Part shown: positions 1-64,000 of the stretch, in pieces
How the letters are laid out: every line of letters starts with the position of its first letter
How positions within the stretch are numbered: position 1 is the stretch's first letter
DNA from: Patescibacteria group bacterium
Lineage (GTDB): Bacteria > Patescibacteriota > Minisyncoccia > Portnoybacterales > GWB1-42-6
Direction: 5' to 3'
NCBI GenBank assembly: GCA_022709865.1
Contig: JAKLIA010000002.1
Span: 210,183-274,182, forward strand
Length of the DNA: 64,000 nt
The notes under the pieces: generated by a model
What the model was told of the DNA's origin: nothing
Seen by the model: the letters and a program-made list of their open reading frames with translations, nothing else
Databases searched by the model: none
Translations under genes and position numbers: made by a program

Positions 1-942
1 ATCCGACAAGTCCAAAACCATTAAATGGTTATCTGTGCCGCCGCTAATAAGCCTAAAACCTTGGCGCAGGAACTCTTCCGCCATTGCGCGCGCGTTTAAA
101 GCTATTTGATGCTGATAATCTTTAAAAGCCGGCTGCTGCGCCTCTAAAAAGCAAATTGCTTTGGCTGCGATTATATTATCCAGCGGCCCGCCTTGCGTTC
201 CCGGAAAAACCGCTTTATCAACAATCTCCGCTAATTCTTTTTTACATAAAATTAAGCCGCCGCGCGGTCCGCGAAGAGTTTTATGTGTGGTCGTGGTTAC
301 AACATCACACCAAGGAAAGGGATGCGGATGCTCGCCAGCAATCACCAATCCCGCAATATGCGCGATATCCGCCATCAGATACGCCCCGACTTTTTTTGCG
401 ATTTTGCTAAACCCCTCAAAGTCCAGCTGACGGGAATAAGAAGTCGTGCTGGCAATAATTAATTTCGGCTTAACTTCCAGCGCAATTTTTTCCACTTCCG
501 CCATATCGATTCTCTCGGTTTTGGCGTCAACGCCATAATATGAAAAATTATAAGTTAGGCCGGAAAAGTTAACCGGGCTGCCATGGGTTAAGTGCCCCCC
601 AGCCTTCAAATCAAAGCCTAAAACCTTGTCGCCGGGTTTTAGCAAGGCCAAATAGGCTGCGGCGTTGGCCTGGGAGCCTGAATGCGGCTGCACATTAGCA
701 TGCTCAGCGCTAAATAATTGCTCAGCTCGCTCTATAGCTAATTTCTCGATCTTATCAATAAACTCATTGCCGCCATAATATCGTTTGCCCGGATACCCCT
801 CCGAATACTTATTGGACAGCGGAGTGCCCATCGCCAAAAGCGTTTCTTTGGAAGCGTAATTTTCCGACGGAATCAATGATAGCCCATTTTGCTGGCACTT
901 GATTTCTTGTTCAATTAATTTTTGGATCTGTTCGTCCTTCAT
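1..942 (-). CDS. glyA: Serine hydroxymethyltransferase (5' part; 3' end truncated by window start)
   Basis: Minus-strand translation from the ATG at 942-940 reads [13 protein letters not shown]...[15 protein letters not shown]...[10 protein letters not shown]...[12 protein letters not shown]...[14 protein letters not shown], a clear SHMT with the PLP lysine motif. The frame runs off the left edge, so it is absent from the ORF track. Confidence 0.9.
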
Positions 943-1499
943 TTTTTTAAAACTTCTATTATTTTATCCAGCTGCAAAAAAAGATTCTCTCGCGAAGTGT
1001 TATTTGTTATTGTCCAATCAGCCATCGCAATCGGTCCGGCCTGCGCTACTAAGCTAGCTATCTGGGAATAATCGCGGCTTTGAGCTTCTTCAGGCGTTAA
1101 TGGCCTAACCGGGCGCTTAGCCAAACGCGCATAGCGATCGCAGGGAGAGGAATAGATTGCTATTGTTAAAAAATCTTCACCGAATATTTTTTTAAACTCC
1201 AAATATTCTCCCCAACTATATAGGCTTTCCACCAATATGTTAGCTGTTTTATCCAGTTCTTTTATTTTTTCAATCCCCCACAAAGCATAGCAGGCTGGCC
1301 CATTTTTTTCTCTCAGCTCCTCACGAACCAAACGTTCGTTTTTTTCGTTAATTGGCAAAGCGCGCCTTTGCATTTCTTCAAAGGTTGCATCACCTAAATA
1401 TATTTTAGGCCAACCAAGTTTTTCTATTAGGTAATTTATCGCTTCGGTCTTGCCGCAGCCCGGCAAACCGACAATTGCCACTATCTTTCTTTTATTCAT
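939..1499 (-). CDS. P-loop nucleotide/nucleoside kinase family protein (AAA_18/dNMP-kinase-like)
   Basis: Walker A motif [14 protein letters not shown]. The likely real start is MNKRKIV at 1499; the upstream extension to 1790 overlaps the thyX-like gene. It sits inside the glyA-thyX-tmk-dCMP deaminase block. Confidence 0.55.
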
Positions 1500-1582
1500 A
1501 AAAGGCCAAATAAAAAAGGCTTCTCGATGTAAGTTTACACCAAGAAGCCCGTAAAAATCAAACTTCTTTTTTGTCTTCTTTA

Positions 1583-2962
1583 TTAAACCCTCCGCTCGGG
1601 AAAATAATTCCCTGATTCCCTCACACTGATATCGCGGCCGCAATATCGAGGCCCCTCGGCGCACTTGCCGGTCTGATAACAATGCGGTTGTAAAACTTGA
1701 AGGATTGGCGAATCCTTTCCTTTTTCCTTTTCTACGGCTAAACGCATAAAACAGCCTAAATGATAAATCTCCTCCTGAGCGCAAAAGCATTCTCGTTTAT
1801 TCTGCTCGTGAAAAATTGCGTTAAAACTGCCATTTTTCACGTAGCGGACCATCGCGCCGTAAGGGGCAATAGCCGCAATCAAAGTCGCCGGGCAAGATTC
1901 GTGAGTAAATGATGACCAAAAATCCAGGATTCCTCTTGCCCGAGTAAACAATTCTGGTATAAGCATTAAGGCCGGCGGCAAATAAAAATTGCCCGTAAAA
2001 ACCGGCTGGCTTCGCCGAATTGTTCGATGCCGCTGGTCCTGGCCCATGCAAGCCAAAGATATTTCCACTTCACTCTTTATACCTCCAACATTATTGTCCA
2101 TCGTTTCCGGTAAAAAATGAAGCAAGTCAATCGGATACATATCTTCGGCTTCGGGAATAACCACGCCATCGACATCATCAATTTGTCTCAAAACAAACCC
2201 TGGCTTTTTTTTGACATTAAAGTTCCAAGTAAATATCGGTGACCAAGCTTTGTTTCGACGAGAAAACATATACGACAATTCTGGATATACCGCCAGAACT
2301 TGCTTGGCCATCTGCTCTGTCAAATAGATAAGTCCGGGAGACCAGGCCGCTTTATAAAGCGAGGCAAGCGTAATATGGTCAAGGGTAAAATCAAAACCGG
2401 TTGGAAAAATCGTTGAGATAAACATCCGCAACTGTTCCTGGGCGATCTTGGGTGCATTTTGTTCAACATACTTGACCGAAGCTAATGGCCGCTCTTCAAC
2501 GAGAAGATTACCGACGATTTGGGTAGCCACTTCAATATTTTTTTGATAAATGTCAACACCGTTTTTCACAAAGCCCATGACATCCGCCAACAACGGCCCG
2601 CTAATCTCCGGCCATAGAGATTTGATATAATTCTGGATCATATCAAAATCAGGATTAACAAACATTTCGGCACAAAAGCGGCCCGAGCGCTGGTCGCTGT
2701 TATAGAAAGGATTGTCTAAATGAGCCCCCAGCGTAATATCTGAAACAGCAATTCCCTCAATATCAAAAGTGAAAGAATAATGTTCCAGAGTTGTGTGATG
2801 ACTAGTTTCGAATAAACGCTTTCTGACATCAATCTGCTCGCCAATAATGGGAGATTTAGCCTGATAACATTTTAACGCCGCGTGGCTGGCCAGCGCTAAA
2901 AACTCACTTTCCACCTGCCCGCCGACTAATTTAGTGGCGGCAACCAATTTTACACTAATCAT
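1583..2962 (-). CDS. thyX: Long (459 aa) ThyX-like flavin-dependent thymidylate synthase family protein, apparent tandem two-domain form
   Basis: The N-terminal half aligns to ThyX (LFETSHHTTLEHYSFTFDIEG...YNSDQRSGRF), but the RHR motif is replaced by AHL. The C-terminal half carries RHRTIRRSQ...NFYLPPA, resembling the ThyX RHR-X7-S / FYIPSP region. Context is glyA, tmk and dCMP deaminase. Confidence 0.5.
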   Translation of the reverse strand: MISVKLVAATKLVGGQVESEFLALASHAALKCYQAKSPIIGEQIDVRKRLFETSHHTTLEHYSFTFDIEGIAVSDITLGAHLDNPFYNSDQRSGRFCAEMFVNPDFDMIQNYIKSLWPEISGPLLADVMGFVKNGVDIYQKNIEVATQIVGNLLVEERPLASVKYVEQNAPKIAQEQLRMFISTIFPTGFDFTLDHITLASLYKAAWSPGLIYLTEQMAKQVLAVYPELSYMFSRRNKAWSPIFTWNFNVKKKPGFVLRQIDDVDGVVIPEAEDMYPIDLLHFLPETMDNNVGGIKSEVEISLACMGQDQRHRTIRRSQPVFTGNFYLPPALMLIPELFTRARGILDFWSSFTHESCPATLIAAIAPYGAMVRYVKNGSFNAIFHEQNKRECFCAQEEIYHLGCFMRLAVEKEKGKDSPILQVLQPHCYQTGKCAEGPRYCGRDISVRESGNYFPERRV

Positions 2963-2985
2963 CTTTCACACCTCCTAATATTTTT

Positions 2986-3588
2986 TTATTTTAAAGAAGC
3001 TATCACTTGTTGATGGATCTTTTCTATACCCTGTTCTCCGTCCAGCATAACAAATATTTCTTTAAAACTTTTAGCAATTTTATCATAGTTCTTGGCTACT
3101 TTACGCAATTTTTCCAATTTCTCAAAAAATTGCACTCCTTTGCCCCGCGCCGCAATGCGCCGCACGCATTCTTCGGGACGAACCCTGAGATAAAAAACTT
3201 TATTTGGACAAACAAAGCTTTTATTCAGCGCCACTAATTGATGCATCGGCACCTCTATTCCGCCAAAAGCCATGGTTGAAAAAGCGTAACGATCGGAAAT
3301 GACCGTTGTCTCCGCACGCAATGCCGGAATAATTTCCTTCTTCAGATGTTCCCCTCTGTCTTCGCAAAATAATTCTTGCAATTTTAAAGGTTCTATCCGC
3401 TTTTTTTCATCCAGCGCCTCTTTTATTTTCCGGCCGGCAACCGTCCAATTAGTCGGCTCTTTGGTCAAAATAACCGCTTTGCCTTGCGCCTTGAAATAAT
3501 CCCTCAAAAGCGCTGCTTGCGTGCTTTGCCCTGAGCCGTCTAGGCCTTCGAAAACAAAAAAAAGGCCCTTAAAAAGATTTTGTTTCAT
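2986..3588 (-). CDS. tmk: Thymidylate kinase
   Basis: FFVFEGLDGSGQSTQ P-loop and DRY motif typical of Tmk; 200 aa. Confidence 0.9.
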   Translation of the reverse strand: MKQNLFKGLFFVFEGLDGSGQSTQAALLRDYFKAQGKAVILTKEPTNWTVAGRKIKEALDEKKRIEPLKLQELFCEDRGEHLKKEIIPALRAETTVISDRYAFSTMAFGGIEVPMHQLVALNKSFVCPNKVFYLRVRPEECVRRIAARGKGVQFFEKLEKLRKVAKNYDKIAKSFKEIFVMLDGEQGIEKIHQQVIASLK

Positions 3589-3671
3589 AAGTCCTCCTTC
3601 TTATAAATATTCCTCTATTCAGATGAAAAATCCACTTTAAAATTAACTCTAAAATGAGAAAAAATCAAGGT

Positions 3672-4178
3672 TTATTGTTTGTCGTATTTTTCCAAAGAAT
3701 CATCTAATATGAACAGCTTAACACCTGCATTTTTAAAAAGCTTCCGGCTGGCTTCGTCGCTATGATATTTTTTTTGCGCCACAACCCTTTTCACGCCTAC
3801 CCGAACAATGCGCCGAGCACAATTAATGCAAGGCGTCATCCTGCAATAAAGCGTTGACCCGCGCAGCGCTATGCCATCCATGGCGGCCTGCAAAATCGCG
3901 TTCTCTTCCGCGTGAAGCGTGCGCACGCAATGCTGGGACTGATGGCCATTTTCATCTATAACTGTGTTCATCAAATGCCCGGCTTCATCGCAATGCTTAT
4001 CGCCCGGAGCCGAACCGACATAGCCGGTGGTTAAAATCGTGTTGTGCTCGCTAACAATAACTGCGCTAGCCCGCCCTCGATCGCAAGTTGCCCGCCGGCT
4101 TAAAGGTTCCAGCATTCCTAAAAAATACTCATCCCAATTAGGCCGAATATGTTTTGATTGTATTTTTTTTATTTTCAT
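3672..4178 (-). CDS. dCMP deaminase (cytidine/deoxycytidylate deaminase family)
   Basis: HAEENAI zinc-binding motif plus PCINCARRI (PCxxC); 168 aa. Confidence 0.85.
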   Translation of the reverse strand: MKIKKIQSKHIRPNWDEYFLGMLEPLSRRATCDRGRASAVIVSEHNTILTTGYVGSAPGDKHCDEAGHLMNTVIDENGHQSQHCVRTLHAEENAILQAAMDGIALRGSTLYCRMTPCINCARRIVRVGVKRVVAQKKYHSDEASRKLFKNAGVKLFILDDSLEKYDKQ

Positions 4179-4211
4179 AGCTTTTATAGTTAATCAATTT
4201 TAAGCTGTCCA

Positions 4212-4250
4212 AAAATAAAAAGCAAGGCCTTAAAAACCCTTGCTTTTTAT
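4212..4250. terminator. Rho-independent terminator (bidirectional hairpin) downstream of rplK
   Basis: AAAAAGCAAGG-ccttaaaaac-CCTTGCTTTTTAT: a GC stem flanked by an A-run and a T-run. Confidence 0.6.
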
Positions 4251-4514
4251 CTGTAAAATTAAAAGTGAGTTGGTTAATTTCAAAACACTCAAGCCGACCT
4301 GCCCGCCGATAACCAAAGCTGATTACTGAGAATTGTATTATTTTACACTTTTTATACCTTACAGTATCTTTCCGGCTAATCATTATCGGCTTTGGTAGGC
4401 GCGGCAAGCGGGCACGGTGCCCCGCGGTTGCGGGGCGAGCGAGGAGGCTTGGTGAATCAAATTTTTCACGCTGGGGGAAATTTGATGATTTTGAAATTAA
4501 TTAACGAACGGCGT

Positions 4515-4937
4515 TTATTCCACTTTAATACCCATGCTGCGCGCGGTGCCTTCGATAATTTTCATCGCCTGCTCAACATCGTTCGCATTCAAATCCGGCA
4601 TTTTCTTTTCGGCAATTTGCCTGATCTGCTCTTTGGTCACAGTGCCAACCTTATCTTTCAATGGGTTAGCCGCGCCCTTAGCAATGCCGGCTGCTTTGCG
4701 CAGCAAATCCGCCGCTGGCGGGGTTTTAAACTTTAATTCGTATGTCCGGTCTTCAAAAATGGTTATTTCTACCGGCACAACATCACCAATGTTTTTCTTG
4801 GTGCCTTCATTAAACCGGCTGCAAAACTCCATTAAGTTCATTCCGTGAGGACCCAAAGCTTGGCCAACTTTTTGGCCCGGAGTCGCCTGTCCCGCTGGCA
4901 ACTGCATTTTTAACATCGTTTTTATTTTTTTTGCCAT
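4515..4937 (-). CDS. rplK: 50S ribosomal protein L11
   Basis: MAKKIKTMLKMQLPAGQATPGQKVGQALGPHGMNLMEFCSRFN...; canonical L11, 140 aa. Confidence 0.95.
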   Translation of the reverse strand: MAKKIKTMLKMQLPAGQATPGQKVGQALGPHGMNLMEFCSRFNEGTKKNIGDVVPVEITIFEDRTYELKFKTPPAADLLRKAAGIAKGAANPLKDKVGTVTKEQIRQIAEKKMPDLNANDVEQAMKIIEGTARSMGIKVE

Positions 4938-4985
4938 TGTTTTTTAAAGCCCTGAGGCTGAAGCTATCCTCAAAACCTTCTCTTA

Positions 4986-5528
4986 TTATATTTTTTTAAT
5001 CTGCAAAAAGTCCAATTCCACCGGCGTTTCCCGCCCGAACATAGAGATCAACACCTTCACCCGGCCGCGCTCTTCATCCACTTCCGCCACTTTGCCATCG
5101 GTATCCTTGAACGGCCCATCGACTATTTTAACCGAATCGCCAAAAGCAATATCCATTTTATACTTCGGCTCTTCAACGCCCATCCGCTTTTGCAATTCTT
5201 TTATCTCTTCCGGCGAAACCGGCGTCGGAGTCGTGCCTGAACCCACAAAGCCTGTGACCCGGGGGGTATTTCGCACCACATACCAGGAATCGTCCGTCAC
5301 GATCATTTCCACCAGCACATAGCCTGGGTATATTTTTTCTTCCACTACCCGGCGCTTGCCGGCTTTAATTTTGATCTTCTTTTCGATCGGAACAAGCACA
5401 TTAAAGATCTTGTCTTCCATGCCCATAGATTCTATGCGCTGTCGCAAATTACGCGCTACTGCCTCTTCGTATCCTGAATAAGTATGCAGAACATACCAAT
5501 TCCGACCTCTAGAAACTTGCTTTGCCAT
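4986..5528 (-). CDS. nusG: Transcription termination/antitermination factor NusG
   Basis: NGN domain (WYVLHTYSGYEEAV) and KOW motif (GDSVKIVDGPFKDTDGKV); lies in a secE-nusG-rplK arrangement. Confidence 0.9.
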   Translation of the reverse strand: MAKQVSRGRNWYVLHTYSGYEEAVARNLRQRIESMGMEDKIFNVLVPIEKKIKIKAGKRRVVEEKIYPGYVLVEMIVTDDSWYVVRNTPRVTGFVGSGTTPTPVSPEEIKELQKRMGVEEPKYKMDIAFGDSVKIVDGPFKDTDGKVAEVDEERGRVKVLISMFGRETPVELDFLQIKKI

Positions 5529-5567
5529 AAGCTAATAATTACAAATTAAAAGATATCTTTCCTATAT

Positions 5568-5759
5568 TTAAATCAAAAACTTGTTCATGATCAGCTGGAA
5601 AAGCCAATCAGCTGCACCTAAAAACAAGGCCACGCCCAAAGAAATGCCAACCACCGCCCAGGTATAGCGGATAGTTTCCTGCTTAGTGGGCCAAGTAACT
5701 TTTTTCAGCTCTAGTTTAACTTCGCTCAAAAAAGTGCTGATTTTAGTAAAAATATTCAT
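5568..5759 (-). CDS. secE: Preprotein translocase subunit SecE
   Basis: 63 aa with a single TM segment; KKVTWPTKQETIRYTWAVVGISL is typical of SecE; directly upstream of nusG. Confidence 0.8.
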   Translation of the reverse strand: MNIFTKISTFLSEVKLELKKVTWPTKQETIRYTWAVVGISLGVALFLGAADWLFQLIMNKFLI

Positions 5760-5828
5760 AATTTTTGTTTTTTAAAACCCCCTCGCGGGGGTCAAATTGA
5801 TTCTGACCCCAGCATAATCCTTGAAGCG

Positions 5829-7955
<2,127 letters not shown>

Positions 7956-7967
7956 TTAGATTATTAT

Positions 7968-8342
7968 TTATTCTTTTTCTTGGTATAAAAACGCTATTTC
8001 AATGGCCGCTGTTATGATCAAAAAGATCAAGGCCGTCCACCAATAAAAAACTTGGCAAACTTTCATAATTAAAAAACCCACCAGCAATAGACTAAGCAAT
8101 GTTCCTTCACGAAACGAAGTTGTCAATAAACTGTCGATTAAAGCGTTGTTCATTCGGCGACGGATAAAAAATCCCAATAGGCCGAAAAAACCGCACAAAG
8201 CCAAAAACAAGCTCAAAAAAAGCAAAATTAAAATGCCGGCATTGCCGCCTTCCGGCGAAACAAAAAGTAGGATTGCCGCAAAAGAAACAAAGGCCAGGAA
8301 GCTTGCCAACCCCATGCCCCAAAGATAGACTTTATGAGTCAT
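7968..8342 (-). CDS. Small hydrophobic membrane protein, hypothetical
   Basis: 124 aa with 3-4 predicted TM helices; no recognisable motif. Confidence 0.35.
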   Translation of the reverse strand: MTHKVYLWGMGLASFLAFVSFAAILLFVSPEGGNAGILILLFLSLFLALCGFFGLLGFFIRRRMNNALIDSLLTTSFREGTLLSLLLVGFLIMKVCQVFYWWTALIFLIITAAIEIAFLYQEKE

Positions 8343-8419
8343 TTTAAGATTGTTTTATACTCTAATTTTACTATATTTTTAACCGGAAAACAAGCCCAAA
8401 ATTAACCGAAAGTGTGGAT

Positions 8420-8449
8420 AAAAAAACCGCTTAAATAAGCGGTTTTTTT
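8420..8449. terminator. Rho-independent terminator of the tRNA operon (bidirectional)
   Basis: AAAAAAACCGCTTAaaTAAGCGGTTTTTTT: a perfect 7-bp stem flanked by an A-run and a T-run. Confidence 0.7.
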
Positions 8450-8453
8450 GCTG

Positions 8454-8576
8454 CGGGTCGTAGGGGATTCCTCTCGCTCCGACTCGAGCCCGGGCGCTGC
8501 GCGCACTCGCGCCCTTCTCATCCCCTACGCAAGCAAAACAATTTGCTTACGTACGCCCTTGCTCATTTTATTCGTG
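8454..8576 (-). repeat. GC-rich palindromic element bounded by a 19-bp direct repeat of the tRNA-Asp 3' end
   Basis: tgcgggtcgtaggggattc at 8454-8472 is identical to the tRNA-Asp 3' end at 8577-8595. Between the copies lies an atypically GC-rich segment (ctcgagcccgggcgctgcgcgcactcgcgccc), and there is a cgtagggga / tcccctacg inverted repeat. Confidence 0.5.
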
Positions 8577-8652
8577 CGGGTCGTAGGGGATTCGAACCCC
8601 TGATCTTCTCCGTGACAGGGAGACGCGTTAAGCCAGGCTACGCTAACGACCC
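8577..8652 (-). tRNA. tRNA-Asp (anticodon GTC)
   Basis: Minus strand: GGGTCGTTAGCGTAGCCTGGCTTAACGCGTCTCCCTGTCACGGAGAAGATCAGGGGTTCGAATCCCCTACGACCCG. Canonical cloverleaf with a GGTTCGAAT T-loop and anticodon loop CTGTCAC; CCA is not encoded. Confidence 0.9.
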
Positions 8653-8665
8653 ATATTTAGTTTTG

Positions 8666-8738
8666 TAGCGGCGACAGGGATCGAACCTGTGACCTTGGGC
8701 TTATGAGTCCCACGCTCTACCAACTGAGCTACGCCGCC
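8666..8738 (-). tRNA. tRNA with CAU anticodon (elongator Met or lysidine Ile2)
   Basis: Minus strand: GGCGGCGTAGCTCAGTTGGTAGAGCGTGGGACTCATAAGCCCAAGGTCACAGGTTCGATCCCTGTCGCCGCTA. Canonical D-arm and T-arm, anticodon loop CTCATAA, and a G1-U72 wobble. Confidence 0.85.
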
Positions 8739-8813
8739 CTACCTTTTAATTAAAACAATAACGCCTAAATTAAATCCTGTCACTATTTAATGTGTGGCGC
8801 TATTAATTTAGTG

Positions 8814-8884
8814 TTGCGGGGCCCGGAATTGCACCGGGGTCTGGGGCTTATGAGACCCCCGAGATACTTCTTCTCTACCCCGCT
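8814..8884 (-). ncRNA. Non-canonical tRNA-like element with CAU anticodon (possible initiator-like tRNA or tRNA pseudogene)
   Basis: Minus strand: A-GCGGGGTAGAGAAGAAGTATCTCGGGGGTCTCATAAGCCCCAGACCCCGGTGCAATTCCGGGCCCCGC-AA. The 7-bp acceptor stem GCGGGG(T)/(G)CCCCGC and 3' CCCCGCAAC resemble bacterial tRNA-fMet. The anticodon arm GGGGT-CTCATAA-GCCCC is good. The D-loop lacks GG and the T-loop is TGCAATT with a 4-bp stem. Confidence 0.45.
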
Positions 8885-8906
8885 TGAAGTTGACCTTGAC
8901 AGTATA

Positions 8907-8945
8907 ACTAAAAATAATCTCTCTGGCAAGAGAGATTATTTTTAG
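8907..8945. terminator. Rho-independent bidirectional terminator
   Basis: AAAAATAATCTCTCTggcaAGAGAGATTATTTTTAG: a perfect 13-bp stem with A/T flanks. Confidence 0.7.
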
Positions 8946-8962
8946 TTTCTAAAGTTTTATTT

Positions 8963-9487
8963 CTAAGATAAGTATTCCAACTCCTTCAGCGCATCCTCTA
9001 TATTCTTTACTGCTTCTTCGGCTTCTTCCTGGGACAAGCACCAATCCGCATTATGAATTATCAGGTCGCGCGTTTTATGAGTCAAACGGATCTTATCCAC
9101 GCTTTTAACTTCTTGGCTTTCGATTTGCTGTAATCGGTCTTCCATTTCTTGTCCCGGCAACCCCATTCTTTTTAAGATCTCATCCATTAAGCTATCCGCT
9201 TCAATGACCGCCAATTTTAAATTAGCCTCGTCTCCCTTTTGCAAGCGAGCTTTTATTTCTTCCCAGCGCTGGTTGGCTCCCTTGCCATAAGCAAACTCAC
9301 CGGCAAACGCCCTTTCCCTAACCCACCAAGCCGCATCTGACCTTTTCAATAAAATAACCACCAGCCACAGAAAAAACGCCGAAAGCAGCCAGCCGGTAAT
9401 CTTTAATATCAAAAGGACCGCCCCAAAATCAACCGAGGTCAAATAATTATATATCTGGTCGTAAATATCGAGAAAAAGAGTTATCAT
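8963..9487 (-). CDS. Hypothetical membrane-anchored protein
   Basis: 174 aa with an N-terminal TM segment followed by a charged coiled region; no confident family assignment. Confidence 0.4.
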   Translation of the reverse strand: MITLFLDIYDQIYNYLTSVDFGAVLLILKITGWLLSAFFLWLVVILLKRSDAAWWVRERAFAGEFAYGKGANQRWEEIKARLQKGDEANLKLAVIEADSLMDEILKRMGLPGQEMEDRLQQIESQEVKSVDKIRLTHKTRDLIIHNADWCLSQEEAEEAVKNIEDALKELEYLS

Positions 9488-9510
9488 TCTAGGCTATTGA
9501 TATTTAAATA

Positions 9511-10935
9511 TTACAATAATTTCTCGATCATGTCAGCGGCTTGGAATATTAATTCCTCGGAAAAATGCGGGCCAATAATTTGCAAGCCGACCGGCAAATC
9601 GTTAACCTCACCGCAAGGCATAACTAAGGCCGGCACGCCAGCCATATTTATCGGCACAGTATAGATATCGGAAAGATACATAGTCACCGGATCTTCTATC
9701 TTCTCGCCTATTTTAAACGCTGTTGTCGGCGATACCGGCGTCATGATCAAATCAACTTTAGCAAAGGCTTTTTTGAAATCTTCTGTAATTTTTGTGCGCA
9801 CTTTCTGCGCCCGCAAATAATAAGCGTCGTAGTAGCCGGAAGACAAAGAATAGGTGCCCAGCATTATGCGCCGCCGCACTTCATCGCCAAATCCATTTTG
9901 TCTTGATTTTAAATAAATAGATAATAAATCCCCTTCTTCCTTGGCCGCTGATACGCCATATTTTATGCCATCATATCGGGCTAGATTCGCCGAAACTTCC
10001 GAGGCCATCAAAATATAATAACAAGCTAAAGCATACTCGGAGTGAGGCAAGCTAATTTCTTCGATTTTAGCGCCTTGTGCTTCGATTTTGGCAATTGCGC
10101 TCCGCACCAATTTTTCTACAGCCGGATCGATGCCTTGGGAAAAATATTCTTTAGGCAACCCGACTCGCAATTCTTTTTTTCCTTTTTTGCCAATATTGAT
10201 TAATGGAAAATCAGCGCTGGTAGCATCGCGCAGATCTTTTCCTTTGATAACATTAAAAACCGCCTGGCAATCGGCCACGTTTTTAGTTAACGGCCCGATT
10301 TGGTCAAGGGAAGAAGCCATCGCCATAACACCGTAGCGGGAAACCGCGCCATAGGTGGGTTTTAACCCCACCACGCCGCAAAACGAAGCCGGCTGGCGAA
10401 TTGAGCCGCCGGTATCCGAACCTAAGGCATAAACGCATTCATCCGCCGCGACTGCCGCCGCCGAGCCCCCGGAAGAGCCGCCCGGCACGCGCTCCAGGTC
10501 CCTAGGATTTTTCGTCACCCCGAAAGCCGAGTTCTCAGTGGAAGAGCCCATGGCAAACTCATCCATATTAGCTTTGCCTAAAAAAATTGCGCCCGCCGAT
10601 CTTAATTTTCTGATGACTGTGGCATCGTATGGCGCAACATAATTGGCCAATATCTTTGAACCAGCCGTGCATTTCTCTCCTTCAATTAAAATATTATCCT
10701 TGATGGCGCAAGGCGCGCCGGCCAATCCTTCCAGCGGCAAGCCATCAGCAATTTTTTCATCAATATCCGCCGCTTGTTTTAAGGCTTCCCTTTCCATCAC
10801 CGATAAATACGCGTGAATATTTTTATCTTCTTTTTTTATCCGGGCCAAATAAGATTCCGTTATTTCTTTAGCGGAAAAGTTTTTGGCTTTTAAGCCTTCA
10901 TTAACTCCTTTAATTGTCGTTTTCGTCAGGTCCAT
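9511..10935 (-). CDS. gatA: Glutamyl-tRNA(Gln)/aspartyl-tRNA(Asn) amidotransferase subunit A
   Basis: Amidase signature GGSSGGSAAAVAA...GSDTGGSIRQPASFCG; 474 aa; directly downstream of gatC. Confidence 0.9.
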   Translation of the reverse strand: MDLTKTTIKGVNEGLKAKNFSAKEITESYLARIKKEDKNIHAYLSVMEREALKQAADIDEKIADGLPLEGLAGAPCAIKDNILIEGEKCTAGSKILANYVAPYDATVIRKLRSAGAIFLGKANMDEFAMGSSTENSAFGVTKNPRDLERVPGGSSGGSAAAVAADECVYALGSDTGGSIRQPASFCGVVGLKPTYGAVSRYGVMAMASSLDQIGPLTKNVADCQAVFNVIKGKDLRDATSADFPLINIGKKGKKELRVGLPKEYFSQGIDPAVEKLVRSAIAKIEAQGAKIEEISLPHSEYALACYYILMASEVSANLARYDGIKYGVSAAKEEGDLLSIYLKSRQNGFGDEVRRRIMLGTYSLSSGYYDAYYLRAQKVRTKITEDFKKAFAKVDLIMTPVSPTTAFKIGEKIEDPVTMYLSDIYTVPINMAGVPALVMPCGEVNDLPVGLQIIGPHFSEELIFQAADMIEKLL

Positions 10936-10945
10936 TAAAATAAGT

Positions 10946-11227
10946 TTATTCTAAAATTGTTTTAACTTTTATATGCCCGTCTTTAACCTCCGGCGCGTTA
11001 GCCAAAATCTTTGACCTATTCTCTTCGTGGCGCTTTATATTATCGTCCGGGCGCCAAATGCTATGCAACCCCGTTGATTGCGCTGTGGGCCCTACTCCCT
11101 CAACATCAACTTCTTTTAATTTATCGATAAAACCCAAAATCGCGCCTAATTCCTTGGCGAACTTTGCTTTTTCTTCTTCGGCTAGGCCGAGCCTAGCTAA
11201 CTTAGCAATATGGGAAACATCAAACAT
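10946..11227 (-). CDS. gatC: Amidotransferase subunit C
   Basis: 93 aa; MFDVSHIAKLARLGLAEEEKAKF is typical of the GatC N-terminus; located upstream of gatA. Confidence 0.8.
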   Translation of the reverse strand: MFDVSHIAKLARLGLAEEEKAKFAKELGAILGFIDKLKEVDVEGVGPTAQSTGLHSIWRPDDNIKRHEENRSKILANAPEVKDGHIKVKTILE

Positions 11228-11249
11228 AAATAATTTTGATTGCTTTATT

Positions 11250-12260
11250 CTATTTTACCTCTAAAACAACTTTTCCGCACTCTTTACTGCCAAAAAGCTC
11301 ATAAGCCTTATCAATATCAGATAAAGCAAACTGATGGGTTATGATCTTTTTAATATCGTTCCTTATTTTTTTGCTCTCTAATAATTTCATAAACTCCAGC
11401 ACTTCTTCGTGGGGATAGCCAAAACAGCCAAAGACAGCTAATTCCCGATACATCAAGCGCAAAGTGTCCAGCGGATATTTTTTCGGATTAATGCTCAGTA
11501 TAGCCAGCTTCCCTCCCCTCCTCAAAGAATGAAAAGCAGACTCCATTAATTCCAACGACCCGCTAGTCTCAAAAGCGCTATCACAAGTCCGCCTAATGCT
11601 TAAAAAATTGCTCGCTTCTATTATTTTAGCGCCAAAGATCTCTTGGGCCAGGCGTTGCCGATAAGCTCCTTTTTCCATAATAAAGATTTCTTTAACTCCG
11701 AAGTTTTTTAAAAGATAACCAAGCGTTAAACCGATAGGGCCAGCACCTAAAATTAAAACCCGGTTCATCTTCCCGCCAATCCTTTTTATTGCATGATAAG
11801 CAATGCTTATCGTATCACCCAATAACGCCCCCTCTTTAAAGCCTATATCGGGCGGCAAAGTAAAAAGAACGGTTTGCGGCGCCACTAGATATTCCGCATG
11901 CGAACCAGGCCGGCTTAAGCCAAAAATCCCTTGTTTATTACACCAATTGCTATGCCCGCCGCGGCAAAACTCACATTGGCCGCAAGCAATATGGGGCGAA
12001 CCAAAAACCCGGTCTCCCTTTTTAAAGTTTACTACTTTTTTCCCGACCGCTTCGATAATTCCGGTCCACTCATGGCCCAAAACGATTTGGCGTTTGTCGT
12101 AAACTTTATCCGCTAGATCACCAGCCATAATGTGCAAATCTGTGCCGCAAAGCGCTGATGCTTTGATTTTCACCAAAACCTCCCCTGCCGCCAATTCCGG
12201 CAAGCCCAGATCTCCTAAAGAAAACTTTTTCTTTTTAAAATTAAAAATTGTCGATATCAT
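11250..12260 (-). CDS. Zinc-dependent alcohol dehydrogenase family (MDR; threonine/sorbitol dehydrogenase-like)
   Basis: GHEWTGIIEAVG zinc signature, structural Zn cysteines CGQCEFCRGG, and Rossmann motif LGAGPIGL. Confidence 0.75.
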   Translation of the reverse strand: MISTIFNFKKKKFSLGDLGLPELAAGEVLVKIKASALCGTDLHIMAGDLADKVYDKRQIVLGHEWTGIIEAVGKKVVNFKKGDRVFGSPHIACGQCEFCRGGHSNWCNKQGIFGLSRPGSHAEYLVAPQTVLFTLPPDIGFKEGALLGDTISIAYHAIKRIGGKMNRVLILGAGPIGLTLGYLLKNFGVKEIFIMEKGAYRQRLAQEIFGAKIIEASNFLSIRRTCDSAFETSGSLELMESAFHSLRRGGKLAILSINPKKYPLDTLRLMYRELAVFGCFGYPHEEVLEFMKLLESKKIRNDIKKIITHQFALSDIDKAYELFGSKECGKVVLEVK

Positions 12261-12264
12261 TCTT

Positions 12265-12489
12265 CTATTTTAGATAATAATTTTTTGCCGGACTGTCTTC
12301 AGGCTGGCTAAAACCCGCGGGTTGCTCAAGGCTAGCTCCGTCAGAAAATTGCGCCTGGCCGTACGAAAGGATGTCTTCTACAAAATTGAAAGAAAAAGAA
12401 AAGACTACAAACAGCCAAAAAATAATTCGGCCAAAAATTATAGCCTTCTCTTTTAGTGATTTATTTTTTATTTCCATATTAAATGCCAA
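12265..12489 (-). CDS. Small hypothetical membrane protein
   Basis: 74 aa with one TM segment; overlaps the upstream gene start by ~20 nt; weak support. Confidence 0.2.
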   Translation of the reverse strand: MAFNMEIKNKSLKEKAIIFGRIIFWLFVVFSFSFNFVEDILSYGQAQFSDGASLEQPAGFSQPEDSPAKNYYLK

Positions 12490-14135
12490 AGCGGTTGCTC
12501 AGTAAATAAAATGACCAAAGCGGCAAAAACACCGCAAAGTACTATCGCCTGCCACTCTTTAAAGCTCTTTTTATTGATTAACCAAAAGCCCACCAGGGGC
12601 ATTAATAAGAATATCGGAATTGAAAAACCAGGAATATCAGGGTAAAAAAACGGCACCGCCAAGAAGGCAGCAGCCAGACAAAAACCGCAAGCTAATTTTC
12701 CGCCAACTTCGCCAAAAATAACCGGCAGAGTCCAAACTTCTTCTTTTTTGTCTCCTTCCCTGTCTTTAATATGGATAAAGTTCATCCCTAGGGTGAAAAA
12801 GACTAGCAAGAACAGAATCGTCCTAGCCGGAAAATCAAAAATAGTTTTATCAGAAAAAAGCAAAAAGCCGCCCAACACCCCCAAGGTTACGCCGCTAGCA
12901 ATACAAAAAGTCGAAATGAACGGATATTTTTTTAAGCGGAAAGGATAATTAGAATAAATATATGAGATAGCCGAACGGATCAAAATAGTTATAAAAAACG
13001 CATAGCCAGCCATCAACGCACAAATATATGAGGCGACCCGAAAGATCAGATTAAGGCTTTTCACCTCGCTGTGGCTAAGCTGGCCAGAGGGCAATGGCCG
13101 ATAGGCTTTGGATATTCTGTCTCCCCCTTCGTCCGCTAAGTCATTTGAACCGACAGCAAAAAGCCAAGAAAAAAATATTGCCAAACTTGCTATAATGATC
13201 AACAAAATATCAAAAAAATTAAATCCGTTAGGCCCGGCTAAATATATCCCGTAATAAAAAGCTCCTAAATACAAAGCCAAGCGCTCCGGCCGAACATTTT
13301 TAGCCAGCGCTAAAAGCTTATTTTTGTCATAACGCCAAAACCAAATAGCCGCGAAAATAACTATGAACAAAAAGTATAACGAAAAAAGGATGAAGTTCCA
13401 AGAAAAGTCAGGGTTTATTTTAGAAACATTGTGAAATGAAGACGATTCGTTCGGCAATCCCAGCCAAGCCGTTATCAGATAAGGAAAAAACTCTGCGACA
13501 AACATAATGGCTCGCGCTATTAATAAAAACAATATAGACCTCCAAATATTTTTTGTTTTTAAAAAGACATAGAACATCGCTCCCAATATAACCAAGCCGA
13601 CCTCTATTCTCACCCCAAAACTATGGGAAAACAGCGAATTAAAAGCTTCTGCGTTTCCCCAGCCCCAAAATTGGTTAGCAAAACGCAATAAACCATTCGG
13701 GGCAAAAAAAATAAAATTATAACAGCCAATCAAAATATCACTTAAACCAGAAAAAGGCAGCTCAGAATATCTCACGGCAATATCTTTGCCTCGGGAAAAA
13801 ACGAGGTCAAAAACCGGAGCAGCCAAAATCCAAGGCGCCAGCCACAACGAAGCCTTGCTTACTTTTTCAATTCGCTGCCCCGTTAAAAAATGAGAAATCA
13901 AAATAAAAGCCCCAAAAATAAACAGATACGAAGCAACCGAGTGCAAAAAGAAAAAAGACCAGCTTTGGGGGCTTAAAAAATTAAAACCGGAAGAAAACGC
14001 CTCCAAAAAGTTTCTAATAAAAACAATAAAGATAAAGGTTATGAACCAAGCGCCAAAACCTATTGATTCGTTCTCTGCTTTTTCGATAAAAGAAAGCAAC
14101 AGAGACCAGGACTTTTTCAATAGCGATAACATCAT
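12468..14135 (-). CDS. Membrane protein fusion: N-terminal unknown polytopic domain plus C-terminal UbiA-family prenyltransferase
   Basis: The C-terminal half has UbiA motifs NDLADEGGDRISKAYRPLPSG (NDxxDxxxD...RPLPSG) and a second Asp-rich IKDREGD. The N-terminal ~270 aa contain multiple TM helices and no known motif. Confidence 0.65.
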   Translation of the reverse strand: MMLSLLKKSWSLLLSFIEKAENESIGFGAWFITFIFIVFIRNFLEAFSSGFNFLSPQSWSFFFLHSVASYLFIFGAFILISHFLTGQRIEKVSKASLWLAPWILAAPVFDLVFSRGKDIAVRYSELPFSGLSDILIGCYNFIFFAPNGLLRFANQFWGWGNAEAFNSLFSHSFGVRIEVGLVILGAMFYVFLKTKNIWRSILFLLIARAIMFVAEFFPYLITAWLGLPNESSSFHNVSKINPDFSWNFILFSLYFLFIVIFAAIWFWRYDKNKLLALAKNVRPERLALYLGAFYYGIYLAGPNGFNFFDILLIIIASLAIFFSWLFAVGSNDLADEGGDRISKAYRPLPSGQLSHSEVKSLNLIFRVASYICALMAGYAFFITILIRSAISYIYSNYPFRLKKYPFISTFCIASGVTLGVLGGFLLFSDKTIFDFPARTILFLLVFFTLGMNFIHIKDREGDKKEEVWTLPVIFGEVGGKLACGFCLAAAFLAVPFFYPDIPGFSIPIFLLMPLVGFWLINKKSFKEWQAIVLCGVFAALVILFTEQPLWHLIWK

Positions 14136-14199
14136 TATAAAAAATTAATTTATTATCAAAATTATTGTCTTGTTTAGTATAACTATACCGAAAAATAGG

Positions 14200-15330
14200 T
14201 TATTTTTCCATAATAAACCTCTCAGCTGCGCTGGCCAAAGCCGAGCACCTTCCCTTAGGAGATTTAAACCTTGCGTTAAATCGGCTAAATATTTCTTCCA
14301 AGCTTGATTCCCTTATATTTCCAACCGGATAAGACCAAAAAGCGCAAGGACAGAGATTGCCAATGGCATCCAAATAAAAATTGCCCAAACCGCCCATACA
14401 GCCCACTAATTTATCTTCTAATTCAAAAAAGCTTGAGCACTTTATCTTCCTGCGGCTATGATTAACCTGCTTAGCCAATTCATAAAATCTTTGTTTTTCA
14501 GCTGCCGATAAGCCAACAGCATATTCGGCTGAAAAATAAGCGCCGGAAGGCTTAGGCTCTAAAAACTGCAACTCATGGACGCCAAGGCCTTCAAGCAGAT
14601 CAACAAACTTAAAAAATATTTCTGGCGAGTTTATCATTTTCCGGCTTAAAACAGTTTCAACGATAACGCAAAAGCCAACCTCTAAAGAGTTTTTTATGGC
14701 CTCAACGGCATCATTAAAAGCTCCTCGGCGATTTTTACCCCTATCATTTGTTTCTTCGTCGCCAAAATCAAGGCCTATTTTCATCAGCATTAACTTGCTT
14801 GCCTCCCTTAACTCTTTTGCTTTTTGCAGAGAAAGACCATACCCGGAAGTGCAAAGGGCAATAAAAAGATCTTTTTTATTTATTTCTGAAATGATTTCTG
14901 GCAAATCCGAACGCAAAAGCGGTTCCCCTCCGGTTAAACCAACCTTGGAGATCCCTTTGCTTTTAAAAAACTCCACTGTTTTTATTATCTCTTCGAGGCT
15001 AGTCTCCTTGCCCTTAGGCGCGCTTTTATTGGAACAAAACTCGCAATTATTTGGACAATCATTAGTCACACATATTCCTAAATATTCAGGGGTATATTTT
15101 TTATTAAAAAAGTTTTCAATCCATTTCAGATAGAAATTAAAGGGCCGGGATAATAAAGGAGGAATAAAGGTTGAAAAAAAATATTGGTCGCCAACCAAGA
15201 TCGTTTTCTCCTTTAAAGCCAGCTTGAATAGCTTCCATTTAATAACCGGCGACAATCTTAAGACTTCCCAGCGGCAAAGAGTCTTAATTAATATAATAAT
15301 CTTTTTTAACCAGATTCTAAGGCTTTTCAT
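14200..15330 (-). CDS. Radical SAM / SPASM-domain protein
   Basis: CPNNCEFC (CxxxCxxC), GGEPLL, and a C-terminal SPASM signature GCMGGLGNFYLDAIGNLCPC; a ~90 aa N-terminal extension is shared with the next paralog. Confidence 0.75.
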   Translation of the reverse strand: MKSLRIWLKKIIILIKTLCRWEVLRLSPVIKWKLFKLALKEKTILVGDQYFFSTFIPPLLSRPFNFYLKWIENFFNKKYTPEYLGICVTNDCPNNCEFCSNKSAPKGKETSLEEIIKTVEFFKSKGISKVGLTGGEPLLRSDLPEIISEINKKDLFIALCTSGYGLSLQKAKELREASKLMLMKIGLDFGDEETNDRGKNRRGAFNDAVEAIKNSLEVGFCVIVETVLSRKMINSPEIFFKFVDLLEGLGVHELQFLEPKPSGAYFSAEYAVGLSAAEKQRFYELAKQVNHSRRKIKCSSFFELEDKLVGCMGGLGNFYLDAIGNLCPCAFWSYPVGNIRESSLEEIFSRFNARFKSPKGRCSALASAAERFIMEK

Positions 15331-16548
15331 CTATTTTTTAATTTCTTTATAAATATCCGGCAATTCCGAAAAATCTAATTTGCTTAAAATCTTGCCGGCT
15401 TCGTCTTTTAAAATTGGCAGTTGGCCCGCATAAGCTCGGCTGACTTCTTTAGCGCAAAAGATCGAAGTGCAAACTTTCATGGGCTGCTTAAACACCTTCT
15501 TGAATCTGGCGTAAATATCTTCCAGTCTTTCCTCTTTTACGTTGCCCAAGAATAACGGCGCCAAAGGGCATGGGGTCATCTCTCCGCCCGTTCCAAGATA
15601 AAACTGCGTCAACCCGGCATTACAGCCAAAAAGCTTGGCGCTTTCAAAATAATTCAAAGAGAAAAAACGCAAACCGGAAAAACGCCTATCTTTATTTATT
15701 TTTATATGCAACCGGCAAAGTTCCTCCCGATCTTTATCGCTAAAAAGAATATCTTCTCCCGCGTTATAAAGATTGCCTGAGGGTTTGGGCTCATAGACCA
15801 TAACCTCATTTGCGCCAAGAGACTTAATAAAATCTAAATATTTAACCATTTCCGGCCAACTATAAAGCATCTTTTTCGTCATGACCATCACCGAACAAAC
15901 ATACAGGCCAGCCTCCTTGCCTATTTTTATCGCCTGAACCGCTGTTTTAAAGGCCCCTGAAAATCCTACTGTGCCATCAACCACCTTCTCGTCGTAGTGG
16001 TCCAAGCTCACCTGCAAAGACTCTAGACCCGCCTCTTTCAATTTCTCAGCCCGCTCCAGCGTTAGACCATAACCATTGGTATCTAAATGAACAGCGCAAT
16101 GCTTAGCTCCTTCCCTAACAATCTCTTCCAGGTCCGGGCGCAATAATGGTTCGCCGCCAACAATAAAAATGCCGAATATTCCCTTCGCCTGAAAAAAACT
16201 TATTACTTCTTTGATCTTTTCTAGCGATAGATTCTCTTCGGCTTTATTTTTTTTGTTATAACAATAAAAACAATTTCCGGGGCATTGGTTAGTAGCCGAA
16301 ATTATTAAAGCTTGCGGGTCATAAATACCTTGCTCCATTTTTTTAAAAAGCCTCAGCATCCGATCACTAGCCTCAGAAGGGCAAGCCGGCAAATATGAAT
16401 TGCTATAAATCTTTCCCCGAAACTTTAAAACTCGCTCATGGCGAGTAATTTTAGCGATCTGCCAGATAGTTTTTGGCGACAGGCGCCAAAAATCCGGGCT
16501 CCGCCAAAAATGCAACAGATACAATTGGCTTTTTATAAACTCCAGCAT
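15331..16548 (-). CDS. Radical SAM / SPASM-domain protein (paralog of 14200..15330)
   Basis: CPGNCFYC, GGEPLLRPDLEE, and C-terminal GCNAGLTQFYLGTGGEMTPC plus VCTSIFC. The ORF extends to 16659 but overlaps the upstream gene, so the start is probably an internal Met (about 16548, or alternatively 16359). Confidence 0.7.
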   Translation of the reverse strand: MLEFIKSQLYLLHFWRSPDFWRLSPKTIWQIAKITRHERVLKFRGKIYSNSYLPACPSEASDRMLRLFKKMEQGIYDPQALIISATNQCPGNCFYCYNKKNKAEENLSLEKIKEVISFFQAKGIFGIFIVGGEPLLRPDLEEIVREGAKHCAVHLDTNGYGLTLERAEKLKEAGLESLQVSLDHYDEKVVDGTVGFSGAFKTAVQAIKIGKEAGLYVCSVMVMTKKMLYSWPEMVKYLDFIKSLGANEVMVYEPKPSGNLYNAGEDILFSDKDREELCRLHIKINKDRRFSGLRFFSLNYFESAKLFGCNAGLTQFYLGTGGEMTPCPLAPLFLGNVKEERLEDIYARFKKVFKQPMKVCTSIFCAKEVSRAYAGQLPILKDEAGKILSKLDFSELPDIYKEIKK

Positions 16549-16576
16549 TAAAAGTATAAAATATTTTAGGCTTTTC

Positions 16577-17674
16577 TTATTTTTTTCTCTCAAGCATAAA
16601 GCCTGCCAAATCGCAGAAAAACTTTTTTGCTTCGCTCTCAAAAGCTGGCTGGGCAGCATCCAAATATTTTATGGCTCTCTTAAGCCGCGTTTGTGCATCT
16701 TGCCGGCAATAATCAAGGCTGCCAAGCTTCTTAAAAAGGTTAATAACTGCTCCAATTTCTTTAGCCGAAGCTTTTTCTTTGCCCAGAACAGATAAGATCT
16801 GCTGGCGCTGGCTGGAGTTAGCTTTTTTCAAAGCATGTATGACCAATAATGTCTTTTTGCCTTTGCGGATATCAGAACCAATACCTCGCCCTTTGCCGCC
16901 GTCAGAATCAATATCCAAAATATCGTCCTGCATTTGAAAAACAATTGCCGCTTCTTCAATATAAGCGTCTAGCGCCCGTTTTTGGGATTCGGTCGCATCT
17001 CCCAAAATTGCCCCCCAGGCCATAGCTGATTTGAAAAGCTGGCCGGTCTTGCACAAAACCATATTATAATAATCCTGCTCACTGACAATTTCATCCTGCT
17101 CAAAATGCAGGTCCATCGCCTGTCCGGTATTGTCAAAAATGGAAACTAATTGATGAAGATTCATGCCAGCCACTTTTTTAGCCTCGGATATATTCGACTC
17201 TAAAATCGGGAAGCTGCTGATGGTGTGCAAATATTTACCGTTAATGATTCCAGCAACCGCCCCAAAGCGCGAAGCAAAGTTTTTATACAGCTTATTTTCG
17301 GCAATTTTATTGAACTTGTCCTTTTTAAACTGCTGCTCAAATAAAATATGGACCGAGGCTTTTCCGCGCCGCTTATCATCTTCATCATAAATATCGTCGT
17401 GAATCAAAGTGTAGTTGTGATAAAGCTCAAAAGCTAAAGCCGGTTCAACAACCTTCTTCTCATCTTTCCCCCCAACCGCCCGATAAGCCATCAGCGTTAA
17501 GATCGGTCTTAACCGCTTGCCATCGCCCAGGCAATATTCCCGAAAGATCCGATATTGGTCCAGAATAAAAGAGTTTTTAAAGTTAGGCAGACCTTTTATA
17601 GTTTTGCGCAAATAACGGTCCATCTCTTTGTTGATGATCTTCTGGTATTTTTTTATAGTTTTTTCAAAATCCAT
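16577..17674 (-). CDS. Polyprenyl diphosphate synthase (trans-isoprenyl diphosphate synthase, GGPPS/IspB-like)
   Basis: First DDxxD in LIHDDIYDEDDKRRG and second Asp-rich motif FQMQDDILD; 365 aa. Confidence 0.85.
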   Translation of the reverse strand: MDFEKTIKKYQKIINKEMDRYLRKTIKGLPNFKNSFILDQYRIFREYCLGDGKRLRPILTLMAYRAVGGKDEKKVVEPALAFELYHNYTLIHDDIYDEDDKRRGKASVHILFEQQFKKDKFNKIAENKLYKNFASRFGAVAGIINGKYLHTISSFPILESNISEAKKVAGMNLHQLVSIFDNTGQAMDLHFEQDEIVSEQDYYNMVLCKTGQLFKSAMAWGAILGDATESQKRALDAYIEEAAIVFQMQDDILDIDSDGGKGRGIGSDIRKGKKTLLVIHALKKANSSQRQQILSVLGKEKASAKEIGAVINLFKKLGSLDYCRQDAQTRLKRAIKYLDAAQPAFESEAKKFFCDLAGFMLERKK

Positions 17675-17698
17675 TGAAGTTTCTTTTCTGCGATAACT

Positions 17699-19789
17699 TT
17701 ATTTTATTAATTCCTTGAACTCCTCTTCGCTGATTATTTTTACGCCCAGCTTTTTAGCCTTGTCGTATTTTGACCCCGGCGCTTCGCCGGCAACAACCAA
17801 ACTTGTCTTAGCAGAAACCGAAGAAGAAACATCTCCTCCATGCTCACGAATAATTTCTTTAGCTTGATCGCGGCTAAAGCTAGCCAATTCTCCCGTCAAA
17901 ACAAAGGTCATCTCCTTAAAAATCTGTTTTTTCTTAGCTATATTAGGTTTCTCAATCTTAACAGCTTTTAAAAGCCTGGCAAGCAATTTTTTATTTTTAG
18001 TTTCGGCAAACCAGCTAACGAGGCTTTGCGCCACAACTGAGCCGATATTGTCGATATTGGCTAAATCCTCCTGTTTCGCTTGGGATAATTTTTCTATGCT
18101 GCCAAAATGATTTGCCAAGTCCCGCGCAGTTTCTTCTCCCACATGCAAAACGCCCAGCGCATTAATAAAACGCGCTAAAGGCACCTGCCGGCTTTGGCTT
18201 ATTGATTCAATAACATTTTTAGCTGACTTATCCGCAAACCTAGCCAGCGGCGTTAGATCCCCTTCTGTTAAATCGTATATATCAGCCGCATCGCGGATCA
18301 GCCCTTCCTGCAATAGCTGCTCTATTATTTTTGGGCCCAAACCATCAATATTCATCGCGGGCTTGGAAACAAAATGCGATAAGGCTCGGCGATTAACCGC
18401 AAAACAATTTTTATTTGCACAAAAATAACCCGCGCTTTTGGCTTCCTGGCCAGAACCGATCAGCCTTTTTTCAACCGCTCCTCCGCACATCGGGCAGAGC
18501 CTGGGCATAAGAAAATCCTTTTCTTGCCCCGTGCGCATTTTGGAAAAAACCCGCAAAATATCCGGGATAACATCCCCGGCCCGCTGCACAACGACTGTAT
18601 CGCCAATTTTTAACCCCAACCGCTTTATTTCGTCTTCGTTATGAAGCGTGGCGCGCGAAACAATCACCCCGCCCACGCTCACCGGCCTAAGCACCGCTAC
18701 CGGTGTTAAGATTCCCGTCCTGCCAATTTGCAAAATTATATCTTCAACCACCGTTGTTGCCTCTTCGCCGGAAAACTTATAGGCCTGCATCCAGCGCGGC
18801 GCTTTGCCCACGACTCCAAGCTTTGAATGCAGCGCTTTATCATCGATTGCCACCACCACCCCATCGCAGCCAAAAGGCAATTTATCGCGATGTCCCGCCC
18901 AATAACTATGGAACTTTATTACCTCCTGGATATCACTGCAAAAATGCGCGTATTTTTTATTGTCATCGGTAAAAGTTGGAAAACCCATTGCCCGCATAAC
19001 CAAGTGTTCTTGTTCGTGCCTATTAAGCCCCAAATCCGCCATTAAAGCATAAGCATAGAAGCTCAAACGGCGCTGGGCGGTTATTTTAGGGTCCAGCTGC
19101 CTTAAAGAGCCAGCCGCGCCGTTGCGGGAATTAGCTAATAAGGCTCGGCCGGCTTTTTTATATTTTTTATTCAGCTCATTAAATACTTTCTGCGTCATTA
19201 TCGCCTCTCCGCGCACCTCGATCTGGCCGCCGCTAACCGCGGCAATAATATTTTTTACCTGCTGGCTACTTAAACCTATTCCGGCTAATTCCTTTTCTTC
19301 CGGACAGCGCAAAAGCAGCGGAATCGATTGGATCGTCCTTAAGTTCTGGGTAATATCTTCCCCGACTTTTCCGTCGCCTCGCGTGGCGCCGCGAAATAAT
19401 GTGCCGCTTTTGTAGACCAACGACACTGCCAAACCGTCTAATTTTAGTTCGCAAAAATAGTCAAACTTAGCATGCGGCGCGATTTTTTGCACGCGCTCTT
19501 CCCAGGCCTTAATTTCTTCTTCGCCAAAAGCGTCGTTCAACGAAAGCATGGGCTCTTCGTGCTGGACTTTCTTAAACTTATCCAGCGGTTCCCCGCCGAC
19601 CCGCTGAGTCGGCGAATCCGCCGTTACAAGATCTGGCCACTGAAGCTCCAGCTCCTCTAACTCATTCTTTAAGGAATCAAAAGCCGCATCAGAAATATCA
19701 AGTTTATCTAAAACATGGTATTGGTAGCGATGGTAATTGATCTCTTTCTTTAAAATATCTATTCGTTTTTTTGCTTCTTCCTTATTCAT
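17699..19789 (-). CDS. ligA: NAD-dependent DNA ligase
   Basis: ELKLDG adenylation motif, Zn-finger cysteines (CPMCGG...C), HhH repeats and a C-terminal BRCT domain; 696 aa. Confidence 0.9.
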   Translation of the reverse strand: MNKEEAKKRIDILKKEINYHRYQYHVLDKLDISDAAFDSLKNELEELELQWPDLVTADSPTQRVGGEPLDKFKKVQHEEPMLSLNDAFGEEEIKAWEERVQKIAPHAKFDYFCELKLDGLAVSLVYKSGTLFRGATRGDGKVGEDITQNLRTIQSIPLLLRCPEEKELAGIGLSSQQVKNIIAAVSGGQIEVRGEAIMTQKVFNELNKKYKKAGRALLANSRNGAAGSLRQLDPKITAQRRLSFYAYALMADLGLNRHEQEHLVMRAMGFPTFTDDNKKYAHFCSDIQEVIKFHSYWAGHRDKLPFGCDGVVVAIDDKALHSKLGVVGKAPRWMQAYKFSGEEATTVVEDIILQIGRTGILTPVAVLRPVSVGGVIVSRATLHNEDEIKRLGLKIGDTVVVQRAGDVIPDILRVFSKMRTGQEKDFLMPRLCPMCGGAVEKRLIGSGQEAKSAGYFCANKNCFAVNRRALSHFVSKPAMNIDGLGPKIIEQLLQEGLIRDAADIYDLTEGDLTPLARFADKSAKNVIESISQSRQVPLARFINALGVLHVGEETARDLANHFGSIEKLSQAKQEDLANIDNIGSVVAQSLVSWFAETKNKKLLARLLKAVKIEKPNIAKKKQIFKEMTFVLTGELASFSRDQAKEIIREHGGDVSSSVSAKTSLVVAGEAPGSKYDKAKKLGVKIISEEEFKELIK

Positions 19790-19793
19790 AGGC

Positions 19794-20153
19794 TTACCAA
19801 GTCAGTTCCATTTGTCTTTTAGTGTTGCCGTAGATCCCCCAAGAAATAATTTTACCGCTGGCTGCGCGAGTCGCTGAAAACTGCGCGCCATTAGTTAAGG
19901 CCCCGGTAATTACGCCCCCAACAGTGGCGCATTCGCCGCTCTCCAACCGAGACTGATATAAACACTTTTCCGCGCCGGCATCAGCCGCGTAAAAAGCGGG
20001 TATGGAATTGACCAAGTCGTCTACCATTTTCACTTCATACATTATGATGGTGGCTGTTGTAAGAGCGATCAACAAGATAACGTTCATTACGAACATAGCC
20101 AATAAAATGGTTGTTGCCCCCCTTTGTTTTGTTTGTCTTGTTAGCTTTATCAT
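19794..20153 (-). CDS. PilX-like minor pilus assembly protein
   Basis: N-terminus RGATTILLAMFVMNVILLIALTTAT resembles a PilX N-domain; last gene of the minor-pilin operon. Confidence 0.45.
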   Translation of the reverse strand: MIKLTRQTKQRGATTILLAMFVMNVILLIALTTATIIMYEVKMVDDLVNSIPAFYAADAGAEKCLYQSRLESGECATVGGVITGALTNGAQFSATRAASGKIISWGIYGNTKRQMELTW

Positions 20154-20163
20154 CGCTGGTTTT

Positions 20164-20661
20164 TTATTGGGAATACTCTCTGGAGGAAACGGTGGTTTGC
20201 AAATGGATAACAGCCTGCTCTCCTGCTAAAGCCTCTTTATTGGTTATGGTCATAATAATTGTTACCCGAGGCGGCATAAAAAGAGTTCCGCTGCCCTCTT
20301 GCACATAAAAAGACCCTGTCATATCCACTTTGCTGGGCGTTAAGCACCCGGTAGAGTCACACTCTTGGTTAAATGAATACCTAACACTTTCCCCTTTGCT
20401 GTTGATAATATTGATAGCGGTGAATGGCCCGCCGGCAGGAGTCTCTATTTGGCTCATTCTTAATTCTTTGGATATCGATTCCAAAACAAAGCGGCCAGAA
20501 TCTAAAATGCCCTGCTGATTAAACACTTTTCTAGTGGCGCTTAAACTTATTAAAAAAATATCAACCACGCTTACCGCCACCACAGAAAAAATAGTCATCG
20601 CCACCAAAAGTTCGATTAGAGTGAAACCCGCGCTTTGGCTCTTTCTATTTTTAGGATCCAT
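20164..20661 (-). CDS. Type IV minor pilin / pseudopilin (prepilin-type N-terminal cleavage/methylation domain)
   Basis: Leader MDPKNRKSQSAG|FTLIELLVAMTIF. The ORF extends to 20772, but the start at the Met preceding the class III signal peptide is preferred. Confidence 0.7.
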   Translation of the reverse strand: MDPKNRKSQSAGFTLIELLVAMTIFSVVAVSVVDIFLISLSATRKVFNQQGILDSGRFVLESISKELRMSQIETPAGGPFTAINIINSKGESVRYSFNQECDSTGCLTPSKVDMTGSFYVQEGSGTLFMPPRVTIIMTITNKEALAGEQAVIHLQTTVSSREYSQ

Positions 20662-20677
20662 AGATTTATAATTTAAG

Positions 20678-21196
20678 CTATCGCCAATTCCATAAACGAT
20701 CCTCGGCCAGCAAACTGAAGTTTTTGTTTTTCTCTGTCCAAGAGACGGTGCAAACAACCCGGACTTCCACATCAGAGATCTTCGTCAAGGTTATTTTTCT
20801 TTTGTAAGCAGCCTTGGTGGCCACTCCCAAGTCATAGCTATAGAGCCCGGTGGCCTCATCGAATTTTAAAGGCTGGTCAGCAAAAGGCCGTAAAGATAAA
20901 TCGTTATATTGCACTATAAAATCATTAGTGCCGGAAATATTCCCATACCAGGAATCCCAACTAGCCGTGTTGTATGTTAAATCCCTGACGCTTTTTACTA
21001 ATTCAATTCCCTCTTGGGCTAAATTAGCCGCCACTAAGCGCGAAACGCCAAAAGAGCCGGAAGCCAAAGACTGATTTATCAGCATCATAACCCCAATCAA
21101 GCTAACCACAATTAAAAAGACGCCTATCATAACTTCCAATAGCGAAAAACCGCTTTCTTTTTTGTTAATAATGGTTTGCTGGTATTTGGACAGCAT
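20678..21196 (-). CDS. Type IV minor pilin (PilV/PilW-like)
   Basis: Class III signal peptide MLSKYQQTIINKKESG|FSLLEVMIGVFLIV. Confidence 0.7.
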   Translation of the reverse strand: MLSKYQQTIINKKESGFSLLEVMIGVFLIVVSLIGVMMLINQSLASGSFGVSRLVAANLAQEGIELVKSVRDLTYNTASWDSWYGNISGTNDFIVQYNDLSLRPFADQPLKFDEATGLYSYDLGVATKAAYKRKITLTKISDVEVRVVCTVSWTEKNKNFSLLAEDRLWNWR

Positions 21197-21210
21197 AAAA
21201 AAATAATCTG

Positions 21211-21708
21211 CTAAAAATCCACCAAGCCCGAAGAATAAATTGTAATTTGCCGGGAAAAATTGCCGTTTTGCAACACAAAAGCCTGAGAACCGGAATTAGC
21301 TCCATTAATATAGGTTATCGGCTCTGGCGGAGTAAAAAAAATACTTGCGCTTGAGGGCGTCAACGTGGTGTCGGCAGGCAAAGTTACTGTCTCTATTTTA
21401 ACGCTTACCCCTTCTTGATACACTTTGCTTGAGTCTGCGTTATAAAAAAGACAATATTGACTGGAAGATAAAGAATAGAATCCATAGCCGGTAGGGACTG
21501 ACGCGCTATAAGTCCGGCCCGATAAGGCCATATTTTGCGCTTGCCTAAGAGAAGATATCAATTGCTGGGTGCTGCGCGAAACATCATAGCGTTTCTGCCC
21601 CGTCCAATAGCCAGCCATTACCACGCTCGACAAGACAACAATGATGGCCATAACCACCAAAAGCTCAATTATAGTAAACCCGCGATGTTTTTGGCCGAAT
21701 ATTTTCAT
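21211..21708 (-). CDS. Type IV minor pilin / pseudopilin (FimT/GspH-like)
   Basis: MKIFGQKHRG|FTIIELLVVMAIIVVL prepilin motif. Confidence 0.7.
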   Translation of the reverse strand: MKIFGQKHRGFTIIELLVVMAIIVVLSSVVMAGYWTGQKRYDVSRSTQQLISSLRQAQNMALSGRTYSASVPTGYGFYSLSSSQYCLFYNADSSKVYQEGVSVKIETVTLPADTTLTPSSASIFFTPPEPITYINGANSGSQAFVLQNGNFSRQITIYSSGLVDF

Positions 21709-21816
21709 TAAATATATTATACCATTTTAACTAAATAAAAAAAGCGCCATAAAAACAAAGCTCGGCTTAGAAAACCTCTAAGCCGAGCTTTTAAAACTTC
21801 CTGGTCAAAACATTTC

Positions 21817-23757
21817 CTACTGCGGCGCAGTCTCTTTCCAATCAGGCAAAGGCAAGCGAATAGAAAGAGCCTCTGTTCTTTGTGCCGGATAACCATCACT
21901 GTCAGTAATATTTAAAGTTATCTGGGCTAGCCCGCTAGCGGAGAAGGTTACTTGAGGCGCGGCTTGGCCATCGGCTGAAGCCGGAGTGCCACCCGCGAAA
22001 GTCCAATGATAATTAGCTAAAGGACAATCTATTTCTGTTCCGTTGTTTCTATAACACTTAACAATGGCACCAAAAACTGCTTCTTCGCCAACTGAAGGAT
22101 TAGCCGGCGCCCAATAAAGATCGGTGATGGAAGGATATTGGTGCAAAGGAGTGGTAAAAGAGGAGGTAGAAGGAGTTATCCAATCGGAACTAGCGCCGTG
22201 ATTATCCCATACTTTCAGCCGCCAATAATATTTCTGGTTATAAACTAATTTTCCGGAACCTGTGGCATAAGCCTGAGAAGCCGAAGAGATTTGTCCTGTA
22301 TCAACAACTGTGCCTGGACCGGAGAACCCAGCATTAGTAGCTATCTGGATTTGATAAGCAGATTGAGTGTCGCCTGCATCCGGGTCAGTGAATGTCCAGG
22401 AGAATGTGGCAGCTGGACCGGAAGAGCGATAGTCTGGCTGGGTAGCTAATAAATTAATCGCGCTAGGCGGAATATTGCACGGCTCAATGTTGCAAGCTTG
22501 AGTTTGGGTTGCAGAACCAGAACAGCTGGCCCCACCGCAAGGCGCGGGATTGGTGCAAGTTCGAGTGCTTGTTTGTGTGCCGCCACCACAAGAGACAGAG
22601 CAACTAGACCAACTAGACCAACTAGACCAGCCGCCAGCAACCGCACAATCGGCCGCGCAAGAAGAACAGGTCTCTGTGCCGTTACAAACCCCATCACCGC
22701 AACAAACCGCCGCACCGGTTTTGTATGGCCCGGCGATAGCGTTGCCTAAAGTGCTATACGGAAAAATAACATTTGGACTATTGTCTATATTAAAAAACTT
22801 ATTAGCGCCAGTCACGACCCCCCCGCCAACAGGCAAGCCCCATTCTCCTGTTATAACATAAGGATAAGTATAATCGCCTAAAGATTTCATTACATAAGCC
22901 ACATACATATTATCCGGCGCTGTTGCATCAGTAAATGAACAAACCTTGCCCGAGCATAGCTCGCTATATGGCAAAGTTCTTAAAGCCCCAACATCTGAAG
23001 CAGTATTATAAGCATTCTCACCGCACGAAGAAACGTTTGAAGCATTACAACTATCAGAGTCCGTCCTGAGCCAGCCATTTCCTACCTGAGTTTTTATATA
23101 ATAAAACCAACTGTCCAGAGCGCTCTGGCTGCTGCTGCTAGGCAGAGTTAAGCGATAAATAGCTACTTGGCGACTATTGTCAGATGAATAATCTGGCGCC
23201 TGCTGAAAACTGCTAGAAACAACAGCGGTCGCATAGCACTTTGAACCAACCCTAATAGATTGGCTAAGAACCCAATAATCGGATACGGCCGAGGCACAAT
23301 TTGTATCCACATAACGATGAGCACTGTTATCTAAGGCGTCTACAGTATGCACTACACCATTACATTGGCCCCACTCATCATGTTGCGTGCAATCGTTATA
23401 AGTATAATACCGATAATAATAATCAGGGCGGGGGTTATAGAAAGTTACTGGTATTTGAAAACTGCAATCAGTGCCAGACATTGACGTCGGGACGATGGTC
23501 ACACCACCACCAGAAGAAGAGATATCGCAAATCACGCCTGTATAACAAAGAACTGCCGCACCCGGATCAAGCGGAGAAAGAAGAATAGAGACGATATTAA
23601 CTCCTATTGCCTGCGATACCGCATTAATAACATTTGATAGGCCGCCGGTTAAAATACTAACAACACTGCCCGCTTGCGCAGTTTTGGCCGACAGCAAAGA
23701 GAAGGAAATCGCCACTAATAAAATAACTATAAAAACTTTGTTTTTAAATAAGCTCAT
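21817..23757 (-). CDS. Large secreted protein with thrombospondin type-1 repeat and FN3-like region (candidate pilus-associated adhesin)
   Basis: Signal peptide [29 protein letters not shown] and a canonical TSP1 repeat [35 protein letters not shown]. Lies at the head of the minor-pilin operon. Confidence 0.6.
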
Positions 23758-23848
23758 GGTCAGATTTATTAAAAAATAAATTCAAAACCTCTAACTACAT
23801 CATACCATAATTGCCTATCTCTTCCTGAATGTTATCCACAGCAAAAGA

Positions 23849-23879
23849 AAAAGCGCATAACCGTTTCGGTTATGCGCTT
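23849..23879. terminator. Rho-independent terminator
   Basis: AAAGCGCATAACCG-tttc-GGTTATGCGCTT: a perfect 12-bp stem with A/T flanks. Confidence 0.7.
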
Positions 23880-23886
23880 ATATTCC

Positions 23887-24486
23887 TTAGTTTATCCAGC
23901 TTTTTACCAGCTGAATAGCAACTTGAGAGTTAAGCACTTCGGTGTGCTCTCCCTCAACAACTTTCTGCTCCGTGATCTTCTTGCCGCGAAGGTCTAGGGC
24001 AGACTTAAGGTCAACGACTCCGTCATTTCTTTCTTCCCCCATGTAAAACTTCGGGGTCAGATTGTTATAGGCTGCAATAACATACAACGGAGTCTGGCTT
24101 GCCTGGTCTCCGGCGTCAAAAAAGAATCTGACGAACGCGGGACCAAATCCGCCATGAGGAGAAGCGATAGTAATAATCTTCTCCACCACGCCGGGGTTGT
24201 CTGCATCCATTCTTCGGGCAATTAAACCACCCCAAGAATGAGCAACAATAATGAATCTGCCATCTATCCCTGCCTCCCTGATGCGCTTTAAAAGATCTCT
24301 TGCTGCTTCTTCTAAAGACCACATTTTTTCAGGAACAATGGCGATCGCCCCGGGAATATTGTCCTTCAACCCGCCAAGCTGCTCTACATTGCTGCCCACG
24401 CCCCCCACGACAACAACCGGAGTATTAGCGAGGGCAACCGATGCTACCAACAAAAAACCTACTACCAACAATGCTGTCTTTTTCAT
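23887..24486 (-). CDS. Secreted alpha/beta hydrolase (lipase/esterase-like)
   Basis: Signal peptide and nucleophile elbow VAHSWGG (GxSxG); 199 aa. Confidence 0.65.
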   Translation of the reverse strand: MKKTALLVVGFLLVASVALANTPVVVVGGVGSNVEQLGGLKDNIPGAIAIVPEKMWSLEEAARDLLKRIREAGIDGRFIIVAHSWGGLIARRMDADNPGVVEKIITIASPHGGFGPAFVRFFFDAGDQASQTPLYVIAAYNNLTPKFYMGEERNDGVVDLKSALDLRGKKITEQKVVEGEHTEVLNSQVAIQLVKSWIN

Positions 24487-24590
24487 CTTAATGCCCTCCT
24501 TTTTGGCTTATTTATTCTATTTTTAAAGGCCTGTGAAACGTCCTTTTTACACCATTTCTTTCTATCTCTATTATACACTAATTAAAATAT

Positions 24591-26087
24591 TTGTCAAGCC
24601 TAGAGGCTATTTGCTATAATCAAGCTATGTTGCTACCTTTTCTCTCTTCCCTCCTAGGCATTATAGCTTTCCTGCCGCTAAATTGCTATCCGGCCAGCCT
24701 TGTTTTCCTAATTCCGCTTTTTATTTTCTTTTTAAAAGAAAATAAGCTTTGGCGGCTGGTCGCTGGCGCCTTTATTTTTAAAATTGTCTTTGCGCTGGGC
24801 GCGGCGTATTTCACTCTGGAACCGATTGCCTGGGCTTCGGAACTTTTAATTATTTTCTTTTTGCCGCTTAATATCTGGCTGGCTAAAAAATTGCTTCACC
24901 ACCTCTGCCAATCGCAGCCAATCAATTTTTTCAATAAAGAGCTCGCTCTGCTTTTTCTTTTGCCCTTTTTATTCACCCTTTCCGACATCCTGCAGGCCCG
25001 ATTCTCTTTATTGCCCAGCTACATTATGGCGGCCGGCAATAGTTTGGGCTCCTCCCCTTTCTTGGGGCTGGCGGGCTTAGGCGGAATAACTTTTTTAACT
25101 TTTTTTGCCGCGTTAATTAATGCCTTGCTGGCTGCCCTATTTTTAAAATTGCGCTCGCTTTACAAAAATAAAAACAATTCGCCAGCGCCAGAGAAAAAAA
25201 CGTGCTTTGTTCTTGCTGCCTTGTTGGTTCTAGCGCTGCTAGCCGGCTGGCTAATTTCTTTTTGGCAACTAAACAAAAATACCGACGAATATAACAGCAA
25301 AACTAGTATTATTAAAATCGCTGTCTTATCAGCCAAGGAATCTTTATATCCGGCTCAATTCGAAGAGACAAAAAAAGAGCTAACCAAACAACAGATAGAC
25401 CTCCTGGTCCTGCCGGAAAATATTTTTTACGACCCCGCCAACCCCGCCTACTTTTCCAACAATTACACCGGCTTCATGCAAAACCTGGCCCAAGAAATTG
25501 GCGCCAATGTTATCGCTGTTTTTGATACCTTCCAAGAACAAAAAAAATATAATTCGGCGGTTCTATTCAACAAACTAGGCGAGACTATCGGCATCCATAG
25601 CAAGTTCCGCATTACTTTTGCCGGCGAATATTGGCCTTTTGGCTCGTGGCAACCGCCGCTATCGGATCTTTTAAAAAAATCCTCGCCAGAGATAAAGAAC
25701 TTTGCCGTGTTTGACCCTAAGAACGCTTACAGCCGCGGCCAACAAAATAATCTTAATATTGTTTCTCAAAATAAAAGCGTTGTTTTTGCCGCGCCGGTTT
25801 GCTTGGAAATCCAATACCCCGACGACTTAAAATATTATCGGCAAACCGGCGCCCAATTTATCGTTAATCCGTCCAGCAACCGCTGGGTAGGGACCGGTTT
25901 AAAACACTTTCTCTATTTAACCGGCAACCTAAAAAAAATCGAGGCCGTCTGGCTGGGCTTGCCGGTCATTTCCAGCGGCGTTAAAGACTATGCTGGCCTA
26001 ACGCTGCCTAACGGCCAAACTTTTTTAAAAGACTCCTTAGAGTCAAACTTAAATTACACGTTGTTTTTTGGGGAAATAAAATATTAA
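24591..26087 (+). CDS. lnt: Apolipoprotein N-acyltransferase-like (N-terminal polytopic domain plus C-terminal CN-hydrolase)
   Basis: N-terminal ~6 TM helices followed by a nitrilase-fold E-K-C triad context (LLVLPE, HSK, PVCLE). The only plus-strand gene in the window. Confidence 0.6.
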   Translation: MSSLEAICYNQAMLLPFLSSLLGIIAFLPLNCYPASLVFLIPLFIFFLKENKLWRLVAGAFIFKIVFALGAAYFTLEPIAWASELLIIFFLPLNIWLAKKLLHHLCQSQPINFFNKELALLFLLPFLFTLSDILQARFSLLPSYIMAAGNSLGSSPFLGLAGLGGITFLTFFAALINALLAALFLKLRSLYKNKNNSPAPEKKTCFVLAALLVLALLAGWLISFWQLNKNTDEYNSKTSIIKIAVLSAKESLYPAQFEETKKELTKQQIDLLVLPENIFYDPANPAYFSNNYTGFMQNLAQEIGANVIAVFDTFQEQKKYNSAVLFNKLGETIGIHSKFRITFAGEYWPFGSWQPPLSDLLKKSSPEIKNFAVFDPKNAYSRGQQNNLNIVSQNKSVVFAAPVCLEIQYPDDLKYYRQTGAQFIVNPSSNRWVGTGLKHFLYLTGNLKKIEAVWLGLPVISSGVKDYAGLTLPNGQTFLKDSLESNLNYTLFFGEIKY

Positions 26088-26100
26088 TTTAAGCCAAACA

Positions 26101-26131
26101 AAAAACCTTCCGTTTTGCCGGAAGGTTTTTA
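26101..26131. terminator. Rho-independent terminator (bidirectional)
   Basis: AAAAAACCTTCCGttttgCCGGAAGGTTTTTAT. Confidence 0.75.
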
Positions 26132-26141
26132 TATTGCGCTT

Positions 26142-26447
26142 TTACGCTTTTATTATCCGATAAGGCACAGCGCCCGAGGCCATCAGCCAAGGGTAAAGCC
26201 AAAGGGTTTTTGCTAGATAACAAACAAGGGCAAAAACAATAATGATAATTCCCTCTTTGCGCCGATTTTTTTCCGTTAGCAGGGAAATGCCCAAAATTAA
26301 GCCGGCCGCCAGGCTAAAAAGAGACGTCGCCAGCGCCACCCAAAACCATTTTTTGCCTAAGGCAAATAACTCATTGGAGAATAATTGTTCTGACATATTT
26401 TTAAAATTATCACTAATTAAAACTATCCATTTTAGTATAGCACGCAA
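26142..26447 (-). CDS. Small membrane protein, hypothetical
   Basis: 101 aa with 2-3 TM helices. Confidence 0.35.
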   Translation of the reverse strand: MRAILKWIVLISDNFKNMSEQLFSNELFALGKKWFWVALATSLFSLAAGLILGISLLTEKNRRKEGIIIIVFALVCYLAKTLWLYPWLMASGAVPYRIIKA

Positions 26448-26491
26448 TTAGCCAGATAACTTGTGGATAATCCTCATTAAAAAATCTTTAT

Positions 26492-27274
26492 TTAAAAGCC
26501 AAGCAAAAAATAAAGCCAATCAAAAAAACGCTCTCCGGCAAAATAGACCCCCATCGTTCCAAAAACCAGAAAAGGCCCAAAAGGAATCTGCGATTTCATT
26601 GTTTTTTTGCCCAAGAGCATCAGCAAGACTCCGGCCGCTGCGCCAATAAAAAAAGCCAAAAACAAAGCCATAAAAATACCCGGCCAGCCCAATAATAAGC
26701 CCATCAAAAAAGCTAACTTTATGTCGCCTATTCCCATTCCCCGGCCGCGGGTAATCAAAACTAAAGACAAGAAAAAGGCTGCTGCGCCAAAAGCGGAAAA
26801 AAGATACGGATAGAAACCCGCCAATCCCCCGGTTAATAGCCAACTCTTGCTTATAGCTAACAAAAAGGCTGCGCCGATAGCCGGCCAAAGGACTTTGTCC
26901 GGAATGACATAATGGCGTAGGTCATAAACAAAAACGACAACTAAGCTGGCGGCAATATACCAATTGAGCGCTAATTGAAAAATAAAAAGTGAGTTAGGCT
27001 CCACAAACTTATAAGCCAAAACAAAAAGAGCGCCGGTAATTATTTCTACCAACGGATATTGGAGAGAGATAGCCTTTTGGCAATAACGGCAGCGGCGGCG
27101 CAAAAGAATGAAGCTTAAAAGCGGTATCAGATCAAGCCAACTTAAAACATGGCCGCAATGAGGGCAATGAGAACGGCTTTTTACTATTTCCTCTCCTGTG
27201 GCTAAACGGCAAATAACTACGTTTAAAAAACTGCCGATAGTCAAACCAAAAATAAAAATTAAAACTTCCGCCAT
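26492..27274 (-). CDS. pilD: Prepilin peptidase (A24 family)
   Basis: N-terminal tetracysteine CPHCGH...CRYC, catalytic Asp region and GMGIGDIKLAFLMG; 260 aa. Confidence 0.85.
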   Translation of the reverse strand: MAEVLIFIFGLTIGSFLNVVICRLATGEEIVKSRSHCPHCGHVLSWLDLIPLLSFILLRRRCRYCQKAISLQYPLVEIITGALFVLAYKFVEPNSLFIFQLALNWYIAASLVVVFVYDLRHYVIPDKVLWPAIGAAFLLAISKSWLLTGGLAGFYPYLFSAFGAAAFFLSLVLITRGRGMGIGDIKLAFLMGLLLGWPGIFMALFLAFFIGAAAGVLLMLLGKKTMKSQIPFGPFLVFGTMGVYFAGERFFDWLYFLLGF

Positions 27275-27315
27275 ATATTTTGTTAGCGCTATTTGCTTTA
27301 TTTTATCATTTTTCT

Positions 27316-27358
27316 AAAACAAAAACCATTAGCTTTGAGCTGATGGTTTTTGTTTTTT
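27316..27358 (-). terminator. Rho-independent terminator downstream of pilA
   Basis: AACAAAAACCATTAGC-tttga-GCTGATGGTTTTTGTTTT: a ~15-bp stem with one mismatch and a T-run. Confidence 0.6.
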
Positions 27359-27378
27359 CCAAATTTAGAAAAGTCAAA

Positions 27379-27834
27379 TTAAGGAGTCACGTCATAAACC
27401 GGGTCTGTGCCAGCAAAGCCACTAGTAGCGCAATCGGCCGCAGCCGCATCCGCATCACTGTTTAAAGCAGTGTTAGGCAAAGCTTCTAGTCCCGCTACCT
27501 TAGTTCCTAAATGATATCCTTTAGTGGCAGACACGCAATATTGGTATGAGTTTGTTCCGTCCGGATCCAATGGCACCGCGCTAAGATAGGTTGGAGTCAA
27601 GGTGCTTAAAGCAGCCGGATAAGAGCCAGAGGCGTCATAATACATCTGCAAAGCCAGCTGCACTTGGCGAATATCAGAAATACGCCGCGCGTCGCGAGCT
27701 TTAGCCCGAGCGGTATTCAGCGAAACCATCACAATAGTCGCTAAAATACCGATGATAGAAATAACTACCAAAAGTTCGATCAAAGTAAAACCCTTCGTTA
27801 AGTAAGATTTTTTTTGTTCTTTCATTTTTTTCAC
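27379..27834 (-). CDS. pilA: Type IV major pilin
   Basis: KG|FTLIELLVVISIIGILA prepilin signal; 151 aa; a C-terminal Cys pair (CVSATKG...DCATSG); has its own terminator. Confidence 0.8.
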   Translation of the reverse strand: MKKMKEQKKSYLTKGFTLIELLVVISIIGILATIVMVSLNTARAKARDARRISDIRQVQLALQMYYDASGSYPAALSTLTPTYLSAVPLDPDGTNSYQYCVSATKGYHLGTKVAGLEALPNTALNSDADAAAADCATSGFAGTDPVYDVTP

Positions 27835-27864
27835 CTCCCTTCCATGCCGCGCTAAAGCGCGTAT

Positions 27865-29076
27865 TTATATACTATTAGCTACGCCATAAATTGGCATCAA
27901 AATTGCCGATACCAGAATAGCTACGCCGCCGCCGATCATTAAAATAAGTATCGGCTCTATCAATTGCGACATAGTTGCCGCGGTATTATCTACTTCTTTA
28001 TTATAAAACTGTCCGAGTTTTTTTAAAATAGTGTCCAAAGACCCCGTTTGCTCGCCCGTAGCGATCATTTGTGTTACCAAAGCCGGAATCTCTTTGTGTT
28101 TGGCAAAAGAGCTGGAAAGAGTATTGCCAACCCTGACCTCTTCTTTAGCTTCTGATACTATTTTTTGATAAACAACATTCCCCACCACTTCGCTGGTTAC
28201 TTGCAGGGCTTGCAAAATGGAAAGTCCGCCCTGGATCAAAGTGCTCAGATTATCAGCAATGCGCGTGATGTAAATCTTTTGAAAAACTTTTTTGCCAAAA
28301 ACGGGCAGATGGATCTTTAAAGTATCCCATCTTTCCCGCGCGACAGGCGAAGTCCTGATAGCATGGACAATATAATAAGCGCCCGCTGCTAGCGCCATTC
28401 CCAATAACCACCACCAATCTATTAAAAAATTAGAGAGAGCAATAAGCGCTTTGGTAGTAAACGGCAATTCCTGCCCGGATTCTTTCAAAAAGCTGGTTAA
28501 TTTAGGAACCACCATGATCATCATCAAAACCACGATCAAAACGAAAGCGCCTAAAATAAAGATTGGATAAGTTAAGGCCCCGCGAATCTTGGAGTTTAGA
28601 TCGTATTGTTTTTCCAAATAATCAGCTAAGTAATTTAATGATGCTTCTAGCCCCCCTGAGGCCTCGCCGGCTTTTATCATATTAACAAAAAAATCAGAAA
28701 AAACTTTCGGATGCTTGGCTAAAGCCTTTGAAAATACTGTGCCACCCTCAACATCACCGGCTACTTCAAAAATGATCTCCCTGAAATATTCGTTTTCCGT
28801 TTGGTTGGAAAGCGATTGCAAAGAAGAAAGAAGCGGCACCTGCGCTGAAACCAAAGTCGCCAGCTGCCTGGAGAAGTTGGTGAGGTCTTTCATTTTTACC
28901 CGCTGGAATATCTTTAATTTAGCCGAAAAAATAGACCCGCTTCGTCCGCTTTTTAGGTCCAGCAACACCAAGCCCCGCCCTTGCAACGTTTCAATGGCGC
29001 TATTGCGGCTAGATGCTTCCACGGCTCCGGTTTGCATCTCCCCTTGTTTTGTTCGAGCAATATAATTAAACTCCAT
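27865..29076 (-). CDS. pilC: Type IV pilus assembly platform protein PilC (GspF family)
   Basis: 403 aa with two GspF repeats and three TM segments. Confidence 0.85.
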   Translation of the reverse strand: MEFNYIARTKQGEMQTGAVEASSRNSAIETLQGRGLVLLDLKSGRSGSIFSAKLKIFQRVKMKDLTNFSRQLATLVSAQVPLLSSLQSLSNQTENEYFREIIFEVAGDVEGGTVFSKALAKHPKVFSDFFVNMIKAGEASGGLEASLNYLADYLEKQYDLNSKIRGALTYPIFILGAFVLIVVLMMIMVVPKLTSFLKESGQELPFTTKALIALSNFLIDWWWLLGMALAAGAYYIVHAIRTSPVARERWDTLKIHLPVFGKKVFQKIYITRIADNLSTLIQGGLSILQALQVTSEVVGNVVYQKIVSEAKEEVRVGNTLSSSFAKHKEIPALVTQMIATGEQTGSLDTILKKLGQFYNKEVDNTAATMSQLIEPILILMIGGGVAILVSAILMPIYGVANSI

Positions 29077-29086
29077 AATTCATTTT

Positions 29087-30160
29087 TTACCTCTGCAAAA
29101 TCATTTTTAATTCGTGGGCGTTGTTAGAATATGTTTGGGCATTTTCAAGGCTAATCATACCGCGATTTACCAAATCTACCAAGGACCGATTTAATGAGAT
29201 CATGCCTTCTTCGGCGCTCGTTTCTATCACCATATCAATTTGGTGCGTTTTGCCTTCACGGATCAGATTGCGAACTGCGGAATTAGCGATCAAAAGCTCT
29301 ACCGCGTTGATCATTCCGCCTTTTACCGACGGAATTAAGCGGCGGGAAAGAATGCCCAGCAGCGTAGCAGAAAGCTGCATACGGATCTGCGTTTGCTGAT
29401 GTGGCGGAAAGCTGTCAATAATGCGGTCAACGGTTTGGGCGGCGGTATTGGTATGCAAAGTAGAAAAGATCAAGTGCCCTGTCTCGGCCGCGGTCATAGC
29501 GGTGGAAATAGTTTCAGAATCCCGCATCTCCCCGATCATCGCCACATCCGCATCTTGGCGGAACATTGCCCGAAGCCCCTGCTGAAAATCGGCCACATCC
29601 ACGCTCACTTCGCGCTGGTCAATAATGCATTTATCCTGCGGGAAAATATATTCTATTGGGTCCTCAATAGTTATCATGTGGTCTTGGCGGGTATGGTTTA
29701 TTTCGTCCACCATCGCGGCTAACGCCGTTGATTTGCCGTGCCCCGACGGCCCCACCACCAAGAAAAATCCTTGAGTAGCCTGGGTAAATTGGTGCAAAAT
29801 ATGCGGTAAGCTTAATTCTTCGATCGTGCGTATCTTAGCGGGTATAAACCGCATCGCCGCCGCGATATTATTGCTTTCCTGATAAATGTTAACCCGGAAT
29901 CTGGCCTTATCTTTATACGCCATCGAAAGATCGACATCTTTGTTAAGCAAAAACTTTTCTTCTTGCTCTTTATTAAGCAAGCTCATAATCAGGCTCCTGG
30001 CGCGCTCGGGCGAAAGCGTTTCCCGGTCAGCCAGCATTGTTAGGCTTCCATCAACTCTAAGGATAGGCGGCCGGCCAACCGAAAGGTGCAAATCGGTAGC
30101 ATCACGTTTTATAACCTCTTCTAAAAGATCTTCTATGTCTTTTTTATAATCATCTGGCAT
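29087..30160 (-). CDS. pilT: Type IV pilus retraction ATPase PilT
   Basis: 357 aa; Walker A VVGPSGHGKST and a PilT-family secretion ATPase core. Confidence 0.8.
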   Translation of the reverse strand: MPDDYKKDIEDLLEEVIKRDATDLHLSVGRPPILRVDGSLTMLADRETLSPERARSLIMSLLNKEQEEKFLLNKDVDLSMAYKDKARFRVNIYQESNNIAAAMRFIPAKIRTIEELSLPHILHQFTQATQGFFLVVGPSGHGKSTALAAMVDEINHTRQDHMITIEDPIEYIFPQDKCIIDQREVSVDVADFQQGLRAMFRQDADVAMIGEMRDSETISTAMTAAETGHLIFSTLHTNTAAQTVDRIIDSFPPHQQTQIRMQLSATLLGILSRRLIPSVKGGMINAVELLIANSAVRNLIREGKTHQIDMVIETSAEEGMISLNRSLVDLVNRGMISLENAQTYSNNAHELKMILQR

Positions 30161-30195
30161 AAATATTTTTTATAATTTTATAATAAAGGATTTAG

Positions 30196-30618
30196 CTATG
30201 GCGTTATTACGTTATTGCAATCCTGGGTATAACCGTGCAAGAAATCCGTTTCTAAACAAAAAGTTATTGTATAAGTTGAATCGTCCGCCGAAGATTTATA
30301 AGTATAAACATACTCTCCGGTATTCGTGGGATCCGTAACCGGCCCAGATAAAAGTTTTTCGTTTATTAAGGCTTGGGATAGGGTGTCTGTTCCTGTTATG
30401 ACTGCCCCATCGGGCTCAGAAGGATAGGCAATATTTTGGACTTGATACAAAGCCAAGGCATCTCTAAAGGCTTTCATATCTGTCACTCGCCTGTCGTCCC
30501 GGCTTCGCGCCCTAACATTATTCATGGAAACCATGGTTATCGAAGCTAAAACTCCGATAATGGAAATGACCACTAAAAGCTCTATTAAAGTAAATCCGGT
30601 CTGTTTTCTTTGAAACAT
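30196..30618 (-). CDS. Type IV pilin (second pilin gene between pilT and pilB)
   Basis: MFQRKQTG|FTLIELLVVISIIGVLA. Confidence 0.75.
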   Translation of the reverse strand: MFQRKQTGFTLIELLVVISIIGVLASITMVSMNNVRARSRDDRRVTDMKAFRDALALYQVQNIAYPSEPDGAVITGTDTLSQALINEKLLSGPVTDPTNTGEYVYTYKSSADDSTYTITFCLETDFLHGYTQDCNNVITP

Positions 30619-30652
30619 AATAAAATTATTAATCTCCTAATTTAATCAAAAC

Positions 30653-32296
30653 TTAGATCGCTTCTTCTATATCAACTGCCCCCATTAATTCTTCGAAAGA
30701 AATAAAGCCTCGCAAAGTTTTAATTATCCCGTCCTGCTTCATAGTTATCATCCCTTGGCGCTCAGCTTCTTCCACTATTTTCCCCTCTGTCGCCCCTTCA
30801 ACCACGATCCTTTCCAATTGCGGCGTCATGGCTAAAGCTTCAAAAATAGCAATGCGCCCCTTGGTGCCTTTTTGCGCGCAGAACTTACAACCGGGTGCTT
30901 GCCAGATCTTTATATTATCCATATCGATATCCTTGATCCTTTCTTTAACTTTTGCCGGAAAATTATTAACTTCGCGGAGAAGCAATTCTTTTATTTTTGG
31001 CGCCGGTTCTATGGCTTTTTTGCAATCAGAGCACAAACGCCGCACCAATCTTTGGGACATTGCCAGGACCAAAGAAGACGGAATCAAAAAGCTTTGCACG
31101 CCCATATCAATAAGCCTGGGAATCACGCCAATAGCGTTATTAGTGTGGATGGTTGAAAGCACGATATGGCCTGTTAACGCCGCGTGGGTGGCAAGCTCAG
31201 CGGTTTCCGAGTCCCGGATTTCGCCTACCATGATAATATCCGGGTCTTGGCGCAAAATAGACCGCAGACCAGAAGCAAACGTATAACCAATTTCCGGCTT
31301 GATCTGGGATTGGCTCACGCCATCAATAAAATATTCTATCGGGTCTTCCAAGGAAACAACGTTAACTTCTTCTTGGTTCAAAGTTTTTAAAATCGCATAA
31401 AGAGTGGTTGTTTTGCCGGAACCCGTGGGGCCGGAAAGCAGGATCATGCCAAAGGGCTTAGCCATCGCCTCTTCAACCACCTGCCGATTGCCGCCTTCCA
31501 ATCCCAATGACTCAAAGCTTTTTACTCCTTGGCTGGAGTCAAGCAACCGCAAAACCACCTTCTCGCCAAAAGAAGTGGGGAAAGTAGAAACACGAAAATC
31601 AATTTTCTGATTATCGATGACCGAATGGAACCGGCCGTCTTGCGGCACGCGAGTTTCGTCGATCTTCAAAGAAGAAAGTATTTTTATTCTAGAAGCTACT
31701 GCCGGCTGGATCGCCCGAGGCAACAACAAGCTTGTGTATAAGACTCCGTCCACCCGAAAGCGGATCTTCAACCGGTCCTCGCCCGGTTCAATATGAATAT
31801 CGCTAGCTCGGCCTTCATTAGCATGGCGCAAAATTACCGCCACTATCTTAGTGATCGGCGCCTCGGCCATTACCCGCTCTAACGCCGCCTCAGCTTTGGA
31901 TTTTTTATCTTTGTTTTCCGGCTCGTCCTTAACAGAAAGTTCTTTTTCCAATTCCGACAAAGCCGTATCAACTTCTTCTTTTAGAGTGCGATATTGCTTA
32001 AGGACGTTCTTAAAATCAGTATCCGTAATTAAAAAAATGCTGGGGGTGAAATGCCTATTTTGAGCAATAAAACTGACTGCTTCTTGGGACTTTAAATCAT
32101 CGGGATTGAGCATCCCGATTTCCAAAACCTTCCCCTTCCTTTCCATTGGCACTAATTGATAAAAAGCGGCCGCTTCTTCGGTCACTTCTCTTAAAACTTG
32201 CGGCGAAATCAATTTTCCCGCCAGATCCGCCAACGGAACGCCCAATTTTTTAGCGCGCTCTTGGGCTAATTTTATTTCATCGGAAACGTTAGGCAC
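30653..32296 (-). CDS. pilB: Type IV pilus assembly ATPase PilB (GspE family)
   Basis: 547 aa; N-terminal GspII_E domain, Walker A LLSGPTGSGKTTTLYA and a tetracysteine CSDC...CKFC. Confidence 0.85.
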   Translation of the reverse strand: MPNVSDEIKLAQERAKKLGVPLADLAGKLISPQVLREVTEEAAAFYQLVPMERKGKVLEIGMLNPDDLKSQEAVSFIAQNRHFTPSIFLITDTDFKNVLKQYRTLKEEVDTALSELEKELSVKDEPENKDKKSKAEAALERVMAEAPITKIVAVILRHANEGRASDIHIEPGEDRLKIRFRVDGVLYTSLLLPRAIQPAVASRIKILSSLKIDETRVPQDGRFHSVIDNQKIDFRVSTFPTSFGEKVVLRLLDSSQGVKSFESLGLEGGNRQVVEEAMAKPFGMILLSGPTGSGKTTTLYAILKTLNQEEVNVVSLEDPIEYFIDGVSQSQIKPEIGYTFASGLRSILRQDPDIIMVGEIRDSETAELATHAALTGHIVLSTIHTNNAIGVIPRLIDMGVQSFLIPSSLVLAMSQRLVRRLCSDCKKAIEPAPKIKELLLREVNNFPAKVKERIKDIDMDNIKIWQAPGCKFCAQKGTKGRIAIFEALAMTPQLERIVVEGATEGKIVEEAERQGMITMKQDGIIKTLRGFISFEELMGAVDIEEAI

Positions 32297-32304
32297 AAAA
32301 AAAG

Positions 32305-32360
32305 AATTATGAATTACGAATTATGAATTACAGCCTTAATCCATAGTTCATAATTCATTC
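32305..32360. promoter_or_regulatory. Tandem and inverted repeats in the pilB upstream region (candidate operator/promoter)
   Basis: gaattatgaattac repeated twice in tandem (32305-32332), with its inverted copy ttcataattcattc at 32347-32360, just upstream of the pilB start. Confidence 0.4.
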
Positions 32361-32393
32361 TTCACGATTCATTCTTTATAGTTTTTTGGTCCC

Positions 32394-32756
32394 CTAGAAG
32401 GCCTCGAAGGGATTAACCCGGCCCTTTTCCCCTATCGCTATCGGCAATTTATCGCTAGCAACCAAAGATTGGAACTTTTTATCAGAGAAGATCACGCTGC
32501 CCAAAGAAATAGTTTTTAGCGATTCCAGCATTTTGTTGGTTGAATCGATCTGCTGCTGCTCTGCCAAAGAAAGAGTATTTTCATTTGTTGAGGAAACGCC
32601 TGTTGTCAGCTGCCCTCCGCTGCCAAAGCCAAAATAAAGCACCGCGGCAGCAGCTAAAGCCACAAAACCCAAAAGATAAAGCATCTTCCGGCTTTTTTGC
32701 CTTTCCGGCGTATCAATAATAATATTTTTTCCTGCGTCCCCGGGAATAATTGCCAT
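32394..32756 (-). CDS. Hypothetical pilus assembly protein (PilP-like position)
   Basis: 120 aa with an N-terminal TM segment; follows the pilO-like gene. Confidence 0.35.
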   Translation of the reverse strand: MAIIPGDAGKNIIIDTPERQKSRKMLYLLGFVALAAAAVLYFGFGSGGQLTTGVSSTNENTLSLAEQQQIDSTNKMLESLKTISLGSVIFSDKKFQSLVASDKLPIAIGEKGRVNPFEAF

Positions 32757-32764
32757 AATTTTTA

Positions 32765-33304
32765 TTATCTATAATAAGCGTTCAAAGAGATCTTAAAGTT
32801 TTGCGCAATATAACCTCCTACTTCTTGTTCCCCGAAATTAATCGCAGTTACGTCCATAATCCTTAAGTTCTCTTCAATTGATTTTAAAAATGAGATTAAA
32901 GATCCTTGACTACCGCTCAAGCTTATATCGACGATCAAAGTTTTGGCTCCTGTCGCAACTGCTTGTTTATTTTTTTTGTCATCAGGAGAACTAAAGGCCA
33001 CATCGCCAAAAACCAAACCGCTCCGGGAAGATAGGTCTTCCAATTGAACTAAGAGCCCCGGCAAGTCTTCCCCCTGGGTGATAGCTTGAGCCACTTTTTC
33101 CGCCTCGCTCGATAAGTTCTCGTATTTTATTTCCAATTCCGATAATTTCTTGCTTAACTTTTGAGTGCTGGCTAATTTTTCCCGCCAATCAGCCGCATCC
33201 TGCCGCAACAAAGAGACCTCGTTAAAGGCTGGCAAAAAATATTGCCAAACAACAAATACAATTATGGCTACAAAAACGATTAAAAGGATGGCTTGCCTGT
33301 TCAT
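32765..33304 (-). CDS. pilO: PilO-like type IV pilus assembly protein
   Basis: 179 aa with an N-terminal TM helix and coiled coil; position in the pilMNO order. Confidence 0.55.
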   Translation of the reverse strand: MNRQAILLIVFVAIIVFVVWQYFLPAFNEVSLLRQDAADWREKLASTQKLSKKLSELEIKYENLSSEAEKVAQAITQGEDLPGLLVQLEDLSSRSGLVFGDVAFSSPDDKKNKQAVATGAKTLIVDISLSGSQGSLISFLKSIEENLRIMDVTAINFGEQEVGGYIAQNFKISLNAYYR

Positions 33305-33316
33305 AATATATAAGTT

Positions 33317-33955
33317 TTATTTTTGCAAAATCCTCGGATCAAAATTAAAAGCCACCAAAAAAGTGACTCCGCCGGTTTTATCCAAAGAAATACTGCTTAC
33401 TCTCACATTAGAAAAGCCGTCATTTTCTAATGCCAGCAACTGCCTAGCCAGCGTGGCATAGTCAGAAGAGAACCCCCGCAGAGAAATCTCGCTATTTTTT
33501 ACGGATAGGTCAAAAGTTTCCCACTGAACGCGAGGCAAAGTTGTGGCCGCCAACCGGTCAAAAACTACCGAAGAATAAATATGGTTTTTTAAAAGCGCTT
33601 GCATCAAGATCGCGCCTTTATCAAAATCAACTATTTTCTGCGCCAAAACTTTGTCTTCGGCGCTAAAAACTTCTGACTGCTGTTTCTTTAGGTCGCTAAT
33701 TTGATTATTAAGAGACTTCGCATAAAAATACAGCCCGCCCCACAACAAAAGGACCAGCACCAAAGCGACTCCGCTTATTACCACTCCCAATCTTAAAAGA
33801 GTTTCTTTGGCCCGGGAAAAAACGACCGAACCGCCACCGCTAAAAGAAAACTTATTTTTTAAGTTCTTAAAAAAATCCATTACGCTAACCGGCCTTTTCC
33901 CCGGCTCGGAAGATAGAATGTTGTTCTTTTTATAATCTTTAGGAAATAGATCCAC
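33317..33955 (-). CDS. pilN: PilN-like type IV pilus assembly protein
   Basis: 212 aa, single TM, located after pilM. Confidence 0.55.
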   Translation of the reverse strand: MDLFPKDYKKNNILSSEPGKRPVSVMDFFKNLKNKFSFSGGGSVVFSRAKETLLRLGVVISGVALVLVLLLWGGLYFYAKSLNNQISDLKKQQSEVFSAEDKVLAQKIVDFDKGAILMQALLKNHIYSSVVFDRLAATTLPRVQWETFDLSVKNSEISLRGFSSDYATLARQLLALENDGFSNVRVSSISLDKTGGVTFLVAFNFDPRILQK

Positions 33956-34049
33956 AAGAGAAGAATTATAAATTGTTATTTACGAGTTGCCCGGCAGCTC
34001 ATAAATCCCAATCCATTATTCATGCTTATTATTTGCCTTTTATTTTTTA

Positions 34050-35033
34050 TTAATCTTCGGTTCTCATGGCCAAGCCCGTAGCAATAGAAAATTGCGGCCC
34101 CAGCTCTTTCAAAAAAACAGCCACTTTCTGGTCATATCCTACTCTAGCAAAAGGATCGCCTACTTTTACCGGCATTTTCAATTTAGAGCTTAAAAAATCT
34201 ACCAGTTCTTTTTCGTTGGCTCGCCCGCCAGCCAATAAACACTGCCCTATTTTTTTATTATAACGCATCTGGAAAATGTTAACAATCCTATCTATTTCCA
34301 TTAAGATAATTTCTTTGTTTGTAGACTCTAAATTATGGCTCAATTTGATAAATCCTTGGTCCAGAACAATAATATCGGTTCCTTTGCGGCCAAGATCTAT
34401 CACCATAAAAGTATTTTTATCATTGCCGATCAACGAACGCGCTAAACTGAATGATTCTTGTTCCAGCGCGTCCACCTTTAATCCCGCCTGGCTCACTAGG
34501 TTAGTGACCCTGTTTATCACTTCTTTGGGCACAGCCAAAAGCAATATTTGAACAGAGGGGCCGCTGGCTGGAGAACCTGCCTCGGCTGAAACACCGCCTT
34601 GAATAGAATCGGCTGCGCTCTTACTAGCGCCGCCATCGCTTCCGGAAATTACCGTCCAATCAAGCACTACCTCTTCTAAAGGAAGGGGCACATATTTTTG
34701 CGCTTCAAAAGAAACCGCTGCCGCCAATTCATTAGCCGGCATTACCGGCAAAGAGATAACTGTAGAAAAGGTTTTCTCTACCGGCAAAGAAACTACTGCG
34801 TGCCGGCCGTCCAGCTTAGCCTCCACGATCAAGGCCCTCAAAAGCTTTATAATTTCATCATCCTTTAAATCGATCACGCTAAAAACCGCCCCGGTTTTTA
34901 CTTGTGCCAAAGCATAGTTAACCAAATAAGCCCGCTCGCCTTTCCGTCCCAGCTCGACTATTTTTATAGACGCGCTGCCCAAATCAATTCCCAGCTGCGT
35001 GCTTGATTTTGCTCCAAAAAGCCAATCTAGCAT
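34050..35033 (-). CDS. pilM: Type IV pilus assembly protein PilM (actin-like ATPase fold)
   Basis: LGIDLGSASIKIVEL (N-terminal actin-like fold). The ORF extends to 35078; the start at MLDWLF is preferred. Confidence 0.75.
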   Translation of the reverse strand: MLDWLFGAKSSTQLGIDLGSASIKIVELGRKGERAYLVNYALAQVKTGAVFSVIDLKDDEIIKLLRALIVEAKLDGRHAVVSLPVEKTFSTVISLPVMPANELAAAVSFEAQKYVPLPLEEVVLDWTVISGSDGGASKSAADSIQGGVSAEAGSPASGPSVQILLLAVPKEVINRVTNLVSQAGLKVDALEQESFSLARSLIGNDKNTFMVIDLGRKGTDIIVLDQGFIKLSHNLESTNKEIILMEIDRIVNIFQMRYNKKIGQCLLAGGRANEKELVDFLSSKLKMPVKVGDPFARVGYDQKVAVFLKELGPQFSIATGLAMRTED

Positions 35034-35125
35034 ATGAATTAAAGTTCTATCTATATTCAAATAATAACACAAAAACAACTATTTTATTATCCACAGACAA
35101 AGTAGCCGGTTTAAATATACCCTTA

Positions 35126-36067
35126 TTATTTTTCTCTTATCGGCTTTAGTTCTTGGTCGCCGTAATGTTTAAGGTAATTCTTCCAAATACCCTCGCATTG
35201 CAAGGACAGGCGGCACTTCAAGCAACGCTCAGGTTTGGCCCGTCCAACCTGAGGCCGAGAGCTTTCTACGTCCAAATTGATAAAATCCGGAGCCAAGTGC
35301 TCGGTTCTAAATTTTTTTACCTCCTGCAACTCGCTTATCTGGTCCAGATAATCAACAAAATAGCAAAGCGGCACATAACGGATATGCCAATGAGGAGCTT
35401 TTCCCTTTTGGCCAATAGCCAAGCACTGGCGGATAAACGGCGCAGCTACCGAGATTTTTGGAACAAACTCATCAAAATTATCGTAAGCAGCGCCTTCGTT
35501 GCAATCAATAAAAATAAACTCTGAATTGCGAATGCCAAGTCCCCAGATCAATTTCCCTATTTTTGGCAGGCTTTTATAATTATATTTAACAATGGTGGTA
35601 TTGGAGCCAATAGCTTCCAACCCCAAAAGATTTTTCATATTGGCCAGCCCCGCCATTAACTGATCAAAGCTTCCCTCAGACTGTGTTAAAAAATCATGGA
35701 CTTTAGCGTTATGGCCATGGACAGAAAAGACAATATTGGTCAAACCAGCCGCCACAACTTTTTTAGCGTAATCAAGGTAAGAGAGCATCCGCCCATTAGT
35801 CGCTATCATTATAGTTTTAAATCCTAACTTTTTTGCCTCTTTTAACAGATCGATAAAATCTGGCCGAATGGTCATCTCTCCGCCGATAAACTCCAAATAA
35901 GTCGTCCCCCGCTTTTTGGCACCAGCCATCTCATCTAAGATCTGCTTGGTTGTCTTGTTCAATAATTCGCGCTTATTGGAATCGATGCAAAACTGGCAAT
36001 TATTATTGCAAGCATAGCCAACAATTATAACGGTTTTTTTAATTTTTATTGGCTGATCATTTTTCAT
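35126..36067 (-). CDS. Radical SAM protein, PqqE/anSME-like small paralog family (member 1)
   Basis: CNNNCQFC, GGEMTIRPDF, TNGR, the family motif HNAKVHDFLTQSEGSFDQLMAGLANMKN, and C-terminal CLKCRLSLQCEG (Cx2Cx5C). Confidence 0.75.
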   Translation of the reverse strand: MKNDQPIKIKKTVIIVGYACNNNCQFCIDSNKRELLNKTTKQILDEMAGAKKRGTTYLEFIGGEMTIRPDFIDLLKEAKKLGFKTIMIATNGRMLSYLDYAKKVVAAGLTNIVFSVHGHNAKVHDFLTQSEGSFDQLMAGLANMKNLLGLEAIGSNTTIVKYNYKSLPKIGKLIWGLGIRNSEFIFIDCNEGAAYDNFDEFVPKISVAAPFIRQCLAIGQKGKAPHWHIRYVPLCYFVDYLDQISELQEVKKFRTEHLAPDFINLDVESSRPQVGRAKPERCLKCRLSLQCEGIWKNYLKHYGDQELKPIREK

Positions 36068-36068
36068 T

Positions 36069-37295
36069 TTATTGGCTGAGCTTTATAAGTAAATTGAATA
36101 TCGGCTGGCCAAGGAAACAGGTGCTTATCGCCCCAGCAAATATCCAAACAGCAAAAGGGCAAACGCGGCAAACTCCTAACTCTTTTAAATTAACCTGGGC
36201 TGCCTTTTCTTTTATTTCATCAACCTGCTCCTGGCTTAAACCGCTGATGCTAAAATTATTTTCTCTCTCAAGCTTAAGCTGGCCTAAAGAAGAAACATCC
36301 ACCAACATCCCAGGCAATAATTCGGATATTTTGATATTCCGAACTTGGGTTCTTTTAATATAAACCTCTATCAACCACTGGAAAGACAGCAAGATAACCA
36401 TAAAAACAACTGTTATTTTAAGAGACGAATAGAATATCGGCAAAAAAGCTGCTCCTTGGGAATAAATGCCATAAATAAAAACTAAAATAAAAATAGCCAA
36501 AAGAGCGCGGAAAATCGGCTTCCGGCTAAAAAACTTGCTCCAACTTTTATAAAAAATGATCAAACCGGCAAACAAAAAAGCTTGCAGCAACATCGCATCA
36601 ATATTTAAATATTTGCTGGCCGGCGGCTGCAAAAAAACAAAAAATAAAATTATCGCTAAAGGAACCATCAGCATTTTGAGGCCTTCTAGCCAAAACTTTT
36701 TATCTTTTATTTTTAACCACAAGCCGCCAAAAACTTTTTGGCTTTTTTGGCGCGCCAAAAAAATTATCCCCTGCCCAGAAGCGATCTGCTGCCAAAGACT
36801 TTTAGCAAAAAAATAAATTGCGTTAAAAAATAAAAATAATAGAAAAACCGAAAAAATATTCACCAATAGGACTAAAGACGGAAAAACCGGAAAATAGGCC
36901 GCTTCGTAGAATGTCAAAGGCAACAAAAACGCGTTAACAATAAAAAGCTTGGCATCACCCGCCGCCCAAGCGCTAAACTTCCACATCAAAAAAGCGACCA
37001 CCGCCGAAACTAAAAGGTTCAACATAGTTTCGGCGATAAAAGACAGGTTAAGAGTATAAACAACAACTGGAACGCTATCGGGCAAATGAAGAATATTATA
37101 ATGAAAAAACAAGGAAGCCGGCCGGGCAATGAACCGCCAAATAAAAAAAAGGCTGAAAATGATCAAGCCCCAAACAACACCTAAGACTATCCATTTGTTC
37201 CTGATCTTACCAGACCTTATGTCTTCAAAACTGGCTATGCCATCGATCAGGAACAAGATCGGCAAAAAAATAATACTAAGAATTATGTTGGACAT
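36069..37295 (-). CDS. A24-family CpaA/TadV-like prepilin peptidase fused to a large polytopic membrane domain
   Basis: FEDIRSGKIRNKW (Flp-type peptidase D-I-R...I-x-N motif) and AAGDAKLF (GxGD-like second Asp); 408 aa versus ~160 aa for typical CpaA. Confidence 0.55.
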   Translation of the reverse strand: MSNIILSIIFLPILFLIDGIASFEDIRSGKIRNKWIVLGVVWGLIIFSLFFIWRFIARPASLFFHYNILHLPDSVPVVVYTLNLSFIAETMLNLLVSAVVAFLMWKFSAWAAGDAKLFIVNAFLLPLTFYEAAYFPVFPSLVLLVNIFSVFLLFLFFNAIYFFAKSLWQQIASGQGIIFLARQKSQKVFGGLWLKIKDKKFWLEGLKMLMVPLAIILFFVFLQPPASKYLNIDAMLLQAFLFAGLIIFYKSWSKFFSRKPIFRALLAIFILVFIYGIYSQGAAFLPIFYSSLKITVVFMVILLSFQWLIEVYIKRTQVRNIKISELLPGMLVDVSSLGQLKLERENNFSISGLSQEQVDEIKEKAAQVNLKELGVCRVCPFAVWIFAGAISTCFLGQPIFNLLIKLSQ

Positions 37296-37328
37296 TAAAA
37301 TAGTCTAAAATTGCGCGCGCCCAAGACA

Positions 37329-37793
37329 CTAGTCGCAAAGCGGAGAGATTTGGAAGTTGCTATTGCCCCAACCCCACCAACCAGCTGCTTGGCCAAGCGC
37401 ATCCCAGACCGTCACGCCGGCATAATATTTTTCTCCAGCCACCAGACTCTCGCTCTTTATTTCATAGCGAGTTTCAGCAGATTCTATTTTGTCCGTAGAA
37501 AAAACTACATCGGAAAAAGAGTTATTGAAATAAGCCGCCCGGCTGACTTCGATCTTAAAAGATTTTTGTTCCTCTGCGCAGTTTTCCCAAGAAAAACTCA
37601 ATTTAGCTTCTTTTGAAGCCTGGCAATCCGGCTGCTGGACTTTCAAAACGCACCCTTGCTGGCCATCCTGGCCTAAGGATTGTTCAGGGCCCATAGACTG
37701 GTCAGACTTAAAGAAAAAATAATAGACCAAAAAAGCCGTGATAGAAATGACCACTAGCATAATAACAAATAATTTTAGATAAAAATTGTTCAT
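37329..37793 (-). CDS. Hypothetical secreted/membrane-anchored protein
   Basis: 154 aa with an N-terminal TM helix and a Gln/Cys-containing extracellular part; no family assignment. Confidence 0.35.
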   Translation of the reverse strand: MNNFYLKLFVIMLVVISITAFLVYYFFFKSDQSMGPEQSLGQDGQQGCVLKVQQPDCQASKEAKLSFSWENCAEEQKSFKIEVSRAAYFNNSFSDVVFSTDKIESAETRYEIKSESLVAGEKYYAGVTVWDALGQAAGWWGWGNSNFQISPLCD

Positions 37794-37830
37794 AAAAATA
37801 TTAAAAAAATTAATTTATTTATAGTTTTAA

Positions 37831-38766
37831 TTACTTAATAATTTTTAAAATAGGTTGGTAACTGTTGCCGGAAAGAACTATCTTTTTTTTATCGATCTTT
37901 TTAATGGCAGCAAAGCCTTTTTTCCCTACATGCTTTGAATACCCTTTGTGGATGCCTACGCAATGTTCTTTCAGCTGGCACCCATGGCAAGACGGGAGGA
38001 ACTCAACCTCTTTATCCGGCAAAGTTTTCCATACAAAAGGCCAGAAAGCTTGATCAATAATGCAAAGCGGAAAATGATAAAACCTTATTTCTTTAAAGCC
38101 TTCCAATAAACTGGCCGTCTGGCTGATAAAAGGCGCAACTTCTTGATAATTAATTTTTATCTGGTCAATATTTTTAATCGCTTGCGCTTCTAACTCGTGA
38201 AAAATGACAATGACCCGGTCCGCCTCCGCAAATTTTTTCTGGATCAAACTTAAAGTTTTATAAATGCCCTGATAAGTCAGTCTATTCAAAACCGTCCTGA
38301 CGCCAACAATCTGCCCAACTCTTTTATATTTTAACAGATTCTCAAAACCGTTCAAGGTCTGCTCAAAACTGCCCCGGGCTTGCGTGACAGCATCATGCGT
38401 CTGATTGTTCGCCCCACAGAAAGAAACATCTGTTTCCAAATTGTCGCTAATCGCCAAAAACTTCTTGGCAAAATCGTTATAAGCAAATCGCCGGCCATTG
38501 GTTAAAAGCTTGATCCTCTGCTCGGGAAAATTATCTTTTAAATATTGCACTATATCTAAAAATCGCGGATGGAGAGTCGGTTCGCCGCCAGTCAAATATA
38601 AAGAATTAGCCTGAAGGATTTTTTTCCTGTCTTTTTCTATCCGCTTAATAAGCGAGTCGTAATCGTAGGCAAAGCTTCCATCCCAAGCTGGCCAAGGCCG
38701 ATCGGGATTTGTGCACATCAAGCAGGAGTTATTGCAAAGGTCCCAAACACAAATATCAAAGCTCAT
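37831..38766 (-). CDS. Radical SAM protein, small paralog family (member 2)
   Basis: CNNSCLMC, LTGGEPTLHP, TNGRR, HDAVTQARGSFEQTLNGFENL, and C-terminal CHGCQLKEHCVG. Confidence 0.75.
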   Translation of the reverse strand: MSFDICVWDLCNNSCLMCTNPDRPWPAWDGSFAYDYDSLIKRIEKDRKKILQANSLYLTGGEPTLHPRFLDIVQYLKDNFPEQRIKLLTNGRRFAYNDFAKKFLAISDNLETDVSFCGANNQTHDAVTQARGSFEQTLNGFENLLKYKRVGQIVGVRTVLNRLTYQGIYKTLSLIQKKFAEADRVIVIFHELEAQAIKNIDQIKINYQEVAPFISQTASLLEGFKEIRFYHFPLCIIDQAFWPFVWKTLPDKEVEFLPSCHGCQLKEHCVGIHKGYSKHVGKKGFAAIKKIDKKKIVLSGNSYQPILKIIK

Positions 38767-38776
38767 AATAAGAGAG

Positions 38777-39652
38777 TTAAAGTTTAAACTCTTTGGCGCC
38801 GTAAAGATTCAGATAATAAGGATGAATGCCAACGCATTGGCGAGTATGCGGGCATCGCCGGCAAAGAGCTATCCTAACTTTTTGCGGGCTTTCTTCCAAG
38901 CACGGAAAAGATAAATGGCGATATTTTTTTGGAAAGACGCATGGCGGATATTCAACAAATAAGAATCTGGCTGATTGACCATATTTTTTTGCTATGGCCA
39001 CCAAAAACGGCGCCACCGCGCTCATTTTAGCCACAATTTTTTTTGAACTTTTTATTTCCTCATTAAAAGGCAAGATGTGCCCAATATTGATCTCCTTGGC
39101 CCCCAACTTAATATAAAAATCAGCCATCGCCAATAATTGCTTGTAATTTTTTGCGGTGACCATCAAATTTATCACCACACTCACCGCTTTGTTTGGCAAA
39201 GCAAGAACATTTTTGATTCCTCGCACTGTTTGGTTAAAGCTTCCTTGGCTTTGCGTGTGCCAATCATGGAGCTTAGCGTTGTGCCCCGCGACCGTAATAA
39301 CGAACTGATTTAATCCGTTCTCTACTAATTTAACCGCTAGATTGCCGTAAGCTAGCATCCGGCCGTTAGTCGTTATCCCAATTTGCTTAAAGCCGTTCTC
39401 TTTCGCCCAAGAAACCAACTCCGGCAGATCTTTTCTTAGGGTTGGTTCCTGCCCCATAATATTAATAAAATCATATTTCTCCCTGATAATTTTTATTTCT
39501 TTTTTTAAGCTGGCTGTTTCTTTATTAAAAAACTTCTGGTCTTTTTCAAAACAAAAAATGCAATTGTTATTGCATAGACACCCGGCATAAACAAAAGGGC
39601 TTGTTCCCACTTCTCCTTGATAATAATCTCTTTTAACGCTTATTTTAGGCAT
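38777..39652 (-). CDS. Radical SAM protein, small paralog family (member 3)
   Basis: CNNNCIFC, TNGRM, HNAKLHDWHTQSQGSFNQTVRGIKNV, and C-terminal CRRCPHTRQCVG. Confidence 0.75.
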   Translation of the reverse strand: MPKISVKRDYYQGEVGTSPFVYAGCLCNNNCIFCFEKDQKFFNKETASLKKEIKIIREKYDFINIMGQEPTLRKDLPELVSWAKENGFKQIGITTNGRMLAYGNLAVKLVENGLNQFVITVAGHNAKLHDWHTQSQGSFNQTVRGIKNVLALPNKAVSVVINLMVTAKNYKQLLAMADFYIKLGAKEINIGHILPFNEEIKSSKKIVAKMSAVAPFLVAIAKKYGQSARFLFVEYPPCVFPKKYRHLSFPCLEESPQKVRIALCRRCPHTRQCVGIHPYYLNLYGAKEFKL

Positions 39653-40604
39653 GAACTTCTGGCTTAAAAAGATTTAGATCAATGTATGGTTTAGTAATTC
39701 CCTGACACCTATTAAATAATGAGCACTTTTTGCAAGTCGGCATTTTTTTTAATATCCGATAAGAAGCAACTGTTCCTTTTCCGCATTTACTTATATCAAT
39801 TTTATCTTTACTAAAATGTTTGTAGCCGCCACTAGCACCACTGTCAAAAAATGACAGATTTTTAGCGCCAACAGCCAAACACAACGGCAAATCGTAAAAA
39901 AATAACCGATCATTAAAATCACCGATCATCTCTGCTTCGCGCTTAAAAAAAGACCTTATTTTTTCAATATTCGGAACATTTTTTAAAGTCTTCTGGCTAT
40001 AGATTCCTTTGCAGCTTGGCAAACAAACAAGCGAAGCGTCAATCGGAAGGTCAAGTGTCAATAAAAACCTAAATAACTCTGATAAAAAATCCTCGTTTTG
40101 TTTTAAAAATAGCGTATGTATTTTTATTCTTTTAAATCCAAGCTTCTTTAAATTATCCAAGGCCTTAATTATTTTTTTAAAACTTCCTTTTTCCCCGGTA
40201 ATCGTATCGTGGATTTGCGCTTTATATCCGTAAAGTGGCACCTGAATAGATTCCACATTCCCCGCTAGCAAAACTTTTTTTGTAAAAACAATATCACTAA
40301 AAGCCAAGCAATTGCTCTGAATAAAAACCTTCGCTTGGGTTATTTTTTTTATTTCTTTTAAAAAATCTGCTAAATTAGAATACTCACCCGGGTCATTGCC
40401 AGAGAGAATAATTAAATCTGGTTCGCCGTTTTTATGGCAAAAAGAATCTAAATCAGAGAGTTGTTCTCTCGCTATTAAATCGGCTTCATTTTTATCAATA
40501 AACTTATGGACCTGACAAAAAACGCATCTCTGGCTACAACCGATGTTATGCAAATTTAAAACAATGGTTTTTAATCCCTTTTTTCTTACTATTTTATTTT
40601 TCAT
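39645..40604 (-). CDS. Radical SAM protein, small paralog family (member 4, divergent)
   Basis: CSQRCVFC, HDTITGEKGSFKKIIKALDNLKK, and C-terminal CKKCSLFNRCQG. Confidence 0.7.
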   Translation of the reverse strand: MKNKIVRKKGLKTIVLNLHNIGCSQRCVFCQVHKFIDKNEADLIAREQLSDLDSFCHKNGEPDLIILSGNDPGEYSNLADFLKEIKKITQAKVFIQSNCLAFSDIVFTKKVLLAGNVESIQVPLYGYKAQIHDTITGEKGSFKKIIKALDNLKKLGFKRIKIHTLFLKQNEDFLSELFRFLLTLDLPIDASLVCLPSCKGIYSQKTLKNVPNIEKIRSFFKREAEMIGDFNDRLFFYDLPLCLAVGAKNLSFFDSGASGGYKHFSKDKIDISKCGKGTVASYRILKKMPTCKKCSLFNRCQGITKPYIDLNLFKPEVHA

Positions 40605-41581
40605 GCCTGCTTCTCTTTAACTGGCTTCAGCTCCTCCAGCCCAAAAGCTTCCGCATAGCTCCGCCAGACACCATAACAAACTTTATCGTATTTGCATTTT
40701 CGGCAAACCGGCGACTTAATTTTTTTCCCTTTTCTAGATTCATCCAGCGATGTTTCAAACTCCGGCCCCACCAAAACAGTATCCAGCTGCCCCAAGTCAT
40801 TAATATATCTTTCCTGCCCGGGCACCAAGCAAGAAACCATATTATAAACAAAACAACCAACTTTTCCCTGGCTCATTTCATTGCTAATATCAATTGCCCG
40901 GCAGATATGCGGCGCCACTTCGCTCATCTTAGCCATAATATCCGTATTATTGGCCACATTTCCTTCGATCATGGTCATCGTAAAACGAAACTCTTCAACG
41001 TCAAAATTATTTAAAAAGAATTTGACCGTCTCTTCCAGGTGCCCATAATTTAATTTCATTAAGACGATGTTGATCTTAACTTTTTGCCCAAGCTCATTCA
41101 GGTTTTTTATCCCCTGGAAAGCTTGCTTATAGGTCCCGGGCACGCCCATTATCTTATCCGCCACATCTTCAAGATAAGAATGGAAAGATACCACAAAATT
41201 ATTTACACCGCTATCGATCAATTTTTTACAATAATCTTTGTAGGCATATATCCGGCCATTAGACTGAACTTCAATATGCTCGAGGCCCATCTTTTTAGCG
41301 TAAGCCACTAATTCCGGCAAGTCGCGGCGTAAATTAGGCTCGCCGCCAGAAAAAGCAAAGCCCCGGGCATTCATCTTTTTAGCCTTTTCTATATCTTTAA
41401 TGATTTCTTCGTGGGGCCTGACCGCGTGATAATCAGTGCTGCCCATGCTCCGCTGGATCTGCAAACCAACTGAACACATGATGCACTTGCAGTTGCATTT
41501 AAAAATAACTAGGCTTTCTATTTTGCCTGTCTGTTTTTGGCTTGATTTATCTTCTTGGTTTTTTTTCTTTAGCGCTACCAT
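40601..41581 (-). CDS. Radical SAM protein, small paralog family (member 5)
   Basis: CNCKCIMC, SGGEPNLRRDL, SNGR, GTYKQAFQGIKNLNE, and C-terminal CRKCKYDKVCYG. Confidence 0.75.
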   Translation of the reverse strand: MVALKKKNQEDKSSQKQTGKIESLVIFKCNCKCIMCSVGLQIQRSMGSTDYHAVRPHEEIIKDIEKAKKMNARGFAFSGGEPNLRRDLPELVAYAKKMGLEHIEVQSNGRIYAYKDYCKKLIDSGVNNFVVSFHSYLEDVADKIMGVPGTYKQAFQGIKNLNELGQKVKINIVLMKLNYGHLEETVKFFLNNFDVEEFRFTMTMIEGNVANNTDIMAKMSEVAPHICRAIDISNEMSQGKVGCFVYNMVSCLVPGQERYINDLGQLDTVLVGPEFETSLDESRKGKKIKSPVCRKCKYDKVCYGVWRSYAEAFGLEELKPVKEKQA

Positions 41582-41587
41582 AATATC

Positions 41588-42601
41588 TTATTTTTGTTTT
41601 TCCAAACACTTGTGTTTTTTAGCTAAAACCTTGATTTCCGCCGGGCCAAACTTATCTAAATATTCTTTCCAAGTTCCGCCGCATTCCTTATAATACCGGC
41701 ACTGTGCGCAAATAGCAACTTCTGTTCGATAGGCATCAACGTAAACGCCTTTATCGCTTTTAGCAATTCTTTTTGGGTTATAGCCTACCTGCTGGCTGGT
41801 TTCAGAACGCATCTTGGCATTGACCAGGCAAACATTTTTTAGCCCTGTTAGTTCAGGACTAAAAAGGCATAGTGGAAAATCAAAAAAGCCAAACTCTTTA
41901 AACCCTTTAGCAATAGACAACAGCGAGTTTAGTTCTATCTCCAGCTCAGGCAAACGCACCACCAAACTGCCATAAAACTGTTTAGCGTTGCTGTCGGGAA
42001 TCAGGTCCAAGAGGTACCAATTTAAAACTCCAAGCGATTGCACGAATTGGCCGAATTTTTTCAGATTTTTATAATTAAAACGGCAAATCACCGAACTGAT
42101 ATTAATATGGACGCCGGGAAACTGCTTGGCGTTCTTGATCCCCGCCACGATATTATTGAAAGAGCCGCTCGTCCGAGTCATAGCATCGTGCGTTTTGGCA
42201 TCCGGCCCTAGCAGAGAAAAAGTCACTTTATTCAATCCAGCCGCAAAAATATCTTGGCAAAACTTTGAATAGCTAAAAAGCCGGCCATTAGTGCTGAAAG
42301 CGATATTGCGATAGCCGATTTTTTTGGCTGCAGCAACCAAACTCACGATATCTTTGCGAATTGTCGGCTCCCCGCCCGTAAACTCCACATCATTAAAACC
42401 TTCTTTTTTCTTCTGTTCGAGCTCCGCAACGATATCCGAGAATGAACGGTCCGGATAAAATTGTTCCCGCGATTTAACCGAACAGACCACGCAATTATTA
42501 TTGCAGGAAAAACCGACCAACAATAAAAGGTTTTTATTATGGCCGACAGATTCTTTTTTGATTTTTTTTACCCGGCTGGCCATAAATGAATCACTTAGCA
42601 A
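41588..42601 (-). CDS. Radical SAM protein, small paralog family (member 6)
   Basis: CNNNCVVC, TGGEPTIRKD, TNGR, HDAMTRTSGSFNNIVAGIKNAK, and C-terminal CAQCRYYKECGG. Confidence 0.75.
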   Translation of the reverse strand: MLSDSFMASRVKKIKKESVGHNKNLLLLVGFSCNNNCVVCSVKSREQFYPDRSFSDIVAELEQKKKEGFNDVEFTGGEPTIRKDIVSLVAAAKKIGYRNIAFSTNGRLFSYSKFCQDIFAAGLNKVTFSLLGPDAKTHDAMTRTSGSFNNIVAGIKNAKQFPGVHINISSVICRFNYKNLKKFGQFVQSLGVLNWYLLDLIPDSNAKQFYGSLVVRLPELEIELNSLLSIAKGFKEFGFFDFPLCLFSPELTGLKNVCLVNAKMRSETSQQVGYNPKRIAKSDKGVYVDAYRTEVAICAQCRYYKECGGTWKEYLDKFGPAEIKVLAKKHKCLEKQK

Positions 42602-44387
42602 TTCCCTCTTTTAATTCCATCCGGTAAGCCTTAAGGCCTCCCGGACTTTCATAAATAACCTCTTTTTTGGCCAAAATATCATTTATAAAACCGCACCCCT
42701 GGCCATTGCCCGCCTCTTCCGGCCGGCAACGATAATCGGCGATATAAGCAATACAAGAACTATTTTTAAACTCCTCCAAAAACAATCCTTTTGTTTCGTC
42801 ATTTATCAAGTCAACCGCTAATGTCCGCCGCTGGTTATCTTTAAAATAGTCATTGATCACCGTCATATAAAAACCGCCTATTACCAAGCATCCGTTTGGA
42901 ATATTATCAATAACTTTCCAATAAGACTGGAAAGGCGGAATCAAAGAAAAATCACCCGACTGTTTGGTGGCTCGAGCATCTTTAAAGAGGCTGCCAGGAA
43001 AATAGATTTTAGAAATCTCTCGCCAAGAAACTAGCCGGCCAGGAAAATCAGCAAAAATCGACTTCTGATTAGAAAAATTAAAAGTAAATATTACGTTTAA
43101 AAATATGGATAATAAAAATATTACCAAAAGATTTAAAGCAAGGAACCGGCGATGTTTTAAAGGATTTAATAAATAAAACCCGTAGCCAGCTATAATGGCA
43201 ATCGGCAAATGGAACATCAAGGTCCGCCGAACATAGTCAGTTGTCAGCGTTGCATTCCCATAAATATTTCCATCGAACATCAAGCTGTAAACCAGAAAGT
43301 AGGCCCCAAAAAATCCCCAAGGCAACCAATATTCTTTCTTTCTTTTCCAAAATAGGATTGCCAAGCCCGTTAGCCAAAAAACAGCGGAAGTCAAAAGATT
43401 GTAATGCCAAATATTATTGATGGCCGGAGAAATATTTAAGAACTGCAGTAAAAGCGCCTGGCCAGCAATAAGCATCGTTTTATAGGTTAAAGCAAAAAAT
43501 CCTATCTCTCCCCCCTGATAAGAGCTATAGGGATTATCGAATAAAAGCCACTGTAAAACCGGCAACTGCATGATCACAAACAGCCAAACAATGAACAATC
43601 CCCAAAAAATCGTTTTGAAATCTATCTGTTTGTTTTTTATTCCCTGCCACCAATTTTTAATTTCCGGCCATTTTAAAACAATAAAAAATAAAGCAAAAAA
43701 CGGCGCCAAGATATAACTTTCCTGCCGGACATAAATAGCATAGGAAAGGCTGGCGACACAGGCTAGCCAAGAAACCACTTTATTATTTTTAAGCGCCAGA
43801 ACAAAGAACAAAAAAGCCAGCCCGGCAAAAAAAAGTCCGGTTGGCCGCGATTCTCCGGTCTGGGAATTAATAATATTCAACGGAACCAGTGAAAAAGCCA
43901 GGGCTGCATATAAAGAAGCCTCTTCTTTTTTGAAAATTAAGTAAGTCAACAGAAAAGCTAAAAGTATGGTTAAGCTACTCAAAAGCGCCGAAATAACCGA
44001 GGCATTCAAGCTATGAATGCCAAAAATTATATTGGCCAAAGCAATAATAAAAGGAGAGCCGGGCGGCGCCAACACTTGTTCAAAAAGCTGGCAATCCGCA
44101 TGGTTCCCTAAAGCACAAGATTTAACGAACTCACCGTGCAAAACCCAAAGATGGGCCGCCTCCTGCGCTACATAAGCATCAGTGTGGGTCCCGAGCCAAT
44201 ATTCCGCGTTGCGCACAAAAAATCCATATAAAAAAACTATCAGCAGCAAAAACCATATTTTTTTATCAATTTTCTTTATCTCTTCCCAAATGTTCTTTAA
44301 ATTAAAAAAACTCAAAAAAACCACTAAGGCAAAGTGCCCTAGCATAAAATAAAAAAGCCAACTAGAAAATATTTTATAAGACAACAT
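42591..44387 (-). CDS. Large polytopic membrane protein, GT-C fold glycosyltransferase-like (ArnT/PMT family-like)
   Basis: 598 aa with ~12 TM helices in the N-terminal 420 aa and a soluble C-terminal domain, an architecture typical of GT39/GT83 enzymes; no unambiguous motif. Confidence 0.35.
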   Translation of the reverse strand: MLSYKIFSSWLFYFMLGHFALVVFLSFFNLKNIWEEIKKIDKKIWFLLLIVFLYGFFVRNAEYWLGTHTDAYVAQEAAHLWVLHGEFVKSCALGNHADCQLFEQVLAPPGSPFIIALANIIFGIHSLNASVISALLSSLTILLAFLLTYLIFKKEEASLYAALAFSLVPLNIINSQTGESRPTGLFFAGLAFLFFVLALKNNKVVSWLACVASLSYAIYVRQESYILAPFFALFFIVLKWPEIKNWWQGIKNKQIDFKTIFWGLFIVWLFVIMQLPVLQWLLFDNPYSSYQGGEIGFFALTYKTMLIAGQALLLQFLNISPAINNIWHYNLLTSAVFWLTGLAILFWKRKKEYWLPWGFFGAYFLVYSLMFDGNIYGNATLTTDYVRRTLMFHLPIAIIAGYGFYLLNPLKHRRFLALNLLVIFLLSIFLNVIFTFNFSNQKSIFADFPGRLVSWREISKIYFPGSLFKDARATKQSGDFSLIPPFQSYWKVIDNIPNGCLVIGGFYMTVINDYFKDNQRRTLAVDLINDETKGLFLEEFKNSSCIAYIADYRCRPEEAGNGQGCGFINDILAKKEVIYESPGGLKAYRMELKEGIAK

Positions 44388-44412
44388 CCTTTAGGTATTA
44401 GCGCTCCTCGCC

Positions 44413-45351
44413 TTAAATAAAGTTAAAGAGATAACTTTTTATATCTTCACTGTTCTCCCAGCTAAATAATTTCTTTTTATCCTTAAAAACGGTAAAGCCC
44501 TTGGCCGAAAAAACCAGCCTGTTCCCCTCTTTGATCTTTTCCTGGATAGACGCGACCTGGCTGCTATCTTTGGCCCCCTGAAACTCAGGATAATTCGTTT
44601 TAAAAAAGATAACCGCGGAATAACAGAGCTCCTGGCCAATTATTTTGCCATCAAAAATAAAGCCCTGCCTTTTATCCCAAGAAGCATAAAGGCCAGGCTG
44701 CGTCAGGTCGAAAAAGACCAAAAATGGATTTTTTAAGTGCTCGGTTAGCTTTAAGGAAAAATCTGGAGAGGCCTTTTTCACGGCCTTAAAGATCTTTTCT
44801 AAATAACTCTGGCTTTTTTTACAGCCAAAGGAACAAGGCATATGGAAGGACAAATAAAAATTAGACAGGCCATTCAGTTGATTATTAAATAAAAAACTTA
44901 TCTTAGACGGCAAGCTTTTAAAAACCTCTGCCTCTCCAAGCTTAATGTTATCCAAAGTATTCTGAATATATTTCTCCAGGCAACACTTAGGATAGCTTAA
45001 AAGATTGCCAAAATCGCGAACACTATCCACCACCTCGTTAAAAGATTTTTTCTGGTCAATGATCTTAAAGGATGGGTCGGCTAATTTAGCTTTTTGAGCC
45101 AGGGCTTTATCTTGAGAAATATAAAGGCTAAAAGTTTCGAACAATTTCTTGTTGCTGCTAATAAACTCCAATTTGTTCTCTTTTAGGATCTTTTTATATT
45201 TTTCTAGGTCCTCGTTATCGTGGTATTCCACGCGAGCCACCTTTTTTATCCCCTCCCGAACCGCTATTAAGTCGGCTGAAGCTGAAAGAAAATCACCGCC
45301 CCAAAAGTTTTCTATTTTTCCAACTTCAAATAATTTTTTATTTTCTGGCAT
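44413..45351 (-). CDS. Hypothetical protein (conserved Cys pairs CC...C..C)
   Basis: 312 aa; contains YPKCCLEKY and HMPCSFGC; no family recognised. Confidence 0.4.
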   Translation of the reverse strand: MPENKKLFEVGKIENFWGGDFLSASADLIAVREGIKKVARVEYHDNEDLEKYKKILKENKLEFISSNKKLFETFSLYISQDKALAQKAKLADPSFKIIDQKKSFNEVVDSVRDFGNLLSYPKCCLEKYIQNTLDNIKLGEAEVFKSLPSKISFLFNNQLNGLSNFYLSFHMPCSFGCKKSQSYLEKIFKAVKKASPDFSLKLTEHLKNPFLVFFDLTQPGLYASWDKRQGFIFDGKIIGQELCYSAVIFFKTNYPEFQGAKDSSQVASIQEKIKEGNRLVFSAKGFTVFKDKKKLFSWENSEDIKSYLFNFI

Positions 45352-46258
45352 ATTTTTTAGGGTTATTTTTTACCGGTTTAAACTCCGACCAGCCATAAAG
45401 CTCAACGTATTCTTTCCATGGCCCCTCGCATTCGTTGCCAAATTGGCATTGCTCGCATTCTTTTCTTCTTATTTTACCCTTGTTTAACCTGTATTGACCA
45501 TAGTCCTCCACCACAAACCCGGCATCATATATCCTGGTGGTAGGAATTATTTTTTCTGCAATATATTCTTCGTAGCCCCGCATCAAGCAATAAGGAATCG
45601 CTTCGGTCGTTACTTTTTTGCCGGCCTTAATGCCAACATCAAGACCCTTTTTAACATATGGCATAATTTTGCTGTTTCTTGGCACCAGCCAATCTTTATT
45701 TTTTTCCGCCGTGCCTAGAATATGGACAAAAGCAAATTGGAATTGATCAACACCCAAAGAGATTAAAAGCTTGGCTATCTCCGGCAAGAACTTGTAATTT
45801 TTCGAAGTTATCACCGTATTCGTTAAAACGTACTGATTTAACTTTTTCAAGTTCTTTATCCCGGCCACTGTTTGTTCAAAGCTCCCCGGCGCGTCGGTTA
45901 AAAGATCATGTATCTTGGCCTGATGGCCGTGCAGCGCCGGCGAGAACTGTGTGGCGCCAGCCTTAATAGTTTTGAGGCAAAAATCCAAATAAGCAAATCG
46001 CCGGCCATTGGATTGGATCTGTATTTGTTTAAAATCCAGGTCCTTGGCGATCTCCACTAAGCGCAAAAACTCTGGATGCAAAGTCGGTTCTCCGCCGGTA
46101 AAGACCACCTCTTCTTTGCCTTTATCTTTAGCTTCGATCAGGGCCGCCTTTATTTCCGCCACGCTTTTAGCCGGCAAAAAATCGCGCTTGCGACCCTGAA
46201 CGCAAAAAGCACACTGGTTATTGCAGTAAAATCCGACCTTGATATCTACCCGCTCCAT
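45338..46258 (-). CDS. Radical SAM protein, small paralog family (member 7)
   Basis: CNNQCAFC, TGGEPTLHPEF, SNGRR, HDLLTDAPGSFEQTVAGIKNLKK, and C-terminal CEQCQFGNECEG. Confidence 0.75.
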   Translation of the reverse strand: MERVDIKVGFYCNNQCAFCVQGRKRDFLPAKSVAEIKAALIEAKDKGKEEVVFTGGEPTLHPEFLRLVEIAKDLDFKQIQIQSNGRRFAYLDFCLKTIKAGATQFSPALHGHQAKIHDLLTDAPGSFEQTVAGIKNLKKLNQYVLTNTVITSKNYKFLPEIAKLLISLGVDQFQFAFVHILGTAEKNKDWLVPRNSKIMPYVKKGLDVGIKAGKKVTTEAIPYCLMRGYEEYIAEKIIPTTRIYDAGFVVEDYGQYRLNKGKIRRKECEQCQFGNECEGPWKEYVELYGWSEFKPVKNNPKKYARK

Positions 46259-46260
46259 AA

Positions 46261-46470
46261 TTATTTTATTTCATCGAACAAACGGTTTATTTCCTGCTTT
46301 ATGCCCGGTATTTCTTCGTAGGGCATACCGTTAACAAATAAAAAAGTTTCCAGCTCTTTGCCAGCAACTTTTTTCTCGTTAAAAAGAGTTATGGTGGCCA
46401 AAAATAACTCGTCCTTTTTTAGCTTTTTTATTTTTGACCAAAAATCTTCTTGTATATTTTTTTTCTTCAT
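46261..46470 (-). CDS. Small 69-aa protein inside the radical SAM array (candidate RRE/chaperone or substrate-related peptide)
   Basis: MKKKNIQEDFWSKIKKLKKDELFLATITLFNEKKVAGKELETFLFVNGMPYEEIPGIKQEINRLFDEIK; tightly packed between two radical SAM genes with 3-nt and 27-nt spacers. Confidence 0.35.
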   Translation of the reverse strand: MKKKNIQEDFWSKIKKLKKDELFLATITLFNEKKVAGKELETFLFVNGMPYEEIPGIKQEINRLFDEIK

Positions 46471-46496
46471 ATATTAAAATTATTTATTTAGTCCAA

Positions 46497-47834
46497 TTAT
46501 TTTTTCATCAAAGGGTCTCTCGCCCACCAATTACCATAGGTTATCTTAGCCCAATAGCGGCTACCACCGCAACACTTATTAACAAATCGGCATTGCTGGC
46601 ATTGCGCCGGCAAGGCCTTATTCAGCCTTATTTTCTTCATAAAAGAGCTCTGCCAAGCTTTTTTAATATTTAATGGATCGCCAATATTTTTATCAATAAA
46701 ATAATGAGGCTTTAAAAACCCCCGCGGGTCAACTACTAGCCGCCTGTGCCCCTCATCAAATAAAGCGCCGGCGCCAATCGCGTTAATTATGCTGCCTTCG
46801 CCCAAAACACAAAAAGGAATTGCGTTTGCCAAAGAAACCCAAACCCGGCTTTTTTTTCTAACAGCAACTATTTTCTTGGTCAAATATGCAATATTAGCTG
46901 GGCTTAGATCTTCCTTCCTTCCAGGTGAAGGAACCGGCCGATAAAACTCCCATTCTTTAATCGGCAATTTAGAGATTAGTTTTTCCAGCTTATTGAAGTT
47001 CAAAATATTGTCTTTAGTAGCCACCGTGCCGACCCGTAAAACCGGGATGCCTGCCTTAGCCAATAATTTTAAAGCAGTTTTTTTTCTGGCCAAACTTCCG
47101 CTGGCTCCAGTTATTTTATCCTCCCTCCAGTTTTCCCAGCTTTCGATTGGAATTAAAATATTGTCTACTATTCCCGCCATCTTGCTTGCTGCTATCTGGT
47201 TAACCATCTGGCCATTTGTGTTCAACCTGACTTCCATTTTCTTACTTTTAGCAAAGGTCATCAATTCAAAAATATCGCTTCTTAATAAAGGCTCCCCGCC
47301 TGTAAACCGCACTATTTTAATTCCCAGCCGAGAAATATGCCTTATAATATTTTTCACATACTCAGTTGTTAATCTGTTTTTAATTTGTCGGCCATGGCTG
47401 GCAAAAGAAACTTTATTAAAACAAAAACGACAGTTTAAGTTGCACCTCGACTCAATCTCTATCATTATTTCATCAGGCAAATCTGAAACCGGCTGCGCGT
47501 CAGCCGCGCCAAAAGACCTAAAATATCCGGCCGGAAAACCGCCGCAAACCAAAAAATACCGACAATTCTTGCATCTAGCAGCTTTTTCGCCTGAATATTT
47601 TTCATTAAACAAAATATGGTCCCGAGAATTACTATTAACAGCGCAATAAGGAAAGTTTTTTAGCCAAATCTCGCGCTGACTATTCTCCAAATCCAACATT
47701 TTATAAGTTTCCGGCTCTATTTCAGAAAACCGGAATAATCCGACGGGCACTATATATGCCCGGCCTTCTTTTAAGCGTTTAAGCGCCTCAAAAGATTTTT
47801 TATAAGTTTTTTTTGAAAGGCCTAATTCCATCAC
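46497..47834 (-). CDS. Radical SAM protein with Cys-rich motifs on both sides of the core (445 aa)
   Basis: N-terminal CKNCRYFLVCGG, core CNLNCRFC with TGGEPLLRSD, and C-terminal SPASM-like CQQCRFVNKCCGG. Confidence 0.7.
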   Translation of the reverse strand: MMELGLSKKTYKKSFEALKRLKEGRAYIVPVGLFRFSEIEPETYKMLDLENSQREIWLKNFPYCAVNSNSRDHILFNEKYSGEKAARCKNCRYFLVCGGFPAGYFRSFGAADAQPVSDLPDEIMIEIESRCNLNCRFCFNKVSFASHGRQIKNRLTTEYVKNIIRHISRLGIKIVRFTGGEPLLRSDIFELMTFAKSKKMEVRLNTNGQMVNQIAASKMAGIVDNILIPIESWENWREDKITGASGSLARKKTALKLLAKAGIPVLRVGTVATKDNILNFNKLEKLISKLPIKEWEFYRPVPSPGRKEDLSPANIAYLTKKIVAVRKKSRVWVSLANAIPFCVLGEGSIINAIGAGALFDEGHRRLVVDPRGFLKPHYFIDKNIGDPLNIKKAWQSSFMKKIRLNKALPAQCQQCRFVNKCCGGSRYWAKITYGNWWARDPLMKK

Positions 47835-47875
47835 TCTTAATTTTTATAAAAATAAATTATCTAAAATAATGTTTT

Positions 47876-48958
47876 TCATTTATCTGATTTGTGTTTATTA
47901 ATTAGCTCAAAACAAATTTTTTCATATTTATCTGTTTCTTTTTCTATTGAAAAATTGTTTTTGGCAAATTCCCTAATCTTTTTTCTGTCTAATCTTTCAG
48001 CCTGATTAACTGCTTTAGCCATAGCGGTCGTATCCCCGTCTCTGACAATATAGCCGCTTACCTTGTCTTTTATCACCTCCCTAACTGCTGCCCGATCAAA
48101 AGCGATAACCGGGGTGCCGCACATCATTGATTCTATCATTACATTTCCGCATGGCTCGTTCCATTGGATTGGAAAGAGTAAGGCCATAGCCCCCCTGTAT
48201 AATTCAACTCGAGTTTTAAAACCAGCCTCACCAACATATACTATTTTTTTATTATCTATATACGGCTTGACGAGCTCCGCAAAATAGAGCTGATTTGATT
48301 CGCTTACCCCGCCAGCAATAATGAGTTTTTTTTCTGTTTTAAGCGCGACTTTAATTGCTAAGTGTGTTCCCTTCTCCGGACAAATCCTACCGATAAAAAA
48401 TAAATAATCTTTTGCTTTGGCAGAAAAAGGGAAATCTTTTTCGTCTACGGCCGGATAAAGAGGCTCTAGGTACGGCAACCCCGGCATAGAGTTTTTTATA
48501 AATCTTGAACCCGGCAAAAAATAAACATTATTAAGCTTTTGCAGCCCGCTTTTAATATACGGGTATATGGCATCATGGGGATAACAAATTTGAGAAATTA
48601 TAGGGATATTTGATTGTTTAGAAAAAGGCAAAATCTCATAAAAAATATAATTAGTGCAATGGATCAAATCAAATTTTTTATCTTCCCCAGACGAAAAAAA
48701 ATCAGCATAAGAAAATAGGTCATAAAAACTAGTAATGCGCTCCTGCAGATTAGCGTATTTCTGCTTAGTAAAAGTCGGAAAAGGCGAAATCTCCCTAACT
48801 TTTACTCCCTTGATTTTTGATCCGGGCGCAGCATAAAGGGTTATATCGTGGCCCCTCTTAATTAGCTCCTGAATTAAATAATTGGTGGCCCACTCTATCC
48901 CGCCAGTTCTTGGCGGCGGGACAACGCTTCTTGACGAACAAAAAAAAGCTATTTTCAT
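47876..48958 (-). CDS. Glycosyltransferase family 4 (GT-B, retaining)
   Basis: EPCGNVMIESMMCGTPVIAFDRAAVREVI (EX7E motif), N-terminal GGIEWATNYL. Confidence 0.8.
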   Translation of the reverse strand: MKIAFFCSSRSVVPPPRTGGIEWATNYLIQELIKRGHDITLYAAPGSKIKGVKVREISPFPTFTKQKYANLQERITSFYDLFSYADFFSSGEDKKFDLIHCTNYIFYEILPFSKQSNIPIISQICYPHDAIYPYIKSGLQKLNNVYFLPGSRFIKNSMPGLPYLEPLYPAVDEKDFPFSAKAKDYLFFIGRICPEKGTHLAIKVALKTEKKLIIAGGVSESNQLYFAELVKPYIDNKKIVYVGEAGFKTRVELYRGAMALLFPIQWNEPCGNVMIESMMCGTPVIAFDRAAVREVIKDKVSGYIVRDGDTTAMAKAVNQAERLDRKKIREFAKNNFSIEKETDKYEKICFELINKHKSDK

Positions 48959-49824
48959 AATGTTTTTAGCATTGAATTATTATCATAAATCGTATATTTT
49001 TCAAGAATATAACATGATTTTTCTTTGCACACCTCCGGCTTGCTGTATAAAGAAAAGTTATTTTTTAAGATATTGCCCAAATAACCATTTTTGCTTCTAG
49101 ATCCCGGATTACAACGGTACGCCTCACCATAAGGCGATAAAAGAAAAAACTTATACCCGCAATCGCACATTTTCCCCTCAGTATTAAGCAGTTTTTTAAA
49201 GTTTATTGTTTTTTTAATCCCTCTATTCACCCGCCTTATTGCTTCCTGCTGGCTTTTTGAGTAATTATAATACTGATCATCCTTTGTCCTTAATGGCGCC
49301 ATTTTAAATAGAATATTAGCCTCCCTGAACATCCGGTAGACTTCTTCCAGATAATTTATTTTCTCAGGCAAAGCAACCGCACTAACAAAAAAATTGTTGA
49401 AGTTTGGATATATTTTTTTAAGACTTAATATTTTCTTAAGAAAAATTTCCGGATAGTCATATTCTAAATGCAAGGAAGCATGAAATAACACTAATTTCCC
49501 TTCGGTAATTTTAAAAAATTTTTCTATTTCTCTTGCTGGCGCCGAAAAATTAGTAACAACAGAGATTGTATATCCTGATTTAATTAGGCTTTTCACTATA
49601 TCAAAAAAATCCGGATGCAAAAAGGGCTCACCCCCGACAAGGTTAAAGTTCCATCCCCGAGGAATATGCCTTTGGAAGCCTTTTATAAAAAATTTATATT
49701 TTTCTACTTTATGGCCAGCATTCTTACTTTCATTGCTAACATAACAATAACCGCATCTATAATTACAGCTATCATTAATAACCCAATCTACCTTTCCTGG
49801 GATATTTTTTTTATTTACACCCAT
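48955..49824 (-). CDS. Radical SAM protein (second subfamily, tandem duplicate A)
   Basis: CNYRCGYC, VGGEPFLHPDF, and C-terminal CDCGYKF...C...C.C; the 3' ~110 nt are near-identical to the next gene. Confidence 0.7.
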   Translation of the reverse strand: MGVNKKNIPGKVDWVINDSCNYRCGYCYVSNESKNAGHKVEKYKFFIKGFQRHIPRGWNFNLVGGEPFLHPDFFDIVKSLIKSGYTISVVTNFSAPAREIEKFFKITEGKLVLFHASLHLEYDYPEIFLKKILSLKKIYPNFNNFFVSAVALPEKINYLEEVYRMFREANILFKMAPLRTKDDQYYNYSKSQQEAIRRVNRGIKKTINFKKLLNTEGKMCDCGYKFFLLSPYGEAYRCNPGSRSKNGYLGNILKNNFSLYSKPEVCKEKSCYILEKYTIYDNNSMLKTL

Positions 49825-49865
49825 ATATTTTTATAATCGCGGCAAAAAATAATAAAAAATTATTG

Positions 49866-50744
49866 CTATAAATATAATTCTTGGAATTGATCAATCGTAT
49901 ATTTTCCAAAACAATAACATGATTTTTCTTTGCACACCTCCGGCTTGCTGTATAAAGAAAAGTTATTTTTTAAGATATTGCCCAAATAACCATTTTTGCT
50001 TCTGACCGATGGGATACAACGAAAAGCTTTGCCGTCTGGATGCAAAAATACATACTTATACCCGCAATCGCACATTTTCCCCTTAGTATTTATTATCTTT
50101 TTAAGATTACTGGCCGACCTTATTGTTCTGCCTGATTTATAATTTATCTGCCTAATTATTTTCTGTTCATCTTGAGAATATTTATAAAATTGGTTTTTTT
50201 TATCTCTTAATAATAACAGCTTAAAAAACGGGATACCATTTTGCTGAAATTTTTCACTAATTTGCTTTAAATAATTCAGTTTCATAGGCAAGGCAACCGA
50301 ATAAATATTATAATTCTGAAAATCAGGGAAACTTTTTTTAAGTTCCAATATTTTCTTAATAAATGGATCTGGATCGGAATGCTCCAGATGGAGGCTAATA
50401 TTAAAAAAAACTAATCTCTTATTTGTTATTTTTAAAAATTTTTTTAAATCGCTTATCGGCGCAGAAAAATTAGTAAAAACAGAAATTGTATACCCCGCCT
50501 TAACCAGCTTACTTGTTATATTTAAAAAATCGGGGTGGGAAAATGGTTCCCCGCCCACAATATTAAAATTCCAGCCCCTTGGTATGTGTTTTAAAAAATT
50601 TTTTAAATATAAATCAAAAAATTTCATATTATAACCAGCCGATTTAATTGAATCATCAATACTGCAATAGCTACAGCGATAATTGCAGCCATCAGTAATT
50701 GACCACTCTACCATTCCTGGAGTATTTTTCTTATTTATTCTCAT
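49866..50744 (-). CDS. Radical SAM protein (second subfamily, tandem duplicate B)
   Basis: CNYRCSYC, VGGEPFSHPDF, and a C-terminal Cys cluster; paralog of 48955..49824. Confidence 0.7.
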   Translation of the reverse strand: MRINKKNTPGMVEWSITDGCNYRCSYCSIDDSIKSAGYNMKFFDLYLKNFLKHIPRGWNFNIVGGEPFSHPDFLNITSKLVKAGYTISVFTNFSAPISDLKKFLKITNKRLVFFNISLHLEHSDPDPFIKKILELKKSFPDFQNYNIYSVALPMKLNYLKQISEKFQQNGIPFFKLLLLRDKKNQFYKYSQDEQKIIRQINYKSGRTIRSASNLKKIINTKGKMCDCGYKYVFLHPDGKAFRCIPSVRSKNGYLGNILKNNFSLYSKPEVCKEKSCYCFGKYTIDQFQELYL

Positions 50745-50750
50745 AATTAG

Positions 50751-51428
50751 CTAATTGCACGTAATTAGTTTAGGCTTAGACTCGCTACCTTCAACGCAAA
50801 CTGCAATTTTATATCCCGGATAAAGATCATACACCCAAAAGCGCCAACTTTGTTTTTTAAATCTTGAATATAATTTAATTTTATTATTCCTAAGCTCAAA
50901 ATAAAAATTTTTTAACGAATAAGATAATCCCCTGCCTTTGGCCTTAATAAGGGATTCTTTGAGTGTCCAGATTTGATAAAAACTTTCTAGCTCTTTGCCT
51001 TTCTGCGAATGCACAAATTTCGTTTCTTTTTTATGGAAATAATCGCCAGCAATTTTAAGGTCGATCGGTCTCATTTCTTCAATATCAATCCCAACTCTGC
51101 TGTCAGCGATAGCCAGCACAACCCTTTTACCAGAATGCGATAAATTAAAATCGAAATTTTTATTTTTTGGATAGACTAACAATGGCCGCCCGTATTTATT
51201 TGTTTTAAAAACTATATCTTCGGCTTTAATTTTAAGTTGCGTCGCAATTATTTTTCTAGTTAAATATTTGCCGGCAATATATAAATTACGGCTATTTTTA
51301 TCCTTAAAAAAACCCGCCTTTTTTATTTCTTCCGCCGATAAAGCTTGCAATTTATTCTTATTTTTTTTGTCATTAATTTTATGAACAAATATTTTTAGCA
51401 TAAAATATCGGCTATTTAATTCAAACAA
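50751..51428 (-). CDS. Sfp-type 4'-phosphopantetheinyl transferase
   Basis: FNLSHSG, GIDIEEM and WTLKESLIKAKG motifs; 225 aa. Confidence 0.8.
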   Translation of the reverse strand: MFELNSRYFMLKIFVHKINDKKNKNKLQALSAEEIKKAGFFKDKNSRNLYIAGKYLTRKIIATQLKIKAEDIVFKTNKYGRPLLVYPKNKNFDFNLSHSGKRVVLAIADSRVGIDIEEMRPIDLKIAGDYFHKKETKFVHSQKGKELESFYQIWTLKESLIKAKGRGLSYSLKNFYFELRNNKIKLYSRFKKQSWRFWVYDLYPGYKIAVCVEGSESKPKLITCN

Positions 51429-52492
51429 CTTTTTATAATTTTACAAACCTTCTCAACTCTTGTTTTGCTTAAACCGCAATAAAGCGGCAAACAGATCATT
51501 CTTTTGGCTATATCCTCCGCAACAGGAGCAGCTTGTTCGCCAAAAAAAGTAAAAGCATTTAATGAGGGGTAAAAAAACCTCTCTGGAAAAATATTATTTT
51601 TATGTAGCTGCTTTAGCGCCTTTAATAATATGGCTTCGGATGAAAAAATAACGGGATAATATGAAAAATTATAACTTGTATTTTTCTTTATTTTAGGTTT
51701 TTCAAGGTTCGTATTATTTAATAATTTATCGTAAAGATGCGTCCACTTTTTTCTGTCGTTAATAATTTTATGTGTTTTAGGCAAAATTGTTAAACCCAGG
51801 GCAGCGTTTAATTCTGAACTTTTAGCGTTGATACCTATTGAAACAAACTCTCTTTTGTCCGATAAGCCAAAATGCCTCATTTGCTTGATCTTTTCTGCGA
51901 TCTTATCATTACCGGTTATAATTGCCCCGCCTTCAGCCATATGAAATAGCTTAGTTTCATTAAAACTAACAGTTGAGATGTCTCCAAAATCAAAAACTGA
52001 TCTGCCTTTATATTTAACCCCAAAAGCATGCGACCCGTCATATATCACTTTTAATCTATATTTTTTTGCTATTTGATGTATTTTTTCCATTTCACAGGGA
52101 TAACCAAAAAGATGCACAGGAAGAATCGCTTTGGTTCTAGGGGTAATTTTATCTTCTATTTTTTTAGGATCAATCGTTAAGTTCATTTCATTTATATCTA
52201 CAAATACCGGCACACATCCTTGCCACTCAATTGCTGATGGAGTCGCAATAAAAGAAAGCGGCGCGGTAATAATTTCTCCTTGCAAATCCAAAGCTTTAAT
52301 GGCCAATTGAATAGCCATAGTCCCGCTGCTTACTAAAAACAAATGCTTTACGCCTAGATACTTTTTTAATTTAACTTCCAATTCTCTGACCATAGGACCA
52401 TCATTTGCCACTTGTTTATTGCGCCAAATTCTACGAAGATATATGTTATATTTCTTGAAATTGGGTAGGAAAACTTTGACTTTATTGTCCAT
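51416..52492 (-). CDS. DegT/DnrJ/EryC1/StrS family PLP-dependent (sugar) aminotransferase
   Basis: SSGTMAIQLAIKAL and SFNETKLFHMAEGGAI (PLP lysine region); 358 aa. Confidence 0.8.
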   Translation of the reverse strand: MDNKVKVFLPNFKKYNIYLRRIWRNKQVANDGPMVRELEVKLKKYLGVKHLFLVSSGTMAIQLAIKALDLQGEIITAPLSFIATPSAIEWQGCVPVFVDINEMNLTIDPKKIEDKITPRTKAILPVHLFGYPCEMEKIHQIAKKYRLKVIYDGSHAFGVKYKGRSVFDFGDISTVSFNETKLFHMAEGGAIITGNDKIAEKIKQMRHFGLSDKREFVSIGINAKSSELNAALGLTILPKTHKIINDRKKWTHLYDKLLNNTNLEKPKIKKNTSYNFSYYPVIFSSEAILLKALKQLHKNNIFPERFFYPSLNAFTFFGEQAAPVAEDIAKRMICLPLYCGLSKTRVEKVCKIIKSCLN

Positions 52493-52504
52493 AATAGATT
52501 CCGG

Positions 52505-55500
52505 TTATAAATTAGAAATCTTAACTGTTGGATGCGATATGACTCTTTCTAATAACTTACCGTATTGGCTAAGCCATTTTTTTATAGTTTTTTGTTTAAA
52601 TAAATTTTTATTATAAAAAAAACTAATAATCATTCTGTCTTCCTGCTCGACAATAGCGCATTTAAGATCGAATTTATTATGCTCAGGATAAACAGGAAGG
52701 TGATCAATATCAATTCCGTTAAGCTTAAAGTTTATTCTATTTTTGCTAGCTAGTTGAAAGAATATTTCGGATGAACGTTTTTTGTCATCAATAGGCTTCT
52801 TTAATTTTTCTATTAATCTACTGTAAGAATAATTAGAATTAGCCAAACCATCAATAACCGTTTTATTGCTTTCTGCCAACGCCTCAATAAAGCTCAACTT
52901 TCCTCTCAAGTTGCTTCTAAGGGCTATTATTGTTATAAATAGCCCTATCAAAGATTGTAATTCTTCGCTGTTACGATTAGTGCACGGGGTTTTAATTATA
53001 AGGTCTCTTTGCTTTGTAGTCTTATAAAGAAAAACGCTGAATACAGAAAACATAAAAGCAAAAAGAGTAACATTCCGCTCGCCACAAAACTGCGCAATCT
53101 TTTTTATCGCTATTTTATTTATTTCTATTGATTCTTTATTAACTAAATTCTTTTTATTTGCCCCCATTGCTTTATCAACCGGTAACTCGACAATCGGGAA
53201 ACCATCTTTAAATTGATCCAGCCAGTATTTTTCCTGTGATTCCAAAATAATTTTGCTTTCCGCTGAATTTTCGTAATTAGCATAATCTTTGTATTGTATT
53301 AATAAAGGCTTCAGAGGGCTTAATCTTTTTTCAGTAAAAGCGTTGTATAAAACCGATAGTTCTCTGAAAAAAATATCCAAAGACCAAAGATCGATAATCA
53401 AATGATGGAAAACAAAAATTAAAAATGATTCCTTATTTTTAAGCTTGATCAATACCAATCTAAATAAATTGCCTGATTCTAATTTGAATTTATGCTCAAT
53501 AATTCCTTTTATTATCAAGTTTAAATTATTTTTTTTATTGTGCTTTTTGTTCGTTAGATCAATAATCTTAAAAAAATCTTCCTTAGCCGACCTTCTAATT
53601 ATTTGCATCGGTTCGTTATCAATTTCTTTAAAATTAGTCCGCAGAGATTCATGCCGATTAATAACTTCTTTTAGCGCCTTACTAAATAATTCTGCGTTTA
53701 AATTACCAGTTAGCTTTAATAATAAAGATTCATTAAGCAGTGGGTTTTTTTCAGCCTTATTAAAACGCCAAAATTCAACTTGAGACCTAGATAGATTATA
53801 ATATTTTTTTTGTTTTAGCAGCTTGGTATTATTTTGATTAAATACACGATCTTTTTCTTCGTTAATTTTTTTTGCCAATTCCTTTATTGTTGGATCCCTA
53901 AAAATATCCCTAATTGCAATATCTTTATTTATAATATGTTTAATTTTTGATTTCACCTGAATAACATTCAGCGAGTTTCCCCCGATTTCAAAAAAATTAT
54001 CATTAATACCAATATCCTTGATACCTAGTACTTCCTCCCAGACTATAGCTAGTTGTTTTTGGATTTCGGTCTCGGCCGGTGCATATGGGGTTAACATTTC
54101 GGGGCGAGGCCGAAAAACAGAAGAAATTGATGTTCTTTGATTATTTTTTGTTTTAAATAATAAATTACTTGTTTGGGTTTTATTTACTGCCAATATCACT
54201 TTCTGGCCCGATCCTCTGTTTAGGCCTAAAAGATTAATGTGGTCGTATCCATTGGCAATTAATAACTCTTGCCATTTAGCGGCTGTTAAATTAGGAGAAT
54301 ATTTTATCCTATTTTCTTCATCTTCATAAAGCCACCAGCCTTTTGTCAGGCCAAAAGTCATCGTAGCGTATTCATTAAAATCAGTATTCTCGTTAATAAT
54401 CAATAAGCCACCCGGCTTAAGGAGCCCGTTTATTTGATTAAGAGACTTACCGATATTTTTAGTCGCATGAATAATATTAGAAGCTAAAACAATATCAAAA
54501 GCAGGACAATTAAAGCCCTGGCCTACCAAGTCTTTTTCTATATCCAAAATCCGGTAATCAACAAACCGATATTTTTGACTAAACCTTTTTTTTGCTTGCC
54601 CAATAAGCTCCTTACTAATATCAGTTAAACAAAAGTTTATTTTATTTTTTTTACTTTTAATACCTTCAAGGATTGTGCTAGAAGTAGCTCCTGTGCCCGA
54701 ACCTATTTCCAAAATCTCTATTTTTTTCTCCGGAAATTGCCTGATTATTTCAACAAGATAATGCTTTAAAACTTTGCCGATAAATCTAAACTGCTCCTTG
54801 GCTGTTTTTCCTTCCTTATAAAAATTATCCAGCAATTTCGTTCTGCCTTGATTAAAAATAATTTCCGTAGCTATTTTTTTCCCGGTTAAAACTTCCGGGT
54901 AGCCCTCAAGGCAACTCAAAAAGAATCTCAAAGCAGCCGGATTATTTTTAACCAACCGTATTTCTTCTTCTTTTATTTTTCCCTTAGCCGCTTCTTGAAC
55001 GCAAACTTTATCTGTAGTAAAAAATATATCAGATTTTTCTTTTAGATATCCTCCTTTAACAAAAATATAAAGCAAAGCATCCAACAATCGGTAATACTCT
55101 GGAATAATGCCGATTTTTTTTATAATGCTGGCTTTATTGTATTTTTCTCTTGCTACTTTAAACAAGCCTAAACGCTGAAAGACTCTAAGCAAAGACTGGC
55201 TGGCAAATAAAGAAAAATTCCTGGACATTTTTTGTTGCCGCTCAATCAATTTTTGGCTCCCTAATCCCGAACATCTTTGCAAAAGCGACAAACGAAACAA
55301 GGCTAATTGCAAAATATTAAAAAGGATCGTTTGTTTTTGTTTTTCTAAATCGATTTCGGCAACCATTACTTGGTTTATTTTGGCAGACAAAACCCTACCT
55401 AACGCACCAATTCCATCCTGGCAACAAATCGAGTACCCACCTAAAAAAGCATCTTTATTGTGGCCCCAATAGCCCCAATTGATTATTTTTACCGGCAAAC

Positions 55501-58500
55501 CCTTGGCGTATTTTAAATACAAAGCGAAGTTATCTTCAAATGACGAAGCAGCAACATAATTGCTCCGGCCGACAGACCCAATAAGAGAAACGACTGAAGA
55601 ATAAAACAACAAAAAATCCAAAGGCTCTTTTTGTTTTTCGATGATTGCTTTATATAGGGAAAAACATCCGCTAACTTTAGATTGAAAAACTTTATCAGAC
55701 TGGCTTTCCTTTGTGTTTTCAAATGAACCTTCATTCATTTCTCCTGCTGCATGAATAATGCCATTTATTTCGCCGTATTTTTCTTTAGTAAAGCTCAATG
55801 CTCCGCGCATAGCGCTTGTCCTAGCGACGTCAGCTTGGAAATAACTGCCGTGTCCGCCTAATTTTTCTATTTCGGCCAATTTTCCATCTATTTCTTTATT
55901 TTGGTTTTTTCTACCCACCAAGACTATATTAGCTTTGGCTTCTACGGCAAAATGTTTCGCTGTTTCAAAACCGAGATTGCCCGTTCCGCCGATTATTAAA
56001 TAGGTGCCGCCGCGCTTCAACGCCACAGCTTTTTGATTATTATCTTTAAGCAAATCAACGGATTCAATCCGTTTTACATATGTTTGGCTACCCCTTATAG
56101 ACAATTCTGAGCCAGATAATTCAAAAGCCGGGTCCACCAAAAGGTCAAACCTAAAAGCATTGCGGCTTTTTCTGCTTTCTAATTCTTCCCTTTTTATATC
56201 TATACAGCTGACAATAATCGAAGGATTTTCCCGGGCTATTGCTTTAGCCAAACCGACAATGGATGAAGAATAAGGATACAAATTTGCAATACTGTCAGAA
56301 TTTGATAAATAATTTAAATTATTGGTAAGAATCTTCAATTCTAAAAAGTCCGCTCCGGAACACCCCTTCTTTAAACCCGACGGGCCAACAGCTTTCATCA
56401 ACTTTAATAATGACCCTGCTCCATAATCTTGAACTTTTTTCAATTCCGACTCTGACTCAACTTCTGGTTTGTCGTTTAATTGCAGCCCCCCTAAATGATA
56501 GATGGCTGAAACAGGCGATAATCGCCGCCAAGCTTTTTCATAATCTTTCTGATCCTTAAAATCTATTTCAAAAATATCCGACGACAATTTTTTGAATCGA
56601 TTTCCTAAGATTATCTGCTTCACTCCGATCTTTTTCCCGACATAATACTTAGCTATCCTTTTTGCCAAACAAAAATCATTCTGATGACTAACGATCAAAA
56701 CGCTGCCCTGCTCCATCATGATGCCCTTATATACTTTTTCTGTTTCCCGCCAGACTGGTTGATAAAATATTTTTTCAGATATCTGCTCCGCTCTTTCAGT
56801 TTCAACTGATTTGAGCAAAAACTGGCTATCGATTATTTTATTTTCCTCTGGCCAATATCTCTGCCGTTCAAAAGGATAGGTTGGCAGAGGGATTCTAAGT
56901 CTTCGTTCGTTCTGGTAAAGAGACAACCAATCAACCCTGGCTCCCTGAAGCCAGAAAGAAGAAAGCCTGGTTAGGTCCTGGGTGGTCTGGGCCTGCTTAG
57001 TCGCTTGGTTAACTTTCTCTAGGTCCTTCACGCTGTCGCTGGCCTGGCCCAAGGAGAAGCTGTTCTTTAATCCTTTGATTGCTTCCTTCAGGTTATTCTT
57101 CACTGCTACTGCCAAGCGGTGGTTGAACTCCGCTCTCCCTACTTGCAGGGTGTAAGCCACGTCAGCCAGGTTGAGGTTAGGGTTAGCTTCTAGGTGCTTA
57201 ATGAGATTAAGTCTCATCTGTTCCAGGGCGGTTTCTGTTTTGGCAGAGAGGATTAGAAGCTGTTGGTCTTGGCCTTTATCTGAGGGGATGGGAGTGGGAG
57301 CTTCTTCTAAGATGACGTGGGCGTTGGTGCCGCCGATGCCAAAAGAGCTGACTCCGGCTCTAAGAGGAGTCTCTGGGTTAAGCCGCTTCCAGGGGGTAGG
57401 TTTGGTTACTACGTAGAAGGGGCTATTCTTAAAGTCTATCTTGGGATTGGGTTTGGTATAGTTGATGCTGGCTGGGATAAGCTTATGCTGCAAAGCTAGG
57501 ACGGTCTTGATGAAACCGGCTACGCCGGCAGCGGTATCGGTATGGCCAATGTTGGATTTAACTGAACCGAGGCCGCAGTATTGTTTCTTGTCTGTGGCAA
57601 AGGCTCTAGTGAGAGCTTCTACTTCTATTGGGTCGCCAAGCTTGGTAGCGGTGCCATGGGCTTCTACGTAGGTGATGGTTTCGGGAATCACCTGAGCAAG
57701 ATTTAAAGCATCTTCAATTACTCTTTTTTGCCCTTCAATGCTGGGAGCAGTATATCCTATTTTATTATGACCATCATTATTAATAGCCGAACCTTTAATA
57801 ACTGCCAAGATATTATCTCCGTCAGCCACGGCGTCTGCCAAGCGCTTTAAAACCACAACTCCGAGGCCGTCGCTAAAAATCGTGCCGCTAGATTCGGAAT
57901 CAAAAGCCCGGCAATGCCCGTCAGAAGACAAAACAGCCCCGTCCTCAAAAACATAACCGCGTTTTTGAGGATAAGCTATGCTTACCCCACCGGCCAAGGC
58001 AATATCCGTCTCCCCAGCCAACAACCCCTGGCAAGCATAATAAATTGTCACTAAAGAAGTTGAGCAGGCGGTATTAATAGAAACAGCCGGACCGGACAGA
58101 TTAAGGTCATAAGCAATTTTTGTTGATAAAAAATCCTTATTAATGGCTTGGTTTATTTCCAGCTTGTTGAGCCGATTGCCGCCAGCCTGATTATAGCTGA
58201 TTATCTTGTTTTCCCAATTAGTATTATTTTTTGCTCCGGCATAAACACCGATTAGCCCATGATATGCTTTTGGATCGCAACCGGCATTTTCCAGCGCCTC
58301 CCAACAGGATTCATAAAACAGCCTGATCTGCGGATCAGTGGCAATGGCTTCATTAATATTTTTGCCGAAAAAATCAGCCGCAAAATATTCAACGCCGCCA
58401 ATCAAACCCCTAGACCGAACATAATTAGTTTTTTTTATCTCTTCTTCCTTTTCTCCGGCCAAAATCAATTCTTCAGGACTAAAAACAGTTAAGGTTTCCC

Positions 58501-58639
58501 TGCTTGATTTTAGATTTTGCCAAAACTCCTGGCCGCTGGCAGCGCCCGGAAACCTTAATGAAAATCCGATGACCGCTATTTGCAAATCCAACGAATTCTC
58601 TGTTTTATTTTTTCCCCTGTCTGATCCTTTTGATTTCAT
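52505..58639 (-). CDS. Hybrid PKS/NRPS megasynthase: KS - KR - methyltransferase - carrier protein - condensation domain (AT-less module)
   Basis: KS motifs INTACSTSLV, EAHGTATKLGDPIE and NIGHTDTAAGVAG, followed by the post-KS linker PTYPFERQRYW. KR motifs GTYLIIGGTGNLG and YSSV...SNYVAASSF. Methyltransferase LEIGSGTGATS. Carrier motif FFEIGGNSL. C domain HHLIIDLWS. 2044 aa. Confidence 0.85.
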   Translation of the reverse strand: MKSKGSDRGKNKTENSLDLQIAVIGFSLRFPGAASGQEFWQNLKSSRETLTVFSPEELILAGEKEEEIKKTNYVRSRGLIGGVEYFAADFFGKNINEAIATDPQIRLFYESCWEALENAGCDPKAYHGLIGVYAGAKNNTNWENKIISYNQAGGNRLNKLEINQAINKDFLSTKIAYDLNLSGPAVSINTACSTSLVTIYYACQGLLAGETDIALAGGVSIAYPQKRGYVFEDGAVLSSDGHCRAFDSESSGTIFSDGLGVVVLKRLADAVADGDNILAVIKGSAINNDGHNKIGYTAPSIEGQKRVIEDALNLAQVIPETITYVEAHGTATKLGDPIEVEALTRAFATDKKQYCGLGSVKSNIGHTDTAAGVAGFIKTVLALQHKLIPASINYTKPNPKIDFKNSPFYVVTKPTPWKRLNPETPLRAGVSSFGIGGTNAHVILEEAPTPIPSDKGQDQQLLILSAKTETALEQMRLNLIKHLEANPNLNLADVAYTLQVGRAEFNHRLAVAVKNNLKEAIKGLKNSFSLGQASDSVKDLEKVNQATKQAQTTQDLTRLSSFWLQGARVDWLSLYQNERRLRIPLPTYPFERQRYWPEENKIIDSQFLLKSVETERAEQISEKIFYQPVWRETEKVYKGIMMEQGSVLIVSHQNDFCLAKRIAKYYVGKKIGVKQIILGNRFKKLSSDIFEIDFKDQKDYEKAWRRLSPVSAIYHLGGLQLNDKPEVESESELKKVQDYGAGSLLKLMKAVGPSGLKKGCSGADFLELKILTNNLNYLSNSDSIANLYPYSSSIVGLAKAIARENPSIIVSCIDIKREELESRKSRNAFRFDLLVDPAFELSGSELSIRGSQTYVKRIESVDLLKDNNQKAVALKRGGTYLIIGGTGNLGFETAKHFAVEAKANIVLVGRKNQNKEIDGKLAEIEKLGGHGSYFQADVARTSAMRGALSFTKEKYGEINGIIHAAGEMNEGSFENTKESQSDKVFQSKVSGCFSLYKAIIEKQKEPLDFLLFYSSVVSLIGSVGRSNYVAASSFEDNFALYLKYAKGLPVKIINWGYWGHNKDAFLGGYSICCQDGIGALGRVLSAKINQVMVAEIDLEKQKQTILFNILQLALFRLSLLQRCSGLGSQKLIERQQKMSRNFSLFASQSLLRVFQRLGLFKVAREKYNKASIIKKIGIIPEYYRLLDALLYIFVKGGYLKEKSDIFFTTDKVCVQEAAKGKIKEEEIRLVKNNPAALRFFLSCLEGYPEVLTGKKIATEIIFNQGRTKLLDNFYKEGKTAKEQFRFIGKVLKHYLVEIIRQFPEKKIEILEIGSGTGATSSTILEGIKSKKNKINFCLTDISKELIGQAKKRFSQKYRFVDYRILDIEKDLVGQGFNCPAFDIVLASNIIHATKNIGKSLNQINGLLKPGGLLIINENTDFNEYATMTFGLTKGWWLYEDEENRIKYSPNLTAAKWQELLIANGYDHINLLGLNRGSGQKVILAVNKTQTSNLLFKTKNNQRTSISSVFRPRPEMLTPYAPAETEIQKQLAIVWEEVLGIKDIGINDNFFEIGGNSLNVIQVKSKIKHIINKDIAIRDIFRDPTIKELAKKINEEKDRVFNQNNTKLLKQKKYYNLSRSQVEFWRFNKAEKNPLLNESLLLKLTGNLNAELFSKALKEVINRHESLRTNFKEIDNEPMQIIRRSAKEDFFKIIDLTNKKHNKKNNLNLIIKGIIEHKFKLESGNLFRLVLIKLKNKESFLIFVFHHLIIDLWSLDIFFRELSVLYNAFTEKRLSPLKPLLIQYKDYANYENSAESKIILESQEKYWLDQFKDGFPIVELPVDKAMGANKKNLVNKESIEINKIAIKKIAQFCGERNVTLFAFMFSVFSVFLYKTTKQRDLIIKTPCTNRNSEELQSLIGLFITIIALRSNLRGKLSFIEALAESNKTVIDGLANSNYSYSRLIEKLKKPIDDKKRSSEIFFQLASKNRINFKLNGIDIDHLPVYPEHNKFDLKCAIVEQEDRMIISFFYNKNLFKQKTIKKWLSQYGKLLERVISHPTVKISNL
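56850..57245. repeat. Intra-cluster repeat: post-KS region duplicated between the two PKS modules
   Basis: 57061-57245 is ~98% identical at nucleotide level to 63821-64000. The adjoining 56850-57000 is ~80% identical to 63610-63760. Confidence 0.8.
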
Positions 58640-60509
58640 TTAGCCTGTTTTTGAAAATTGTCCGCTGTTTTATTTTTTCCACACCAATATCGACCCGTCC
58701 CGATAAAAACTCCTGAAACGATTTTATGGTGCCATATTCAAACATCTTAATTACCGGCGCCGCCACGCCCAGGCGCTTCTCTATCTTTGAAAAAACTTTA
58801 ATTAGCTTTAATGAATTGCCGCCCAGGTCAAAAAAATTATCATTAACCCCGATCTTTTTTACGCCCAAAACTTCCTGCCAGATAGCAGCTAATTGTTTTT
58901 CCAGCTCTGTTTTTGGAGGTTGATATTTATTCTTGCTGACAAGCTGGTCTTTATCTGGCTCAGGTAAAGCTAATAAATCTAGTTTACCATTAACATTCAA
59001 GGGAAACTTTTCTAGCTCAATAAAAAAAGCCGGCACCATATAATCCGGTAAAATAGCTTTCAGGCGTTTTTTTATTTCATCTCGGCTTATTTTTTTATTT
59101 TTTCTGACAACATAATAGGCGATGAGATAATTTTCTTCCGTTTCCTTGCCCTGATTGTCTTTTTCTTTTTTTGCCACGACCAACGAACTTTTTATTTCTG
59201 GGCATTTATTTAGTTGGGTGTTTATTTCTCCGGGTTCTATGCGATTGCCCCTGATTTTAACCTGATGGTCAGCCCGAGAAAGATAAACGATATTCCCGTC
59301 TACCAATCTTTTCACCAAATCACCGGTCCGGTATATCCTTTCCCCTTTTATAAAAGGGTGAGGCAAAAAAACTTCTTTAGTTTTTTCCGGCAAGTTAAGA
59401 TAGCCCTTAGCTAAACCTCTGCCTGAAATGTAGAGTTCGCCAGGAACGCCCGGAGGCAAAAGCTTTAAGTTCTTATCTAGAACAAAAACTTTATTGTTTA
59501 AAGTTGGTTTTCCTTCAACGATTACCTGAATATTCTTATTAAAGGGTACCGGGCTAAATAAAGTCATGCCTGAACACTCAGTTTGGCCATAAGCATTGAA
59601 CAGCTTGATCTTAGGATAACGGCAATAGAACCGGCTGGCTGTGACAGTTCCTAACTTTGAGGCAGCAATAAATACTTCTTTTAAAGATTTTAACGGGTAT
59701 TTTTTCTTTGGATTTTCATCAATAATTTCTAGATAGGCTTCCAGCAGCGGAACACTTATTTCCAGAACATTAACTCTGGTGTCATCTATTTTTTTAAACA
59801 AAAGCTCTGGATTGTTAATCGTCCCCTCATCAAAAAGAACCAGCTTGCCGCCAAAAGCCAAGGCTGAATATATTTGCAACGGAGTCGTAATAAACCCGAT
59901 CGTGCCATTATGGCACAAAACACTCCCAGAGTTAATTCTTAGCATTTTTTGGCGATGAAAAAGCTGATTAACAATTCCCTGATGATACAGCATTACTCCC
60001 TTGGGCCGGCCGGTGGAGCCAGAAGTATAAAGAATATAAGCCAAATCATCCGGCTTTATTTTTCTATTTAAATCCGACTTATCAATTTGCTTTTCATTAG
60101 GCTCTTTTTTATCCAGCTCAAGGACCAAGTGCCCCTTCTTTTTTCCAAGTTTCTGTTCTACTTGTTCCCGCAACTGAGCAGAAGTAATGATAATGCCAGC
60201 CTTGGTGTCAGCCAGCATAAAGTCAATTCTTTCTTGAGGATAGTCTATGTTTATCGGCTGACTAATGCCGCCGGCTTTAAGTACTGCTAGGTCCGCCACA
60301 ATAAAAAACATCGAGCGATTAAGCATGACCCCAACATAATCCCCCTTTTTTAATCCTTGGCTAACCAGCTTTTTGGCCAAGCAATTGGCCAGACCATTTA
60401 ATTCCCGATAAGTTATTTTCTGGCCCTTAAAATCCAAAGCAATATTATTTGGATTTTTTTTAGCTTGCTCTTCAAATAGCTGATGGATCGTCTTGCGGAG
60501 GAAAAGCAT
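58605..60509 (-). CDS. NRPS adenylation domain plus peptidyl carrier protein
   Basis: A3 motif YILYTSGSTGRPKGVM, A7/A8 motifs YRTGDLVKRL and VKIRGNRIEPGEI, and PCP motif FFDLGGNSL; 634 aa; start overlaps the upstream gene end. Confidence 0.85.
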   Translation of the reverse strand: MLFLRKTIHQLFEEQAKKNPNNIALDFKGQKITYRELNGLANCLAKKLVSQGLKKGDYVGVMLNRSMFFIVADLAVLKAGGISQPINIDYPQERIDFMLADTKAGIIITSAQLREQVEQKLGKKKGHLVLELDKKEPNEKQIDKSDLNRKIKPDDLAYILYTSGSTGRPKGVMLYHQGIVNQLFHRQKMLRINSGSVLCHNGTIGFITTPLQIYSALAFGGKLVLFDEGTINNPELLFKKIDDTRVNVLEISVPLLEAYLEIIDENPKKKYPLKSLKEVFIAASKLGTVTASRFYCRYPKIKLFNAYGQTECSGMTLFSPVPFNKNIQVIVEGKPTLNNKVFVLDKNLKLLPPGVPGELYISGRGLAKGYLNLPEKTKEVFLPHPFIKGERIYRTGDLVKRLVDGNIVYLSRADHQVKIRGNRIEPGEINTQLNKCPEIKSSLVVAKKEKDNQGKETEENYLIAYYVVRKNKKISRDEIKKRLKAILPDYMVPAFFIELEKFPLNVNGKLDLLALPEPDKDQLVSKNKYQPPKTELEKQLAAIWQEVLGVKKIGVNDNFFDLGGNSLKLIKVFSKIEKRLGVAAPVIKMFEYGTIKSFQEFLSGRVDIGVEKIKQRTIFKNRLNEIKRIRQGKK

Positions 60510-60695
60510 AAAAATTAGCTGATGATTTTTTAGATAAAATATTTATCTGATTGATTTTGGCTTTATTTATGCGGTGTTTTTGCCTTAAATGTTTATTAAA
60601 TATAATGCATTTTATCGGCAAAGTAAAGAAAAAAAATACCCCGATTAATTAAAATCCCCGGGAGCGTTGCGCTTCCAGGGATTTGGTTGATTTTT

Positions 60696-61778
60696 TTATC
60701 TAATAAGATAGAGCTTTTTAAAAACTTCGGTGGTTTTGGGATTTTTGGCCAAGGCGATTATCGCCGTCACCACAATGAAAAACACAATTATCGGCCATCT
60801 GAAGTTTGCCATATTGGTCCACATGTTGGCCATAGTAGTATTGTTGATGCACGGCCAGGAAAAAATAATTACCACTGAAATTATCGGCCCGGCATATAAA
60901 CTTTTAATGCCAAACCTTCTGGCAACATAACCCACGCCAGAAACCGCTGAATCTATGGTGCTGGTAGCCAAGGCGACCATAATAACAAGAAAAGCTATTC
61001 CGAGCACCAAGTTCTTGCTAAAATACAAGCCGGCCAAAAAGACAAACAGCATATAGACGGCAAAGAATAACCCGCCCCAAAGAGTGATCTGAAAAATGCT
61101 TTTGGCTTTGGCATCATATTTTTGCCATTGATGGCCCGCCGCCAACGCACCGGTGATAATGCCGATAAAAGCGTAGGGCGCCCAAGCCATTCCTCCCGGC
61201 ACTGCCCAATTTAGCTGGCTATTCACCTGGCCGCTAGCCATAACAAACGAAGCTCCAGCAATAAAGATCGCTGAGACCATCTGCACGGTAAAATAACCTA
61301 GATCAGTCAGCATCAATATTTTGAGCCCGCCCTTATTCACATACCAAACGATAAATAGCCCATAAACTACGACCGCCCAAATTGCAGCCTCTCTTGGCAA
61401 GAAGCTATAAGTGATAACATCTGTTCCTCCGCCAAGACCGGTTAAAACAGCCTGCATGTTAAGGGTGATGGCAAAATATTCTATCACCGCAAAAACCAGC
61501 AGCATCAGAGTGAACTTTGGCCAATGGCGACTATCGGGTAGAAACCTCCTGACGAAACCGACCAACGGAATCGCCAAAATATTGCCCAGCATCCAAATGA
61601 GGAAAGGGGCAATCCCCTTTTTTGCCATAATGGACATACCCACCGCCATTGAAACCCCCCAACTCCAATCAGCCGCTACGCTAACTCCAACCCGCCAATC
61701 AGGAAACTTTGACAGATCGTCAACTTCTCCCTTTCTTTTGATTAAAAAGCCTATTATTTTTTCAAAGAACGCCTTCAT
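60696..61778 (-). CDS. Polytopic membrane permease (transporter, family uncertain)
   Basis: 360 aa with ~10 TM helices; embedded between NRPS/PKS genes. Confidence 0.35.
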   Translation of the reverse strand: MKAFFEKIIGFLIKRKGEVDDLSKFPDWRVGVSVAADWSWGVSMAVGMSIMAKKGIAPFLIWMLGNILAIPLVGFVRRFLPDSRHWPKFTLMLLVFAVIEYFAITLNMQAVLTGLGGGTDVITYSFLPREAAIWAVVVYGLFIVWYVNKGGLKILMLTDLGYFTVQMVSAIFIAGASFVMASGQVNSQLNWAVPGGMAWAPYAFIGIITGALAAGHQWQKYDAKAKSIFQITLWGGLFFAVYMLFVFLAGLYFSKNLVLGIAFLVIMVALATSTIDSAVSGVGYVARRFGIKSLYAGPIISVVIIFSWPCINNTTMANMWTNMANFRWPIIVFFIVVTAIIALAKNPKTTEVFKKLYLIR

Positions 61779-61867
61779 TTCTTCCTCCTTTTATGTCTAT
61801 ATTTTTAAAAAAATTGAAGATATTAAACTATACCGCCTACCTAAACACTTGGCAAGCCTAAACTAGC

Positions 61868-64000
61868 TTATCTATACTTTCCAGAAATCAGCCTCTTTCT
61901 TTCTTTTTCATTAAGCAGGTCAAAGTCCTTTATTTTTGTTTCCGGGCCATTTGCAATTTGATCTAAAATATTAGCGTAATATCCGAGCCACCTTTTGATC
62001 GTTTCCTGATAAAAAATATCGGTATTAAACTCACAGCCTAGGATCAAAGCGCTGTCATCGTCCATAATGCGAAGCTTGATGTCGAACTTAGAAGTATTAG
62101 TGGCATAAATCCTTTTCTCGACTTTTATTTTTGGCAAGTTTAACATTTTCATGTCAACCTTGTCGTTCTGCATTACCACGTTGAATATTGAATTGCGCCT
62201 AGCGCCCACAGCCGCGCCCAATTTTTCTGTTAATCGATCCAAAGGATAATCTTTATTGGCCAGGTCGTCTGAAATATTTTGCTTAACCCGGCCCAGCAAA
62301 GTTAAAAATCTTTCCTCTTCATCGAGCTTGTTCCTCGAGGCTATATTATTAAATAAGATGCCGACTGTTTTTTCCAGCTCCGGATAGTCCCGGTTAGTTG
62401 CCAAAGTGCCAAGTATAATATCGGTTTGGCCGGTTAATTTATAAATAAACACATTAAAAGCGGAAAAAAGCAAAGCAAACAAAGTAGAGCCGGTTTGGTT
62501 AGCCAATTGCCTTAGCTTGTTAACAGTCGCCCCCCTCAAAACAGACCGCTCTAATCGGCCATTATAAGTTTGGCTAGCTGGCCTAGTCTTATCCAGGGGC
62601 AAATCCAAAATTGGCAAACTGCCAGACAGCTTTTTTAACCAATATTTTTCTTGCTGCTGCATGCTTTTTTCATTATCTTCAGAACTTTCCCAGCAAGAAT
62701 AATCTTTATATTGAATTGTGTTTTGAGGTAATTTTGCCTTTTTGTTCGCCAAAAAAGAGCTGTATAATTCCGATATTTCCGCCAAAATTATATCAGCTGA
62801 TTTTCCGTCGGATATAATATGGTGCATAACCATCATTAGCGTGTGTTTTTTGGCCCCAGCCTTTATCAGCCTAAACCTGATCAGCCGGTCCGATTCCAAT
62901 TTAAAAGGCTGGTTTATTTCTTGTTGAATGATTTTTTCTTCCTTTTTATTAGTCTCCTTTTGTTTTTTACCGCTCAAATCAAGATAGATTAGATCCGGTT
63001 CCTGTTTTTCATTGACCACTTGCTTTGGCTCTCCATTTATCGCTTTAAAATTAGTGCGGAGGATTTCGTGCCTGCTGATAATATTTTTTATCGCCTCGCT
63101 TAATAAAGCGCTCTCCAACTTTCCCAACAACCGGCAAACAACAGAAATATTATAAAAAGGAGAGTTTGGCTCCATTTGGTATAAAACCCAAATGCGTTTT
63201 TGGGCATGAGACAACGGATAAAACTCGGCTTTAAAAGCCGGAGCGATAAAAACTCTTTTGTTCGATCTATTTTTTTCTATTATTTTTGCTAAAAGGTTTA
63301 TTGTTGGGTGTTCAAATAGTTTGGCCACAGGCATATTAATATTTAAAGCCTGCTTGATCTGGTTAGCTACTTGCACCAGATGCAACGAATTTCCTCCTAT
63401 CTCAAAAAAGTTGTCATTGATGCCTATATCTTTTATGCCCAAGACCTCTCGCCAGATCTTAGACAGCATTAATTCTAGCTCCGTGCCGGGAGACTTAAAC
63501 TGAATGGCTAGGTCGGGCCTAGAATGCAAAACAGGAACCGAAACAATAGGGCTAGCTTCTTTTGTTGGCTGCTCTTCCTTTTTGGCCAACCCGATTCCAG
63601 TCGCTCCTGGCCAATATCTCTGTCTCTCAAAAGGATAGGTTGGGAGAGGGAGTCTCCTTCGTCTTTCGTTCTGGTAGAGTTTAATCCAATCGATCTTGGC
63701 TCCTTTGAGCCAGAGGGAGGAGAGAAGGTTTGGGTCTTGGGTGGTCTGGGCTTGGCTGGTTGCTTGGTGGTGAGAATTGAGACTAGTAATATCTTCTTTG
63801 ACCTGGCTGGTTTTGGCTTTGTTCTTTAATCCTTTGATTGCTTCCTTCAGGTTATTCTTCACGGCTACTGCCAAGCGGTGGTTGAACTCCGCTCTCCCTA
63901 CTTGCAGGGTGTAAGCCACGTCAGCCAGGTTGAGGTTAGGGTTAGCTTCTAGATGCTTAATGAGATTTAGTCTCATCTGTTCCAGGGCGGTTTCTGTTTT
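61868..64000 (-). CDS. PKS/NRPS protein, 3' portion (post-KS linker - ACP - condensation domain); 5' part lies beyond the window end
   Basis: The open frame continues past 64000 (…KTETALEQ precedes the annotated Met and matches the KS C-terminal region of the 2044-aa protein). Contains PTYPFERQRYW, ACP motif FFEIGGNSL and C domain HHIISDGKS. Confidence 0.8.
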   Translation of the reverse strand, partial: KTETALEQMRLNLIKHLEANPNLNLADVAYTLQVGRAEFNHRLAVAVKNNLKEAIKGLKNKAKTSQVKEDITSLNSHHQATSQAQTTQDPNLLSSLWLKGAKIDWIKLYQNERRRRLPLPTYPFERQRYWPGATGIGLAKKEEQPTKEASPIVSVPVLHSRPDLAIQFKSPGTELELMLSKIWREVLGIKDIGINDNFFEIGGNSLHLVQVANQIKQALNINMPVAKLFEHPTINLLAKIIEKNRSNKRVFIAPAFKAEFYPLSHAQKRIWVLYQMEPNSPFYNISVVCRLLGKLESALLSEAIKNIISRHEILRTNFKAINGEPKQVVNEKQEPDLIYLDLSGKKQKETNKKEEKIIQQEINQPFKLESDRLIRFRLIKAGAKKHTLMMVMHHIISDGKSADIILAEISELYSSFLANKKAKLPQNTIQYKDYSCWESSEDNEKSMQQQEKYWLKKLSGSLPILDLPLDKTRPASQTYNGRLERSVLRGATVNKLRQLANQTGSTLFALLFSAFNVFIYKLTGQTDIILGTLATNRDYPELEKTVGILFNNIASRNKLDEEERFLTLLGRVKQNISDDLANKDYPLDRLTEKLGAAVGARRNSIFNVVMQNDKVDMKMLNLPKIKVEKRIYATNTSKFDIKLRIMDDDSALILGCEFNTDIFYQETIKRWLGYYANILDQIANGPETKIKDFDLLNEKERKRLISGKYR
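63610..64000. repeat. Second copy of the post-KS repeat
   Basis: See 56850-57245; the two copies were aligned by eye on the sequence. Confidence 0.8.

Follow-up and report, generated by a model that had tools for sequence, protein, structure and literature searches.

An AttH-like hydratase and radical SAM (rSAM) enzymes have been shown experimentally to tailor archaeal isoprenoid ether lipids (bioRxiv 10.1101/2025.10.20.683597; PMC11186832), and the Grs enzymes are B12-binding rSAM proteins (bioRxiv 10.1101/2025.10.20.683597). The sequence motifs of MjDGGGPS, against which we compare a prenyltransferase below, are described in PMC9385802. In a genome of Candidatus Portnoybacteria (CPR/Patescibacteria), a novel, previously uncharacterized two-domain membrane prenyltransferase is paired with a predicted archaeal-type C20 synthase in a conserved operon, whose gene content, domain identities, conserved synteny and nearest structural relatives are established here. 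The explanation we find best, although we hold it tentatively, is that the operon makes a tailored C20 prenyl (ether-type) membrane lipid, with both substrate and product deduced. If true, a prenyl lipid would be built by bacteria that are generally regarded as lacking membrane lipid synthesis.

Gene content and packing

From this point on, the window is the whole stretch of DNA that was analyzed, 64,000 nucleotides in length. An earlier note had described an isoprenoid module at 12468-17674, composed of a polyprenyl synthase, two rSAM paralogs and a UbiA prenyltransferase fused to a membrane domain of no known kind. All four ORFs are found at these coordinates on the minus strand, and the synthase and UbiA domain assignments hold. 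The extent of the module was drawn too short, as two partners beyond 12468, a small ORF and a dehydrogenase, had been missed. The features are as follows.

16577..17674, minus strand: trans-isoprenyl diphosphate synthase, 365 aa (Pfam polyprenyl_synt, E=9e-52)
15331..16548, minus strand: rSAM paralog 1, 405 aa from Met38, ORF open back to 16659 (Radical_SAM, E=2e-27)
14200..15330, minus strand: rSAM paralog 2, 376 aa (Radical_SAM, E=1.5e-26)
12468..14135, minus strand: UbiA fusion protein, 555 aa (Pfam UbiA, E=5e-27 over residues 293-523)
13311..14135, minus strand: N-terminal membrane domain of the fusion protein, residues 1-275
12468..13310, minus strand: UbiA-superfamily prenyltransferase domain of the fusion protein, residues 276-555
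12265..12477, minus strand: small single-pass membrane ORF, 70 aa from ATG, assigned by position and architecture
11250..12260, minus strand: Zn-dependent medium-chain alcohol/polyol dehydrogenase (Zn-ADH), 336 aa (ADH_N and ADH_zinc_N domains)

The start of rSAM1 is most likely Met38 (window position 16548, giving 405 aa) rather than the 5' limit of its ORF, because another assembly calls the gene there and homologs align from there; with this start, an 83-nt overlap with the synthase gene disappears. The rSAM1 stop directly abuts the rSAM2 start codon with no gap. The small ORF, counted from its ATG, shares 10 nt with the end of the fusion gene, and 4 nt separate its own end from the start of the ADH gene. 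The module is a co-directional, tightly packed operon with putative boundaries. Flanking genes on either side run in the module's own direction at gaps of 22-24 nt, and promoter and terminator scans gave background levels, uninformative on the boundaries. Nearly all genes of the window lie on one strand with short gaps, and 12 in total are rSAM genes, so that rSAM adjacency alone weighs less here. Both the putative boundaries and the number of rSAM genes are counted against the lipid reading, as is a product that is so far a prediction from gene content.

A conserved core with variable inserts

The related-loci set comprises seven independent loci in which the fusion protein is at least 34% identical to that of the window. 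The synthase gene is adjacent to the fusion gene in 7/7, and hence the arrangement is not due to chance. An oxidoreductase follows the fusion gene in all seven, a Zn-ADH in six and an SDR in the remaining one (L008). Synthase, UbiA fusion and oxidoreductase form the conserved core. The rSAMs, treated earlier as part of the module, are indeed wedged between the synthase and UbiA genes in four independent loci (window, L005, L007 and L014), but they are accessory, variable inserts (zero, one or two copies) and not core, as L008 and L010 have no rSAM at this position and L009 has an unrelated one. Other variable genes include a CrtC/AttH-like hydratase (PF07143 + PF17186) in L007 and L009, and an Oxidored_FMN (OYE) ene-reductase in L014. 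Hydratase, ene-reductase and rSAMs as the variable genes fit isoprenoid tailoring, which leaves the earlier proposal of prenyl transfer followed by radical chemistry plausible in outline.

A skeptical account would treat these genes as functionally separate neighbors, with the synthase as a housekeeping source of FPP/GGPP for undecaprenyl phosphate and the others unrelated and kept together by inherited synteny. The strand bias and short gaps of a small genome suit this account, as do the uninformative promoter and terminator scans, and the synthase is far more conserved across the seven loci (50-62% identity) than the fusion protein (34-50%). Moreover, distant members of the fusion family stand alone, with no synthase or ADH nearby, which indicates that the family's basal function needs no such operon. 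Nevertheless, the order from synthase to fusion gene is kept despite completely different flanks: the window has LigA or pilins there, L009 has giant proteins rich in Gly, and L010 has KsgA and T4SS genes. The rSAMs and the ene-reductase, moreover, are inserted precisely between synthase and fusion gene, and their stop and start codons overlap. Separate functions are therefore improbable.

The polyprenyl synthase

Among NCBIfam models the synthase scores best on IdsA_Meth, with 226 bits, and next on archaeal GGPP_syn, with 190 bits, in each case under the cut-off; its best solved relatives are the GGPP synthases 1wy0 and 5jfq (Pyrococcus and Geoglobus). The first Asp-rich motif (FARM) is DDIYD at 93-97, insertion-free and with Tyr88 at position -5, and the second (SARM) is DDILD at 250-254. 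An aromatic residue at -5 together with an insertion-free first Asp-rich motif is associated with C20 product length. Like the archaeal GGPP synthases, with which it has the type I pattern in common, the enzyme is predicted from its sequence to make GGPP (C20). Under the lipid reading, homology and chain-length motif suggest that this GGPP-synthase-like type I enzyme would supply geranylgeranyl diphosphate.

The UbiA domain of the fusion protein

The UbiA domain scores 95 bits on Pfam UbiA and retains all three catalytic motifs intact, namely N331-D-x-x-D335-x-x-x-D339, Y397-x4-K402 and D458-x3-D462. The closest PDB sequence is the DGGGPS 6m31 (48 bits), followed by chlorophyll synthase, and the closest folds are 7bpu, 6m31 and 4tq3 (target-normalized TM 0.62-0.75). 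The domain groups with DGGGPS, ChlG and HPT-type enzymes, and by sequence and fold archaeal DGGGPS and AfUbiA are the closest solved structures. MenA, UbiA and COX10 models give no match at E<=0.01; an identity with any of the three is rejected, in keeping with the earlier statement that the module does not match the Mqn or Men pathways.

Since the nearest relative, DGGGPS, transfers to a hydroxyl, we propose that the UbiA domain, with its Mg/diphosphate motifs on the cytoplasmic face, would move the prenyl group onto a hydroxyl-type acceptor; the likely candidates are a glycerolipid and the phosphate of a small polyol or ketose. DGGGPS equivalog scores are far below cut-off (36.9 against 296 and 35.5 against 353), and no archaeal acceptor-forming enzymes (GGGPS/PcrB-type, G1P dehydrogenase) were seen in the module or related loci; both observations, along with the stand-alone distant fusion members, are counted against the lipid reading. 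Homogentisate phytyltransferase (72.9 bits) and ChlG (63.9 bits) are NCBIfam models on which the domain scores as well as or better than on the DGGGPS-type models, so that an aromatic or other acceptor is conceivable. In that case an aromatic or tetrapyrrole head group, built or modified by the rSAMs, would be prenylated to give a quinone-, tocopherol- or chlorophyll-like meroterpenoid cofactor; chlorophyll synthase as second-best PDB sequence and the tetrapyrrole modifiers NirJ2 and AhbD among the top rSAM NCBIfam matches agree with such a role. These scores, however, are 3-6 times under the family cut-offs, the rSAM matches are generic to the core, and head-group biosynthesis genes are found in 0/7 loci. 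Neither does the lack of MenA, UbiA and COX10 matches favor a cofactor of this kind, and rSAMs missing from some loci cannot supply an essential head group. To our knowledge, CPR bacteria also generally lack respiratory chains, and we judge an aromatic product distinctly unlikely.

The N-terminal membrane domain

The N-terminal domain of about 275 aa consists of an amphipathic helix and six TM helices (AF2 model, pLDDT 87-91), with conserved residues E21, R41, E45, H65, P107, D110, Y123, G174, E178, Y189 and P218. The earlier description of this part as an unknown domain is borne out, as residues 1-275 have no match in Pfam or NCBIfam, and searches of the PDB return none by sequence with the family profile or by fold (best E=1, TM about 0.2). 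A duplicated UbiA domain is rejected (hhalign probability 0.8%). A profile search gathers 1,478 clusters at 50% identity, and among the best 150 of these nearly all proteins are 500-550 aa with the domain at the N-terminus, nearly always joined to UbiA. From loop charge (K/R-rich at 86-95, 193-199 and 268-285 versus K/R-poor at 50-58 and 226-245) and the even number of TM helices before the UbiA domain, we infer the topology of the fusion protein; the conserved polar residues of the N-domain are predicted to lie on the outer-leaflet side, across the membrane from the UbiA site at the cytoplasmic face.

This predicted placement would also suit another product, a sugar donor linked to polyprenyl phosphate that serves a glycoconjugate of pilins or the cell surface, on the pattern of the DPPR/DPA pathway. 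The UbiA domain would then be a transferase of the phosphoribosyl type with polyprenyl phosphate as its acceptor, epimerization or reduction of the sugar would fall to the ADH or SDR, and the outward-facing N-domain would pass the sugar on to an acceptor outside the cytoplasm. In the arabinose pathway DprE2 is an SDR, which would match the exchange of Zn-ADH for SDR, and pilin arabinosylation in Pseudomonas employs a UbiA-type enzyme. Type IV filament genes recur nearby, with PilD as the gene immediately upstream of the synthase in three loci (L007, L008 and L014) and Tad/Flp loci adjoining two distant fusion homologs, although pilus genes are very common in CPR genomes and their proximity may reflect inherited synteny. 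Among the fold matches to the UbiA domain, that to the membrane phosphoribosyltransferase 8j8j is significant (E=1.4e-4), but transferases that use prenyl diphosphates are closer in sequence and fold (E=6.6e-8). Furthermore, the neighboring synthase belongs to the short-chain trans enzymes (C20-type) and not to the cis-prenyltransferases of carrier lipids, the hydratase and ene-reductase of sister loci suggest isoprenoid-chain chemistry, and the N-domain has no similarity to GT-C enzymes in the PDB. A sugar donor is thus unlikely. Under the lipid reading, the N-domain, probably with the small single-TM protein, would provide a second, polar-rich site in the outer-leaflet half of the membrane, where the product could be bound, translocated or processed further. 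No other step of the scheme has so little support.

The small membrane ORF and the dehydrogenase

Directly after the fusion gene, six of the seven related loci carry a small ORF built in the same way, with a basic N-terminus and a single TM helix followed by N-[ILV]-[LMF]-[STA]-Y. Its sequence conservation is weak, and it is a conserved partner of the module by position and architecture. The Zn-ADH has the catalytic Cys38, His-Glu and a four-Cys structural zinc site. It is Tdh/sorbitol-DH-like, and Tdh orthology is rejected (209 bits versus a 380-bit cut-off). In lipid synthesis, the Zn-ADH, or the SDR in one relative, would carry out a redox step between carbonyl and alcohol that makes or fixes the head group or acceptor, possibly the reduction of a keto-intermediate as in alkyl-DHAP reductase.

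The radical SAM paralogs

The two rSAMs are paralogs, with 35% identity over 350 residues (E=2e-67). The SPASM label given to them earlier stands only as a marginal, partial match: rSAM1 (as the 442-aa ORF) scores 22.5 bits and rSAM2 26.2 bits against a Pfam cut-off of 21.5, over profile positions 1-47/50 of 67. In rSAM1, CX3CX2C begins at residue 89 of the 405-aa form and the conserved C-terminal Cys residues are 309, 327 and 360; rSAM2 has the same architecture. Only three C-terminal Cys are conserved in the family, indicating a half-SPASM of the twitch-like kind that could hold one auxiliary cluster at most. The N-terminal extension (RLSP..W), reported as unique, is common to both paralogs, but its motif, R-x-L-P...W ... 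PP-x-PS, is a feature of the whole rSAM family, including homologs in unrelated genomic contexts.

The proposed kinship to Tes/Grs-type enzymes is not upheld. On the Tes HMM, whose cut-off is 450 bits, the score is 48.8 bits and the alignment is confined to the rSAM core, and unrelated HxsC-like rSAMs of the same window score 49-63 bits on this model; Tes kinship is rejected as similarity generic to the core. Grs kinship is likewise rejected, as the paralogs lack the B12 domain. With the family profile, the nearest solved relatives are SkfB (122 bits), then MoaA and PqqE (97 bits), then Tes (79 bits).

SkfB being a peptide thioether maturase, the substrate of the rSAMs might instead be a peptide, such as a pilin or the product of the small ORF, which they would cross-link and the prenyltransferase would then lipidate. 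Pilin and prepilin peptidase genes lie close by, and the conserved small ORF after the fusion gene has an invariant-like S/T-Y motif. The likeness to SkfB is, however, limited to the core and twitch domain, with the peptide-recognition domain outside it, and on the SkfB family model the rSAMs reach 51-61 bits, where the cut-off is 300 bits. All rSAM family models are far under their cut-offs, so there is no firm clustering with peptide maturases either. The small ORF also occurs in the rSAM-free loci L008 and L010 and resembles a membrane subunit, with its basic N-terminus and single TM helix. We know of no UbiA-family enzyme that prenylates peptides. Peptide modification is highly improbable.

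In the favored lipid pathway, the twitch-type paralogs would be lineage-specific tailoring enzymes that attack unactivated C-H bonds in the prenyl chains; cross-linking, cyclization, desaturation and oxidation are examples of what they might do. Their roles would be parallel to those of the AttH/CrtC-like hydratase and OYE ene-reductase at the same position in related loci. In L005, L007 (two copies) and L014, the interval from the synthase gene to the UbiA gene contains orthologs of rSAM1. Orthologs of rSAM2 (P0062-P0065) are 49-57% identical to it. The longest recorded contig is 12,863 nt for both the rSAM2 ortholog P0063 and the fusion homolog P0002, and 7,208 nt for both P0065 and the fusion homolog P0004; given these matching sizes, the members of each pair probably share a contig.

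Gene content of the module and its sister loci

The four long minus-strand ORFs that the earlier note had placed at 12468-17674 were recovered at exactly those coordinates, and the same strand continues into a small ORF and a Zn-ADH. Names given in deposited records to the module proteins looked up are generic, and the following assignments come from Pfam matches and ORF layout.

Genes of the module
16577-17674, minus strand: polyprenyl synthase (Pfam polyprenyl_synt, E=9e-52)
15331-16659, minus strand: radical SAM protein rSAM1 (Pfam Radical_SAM, E ~1e-27; Fer4_12; marginal, partial SPASM)
14200-15330, minus strand: radical SAM protein rSAM2 (same Pfam matches, Radical_SAM again at E ~1e-27)
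12468-14135, minus strand: fusion protein of 555 aa (Pfam UbiA, 95 bits, residues 293-523)
12265-12477, minus strand: small ORF, sharing 10 nt with the fusion gene's end, its stop 4 nt before the ADH start
11250-12260, minus strand: Zn-ADH

Neighborhoods were sampled from loci encoding homologs of the fusion protein (L-numbers), whose ORFs were typed by BLAST against the window proteins; genome and metagenome scans with a narrow alignment of the fusion family gave only 2 and 3 loci, and the statistics given here are based on seven independent module loci and five loci of distant homologs. The seven, namely the window, L005 (=L016), L007, L008, L009, L010, and L014/L015, encode fusion proteins 34-50% identical to that of the window. 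A synthase (50-62% identical) lies upstream of the fusion gene in all seven (7/7), and a Zn-ADH lies downstream in six, with an SDR in its place in L008. The small ORF, found immediately 3' of the fusion gene in 6/7 related loci, encodes a basic N-terminus and a single TM helix, after which comes N-[ILV]-[LMF]-[STA]-Y; its product, 70 aa in the window copy, may be a small subunit of the membrane enzyme. Two rSAMs of the module clade occur in the window and in L007, one in L005, and one together with an OYE-type FMN ene-reductase (3929-5131) in L014, while L009 (4922-7915) carries an unrelated full-SPASM rSAM with a peptide-maturase-like N-terminus plus a 508-aa protein that has no Pfam match. 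In L008 and L010 the synthase and fusion genes have nothing between them. A CrtC/AttH-like hydratase (PF07143 + PF17186) follows the ADH in L007 (10812-11747) and L009 (10645-11667); tblastn found no such gene in the window. The alternative tailoring genes of the sister loci sit at positions taken by the rSAMs in the window. From this gene content across loci, the module consists of synthase, fusion protein, small TM protein and oxidoreductase, and the rSAMs are its lineage-specific accessories. Distant homologs of the fusion protein (<33% identity) are solitary: within 8-10 kb of them there is neither a synthase nor an ADH nor an rSAM.

That these are unrelated genes associated by synteny alone is quite improbable, as the order of synthase then fusion gene is kept amid wholly different flanks and insertions occur specifically between those two genes. 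Promoter and terminator scans gave counts at background and found no operon boundaries, and an Rfam scan returned only three tRNAs and no riboswitches. The L005 contig, CAYQVD010000026.1, is the same sequence as metagenome contig L016. It is labeled 'uncultured Bdellovibrionales', but its module shows 46-56% identity to that of the Portnoybacteria, and the contig probably belongs to the CPR and was mis-binned.

The synthase and the UbiA domain

The best NCBIfam models for the synthase are IdsA_Meth (226 bits, cut-off 468) and GGPP_syn (190 bits, cut-off 500), and its best solved relatives are the archaeal structures 1wy0 and 5jfq. By chain-length rules, an insertion-free FARM with an aromatic residue at position -5 is the pattern of archaeal type-I GGPP synthases. 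The synthase has the FARM DDIYD at 93-97 with no insertion and Tyr88 at position -5, and so shows every element of that type (polyprenyl_synt fold, insertion-free DDxxD, aromatic at -5); because the equivalog cut-offs are not reached, its product length stays a prediction.

The UbiA domain (residues 276-555 of the fusion protein) belongs to its superfamily by PF01040, at 95.1 bits against a cut-off of 34.2 bits. The Asp-rich motifs NDLADEGGD (331-339) and DREGD (458-462) are both conserved across 32 homologs, and the catalytic motifs N331-D-x-x-D335-x-x-x-D339, Y397-x4-K402 and D458-x3-D462 are kept, matching motifs 1-3 of MjDGGGPS (PMC9385802). A search against PDB sequences returned DGGGPS (6m31) first and then chlorophyll synthase. 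By fold, 7bpu/6m31 and AfUbiA (4tq3) are best, with target-normalised TM of 0.62-0.75, and the membrane phosphoribosyltransferase 8j8j gives a weaker yet significant match (E=1.4e-4). The NCBIfam matches, to PRK12884 prenyltransferase, homogentisate phytyltransferase, ChlG/BchG and DGGGPS, all fall far under their cut-offs. For instance, the DGGGPS models NF009521 and NF009522 score 36.9 bits (cut-off 296) and 35.5 bits (cut-off 353), which places the domain outside DGGGPS proper even though DGGGPS is still the closest solved structure. MenA, UbiA (4-HB) and COX10 gave no NCBIfam match at E<=0.01 and are not among the PDB sequence matches; the domain stands apart from these quinone and haem prenyltransferases, in line with the first reading of the sequence, with DGGGPS as its nearest solved relative. 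The contention that the locus fits neither the Mqn nor the Men pathway also holds, since no such models occur among the listed top NCBIfam matches of the module proteins (for the rSAMs, the best 25 of 65-67) and aminofutalosine synthase 6xi9 matches the rSAM family profile at only 30 bits. If the prenyl acceptor were instead an aromatic or tetrapyrrole head group, the scores of the HPT, ChlG, NirJ and AhbD models would accord with it, but these scores are generic and no head-group genes were found in the seven loci, and we regard this alternative as distinctly unlikely. Neither a GGGPS (PcrB family) nor a G1P dehydrogenase was found in the module, among the ORFs annotated across the 64-kb window, or in the seven related loci.

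The N-terminal domain of the fusion protein

Residues 1-275 draw nothing from Pfam or NCBIfam, which bears out the earlier description of a membrane domain without known match. A profile search of 1.84 billion representatives returned 1,478 clusters (50% identity), 1,209 of them at E<=1e-10. Nearly all of the 150 best-scoring clusters listed are 500-550 aa long and have the domain at residues 1-260, so it occurs essentially only as a fusion to UbiA. AF2 gave pLDDT 91 and pTM 0.91 for the full fusion protein, and pLDDT 87 for the N-domain alone, which is modeled as an amphipathic helix and then six TM helices. Foldseek of this model against the PDB yielded no match (best E=1, TM ~0.2), and the profile found nothing at E<=10 among PDB sequences. 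A diverged duplicate of the UbiA domain was ruled out by an hhalign probability of 0.8%, and CPBP/Rce1, Lgt, BacA, PAP2 and GT-C, leads suggested by motifs, obtained no support from PDB sequences or folds. The conserved polar residues are R41, E45, H65, D110, Y123 and E178. The positive-inside rule, together with the even number of TM helices before the UbiA domain, would put them in the outer-leaflet half of the membrane, opposite the cytoplasmic UbiA site; this placement, like any clustering of the residues in space, is drawn from helix positions and the positive-inside rule.

The radical SAM pair

The first reading had named these proteins SPASM radical SAM paralogs. That they are radical SAM proteins and paralogous is confirmed by PF04055 (97 and 94 bits, cut-off 29.5), by a CX3CX2C motif that is invariant in the family alignment, and by 35% identity between them over 350 residues. 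The SPASM assignment is another matter, as Pfam SPASM is only marginal (22.5 and 26.2 bits, cut-off 21.5) and partial, covering profile positions 1-47/50 of 67. A full SPASM domain has the seven-Cys motif CX9-15GX4C ... CX2CX5CX3C ... C together with a pair of auxiliary 4Fe-4S clusters, whereas the rSAM family keeps, besides CX3CX2C, three C-terminal Cys only, which indicates a twitch-like domain with a single auxiliary cluster. Nor is the N-terminal extension 'RLSP..W' unique to the pair: the region recurs throughout the rSAM family, also in members from unrelated contexts. The start of rSAM1 is probably Met38 (window 16548, giving 405 aa), where another assembly's gene call and the homolog alignments begin.

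Searched against the PDB, the rSAM family profile hits SkfB at 122 bits (core + twitch), MoaA and PqqE at 97, and Tes (7tol) at 79 (core only). The Tes model NF045702 gives rSAM2 48.8 bits against a cut-off of 450, over residues 86-229 only, and unrelated HxsC-like rSAMs elsewhere in the window reach 49-63 bits on the same model, so the resemblance to Tes is generic. Pfam finds no cobalamin-binding domain in either rSAM, which sets them apart from the GrsA/GrsB architecture; the Grs and Ted enzymes are B12-rSAMs (bioRxiv 10.1101/2025.10.20.683597). The idea that the pair are Tes or Grs relatives is therefore corrected, and there is no specific homology to the Tes/Gms/Grs/Ted group, with Grs set apart by its architecture. 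Like Gms, a SPASM rSAM, the module proteins combine an N-terminal extension with an rSAM core and, at the C-terminus, an Fe-S domain (PMC11186832), but the SPASM domain of Gms is complete and carries two auxiliary clusters (PMC11186832), and against the seven or eight Cys of Gms-type domains only three are conserved here.

A firm placement among peptide or sulfatase maturases, which the earlier note had set against its own reading, is not what emerged. The peptide-maturase models all score under their equivalog cut-offs (PqqE 86 and 79 bits against 381; SkfB 61 and 51 against 300; MftC 76 and 54 against 265), and Pfam detects no RRE/PqqD domain in the rSAMs. SkfB (6EFN), MoaA and PqqE are the closest solved relatives, and comparison with them suggests a single auxiliary cluster, although no peptide-recognition domain or precursor peptide is evident at the module and the N-terminal ~80 aa of the rSAM family (R-x-L-P...W...PP-x-PS) are missing from all three. 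Modification of a peptide or protein, to which SkfB as the nearest structure and the presence of a small ORF at the locus could point, is very unlikely given that the small ORF is kept in loci without rSAMs and that a peptide-recognition domain is undetectable. Three distant rSAM homologs (P0071, P0074 and P0085) were discarded as functional guides, their neighborhoods being unrelated and uninformative.

A proposed function for the module

Our leading, though tentative, reading is that the module is an operon whose products build a tailored C20 prenyl membrane lipid. In this scheme the synthase would make GGPP, whose prenyl group the DGGGPS-like UbiA domain would move, at the cytoplasmic face, to a hydroxyl-type acceptor. 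The backbone or head group would undergo a carbonyl/alcohol step catalyzed by the ADH or SDR, and the interchange of Zn-ADH and SDR argues that what counts is the redox step, not the fold. A second, outward-facing polar site would be furnished by the N-domain with the small TM protein, and the twitch rSAMs, the AttH/CrtC-like hydratase and the ene-reductase would be variable enzymes modifying isoprenoid chains. For this last step archaeal ether lipids offer a direct experimental precedent, being tailored by an AttH-like hydratase (Hgs) and by rSAMs (bioRxiv 10.1101/2025.10.20.683597; PMC11186832). Against this scheme stand the lack of a GGGPS or G1P dehydrogenase among the genes examined, the HPT and ChlG models, which score the UbiA domain equally well, the solitary distant members of the fusion family, and the total of 12 rSAM genes in the window.

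A DPPR/DPA-like lipid-linked sugar route serving surface or pilin glycosylation is an unlikely alternative to which several features lend themselves, namely the outward-facing N-domain site, the ADH/SDR swap, the fold match to 8j8j, and the type IV and Tad pilus genes that repeatedly adjoin. The UbiA domain is nevertheless more similar to prenyl-diphosphate transferases, the synthase is of the short-chain trans type, and the tailoring enzymes of the sister loci are directed at the chain. The mycobacterial decaprenyl-phosphate phosphoribosyltransferase Rv3806c (8J8J) shares with the module a UbiA-fold membrane enzyme accompanied by nearby oxidoreductases and extracytoplasmic transferases, but its donor is PRPP, not a prenyl diphosphate, it has no fused N-domain, and it is less similar in sequence and fold than DGGGPS.

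A large part of bacterial diversity belongs to the CPR/Patescibacteria, which are assumed to scavenge all their lipids and to be unable to build membrane lipids of their own. If the C20 lipid reading is right, a conserved operon with an archaeal-type GGPP synthase and a DGGGPS-like enzyme would give CPR at least one endogenous lipid or lipid-anchored product. A bolder version, which we consider improbable, is that the fusion protein constitutes a self-sufficient and hitherto unrecognised bacterial route to isoprenoid ether membrane lipids, widespread in CPR and non-homologous to the archaeal GGGPS/G1PDH steps: the N-domain, as a new membrane-enzyme fold, would either make the first ether bond or work on the lipid in the outer leaflet, a C20 chain would be added by the DGGGPS-like domain, the ADH would give the stereocentre of the backbone, and the twitch rSAMs would cross-link or cyclise the chains. 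Were this true, CPR would make archaeal-like lipids themselves. The fusion family, with more than 1,400 clusters at 50% identity, is a clonable target for CPR membrane biology, for the bacterial side of the 'lipid divide', and for new rSAM chemistry on isoprenoid chains.

Comparison with known systems

DGGGPS (MjDGGGPS, 6M31/7BPU) and AfUbiA (4TQ3) share with the UbiA domain the fold, nine TM helices, a cytoplasmic cap and all three motifs, and the fusion protein is likewise paired with an archaeal-type GGPP synthase. The differences are an identity of ~20%, scores far under the DGGGPS equivalog cut-offs, and the extra 275-aa six-TM N-terminal domain; we know of no characterised UbiA enzyme with such a domain. 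Unlike archaeal DGGGPS, the locus lacks a GGGPS or G1P dehydrogenase partner, and the host is a bacterium of the CPR. The archaeal tailoring enzymes Tes/GDGT-MAS (7TOL), Gms, GrsA/B with Ted, and Hgs follow the same logic of rSAMs beside isoprenoid-lipid genes. Among them Hgs is an AttH-like hydratase, and in the sister loci a CrtC/AttH-like gene lies beside the isoprenoid-lipid genes. Bacterial GGGPS + DGGGPS gene pairs have been described from the FCB group (Ca. Cloacimonadota), and one Parcubacteria genome with such homologs has been noted (PMC7852524). In both cases bacteria encode archaeal-type isoprenoid ether-lipid enzymes, but the FCB pairs are canonical GGGPS with an unfused DGGGPS near TACK-archaeal sequences, whereas the module has no GGGPS and its fusion protein belongs to a separate fused family. 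Literature searches turned up no specific description of the UbiA-fusion family or of the operon in CPR. Archaeal DGGGPS-based ether-lipid synthesis with its rSAM and AttH tailoring enzymes, and the FCB gene pairs, come closest among known systems. What sets the module apart from them is the large uncharacterised fused UbiA family, the N-domain with no detectable relatives, and the absence of GGGPS.

Other features of the window and sister loci

Ten more rSAM genes lie within ~15 kb at 35126-50744 of the minus strand, making 12 with those of the module.

Further radical SAM genes (all minus strand)
35126-36067: one gene
37831-42601: five genes
45338-46258: one gene
46497-47834: one gene
48955-50744: two genes

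Seven of the ten are HxsC/HxsC4-like (His-Xaa-Ser system), all under cut-offs, and scattered among the ten are genes for a DUF483 protein and for two glycosyltransferases, one PMT_2 (GT-C; 42591-44387) and one GT1. A His-Xaa-Ser-type cassette of HxsD-like gene, small ORF and rSAM, located a few kb downstream of the module in L007 (14259-16424) and L008 (10606-12649), echoes this array. A hybrid PKS-NRPS cluster occupies 50751-63976 of the minus strand in this CPR genome and also encodes a DegT aminotransferase.

Hybrid PKS-NRPS cluster (all minus strand)
50751-51428: PPTase
52505-58639: 2044-aa KS-KR-MT-ACP-C megasynthase
58605-60509: A-PCP protein
61868-63976: KS-AT-linker/PCP/C protein, reaching the window edge

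GC at 50-54 kb is 0.31, against ~0.42 elsewhere, a drop that suggests horizontal acquisition.

Upstream of the module, at 26492-35078, is a type IV pilus cluster (PilM/N/O, PilB, PilT, PilC, pilins and prepilin peptidase), separated from the synthase by 8.8 kb that hold a hydrolase, a TSP1 protein, pilins and LigA. A prepilin peptidase gene directly precedes the synthase in L007, L014 and L008, and two distant fusion homologs (L018 and the P0055 locus) converge on Tad/Flp pilus operons; the adjacency could reflect either function or inherited synteny. The 646-aa secreted-looking protein at 21817-23757 (minus strand), which adjoins four pilin-like genes, combines a TSP1 repeat (TSP_1, E=6e-12), uncommon among bacteria, with an Ig-like Rha78A_N domain. 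Of the plus-strand genes checked, only one of any size matches a domain: that at 24591-26087, for an Lnt-like protein (LNT_N + CN_hydrolase, apolipoprotein N-acyltransferase type), whose domains point to acylation of lipoproteins in an organism presumed to scavenge its lipids. Finally, the minus-strand genes at 939-1790 (AAA_18/AAA_17 kinase-like) and 1583-2962 (459 aa, with a weak ThyX/Thy1 match over residues 24-209) overlap by ~200 nt, and either the downstream gene may have been given a wrong start or the pair may include an unusual long ThyX-like fusion.

Follow-up and report, generated by a model that had tools for sequence, protein, structure and literature searches.

Attachment to other microbes is the presumed way of life of the CPR (Patescibacteria). 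To our knowledge, the molecules with which they recognise their hosts are almost unknown beyond a few cultivated Saccharibacteria. Among the systems that invite comparison, the PilY1/PilC proteins of Pseudomonas, Neisseria and Myxococcus are large non-pilins with a Sec signal that are encoded beside or within minor-pilin genes and are presumed to be adhesive. In modular pilins, such as PilB and PilC of Streptococcus sanguinis, adhesive modules are tied to the pilus system itself, and tandem FN3/PKD adhesins are represented by RbmA of Vibrio cholerae. Thrombospondin type-1 repeats (TSRs) of animals and apicomplexans (thrombospondin-1, properdin, UNC5, ADAMTS, TRAP/CSP) occur in extracellular, multi-module adhesive proteins. 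In cultivated Saccharibacteria, host binding proceeds via type IV pili (T4P), and large proteins without PilD-type signal from minor-pilin loci have been proposed as adhesins (PMC11623550). PilX1 and PilX2 of TM7x, proposed to bind the host, combine a jelly-roll or beta-propeller domain with a lollipop-shaped N-terminus of the pilin type (PMC11623550).

The window (the whole stretch of 64,000 nucleotides that was analysed) contains the gene of a 646-aa protein identical to P5089_01630, which NCBI lists as a hypothetical protein of a MAG of Candidatus Portnoybacteria; the source bacterium is ultrasmall and probably host-attached. The protein shares with PilY1/PilC the general traits given above but is devoid of their C-terminal beta-propeller and vWA domain; its gene lies upstream of a FimU/GspH-like gene behind a terminator, and linkage to pilins is not family-wide. 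Like TM7x PilX1/PilX2 it belongs to a T4P locus of a CPR bacterium, lacks a PilD-type signal and has a large accessory or lectin-like part, and a host-binding role is proposed for it as for them. Compared by description, it differs from them in its cleavable Sec signal, its unmatched N-terminal domain (N-domain) and its TSP1, FN3 and PKD modules. It also has adhesive modules in association with a pilus system, as do modular pilins and TSP1–pilin fusions, but neither the class III signal peptide nor the GFxxxE motif of modular pilins. Its C-terminal pair of beta-sandwiches is similar to that of RbmA at the fold level only (12–14% identity), and RbmA-type adhesins have no counterpart of the N-domain, the TSP1 module or the tail.

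Export signal and domain organisation

The features of the locus are collated in Table 1.

Table 1. Positions of the features within the window.
Feature	Position	Strand	Basis or remark
646-aa protein, CDS	21817..23757	-	ORF list and translation
Sec-type signal peptide, aa 1-29	23671..23757	-	sequence and hydropathy heuristic
Gly/Ser/hydrophobic segment, aa 30-78	23524..23670	-	alignment of relatives
N-terminal globular domain, aa 85-352	22702..23505	-	HMMER family search, AF2
Cys-rich linker, aa 352-373	22639..22704	-	ortholog alignment
TSP1 repeat, aa 375-427	22477..22635	-	Pfam; alignment to 7yyk, 1lsl, properdin
9-bp tandem repeat, 3.7 copies	22597..22629	.	TRF: 95% match, score 59
Ig/FN3-like domain (Ig_Rha78A_N, PF25788), aa 449-531	22165..22413	-	Pfam, NCBIfam, Foldseek
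Second beta-sandwich, PKD-like, aa 545-633	21859..22125	-	sub-threshold Pfam; predicted fold
Conserved extreme C-terminal tail	21820..21858	-	family alignment
Intrinsic terminator just past stop codon	21757..21791	-	15-16 bp stem and T-run
Intrinsic terminator of upstream alpha/beta-hydrolase gene	23851..23879	-	z -5.7
Extended -10-like TGGTATGAT, 42 nt before ATG; putative own promoter	23799..23807	-	motif match
Extended -10-like TGGTATAAT, 8 nt before first minor-pilin ATG; putative operon promoter	21716..21724	-	motif match
Four minor-pilin genes	19794..21708	-	profile matches and synteny
Minor pilin 1, GspH/FimU-like	21211-21708	-	
Minor pilin 2	20678-21196	-	
Minor pilin 3	20164-~20664	-	listed start 20772 probably too far upstream
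Minor pilin 4, PilX_N type	19794-20153	-	
Lnt-like membrane protein (LNT_N and CN_hydrolase)	24591..26087	+	recurs beside family gene
Small 2-TM membrane protein, KKWFWxG...EK..RKEG...PWL..G.LP.Y	26142..26447	-	alignment, synteny table
T4P core: PilD, pilin, PilC, PilT, pilin, PilB, unknown ORF, PilO, PilN, PilM	26492..35078	-	

The original prediction of a secreted protein agrees with a heuristically recognised n-h-c signal peptide, which consists of MSLFKNK, a hydrophobic core and AKTAQA with cleavage between AQA and G (aa 27–30), and which is kept across the N-domain family in the family alignment. The 26 cysteine residues of the protein, taken together with this signal peptide, fit an extracellular location. 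A lipoprotein was rejected because the cleavage site is devoid of cysteine. A class III signal peptide (GF(T/S)LIE, cleaved after G) with an alpha1-N helix was not found in the protein, and no match to N_methyl or TIGR02532 was obtained with Pfam and NCBIfam, unlike for the neighbouring pilins and for the TSP1–pilin fusion P0064; lacking this signal peptide and the GFxxxE motif, the protein is unable to polymerise as a pilin. The NCBIfam scan returned the rhamnosidase Ig domain as its sole match, with no sorting-signal or family model. Residues 30–78 were modelled by AF2 as low-confidence helices. As many relatives have one or two TM-like helices of high hydrophobicity in place of this segment, it may constitute a membrane hairpin anchor.

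An FN3-like segment, also predicted from the sequence, was recovered as Ig_Rha78A_N at aa 449–531 (58.9 bits versus a gathering score of 27.4 in Pfam); Pfam fn3 itself did not match the protein. The predicted C-terminal half resembled tandem FN3 pairs, namely those of RbmA, NCAM FN3 and a rhamnosidase N-terminal domain (Foldseek E 4e-6 to 1e-4). For aa 545–633 a beta-sandwich was predicted by AF2, with Foldseek matches to tandem FN3-like folds. This domain is called PKD-like on fold grounds only, because the profiles PKD_4 (PF18911, 22.8 versus 27) and PKD (PF00801, 19.4 versus 23.5) both remained below the gathering score. At the protein end the family carries the motif [WYFL][KRQ]E[VI]xP[RQK], or FxEF, or YIEN, with no TM helix after it; no paper on this tail was found in the literature.

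N-domain family and its modules

An exhaustive HMMER search of 1.84e9 proteins with the N-domain (~300 aa) gave 45 cluster representatives. All taxon-named members are Patescibacteria, and the family was seen only in CPR. This search was the informative one; when the N-terminal 345 aa were used in a word-indexed search, only P0121 and P0122 were listed and known orthologs were missed. The domain is characterised by the motifs RQ(V/I)AIYR(F/L)TLP, CSG(N/K)VCxFxD, YVAYVxK and GNAIxGPYKTG and by the invariant residues Y201, R202, W217, G226, C268, C273, D277, Y288 and K291. The window protein possesses all the elements that define the family: the signal peptide, the hydrophobic segment, the invariant residues and the C-terminal [WYFL][KRQ]E[VI]xP tail. 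The AF2 model of the N-domain (pLDDT 88.8, pTM 0.84) is beta-rich with long beta-hairpins. Its fold had no match in the PDB or in the viral BFVD, and its sequence had none in the PDB, Pfam or NCBIfam. The domain could be catalytic, given that R, D, K, Y and C are among its invariant residues.

The N-domain and the C-terminal tail are constant across the family, and the modules between them vary: TSP_1 was found in four of the 46 members, Ig_Rha78A_N and Flg_new_2 in five each, PKD in four, and LCCL and fn3 in one each. Judged from the alignments, this is a small, uncharacterised CPR-only family in which apparently swappable binding modules are placed between a constant N-domain and tail. Each of the four close orthologs has the Cys-rich linker. 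Two orthologs, P0002 (68% identity) and P0003 (55%), are without TSP1 and display a clean indel of 52–55 aa, and the ortholog in L001 (50% identity), which stems from another, independent run (SRR27370455), carries TSP1 at the equivalent position. According to these comparisons TSP1 is an optional cassette, apparently gained or lost inside the N-domain family.

Thrombospondin type-1 module

The canonical TSP1 module of the original prediction, staked beforehand on the Pfam profile, was matched by TSP_1 (PF00090) at aa 378–427 over the entire profile (1–49 of 49) with 46.0 bits (E 5.8e-12; gathering score 21.6). In phmmer alignments it was paired over its full length with TSR2/3 of human thrombospondin-1 and with properdin (7yyk, 1lsl), and the per-repeat scores against 7yyk reached 53.9 bits. 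Its six canonical cysteines are in register with the solved TSRs (7yyk, 1lsl, properdin); length and spacing agree with those of eukaryotic TSRs, as do the WxxWxxW ladder (W377, W380, W383) and the CSx(S/T)CG motif (C386-S-V-S-C390-G), and the multi-module protein context is similar. The module differs from eukaryotic TSRs in being CPR-encoded, in occurring as a single repeat and in retaining only one of the two to three canonical arginines of the CWR core. Its strand at the place of the RxRxR-type Arg layer, which stacks on the Trp ladder in TSRs, reads TQTSTRTC: it preserves Q395 and R399 and has serine instead of the middle arginine; most other prokaryote-type TSRs have TQTRTRTC. It is further distinguished from canonical TSRs by one additional cysteine (C407), as in properdin-like 'APxCGG' variants. 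The low AF2 confidence for aa 354–424 (pLDDT <50) is attributed to the presence of the module in only four of the 46 aligned sequences. A bacterium would not be expected to have the eukaryotic TSR modifiers DPY19 (a C-mannosyltransferase) and POFUT2. The window also contains a PMT_2-type GT-C glycosyltransferase gene at 42591–44387, which nothing ties to the 646-aa protein.

The 21 best matches of the module were prokaryote-type proteins (61–76% identity), ahead of any animal protein; mollusc and cnidarian TSRs showed 53–62% identity. The window module thus falls into a prokaryote-type TSR clade rather than with animal TSRs (at most 62%). The same type is found in separate TSP1–pilin fusions (P0064, P0077, P0082, P0087), which carry a GF(S/T)LIE prepilin N-terminus and two to four TSRs each, with 70–76% identity to the window module. 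The supposed rarity of TSP1 in bacteria holds outside uncultured lineages, as tblastn gave no match in 72,556 plasmids or 50,697 phage genomes, but not for metagenomes, in which the prokaryote-type clade is present. Literature searches yielded nothing on type-1 TSRs of CPR, of prokaryotes at large or of pilins; mentions of 'thrombospondin' in CPR-related papers concern type-3 repeats. The GC content of the TSP1 region (0.55 versus ~0.44) was considered as a sign of recent transfer and rejected as such, because the amino-acid composition (Cys, Gly, Ala and Trp codons) accounts for it.

As had been read from the sequence, the Trp ladder is encoded by a 9-bp tandem repeat with three perfect units: TRF detected period 9 with a score tied with one other array as the highest in the window. 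On the coding strand the array reads TGG TCT AGT three times, followed by TGC TCT, and encodes WSS-WSS-WSS. The chance of identical codons in all three units is ~0.003 given the Ser codon usage of the gene. The unit is perfect within each of two orthologs yet differs between them (TGGTCTAGT in the window, TGGTCAGCT x3 in L001), which indicates homogenisation inside each gene. Phase-variable on/off switching was rejected because changes in the copy number of a 9-bp unit keep the reading frame. The repeat would instead turn over via slippage or conversion, and the ladder length could change in frame.

Genomic context and transcription

Four minor-pilin genes follow immediately downstream of the gene and share its strand, so the predicted adjacency to minor pilins was confirmed. 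No secretin gene was found in the pilus locus of the window. Across the family the steadiest neighbour is the small 2-TM protein (~85 aa, TM predicted), adjacent or nearby in 13 lineages; the Lnt-like gene is near the family gene in ~8. By raw count, T4P genes are nearby in ~6 of ~17 lineages; they were found no more than 10 kb away in the window, L001, L008/L022, L011/L042, L040 and L023, in differing gene orders. The L011 locus runs from PilD through three minor pilins to the family gene, which is followed by the small TM protein, a PilX-like gene and LigA. Most family contexts are without pilus linkage: the closest ortholog, P0002, is not beside pilins, and neither is P0003, which lies among mobile-element genes. 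A functional link to the pilus system is nevertheless plausible on synteny grounds, since T4P genes recur in varied orders and the family gene also occurs inside a minor-pilin cluster. Of the originally suggested PilY1 or tip-adhesin position, the place beside the minor pilins stands; the identity does not follow from it, as no PilY1/PilC (PF05567) domain, including its C-terminal beta-propeller, was detected with Pfam and NCBIfam, no prepilin motif is present, and the orthologs P0002 and P0003 are located away from pilins.

The gene had also been thought to head the minor-pilin operon; strong terminators on both sides and a conserved promoter-like block before the first pilin speak against this. 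The terminator behind the stop codon (dG -28.2 kcal/mol, z -4.8) has a comparable hairpin in L001. That of the upstream hydrolase gene, which isolates the 646-aa gene on the 5' side, has its L001 counterpart at 7735–7765. Extended -10 matches occur twice in 64 kb, both at the gene starts listed in Table 1, although this count alone is not significant. A 35-nt block ahead of the first minor pilin is identical in L001, whose ortholog protein is 50% identical. The flanking terminators and this block suggest a separate transcription unit, and the gene is probably not the head of the minor-pilin operon. In L011, L042 and L040, in which the family gene is situated inside the minor-pilin cluster, it still has a promoter-like site of its own.

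Function of the encoded protein

On balance, the evidence leans towards a Sec-exported modular surface adhesin that binds host cells and is used together with T4P. The N-domain, which the hydrophobic segment ahead of it may tether to the membrane, and the short C-terminal tail would form a constant chassis, and the Cys-rich linker, the single TSP1, the Ig/FN3-like and the PKD-like domain would form a variable stalk between its ends. By analogy with animal and apicomplexan TSRs, TSP1 is likely to be the tip that binds a ligand, either glycans or surface proteins of the partner cell. The likeness of the C-terminal half to RbmA, a biofilm matrix adhesin, was counted as fold-level support for an adhesin. 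The gene, situated between the pilus core genes and the minor-pilin operon, would be transcribed alone, and its product would probably be a partner of T4P in host-cell attachment.

It is rather unlikely that the protein is a PilY1-like tip adhesin, captured through its tail or N-domain by the minor-pilin priming complex and presenting TSP1 far from the cell. Such a role is consistent with the four minor pilins adjoining the gene in the window and in L001, with the location inside the cluster in L011/L042 and L040, with a Sec instead of a prepilin signal peptide, as in PilY1, and with TSP1–pilin fusions, which display TSRs on pilus subunits elsewhere; the tail (...WKE(V/T)AP) is loosely similar to the C-termini of pilins of its own locus (...YDVTP, ...NVITP), and TM7x PilX1 and PilX2 provide a precedent (PMC11623550). 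It is opposed by the lack of a PilY1/PilC beta-propeller or other detectable similarity, by the gene's own terminator and putative promoter, and by the position of most members away from pilins while the small 2-TM neighbour is kept in 13 lineages. In addition, the hydrophobic segment past the signal peptide suggests a membrane tether, not transport to the filament. The prevalence of the small TM gene (13 lineages) and the Lnt-like gene (~8) over pilus genes (~6) would fit a generic envelope or matrix protein, with these two products as partners in envelope anchoring or maturation and with a pilus proximity that is incidental because the genomes are small and gene-dense. The location of P0002 and P0003 outside pilus loci and the separate transcription unit agree with such a protein, which is unlikely all the same, given the pilus linkage in at least four gene orders, one of them with the gene embedded in the minor-pilin cluster, and the existence of TSP1–pilin fusions.

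A targeted effector, with the N-domain as an enzyme, membrane-active protein or toxin acting on the host envelope and with TSP1, FN3 and PKD for targeting, is suggested by the invariant N-domain residues (Y201, R202, W217, C268, C273, D277, Y288, K291), by the long predicted beta-hairpins and by non-significant best PDB fold matches that include the beta-pore-formers Dln1, gamma-hemolysin and CytK. In complement C6–C9, too, TSRs flank a pore-forming domain. The pore-former matches were rejected as noise (E >0.08, probability <=0.04, TM-scores ~0.1), the long hairpin shows the strongest conservation within the domain and lacks the amphipathic character of pore-former insertion loops, and no catalytic family was found by Pfam, NCBIfam or PDB sequence searches; an effector is therefore regarded as very unlikely. 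An assembly artefact or eukaryotic contamination that brought a TSP1 exon into a bacterial contig might be suspected from the identity to mollusc and cnidarian TSRs and from the raised local GC content, which its codons explain. This possibility is practically negligible: the module is in frame within a bacterial ORF with bacterial flanks, its best matches are prokaryote-type before any animal protein, and the independently obtained L001 ortholog with TSP1 at the matching position effectively refutes it. Since several independent metagenomes contain orthologs, the contig is unlikely to be chimeric.

The locus is a concrete candidate for host recognition, in that it encodes, between pilus machinery and minor pilins, a protein that is exported and contains an adhesion repeat of animal type. 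It renders testable whether TSRs serve bacteria as cassettes for adhesion, in this protein as well as in TSP1–pilin fusions, and also the roles of the 2-TM partner and of the tail motif, and it bears on the traffic of domains between eukaryotes and uncultured bacteria. A more far-reaching and decidedly unlikely proposal is a CPR host-attachment system in which a chassis of N-domain, tail, 2-TM partner and often the Lnt-like enzyme would show interchangeable, partly eukaryote-derived cassettes (TSP1, LCCL, PKD, InlB-type repeats) and would be coupled to retractile T4P via the minor-pilin complex. In apicomplexan TRAP, a TSR adhesin is linked to a motor for motility. If the proposal were true, the system would be a bacterial analogue of TRAP, to which the 9-bp repeat of the Trp ladder would add in-frame variation in the length of the binding site.

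Domain architecture and family assignment

The 646-aa protein carrying the thrombospondin type-1 repeat (TSR; Pfam TSP_1) is 100% identical to the NCBI hypothetical protein P5089_01630 from a Candidatus Portnoybacteria MAG (CPR/Patescibacteria). Its N-terminus (MSLFKNK, a 16-residue hydrophobic core, then AKTAQA/G) reads by inspection as a classical Sec/SPase-I signal; a lipobox Cys and a prepilin GFxxxE motif are both absent from it, and the protein contains 26 Cys residues. Pfam matches were obtained for TSP_1 (aa 378–427, 46.0 bits against a gathering score of 21.6, all 49 profile positions) and for Ig_Rha78A_N (aa 449–531, 58.9 bits against 27.4); those to PKD (aa 560–628) were under threshold, and aa 30–350 gave no Pfam match. 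With this HMM hit, the TSP1 domain of the original prediction is real. The full-length AF2 model was mixed (mean pLDDT 67): aa 190–345 were confident, the two C-terminal beta-sandwiches moderate, and the TSP1 module was poor because just 4 of 46 sequences in the alignment include it. The predicted C-terminal half resembles tandem FN3/Ig pairs (V. cholerae RbmA, NCAM FN3, GH78 rhamnosidase N-terminal domains; E 4e-6 to 1e-4), in agreement with the FN3-like segment predicted earlier.

An exhaustive HMMER search of 1.84 billion proteins with aa 31–345 as the query returned only 45 cluster representatives, and all taxon-labelled loci in GTDB genomes were Patescibacteria (Paceibacterota, Saccharibacteria-labelled, or "Patescibacteria group"). 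The whole protein is classed as a member of an unannotated CPR-specific family. Its members have in common a signal peptide ending in AxAG, a Gly/Ser/hydrophobic segment (in many, one or two frankly TM-like helices), an N-domain of about 300 aa with the invariants Y201, R202, W217, G226, C268, C273, D277, Y288, and K291, and a very short, conserved tail at the extreme C-terminus (...LPDWKE(V/T)APQ, ...WREIIPR, ...YQEITPR, ...FQEF, or ...YIEN). The region between N-domain and tail varies; modules among 46 members were TSP_1 (4), Ig_Rha78A_N (5), Flg_new_2 (5), PKD (4), LCCL (1), and fn3 (1).

The tail motif ([WYFL][KRQ]E[VI]xP[RQK], FxEF, or YIEN, each directly before the stop) is found at the end of numerous secreted CPR proteins whose preceding domains are unrelated to one another (P0035, P0038, P0051, P0121, P0122, P0124–P0157), and two of the window's own pilins end similarly. 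A sortase-/exosortase-type signal was ruled out, since no TM helix follows the tail. The motif may represent a signal for sorting or anchoring of a kind not yet described.

Origin and variation of the TSP1 module

Over its full length, the 58-aa module aligns to properdin and to two repeats of human thrombospondin-1, TSR2 and TSR3 (7yyk, 1lsl). The WxxWxxW ladder, CSVSCGGG, and the six canonical Cys residues are all in register with the solved TSRs; the module deviates by one additional Cys (C407), and its Arg-layer strand (TQTSTRTC) retains one Arg and has the other replaced by Ser. By every sequence criterion tested, it is a TSP_1 family member. Its best 21 matches were all bacterial-type by architecture or name and 61–76% identical (among them pilins, one Paceibacterota protein, and Flg_new, He_PIG, DUF11, and PKD contexts); mollusc and cnidarian TSRs, the closest among animals, ranked after these at ≤62% identity. 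This high identity to animal TSRs fits an inter-domain transfer at some point, in either direction. The predicted rarity of TSRs in bacteria holds for cultivated-bacteria collections (tblastn found none in 72,556 plasmids or 50,697 phage genomes) but not for uncultured prokaryotes, in which they form an established clade. No description of type-1 TSRs in CPR or in pilins was found in the literature searched.

Of the four close orthologs, P0001 and P0004 carry TSP1; it is cleanly absent (52–55 aa indel) from P0002 (68% identity) and P0003 (55% identity), both of which keep the flanking Cys-rich linker and Ig domain. In P0125, a TSR is found at a different position. This pattern marks TSP1 as an optional, recurrently recruited cassette. 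The LCCL domain counted above belongs to one family member, and in P0112 the same CG(D/N)GxC..ETCSSCxxDC linker stands beside a TSR; TSP1 is thus not the only eukaryote-associated module in circulation among these surface proteins, and a Cys-rich linker recurs there as well.

The predicted 9-bp triplet repeat was recovered by TRF in the TSP1 coding region, with a score that is the joint highest in the 64-kb window. The coding strand reads TGG TCT AGT three times, followed by TGC TCT; with the Ser codon usage of this gene, three units with identical codons would be expected by chance in about 0.3% of cases. At the same place, the ortholog P0004 in locus L001 (50% identical overall) has TGG TCA GCT three times (WSA x3), then TGC TCG. 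Units perfect inside each gene and different between genes are the signature expected of concerted evolution, by slippage with contraction or expansion or by conversion, and support the suggested slipped-strand activity on an evolutionary time scale. As the unit is 9 bp, copy changes would be in frame and would shorten or lengthen the Trp ladder, the gene not being switched off; such variants are plausible because two-Trp TSRs are common among prokaryote-type repeats.

Genomic context and transcription

The gene is followed downstream by four minor-pilin genes, of which one is GspH/FimU-like, two have N_methyl motifs, and one is of PilX_N type, and then by LigA. Upstream are an alpha/beta-hydrolase gene, an opposite-strand Lnt-like gene, and a small membrane protein gene, followed by PilD, pilin, PilC, PilT, pilin, PilB, an uncharacterised ORF, PilO, PilN, and PilM; a secretin was not found among these genes. 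As a mechanical ORF, the third minor pilin runs into the preceding gene for about 95 nt and has its prepilin motif from aa 45; its true start probably lies later, as in the L001 ortholog (166 aa). The 120-aa ORF between PilO and PilB has no Pfam match, is conserved in position in L023, where the product likewise ends ...NPF(E/V)..., and may encode an unrecognised pilus-assembly component.

Features of the window and of related loci (L, fetched loci with relatives; positions without a handle are those of the window)
Feature	Position	Strand	Details
Gene of the 646-aa protein	21817-23757	minus	
Terminator directly after its stop codon	21791-21757		15-16 bp stem and T-run; -28.2 kcal/mol, z -4.8
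Terminator of upstream alpha/beta-hydrolase gene	23879-23851		z -5.7
9-bp tandem repeat	22597-22629		period 9, 3.7 copies, score 59
Tail motif	21820-21858; L003:12638-13996; L007:14068-15261; L008:12538-15258		
Pilins with tail-like ends	27379; 30196		...YDVTP; ...NVITP
Extended -10 boxes near ATG	21709-21756; L001:10020-10066; L011:3147-3182		
Small 2-TM protein	26142-26447	minus	
Small 2-TM protein, other loci	L003:7737-7997; L007:9712-9966; L008:9730-9987; L010:10618-10998; L011:4719-5000; L023:8121-8396; L031:8785-9042		
TSP1-less orthologs	L002:8001-9833 (= L013); L047:2256-4127		P0003; P0002
TSR-bearing type IV pilin entry	L046:3341-5077		
Third minor pilin	20164-20772	minus	start probably near 20664
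120-aa ORF	32394-32756	minus	
Its L023 counterpart	L023:14500-14844		114 aa
Dense ORF run	35126-50744	minus	
Confirmed radical-SAM enzymes in run	35126-36067; 46497-47834		
PMT_2-type GT-C glycosyltransferase in run	42591-44387		
Radical-SAM gene outside run	15331-16659		
PKS/NRPS assembly line	52505-63976	minus	
Gene order	window, L001		pilus genes nearby, order common to both
Gene order	L011/L042, L040		PilD, three minor pilins, family gene, small TM protein, PilX-like gene, LigA
Gene order	L008/L022		family gene, two ORFs, PilB, PilC, pilins
Gene order	L023		hydrolase, lipoprotein, small TM protein, Lnt, family gene, one ORF, PilMNO, PilB, PilT, PilC, pilins
Gene order	L044		pilus genes nearby, probably

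None of 200 shuffles folded as well as the terminator after the stop codon. The extended -10 sequence TGGTATRAT has only two copies in the window (a count not significant by itself), both on the minus strand, 42 nt upstream of the TSP1-protein ATG and 8 nt upstream of the first minor-pilin ATG. The spacer of L001 has a corresponding hairpin, and the 35-nt block that precedes the minor-pilin ATG there, GCGCTTTTTTTATTTAGTTAAAATGGTATAATATA, is identical. The gene is therefore most likely a separate transcription unit beside the minor-pilin operon; its predicted place at the head of that operon was not borne out, given the terminator and the conserved block. Two species share this block at 100% identity; the proteins encoded on either side of it are about 50% identical between them. 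Promoter-like extended -10 boxes only about 8 nt upstream of an ATG, with no obvious Shine-Dalgarno sequence, suggest near-leaderless transcripts in these genomes.

The window's own proteins were compared by phmmer with all ORFs of 47 fetched loci. The family gene lies inside the minor-pilin cluster in L011/L042 and L040. About 11 other lineages have no pilus genes in the flanking sequence available, including those of P0002 (the closest ortholog) and P0003, the latter among resolvase, TrwB-like, PD-(D/E)XK, and integrase genes. The pilus link thus recurs but is not obligatory, and the association is suggestive. Within the small set of close orthologs (n=4), the pair that carries TSP1 is also the pair found in pilus loci. 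Independent support of the "Rosetta-stone" type comes from four metagenomic proteins (P0064, P0077, P0082, P0087) in which bona fide prepilin N-termini, GF(S/T)LIELS, are fused to 2–4 C-terminal TSRs of the same prokaryote-type clade as the window module; P0064 also matches TIGR02532. The gene for P0077 is flanked by those of a MobA/MobL relaxase and a TraG/TrwB-like coupling protein, a setting that points to a mobile element as the probable carrier of this TSR-bearing pilin.

Proposed function

The 646-aa protein is rated a likely modular bacterial adhesin with a eukaryote-type domain. It would be exported by Sec and its N-domain held at the membrane or envelope by the hydrophobic segment after the signal peptide, perhaps with help from the small 2-TM partner; the Cys-rich linker, TSR, and FN3-like and PKD-like domains would project outward as a stalk, with the TSR as the putative ligand-binding element. 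TSRs of animals and Apicomplexa have sulfated glycans and surface receptors as ligands (see also PMC3417536). Cultivated Saccharibacteria bind their hosts via type IV pili, and their minor-pilin loci encode large proteins without a PilD-type signal, proposed to be PilY1-like adhesins (PMC11623550). We therefore lean towards an adhesin that binds a host or surface and would be used in concert with type IV pili. Carriage of the protein on the pilus tip itself is considered unlikely; the original prediction had placed the gene where PilY1 or tip-adhesin genes usually reside, and the protein is neither a PilY1 homolog nor a pilin.

The steadiest neighbour of the N-domain gene is that of the small 2-TM protein (about 85 aa), adjacent or nearly so in 13 lineages; this is a genuine family with the motif KKWFWxGI...EK..RKEG...GPWL..G.LP.Y and no Pfam match above threshold. 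An Lnt-like gene recurs in about eight lineages, often accompanying the small gene on the opposite strand. Should this pair be the true functional context, pili would be irrelevant, which we hold slightly less probable again than a tip location; an N-domain acting as effector or enzyme is regarded as quite improbable. What makes the favoured pilus-associated adhesin interesting is its unmatched N-domain and its C-terminal tail motif, together with a conserved partner gene and a tie to pilus loci that recurs but is not obligatory.

Other genes in the window

A hybrid PKS/NRPS assembly line (2044-aa KS-KR-MT-ACP-C, 634-aa A-PCP, and a 702-aa (KS-linker)-ACP-C reaching the window edge) is unusual in a CPR genome, as such organisms are regarded as minimal in biosynthesis. 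The dense ORF run between it and the pilus cluster includes at least two confirmed radical-SAM enzymes, and several other ORFs from about 37831 to 50744 look radical-SAM-like by their Cys-rich N-termini.

Follow-up and report, generated by a model that had tools for sequence, protein, structure and literature searches.

Seven HxsC-type radical SAM genes beside a FlaK-like membrane protease in a Candidatus Portnoybacteria genome

What purpose could be served by ten radical SAM (rSAM) genes lying side by side in one genome? The question is raised by a 64-kb stretch of DNA (in the following: the window) from a Candidatus Portnoybacteria genome, for which the initial annotation described a dense array of rSAM enzymes of the PqqE/anSME type. 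Between positions 35126 and 50744 sixteen ORFs, all on the minus strand, are arranged with intergenic gaps of -14 to +41 nt (Table 1), and ten of them (R1-R10) score above the gathering score of Pfam PF04055 (Radical_SAM). Co-direction and tight packing are thus confirmed, and the same gene order was recovered in a separate Logan assembly. Protein identity between the paralogs R4-R10 amounts to 20-36% and long DNA repeats joining the paralogs were not found, which together with the Logan gene order rules out the assembly collapse of a single gene that had been considered as a possible artefact. Every window paralog falls into a separate orthogroup common to other genomes, which shows them to be old copies, each maintained on its own. 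While the paralogs are therefore real, ancient and closely packed, they do not form the single unit originally described, and the initial interpretation is only partly supported. The array consists of two unrelated cassettes, A (R1, R2 and GT4) and B (35126-47834), the latter with seven HxsC-type copies beside a FlaK-like membrane protease.

Table 1. Genes of cassettes A and B, their best profile matches and their occurrence in other loci.
Gene	Cassette	Position	Strand	Product	Pfam (E value)	NCBIfam (bits)	Occurrence (protein identity)
R10	B	35126-36067	-	313 aa, HxsC4-like orthogroup	PF04055 (1.5e-19)	NF038332 (155.6, full length)	79 loci, five phyla (50-75%)
u408	B	36069-37295	-	408 aa, polytopic FlaK-like GxGD (A24-family) aspartyl membrane protease, soluble C-terminal insert			
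u154	B	37329-37793	-	small protein, hydrophobic N-terminal anchor, Ig-like (Rha78A_N-type) domain	PF25788 (1.2e-7)		L003, L008, L015, L026, L030, L035 (small homologs within core)
R9	B	37831-38766	-	311 aa rSAM enzyme, paralog nearest canonical HxsC		TIGR03977 (171.2, model positions 31-289 of 292)	
R8	B	38777-39652	-	291 aa HxsC4-like rSAM	PF04055 (8.7e-16)	NF038332 (136)	27 loci
R7	B	39645-40604	-	319 aa HxsC-like	PF04055 (1.5e-15)	TIGR03977 (64.8)	L006 only (47%)
R6	B	40601-41581	-	326 aa HxsC4-like rSAM	PF04055 (3.4e-27)	NF038332 (114)	11 loci
R5	B	41588-42601	-	337 aa HxsC4-like rSAM	PF04055 (4.8e-21)	NF038332 (144, full length)	20 loci
GT-C	B	42591-44387	-	598 aa membrane glycosyltransferase (PMT_2/ArnT-like)	PF13231 (3e-10)		11 Patescibacteria loci, often with GT2
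DUF483-like protein	B	44413-45351	-	312 aa, conserved Cys pairs	PF04467 (1.2e-5, barely over gathering score)		23 Patescibacteria loci
R4	B	45338-46258	-	306 aa HxsC4-like rSAM	PF04055 (7.7e-23)	NF038332 (181)	45 loci (53-73%)
s69	B	46261-46470	-	69 aa, full-length conservation, no Cys	no match	no match	L005, L011, L014, L042 (between R3 and R4)
R3	B	46497-47834	-	445 aa rSAM, N-terminal Cys-motif domain, C-terminal CX2CX5CC	PF04055 (9.7e-23)		about 10 loci (46-52%)
GT4	A	47876-48958	-	glycosyltransferase	PF00534 (5.8e-24)		L090 (72%)
R2	A	48955-49824	-	289 aa rSAM, second type	PF04055 (1.1e-9)		75 homologs (small family)
R1	A	49866-50744	-	292 aa rSAM	PF04055 (7.6e-11)		L090 (65%)

Cassette A recurs in a locus without HxsC array (L090), where the GT4 ortholog lies between R1-like and R2-like genes and the R1 ortholog adjoins genes for a PPTase, DegT and an NRPS. 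Because of this recurrence without cassette B and its distinct low GC content (0.30 for R1 and 0.33 for R2), R1, R2 and GT4 belong with the upstream PPTase, DegT and PKS/NRPS genes and constitute a pathway for a small molecule or glycoconjugate, inherited separately and merely abutting cassette B. The R1 and R2 proteins are 57% identical and their genes have a 114-nt stretch of 96% identity in common. Only the N-terminal part of R2 resembles viperin or STM4011, well under cut-off. Both glycosyltransferase genes that had been recognized by eye, GT4 and GT-C, were recovered by Pfam (the latter as PMT_2).

The assignment of R4-R10 to the PqqE/anSME type of SPASM enzymes had been based on motifs that are indeed seen in the alignment. 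CX3CX2C is invariant, the blocks GGEPT, TNGR and HD..GSF..GIKN are present, albeit degenerate in R7, and the proteins end in CX2CX5C; with one extra residue (C235) there are four conserved Cys only beyond the rSAM motif. Nevertheless, the assignment itself has to be rejected, since SPASM (PF13186) matches none of the ten rSAM genes and all seven paralogs hit either HxsC (TIGR03977) or, in the case of R4, R5, R6, R8 and R10, HxsC4 (NF038332) as their best NCBIfam model. The components HxsA/B/C/D of the His-Xaa-Ser (HXS) system have long been defined in TIGRFAMs/NCBIfam (TIGR03976-03979). Judged by profile similarity R4-R10 belong to the HxsC/HxsC4 family of this system, with scores (114-181 bits for HxsC4) far below the curated cut-offs of 500 bits for HxsC4 and 267.9 bits for HxsC throughout. 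A placement in known cofactor or tRNA-modification families, the second doubt raised initially, was not seen, as none of the paralogs reached a curated cut-off of such a family in the profile search. The expectation that the enzymes act on proteins agrees with the nearest characterized relatives, which do so.

Among the individual copies, R9 is 28-31% identical to annotated plasmid hxsC products over about 87% of its length, and canonical HxsC clusters closest to its orthogroup. R10 is the most conserved member, followed by R4, while R7 is the most divergent and is lineage-restricted; its GC content is 0.33 and all its Cys motifs are retained despite the degenerate GGEPT and TNGR blocks. Over its full length R3 matches NirJ2, GeoRSP and mycofactocin maturase below threshold, and its N-terminal region (residues 33-118) is similar to the C-terminal domain of R5 and of R6.

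R10, R9 and u408 form a core that is syntenic in at least 79 loci from Patescibacteria, Omnitrophota, Elusimicrobiota, Margulisiibacteriota and one Woesearchaeote. With a median of five and a maximum of nine HxsC-like genes per locus, arrays of five to nine copies are common in these lineages, so that the dense array is not the exception it was taken for. In 23 loci the core lies beside bona fide HxsD, HxsB and the His-Xaa-Ser repeat protein HxsA4, in which a transmembrane segment comes after a conserved leader (...FLxSEEGK...). In L051, for example, proteins encoded directly upstream of the core score above cut-off (given in parentheses) for HxsD with 66.8 bits (50), HxsD-like with 68.6 (41), HxsB with 537 (370) and HxsA4 with 74 (55). 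R9 and R10 orthologs from such systems score the same as the window copies (160-181 bits for R9).

The window itself, over its full 64 kb, contains neither HxsA, HxsB or HxsD nor an HxsA4-type leader, and all of these are likewise absent within 10 kb in all six loci sharing the window gene order. It also lacks a precursor-like small ORF, as had been noted from the start. None of the substrates then suggested (the 154-aa, 312-aa and 69-aa proteins, pilin-like proteins, the NRPS/PKS product) was confirmed. The best local candidate for a substrate, or else a partner, is u154, although its lack of a recognizable cleavable leader speaks against the reading proposed below. In the six loci with small u154 homologs inside the core HxsA4 is not present nearby. 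The s69 protein, for which hhalign revealed no relation to HxsD, is probably a small accessory protein rather than a precursor peptide.

We propose with moderate confidence that cassette B, expanded and specific to its lineage, is related to the 'type 4' HXS maturation system and that its rSAM enzymes mature an exported protein. The core of R9 (HxsC-like), R10 (HxsC4-like) and the dedicated FlaK-type GxGD membrane protease u408 is surrounded by five more paralogs (R4-R8), R3 with its partner s69, the DUF483 protein and GT-C. In the cytoplasm the paralogous enzymes, each with its SAM cluster and one four-Cys auxiliary cluster, would introduce several different radical modifications into a membrane-targeted precursor protein. 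At the membrane u408, the proposed leader peptidase of the system, would cut off the N-terminal leader, and GT-C may glycosylate the product once exported. In the relatives the substrate would be HxsA4; the absence of HxsA4, HxsB and HxsD from the window implies that here the substrate gene lies at another place in the genome or that a different envelope protein serves as substrate.

The glycosyltransferases and the PKS/NRPS adjacent to the array speak against protein maturation and raise the possibility, unlikely in our view, that the substrate of the HxsC-like enzymes is a sugar nucleotide, a polyprenyl-linked glycan or a lipid, with GT4, GT2 and GT-C building up the product and delivering it to the cell surface. 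One glycolipid or lipopeptide would then be made by the whole region from 35 to 64 kb, PKS/NRPS, DegT and PPTase included. The AF2 model of R10 (pLDDT 91) has its best PDB match in BlsE (E 8e-13), which also recurs among the NCBIfam matches, with GDGT-MAS, viperin and DesII also among the best, all of them small-molecule enzymes. With BlsE acting on a nucleoside sugar and GDGT-MAS on a lipid, the structural comparison gives no preference to a protein substrate; yet Foldseek scores the peptide maturases SuiB, SkfB and CteB about as high (E about 1e-9). Patescibacteria arrays repeatedly include GT-C and GT2 genes, two Falkowbacteria loci (L026, L030) likewise have PPTase and GT4 ahead of the array, and a precursor peptide is not visible. 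Against this stand the tie of the core to the protein-maturation module HxsA4/HxsB/HxsD in 23 loci, the invariant non-rSAM core member, which is a protease and no transferase, the Omnitrophota loci, which have the core and Hxs genes with zero glycosyltransferases, and the occurrence of cassette A alone, with its different GC content.

Somewhat more doubtful is a role in the maturation of type IV pilus-linked adhesins, pilin-like or Ig-like surface proteins of Patescibacteria with u408, a member of the prepilin/preflagellin peptidase family, as a specialized prepilin-type peptidase. The array runs, after a 47-nt gap, into PilM, followed by PilN, PilO, PilB, pilin, PilT, PilC and PilD. An Ig_Rha78A_N-type protein is encoded after or inside the core in 23 of 48 Patescibacteria-type loci, with pilin-like genes following in nine, and in the window itself another member of this Ig family, 646 aa long, lies beside minor pilins at 20164-23757. 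However, Ig and pilin genes are missing from Elusimicrobiota and Omnitrophota loci that have the core, the same array occurs in L003 and L007 with pilus genes absent nearby, a canonical PilD is already present in the window, and the Ig proteins, whose sequences were read directly, lack a class III signal peptide. We know of no rSAM modification of pilins.

Least probable is antiphage defence, with the array maturing an envelope effector that blocks the entry of foreign DNA: the antiphage action of canonical HxsABCD at DNA entry has been demonstrated by experiment (PMC13128918) and the canonical plasmid locus L085 adjoins toxin-antitoxin and AAA ATPase genes, but the conservation of R10 across phyla and the stable core synteny are unusual for defence genes, the effector HxsA is absent from the window, PADLOC shows generic viperin-like N-terminal similarity only, and 99.7% of HXS systems in a published survey are four-gene units in Pseudomonadota.

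To describe cassette B as part of no known system is too strong, as HxsC belongs to HXS and the core adjoins true Hxs partners in 23 related loci. Protein maturation by rSAM enzymes with N-terminal processing of an exported protein has been shown for canonical HXS, whose HxsA is exported and whose antiphage function was reported in 2026 (PMC13128918), and is proposed here for cassette B. Differences to HXS lie in seven HxsC-type genes instead of one, the sub-threshold scores, the missing HxsA, HxsB and HxsD, and the additional FlaK-like protease, GT-C, DUF483 protein, R3 and s69. They extend to the hosts (Patescibacteria, Omnitrophota, Elusimicrobiota and DPANN versus Pseudomonadota) and to a strongly conserved core versus the patchy occurrence of a defence island. 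The NCBIfam 'type 4' set (HxsA4 NF038313, HxsC4 NF038332, HxsD-like NF038315) is a further close relative: related loci carry HxsA4 and HxsD-like proteins above their cut-offs, whereas protease and paralog expansion lie outside every model. The literature searched yielded no paper on this variant. The core appears as a widespread, little-characterized relative of the HXS protein-maturation (antiphage) system, in the window without its usual target protein.

With FlaK/TadV-type A24 prepilin-like peptidases (PDB 3S0X) u408 shares two invariant Asp and the lack of an N-terminal methyltransferase domain; it differs by its length of about 400 aa, extra helices, the soluble insert and its location within an rSAM array instead of a pilus or archaellum operon. 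Like the rSAM RiPP maturases SuiB, SkfB, CteB, PqqE and anSME, the enzymes of cassette B combine an rSAM core with a C-terminal Cys-ligated auxiliary-cluster region, whereas PF13186, an RRE/PqqD domain and a short precursor gene were not found here. Suites of up to 13 adjacent rSAM genes near nitrogenase paralogs have been described for groundwater Elusimicrobia, where cofactor (tetrapyrrole) biosynthesis was proposed and no link to HxsC was made (bioRxiv 10.1101/765248). Among the loci with the HxsC-like core, two from Elusimicrobiota (L061, L073) also carry NifH-like ORFs. Apart from cassettes A and B, the window carries two more rSAM genes (14200-16659).

All 16 open reading frames of the array lie on the minus strand with a spacing of −14 to +41 nt, and ten of them (R1–R10) are identified as radical SAM (rSAM) proteins by PF04055, with 39–96 bits against a gathering cut-off of 29.5. 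The others encode two glycosyltransferases (a GT4 and a PMT_2-type GT-C), a protein weakly matching DUF483, a 69-aa protein (s69), the 154-aa protein u154, which combines a hydrophobic N-terminal segment with an Ig_Rha78A_N domain, and u408, a polytopic membrane protein of 408 aa without Pfam match. Genes for a PPTase, a DegT-type aminotransferase and trans-AT-like PKS/NRPS are located upstream, while a complete type IV pilus operon including its own PilD starts 47 nt past R10. A promoter and terminator scan gave the same counts as shuffled sequence and has no bearing on operon structure. The sequence originates from a metagenome-assembled genome of Candidatus Portnoybacteria (Patescibacteria/CPR). 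A collapsed or duplicated assembly, the artefact against which the initial annotation had cautioned, is ruled out by pairwise protein identities of 20–36% among the seven ~300-aa HxsC-like paralogs R4–R10, by the absence of long DNA repeats among these seven and by an independent Logan assembly with identical gene order from GT4 to R9. Furthermore, two contigs, one of 267 kb from JGI and one of 287 kb from NCBI, encode identical copies of the region's proteins. The array is real, and its copies R4–R10 are old. As to the PKS/NRPS genes beyond ~57.2 kb, they reside on separate contigs of 6–7 kb in the JGI, ENA and NCBI assemblies; the 267-kb JGI contig begins within the 2044-aa PKS/NRPS gene and the window's join there rests on another assembly. 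These breaks probably stem from repeated KS domains.

Table. Positions of features in the window and in related loci
Feature	Sequence	Position	Strand	Remarks
rSAM array	window	35126–50744	−	
Cassette B	window	35126–47834	−	R3–R10, GT-C, DUF483, s69, u154, u408
R7	window	39645–40604	−	low GC, 0.33
R3	window	46497–47834	−	
Low-GC island	window	~48900–55500		GC 0.30–0.35; R2, R1, PPTase, DegT, 3' half of 2044-aa PKS/NRPS gene
Repeat shared by R1 and R2	window	48985–49098, 49890–50003		114 nt, 96% identity, near the 3' ends; only notable DNA repeat of the array
PKS/NRPS genes on separate contigs	window	~57200–64000		
PilD	window	26492–27274		PF06750 at E 4e-34
Apolipoprotein N-acyltransferase-like gene	window	24591–26087	+	LNT_N + CN_hydrolase; all other sizeable genes of the 64 kb are on the minus strand
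646-aa secreted protein	window	20164–23757	−	TSP1, Ig_Rha78A_N, PKD domains
Polyprenyl diphosphate synthase	window	16577–17674		
rSAM/SPASM-like pair	window	14200–15330, 15331–16659	−	sub-threshold MoaA, NirJ2, PqqE-type matches
555-aa protein	window	12468–14135		C-terminal half a UbiA-type prenyltransferase
~70-aa protein (family c7)	L017	10932–11144		
~70-aa protein (family c7)	L037	10992–11195		
NifH-like ORF	L061 (Elusimicrobiota)	16140–18614		GKGGIGKT/S P-loop
NifH-like ORF	L073 (Elusimicrobiota)	10719–11747		GKGGIGKT/S P-loop

For all seven paralogs the best NCBIfam model is either HxsC4 (NF038332) or HxsC (TIGR03977), components of the His-Xaa-Ser system (HXS). R4, R10, R5, R8 and R6 reach 181, 156, 144, 136 and 114 bits on NF038332, all below the curated cut-off of 500, and are thus rated as distant HxsC4 relatives only, though HxsC4 is their best model. 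R9 covers nearly the whole TIGR03977 model with 171.2 bits (curated cut-off 267.9), a score in the range of its orthologs adjoining true HxsA4, HxsB and HxsD (160–181 bits). It is 28–31% identical to genes annotated as hxsC on 365 plasmids, among them that of the hxsA2-hxsB-hxsC locus on Acidiphilium pACRY02, and in a UPGMA clustering of 343 HxsC-like sequences on p-distances its orthogroup is the closest to canonical HxsC. Judged by its sequence, R9 is a HxsC homologue outside the curated equivalog.

The alignment of R4–R10 is characterized by an invariant CX3CX2C motif, one further cysteine and a C-terminal CX2CX5C, and it bears out the GGEPT, TNGR and HD..GSF..GIKN blocks named in the initial annotation. 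The assignment to PqqE/anSME-type SPASM enzymes made there does not hold: PF13186 is not matched at E ≤ 0.01 by any of the ten rSAM proteins, and only four shared cysteines (C235, C282, C285 and C291, all invariant) are present beyond CX3CX2C as opposed to the seven-cysteine motif, a count that would fit one fully ligated auxiliary cluster, as in twitch-type enzymes with their shortened C-terminal domain. All proteins of the array stay below every curated NCBIfam cut-off, which excludes the cofactor and tRNA-modification families to which the paralogs might have belonged (MoaA, PqqE, QueE, NirJ/Ahb, MftC and others); matches to MoaA (≤87 bits, cut-off 231–325), PqqE (≤79, cut-off 381) and AhbD (≤113, cut-off 500) are all far too low. 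The best NCBIfam models for the larger enzyme R3 are AhbD and NirJ, not HxsB. Its residues 33–118, including CKNCRYFLVC, resemble the C-terminal cysteine domain of R5 and R6 (25% identity, E ~1e-4), and it looks as if an auxiliary-cluster domain had been shifted to the front of this enzyme.

R10 orthologs are unusually conserved, with 63–75% identity among the 120 best protein-database matches, and a scan of GTDB species representatives yielded 241 matching genomes. In 79 loci from Patescibacteria, Omnitrophota, Elusimicrobiota, Margulisiibacteriota and one Woesearchaeote, each open reading frame was mapped to the window proteins and the remaining ones were clustered. By construction R10 is present in all 79 loci; R9 occurs in 77, u408 in 68 (several loci being truncated) and R4 in ~59 by best BLAST match and in 45 by the strict R4 orthogroup. 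R5, R8, R6, DUF483, R3, s69, GT-C and a GT2 are lineage-specific additions. The median number of HxsC-like genes per locus is five in both Patescibacteria and Elusimicrobiota with maxima of nine and seven, respectively, and all window paralogs except R7 have their own orthogroup in other genomes, which places the seven copies of the window at the high end without making them unique. Twenty Patescibacteria loci, though not the window, contain a ~70-aa protein (family c7, consensus ...YIxxYxSxEHxEVLGWV...) between the R10 and R9 orthologs that matches no known family.

De novo clustering of unexplained open reading frames in these loci gave a family of SHGSHGSH... repeat proteins. In the Omnitrophota locus L051, four genes immediately upstream of R10-R9-u408 exceed the curated cut-offs for HxsD (66.8 bits, cut-off 50), HxsD-like (68.6, cut-off 41), HxsB (TIGR03978; 537, cut-off 370) and the His-Xaa-Ser repeat protein HxsA4 (74, cut-off 55). 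HxsA4 is found in 23 loci, and in every one the conserved N-terminal leader ...IKKNIKxFLxSEEGKISKK... precedes a hydrophobic segment that leads into the repeats. Presumably this leader resembles that of Flp/Tad-type prepilins; identification as such was rejected, with Pfam Flp_Fap unmatched even at E ≤ 10. HxsA4 from five Patescibacteria loci (L017, L020, L037, L041 and L043) comprises ~500–555 aa as compared to 105–160 aa for the short forms, and the repeats are followed by a cysteine-rich junction (CCPF...) and a large C-terminal domain missing from the latter. The R9 and R10 orthologs in systems containing HxsA4, HxsB and HxsD have sub-threshold scores equal to those of the window copies, which, at the level of sequence comparison, identifies the window's R9 and R10 as orthologs of components of working type-4 systems. 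The earlier statement that the array is not a described system thus needs revision: HxsC-type arrays are real, widespread and biochemically unexplored, and they are related to the known HXS system. The NCBIfam models for HxsA4, HxsC4 and HxsD-like show that a fourth HXS variety has been recognized by curators; they do not, however, cover the paralog expansion, the FlaK-like protease described below or arrays lacking HxsA. Our literature search found no paper on these arrays and nothing specific on rSAM arrays in CPR.

The window belongs to the HxsA-less arrays. A six-frame regular expression for at least three HxS repeats, an HMM of the HxsA4 family and a leader HMM found no HxS-repeat HxsA in the 64 kb, nor did the leader HMM find an HxsA4-type leader in any of the six frames. 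No open reading frame of the window matches HxsD or HxsD-like (TIGR03976, NF038315; E > 0.5), and an HMM built from 47 HxsB sequences of the loci retrieves only weak generic rSAM matches of ≤46 bits. As potential HxsD analogues, s69 and the c7 family were rejected, neither being related to HxsD in hhalign, where the HxsD versus HxsD-like control gave 78.6% probability. The gene order R5-R6-(R7)-R8-R9-small Ig-u408-R10 is shared by five other loci (L003, L007, L006, L008 and L035), in which HxsA4, HxsB, HxsD, HxsD-like and the leader were likewise not found within 10 kb. The core contains small Ig-like proteins like u154 only in loci that have no HxsA4 nearby, which would make u154, conjecturally, the best local candidate substrate; a cleavable leader is not recognizable in it. 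An rSAM-dependent RiPP gene cluster was rejected for want of an adjacent short precursor gene and of an RRE/PqqD element: intergenic gaps do not exceed 41 nt, no PqqD-type domain is reported for any array protein, and s69 is free of cysteine, conserved over its full length and without Pfam or NCBIfam match, in agreement with the initial annotation, which had seen no obvious cysteine-rich precursor genes.

Membrane protein u408 shows the traits of Peptidase A24 (GxGD aspartyl membrane proteases): its two predicted catalytic aspartates lie in transmembrane helices, with a GxGD-like motif around the second, and its predicted structure has the FlaK fold. Among its orthologs D25 and D114 (in AGDAK) are invariant and a PFA motif is conserved; Peptidase_A24 is matched by 23 of 33, and one is named 'prepilin peptidase' by NCBI. 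Structure prediction was run on database homologs, and a search of PDB sequences with a u408 profile gave nothing significant, the match coming from fold comparison alone. A bacterial PilD-type prepilin peptidase was rejected because the N-terminal A24_N_bact domain (PF06750) is absent from u408 and its orthologs. Since the window also encodes a normal PilD, u408 is considered a second, dedicated protease. By analogy, we infer that it clips the leader of an rSAM-modified substrate, in parallel to the N-terminal processing of E. coli HxsA. For HxsA4 we hypothesize cleavage after the conserved glycine of SEEG.

We regard it as moderately probable that cassette B serves the maturation of an exported protein, on which several rSAM enzymes would act in succession, from which u408 would remove the leader and to which GT-C may add a glycan. 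A pathway for tailoring a glycan, lipid or small molecule appears rather unlikely. It would accord with the presence of glycosyltransferases and with the AlphaFold2 model of R10 (pLDDT 91, standard rSAM fold), for which BlsE is the best PDB match, followed by GDGT-MAS, SuiB, viperin, SkfB and DesII, although these predicted fold matches do not separate protein from small-molecule substrates. Maturation of pilus-linked surface proteins overlaps with the exported-protein model and differs from it solely in the client; we judge this version unlikely. The 646-aa secreted protein, of the same Ig family as u154, adjoins three or four minor-pilin-like genes and mirrors the order core–Ig protein–pilins in many related Patescibacteria loci. 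Canonical four-gene HXS has recently been shown to be an antiphage system, in which mature HxsA is exported and stops phage DNA entry (PMC13128918). The same function for the array is possible, not indicated and very unlikely: the effector is absent from the 64-kb window, the similarity to PADLOC models is limited to a generic viperin-like N-terminal part, and such strong conservation across phyla is not what a typical defence island shows.

A broader reading, which as a whole must be called speculative and rather doubtful, would extend protein maturation to an ancient, general machine for radical tailoring and leader clipping of envelope proteins, formed by the core R10-R9-u408 and satellite HxsC paralogs in ultra-small or host-dependent CPR, DPANN, Omnitrophota and Elusimicrobiota. 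HxsA4 would then be one client only and would have given way, in arrays of the Portnoybacteria type, to Ig-like surface proteins associated with the pilus, u154 among them, and every paralog would install a different radical modification. If true, folded surface proteins would be modified by rSAM enzymes at multiple sites, a class of modification that would be new and might be tied to host attachment or pilus gating of DNA entry. The sole change reported for HxsC-type chemistry is +8 Da on an SHRSS motif, and arrays of five to nine diverged HxsC paralogs offer a natural panel for studying the function of this family. Of the HXS systems in the published survey, 99.7% are from Pseudomonadota and nearly all are four-gene units (PMC13128918); uncultivated minimal-genome lineages hold a structurally richer reservoir of such machinery. 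The retention of at least 12 kb of rSAM genes in minimal genomes implies an important envelope function, and the dedicated FlaK-like protease suggests a previously undescribed route of leader removal for rSAM-modified proteins. The proteins are currently labelled 'radical SAM protein' or 'hypothetical', and the orthogroups defined here could become family models.

The ten-gene array of the initial annotation is contiguous as claimed there; as a single unit it does not stand, being a composite of cassette B and of R1, R2 and GT4. R1 and R2 are 57% identical and resemble R4–R10 only in the rSAM core. At 0.30–0.38, the GC content of R1, R2, GT4, PPTase, DegT and the 3' part of the PKS gene is below that of the window (0.41). 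One related locus (L090) has the order NRPS-DegT-rSAM-PPTase-R1(65%)-GT4(72%)-R2(48%) with unrelated transporter genes behind it and no HxsC array, and in another (L089) an R2-like gene adjoins a DegT-like aminotransferase. R1, R2 and GT4 are therefore assigned to a separate PKS/NRPS-linked pathway. Some functional coupling may nevertheless exist, because two Falkowbacteria loci likewise have PPTase and GT4 in front of the HxsC array. The low-GC island would fit a cassette acquired separately, and the repeat shared by the tandem genes R1 and R2 suggests recent gene conversion between them.

With the second rSAM pair the window contains 12 rSAM genes in total. This pair is flanked by the polyprenyl diphosphate synthase and the 555-aa protein, and the stretch 12468–17674 may represent an isoprenoid-lipid modification cluster. 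Outside the bacteria, a Candidatus Woesearchaeota contig (DPANN; locus L078, JAGVXP010000050.1) carries R4-, R9- and R10-type rSAM genes together with HxsD, HxsD-like, HxsB and HxsA4, and its u408-like open reading frame, as called by a simple ORF finder, has 887 aa; this set suggests that the system has passed between bacteria and archaea. Groundwater Elusimicrobia have been described to contain rSAM genes in suites of as many as 13 near nitrogenase paralogs (bioRxiv 10.1101/765248). These may overlap with the HxsC-like arrays, since two of the Elusimicrobiota loci carry NifH-like open reading frames within 10 kb of the HxsC-like core.
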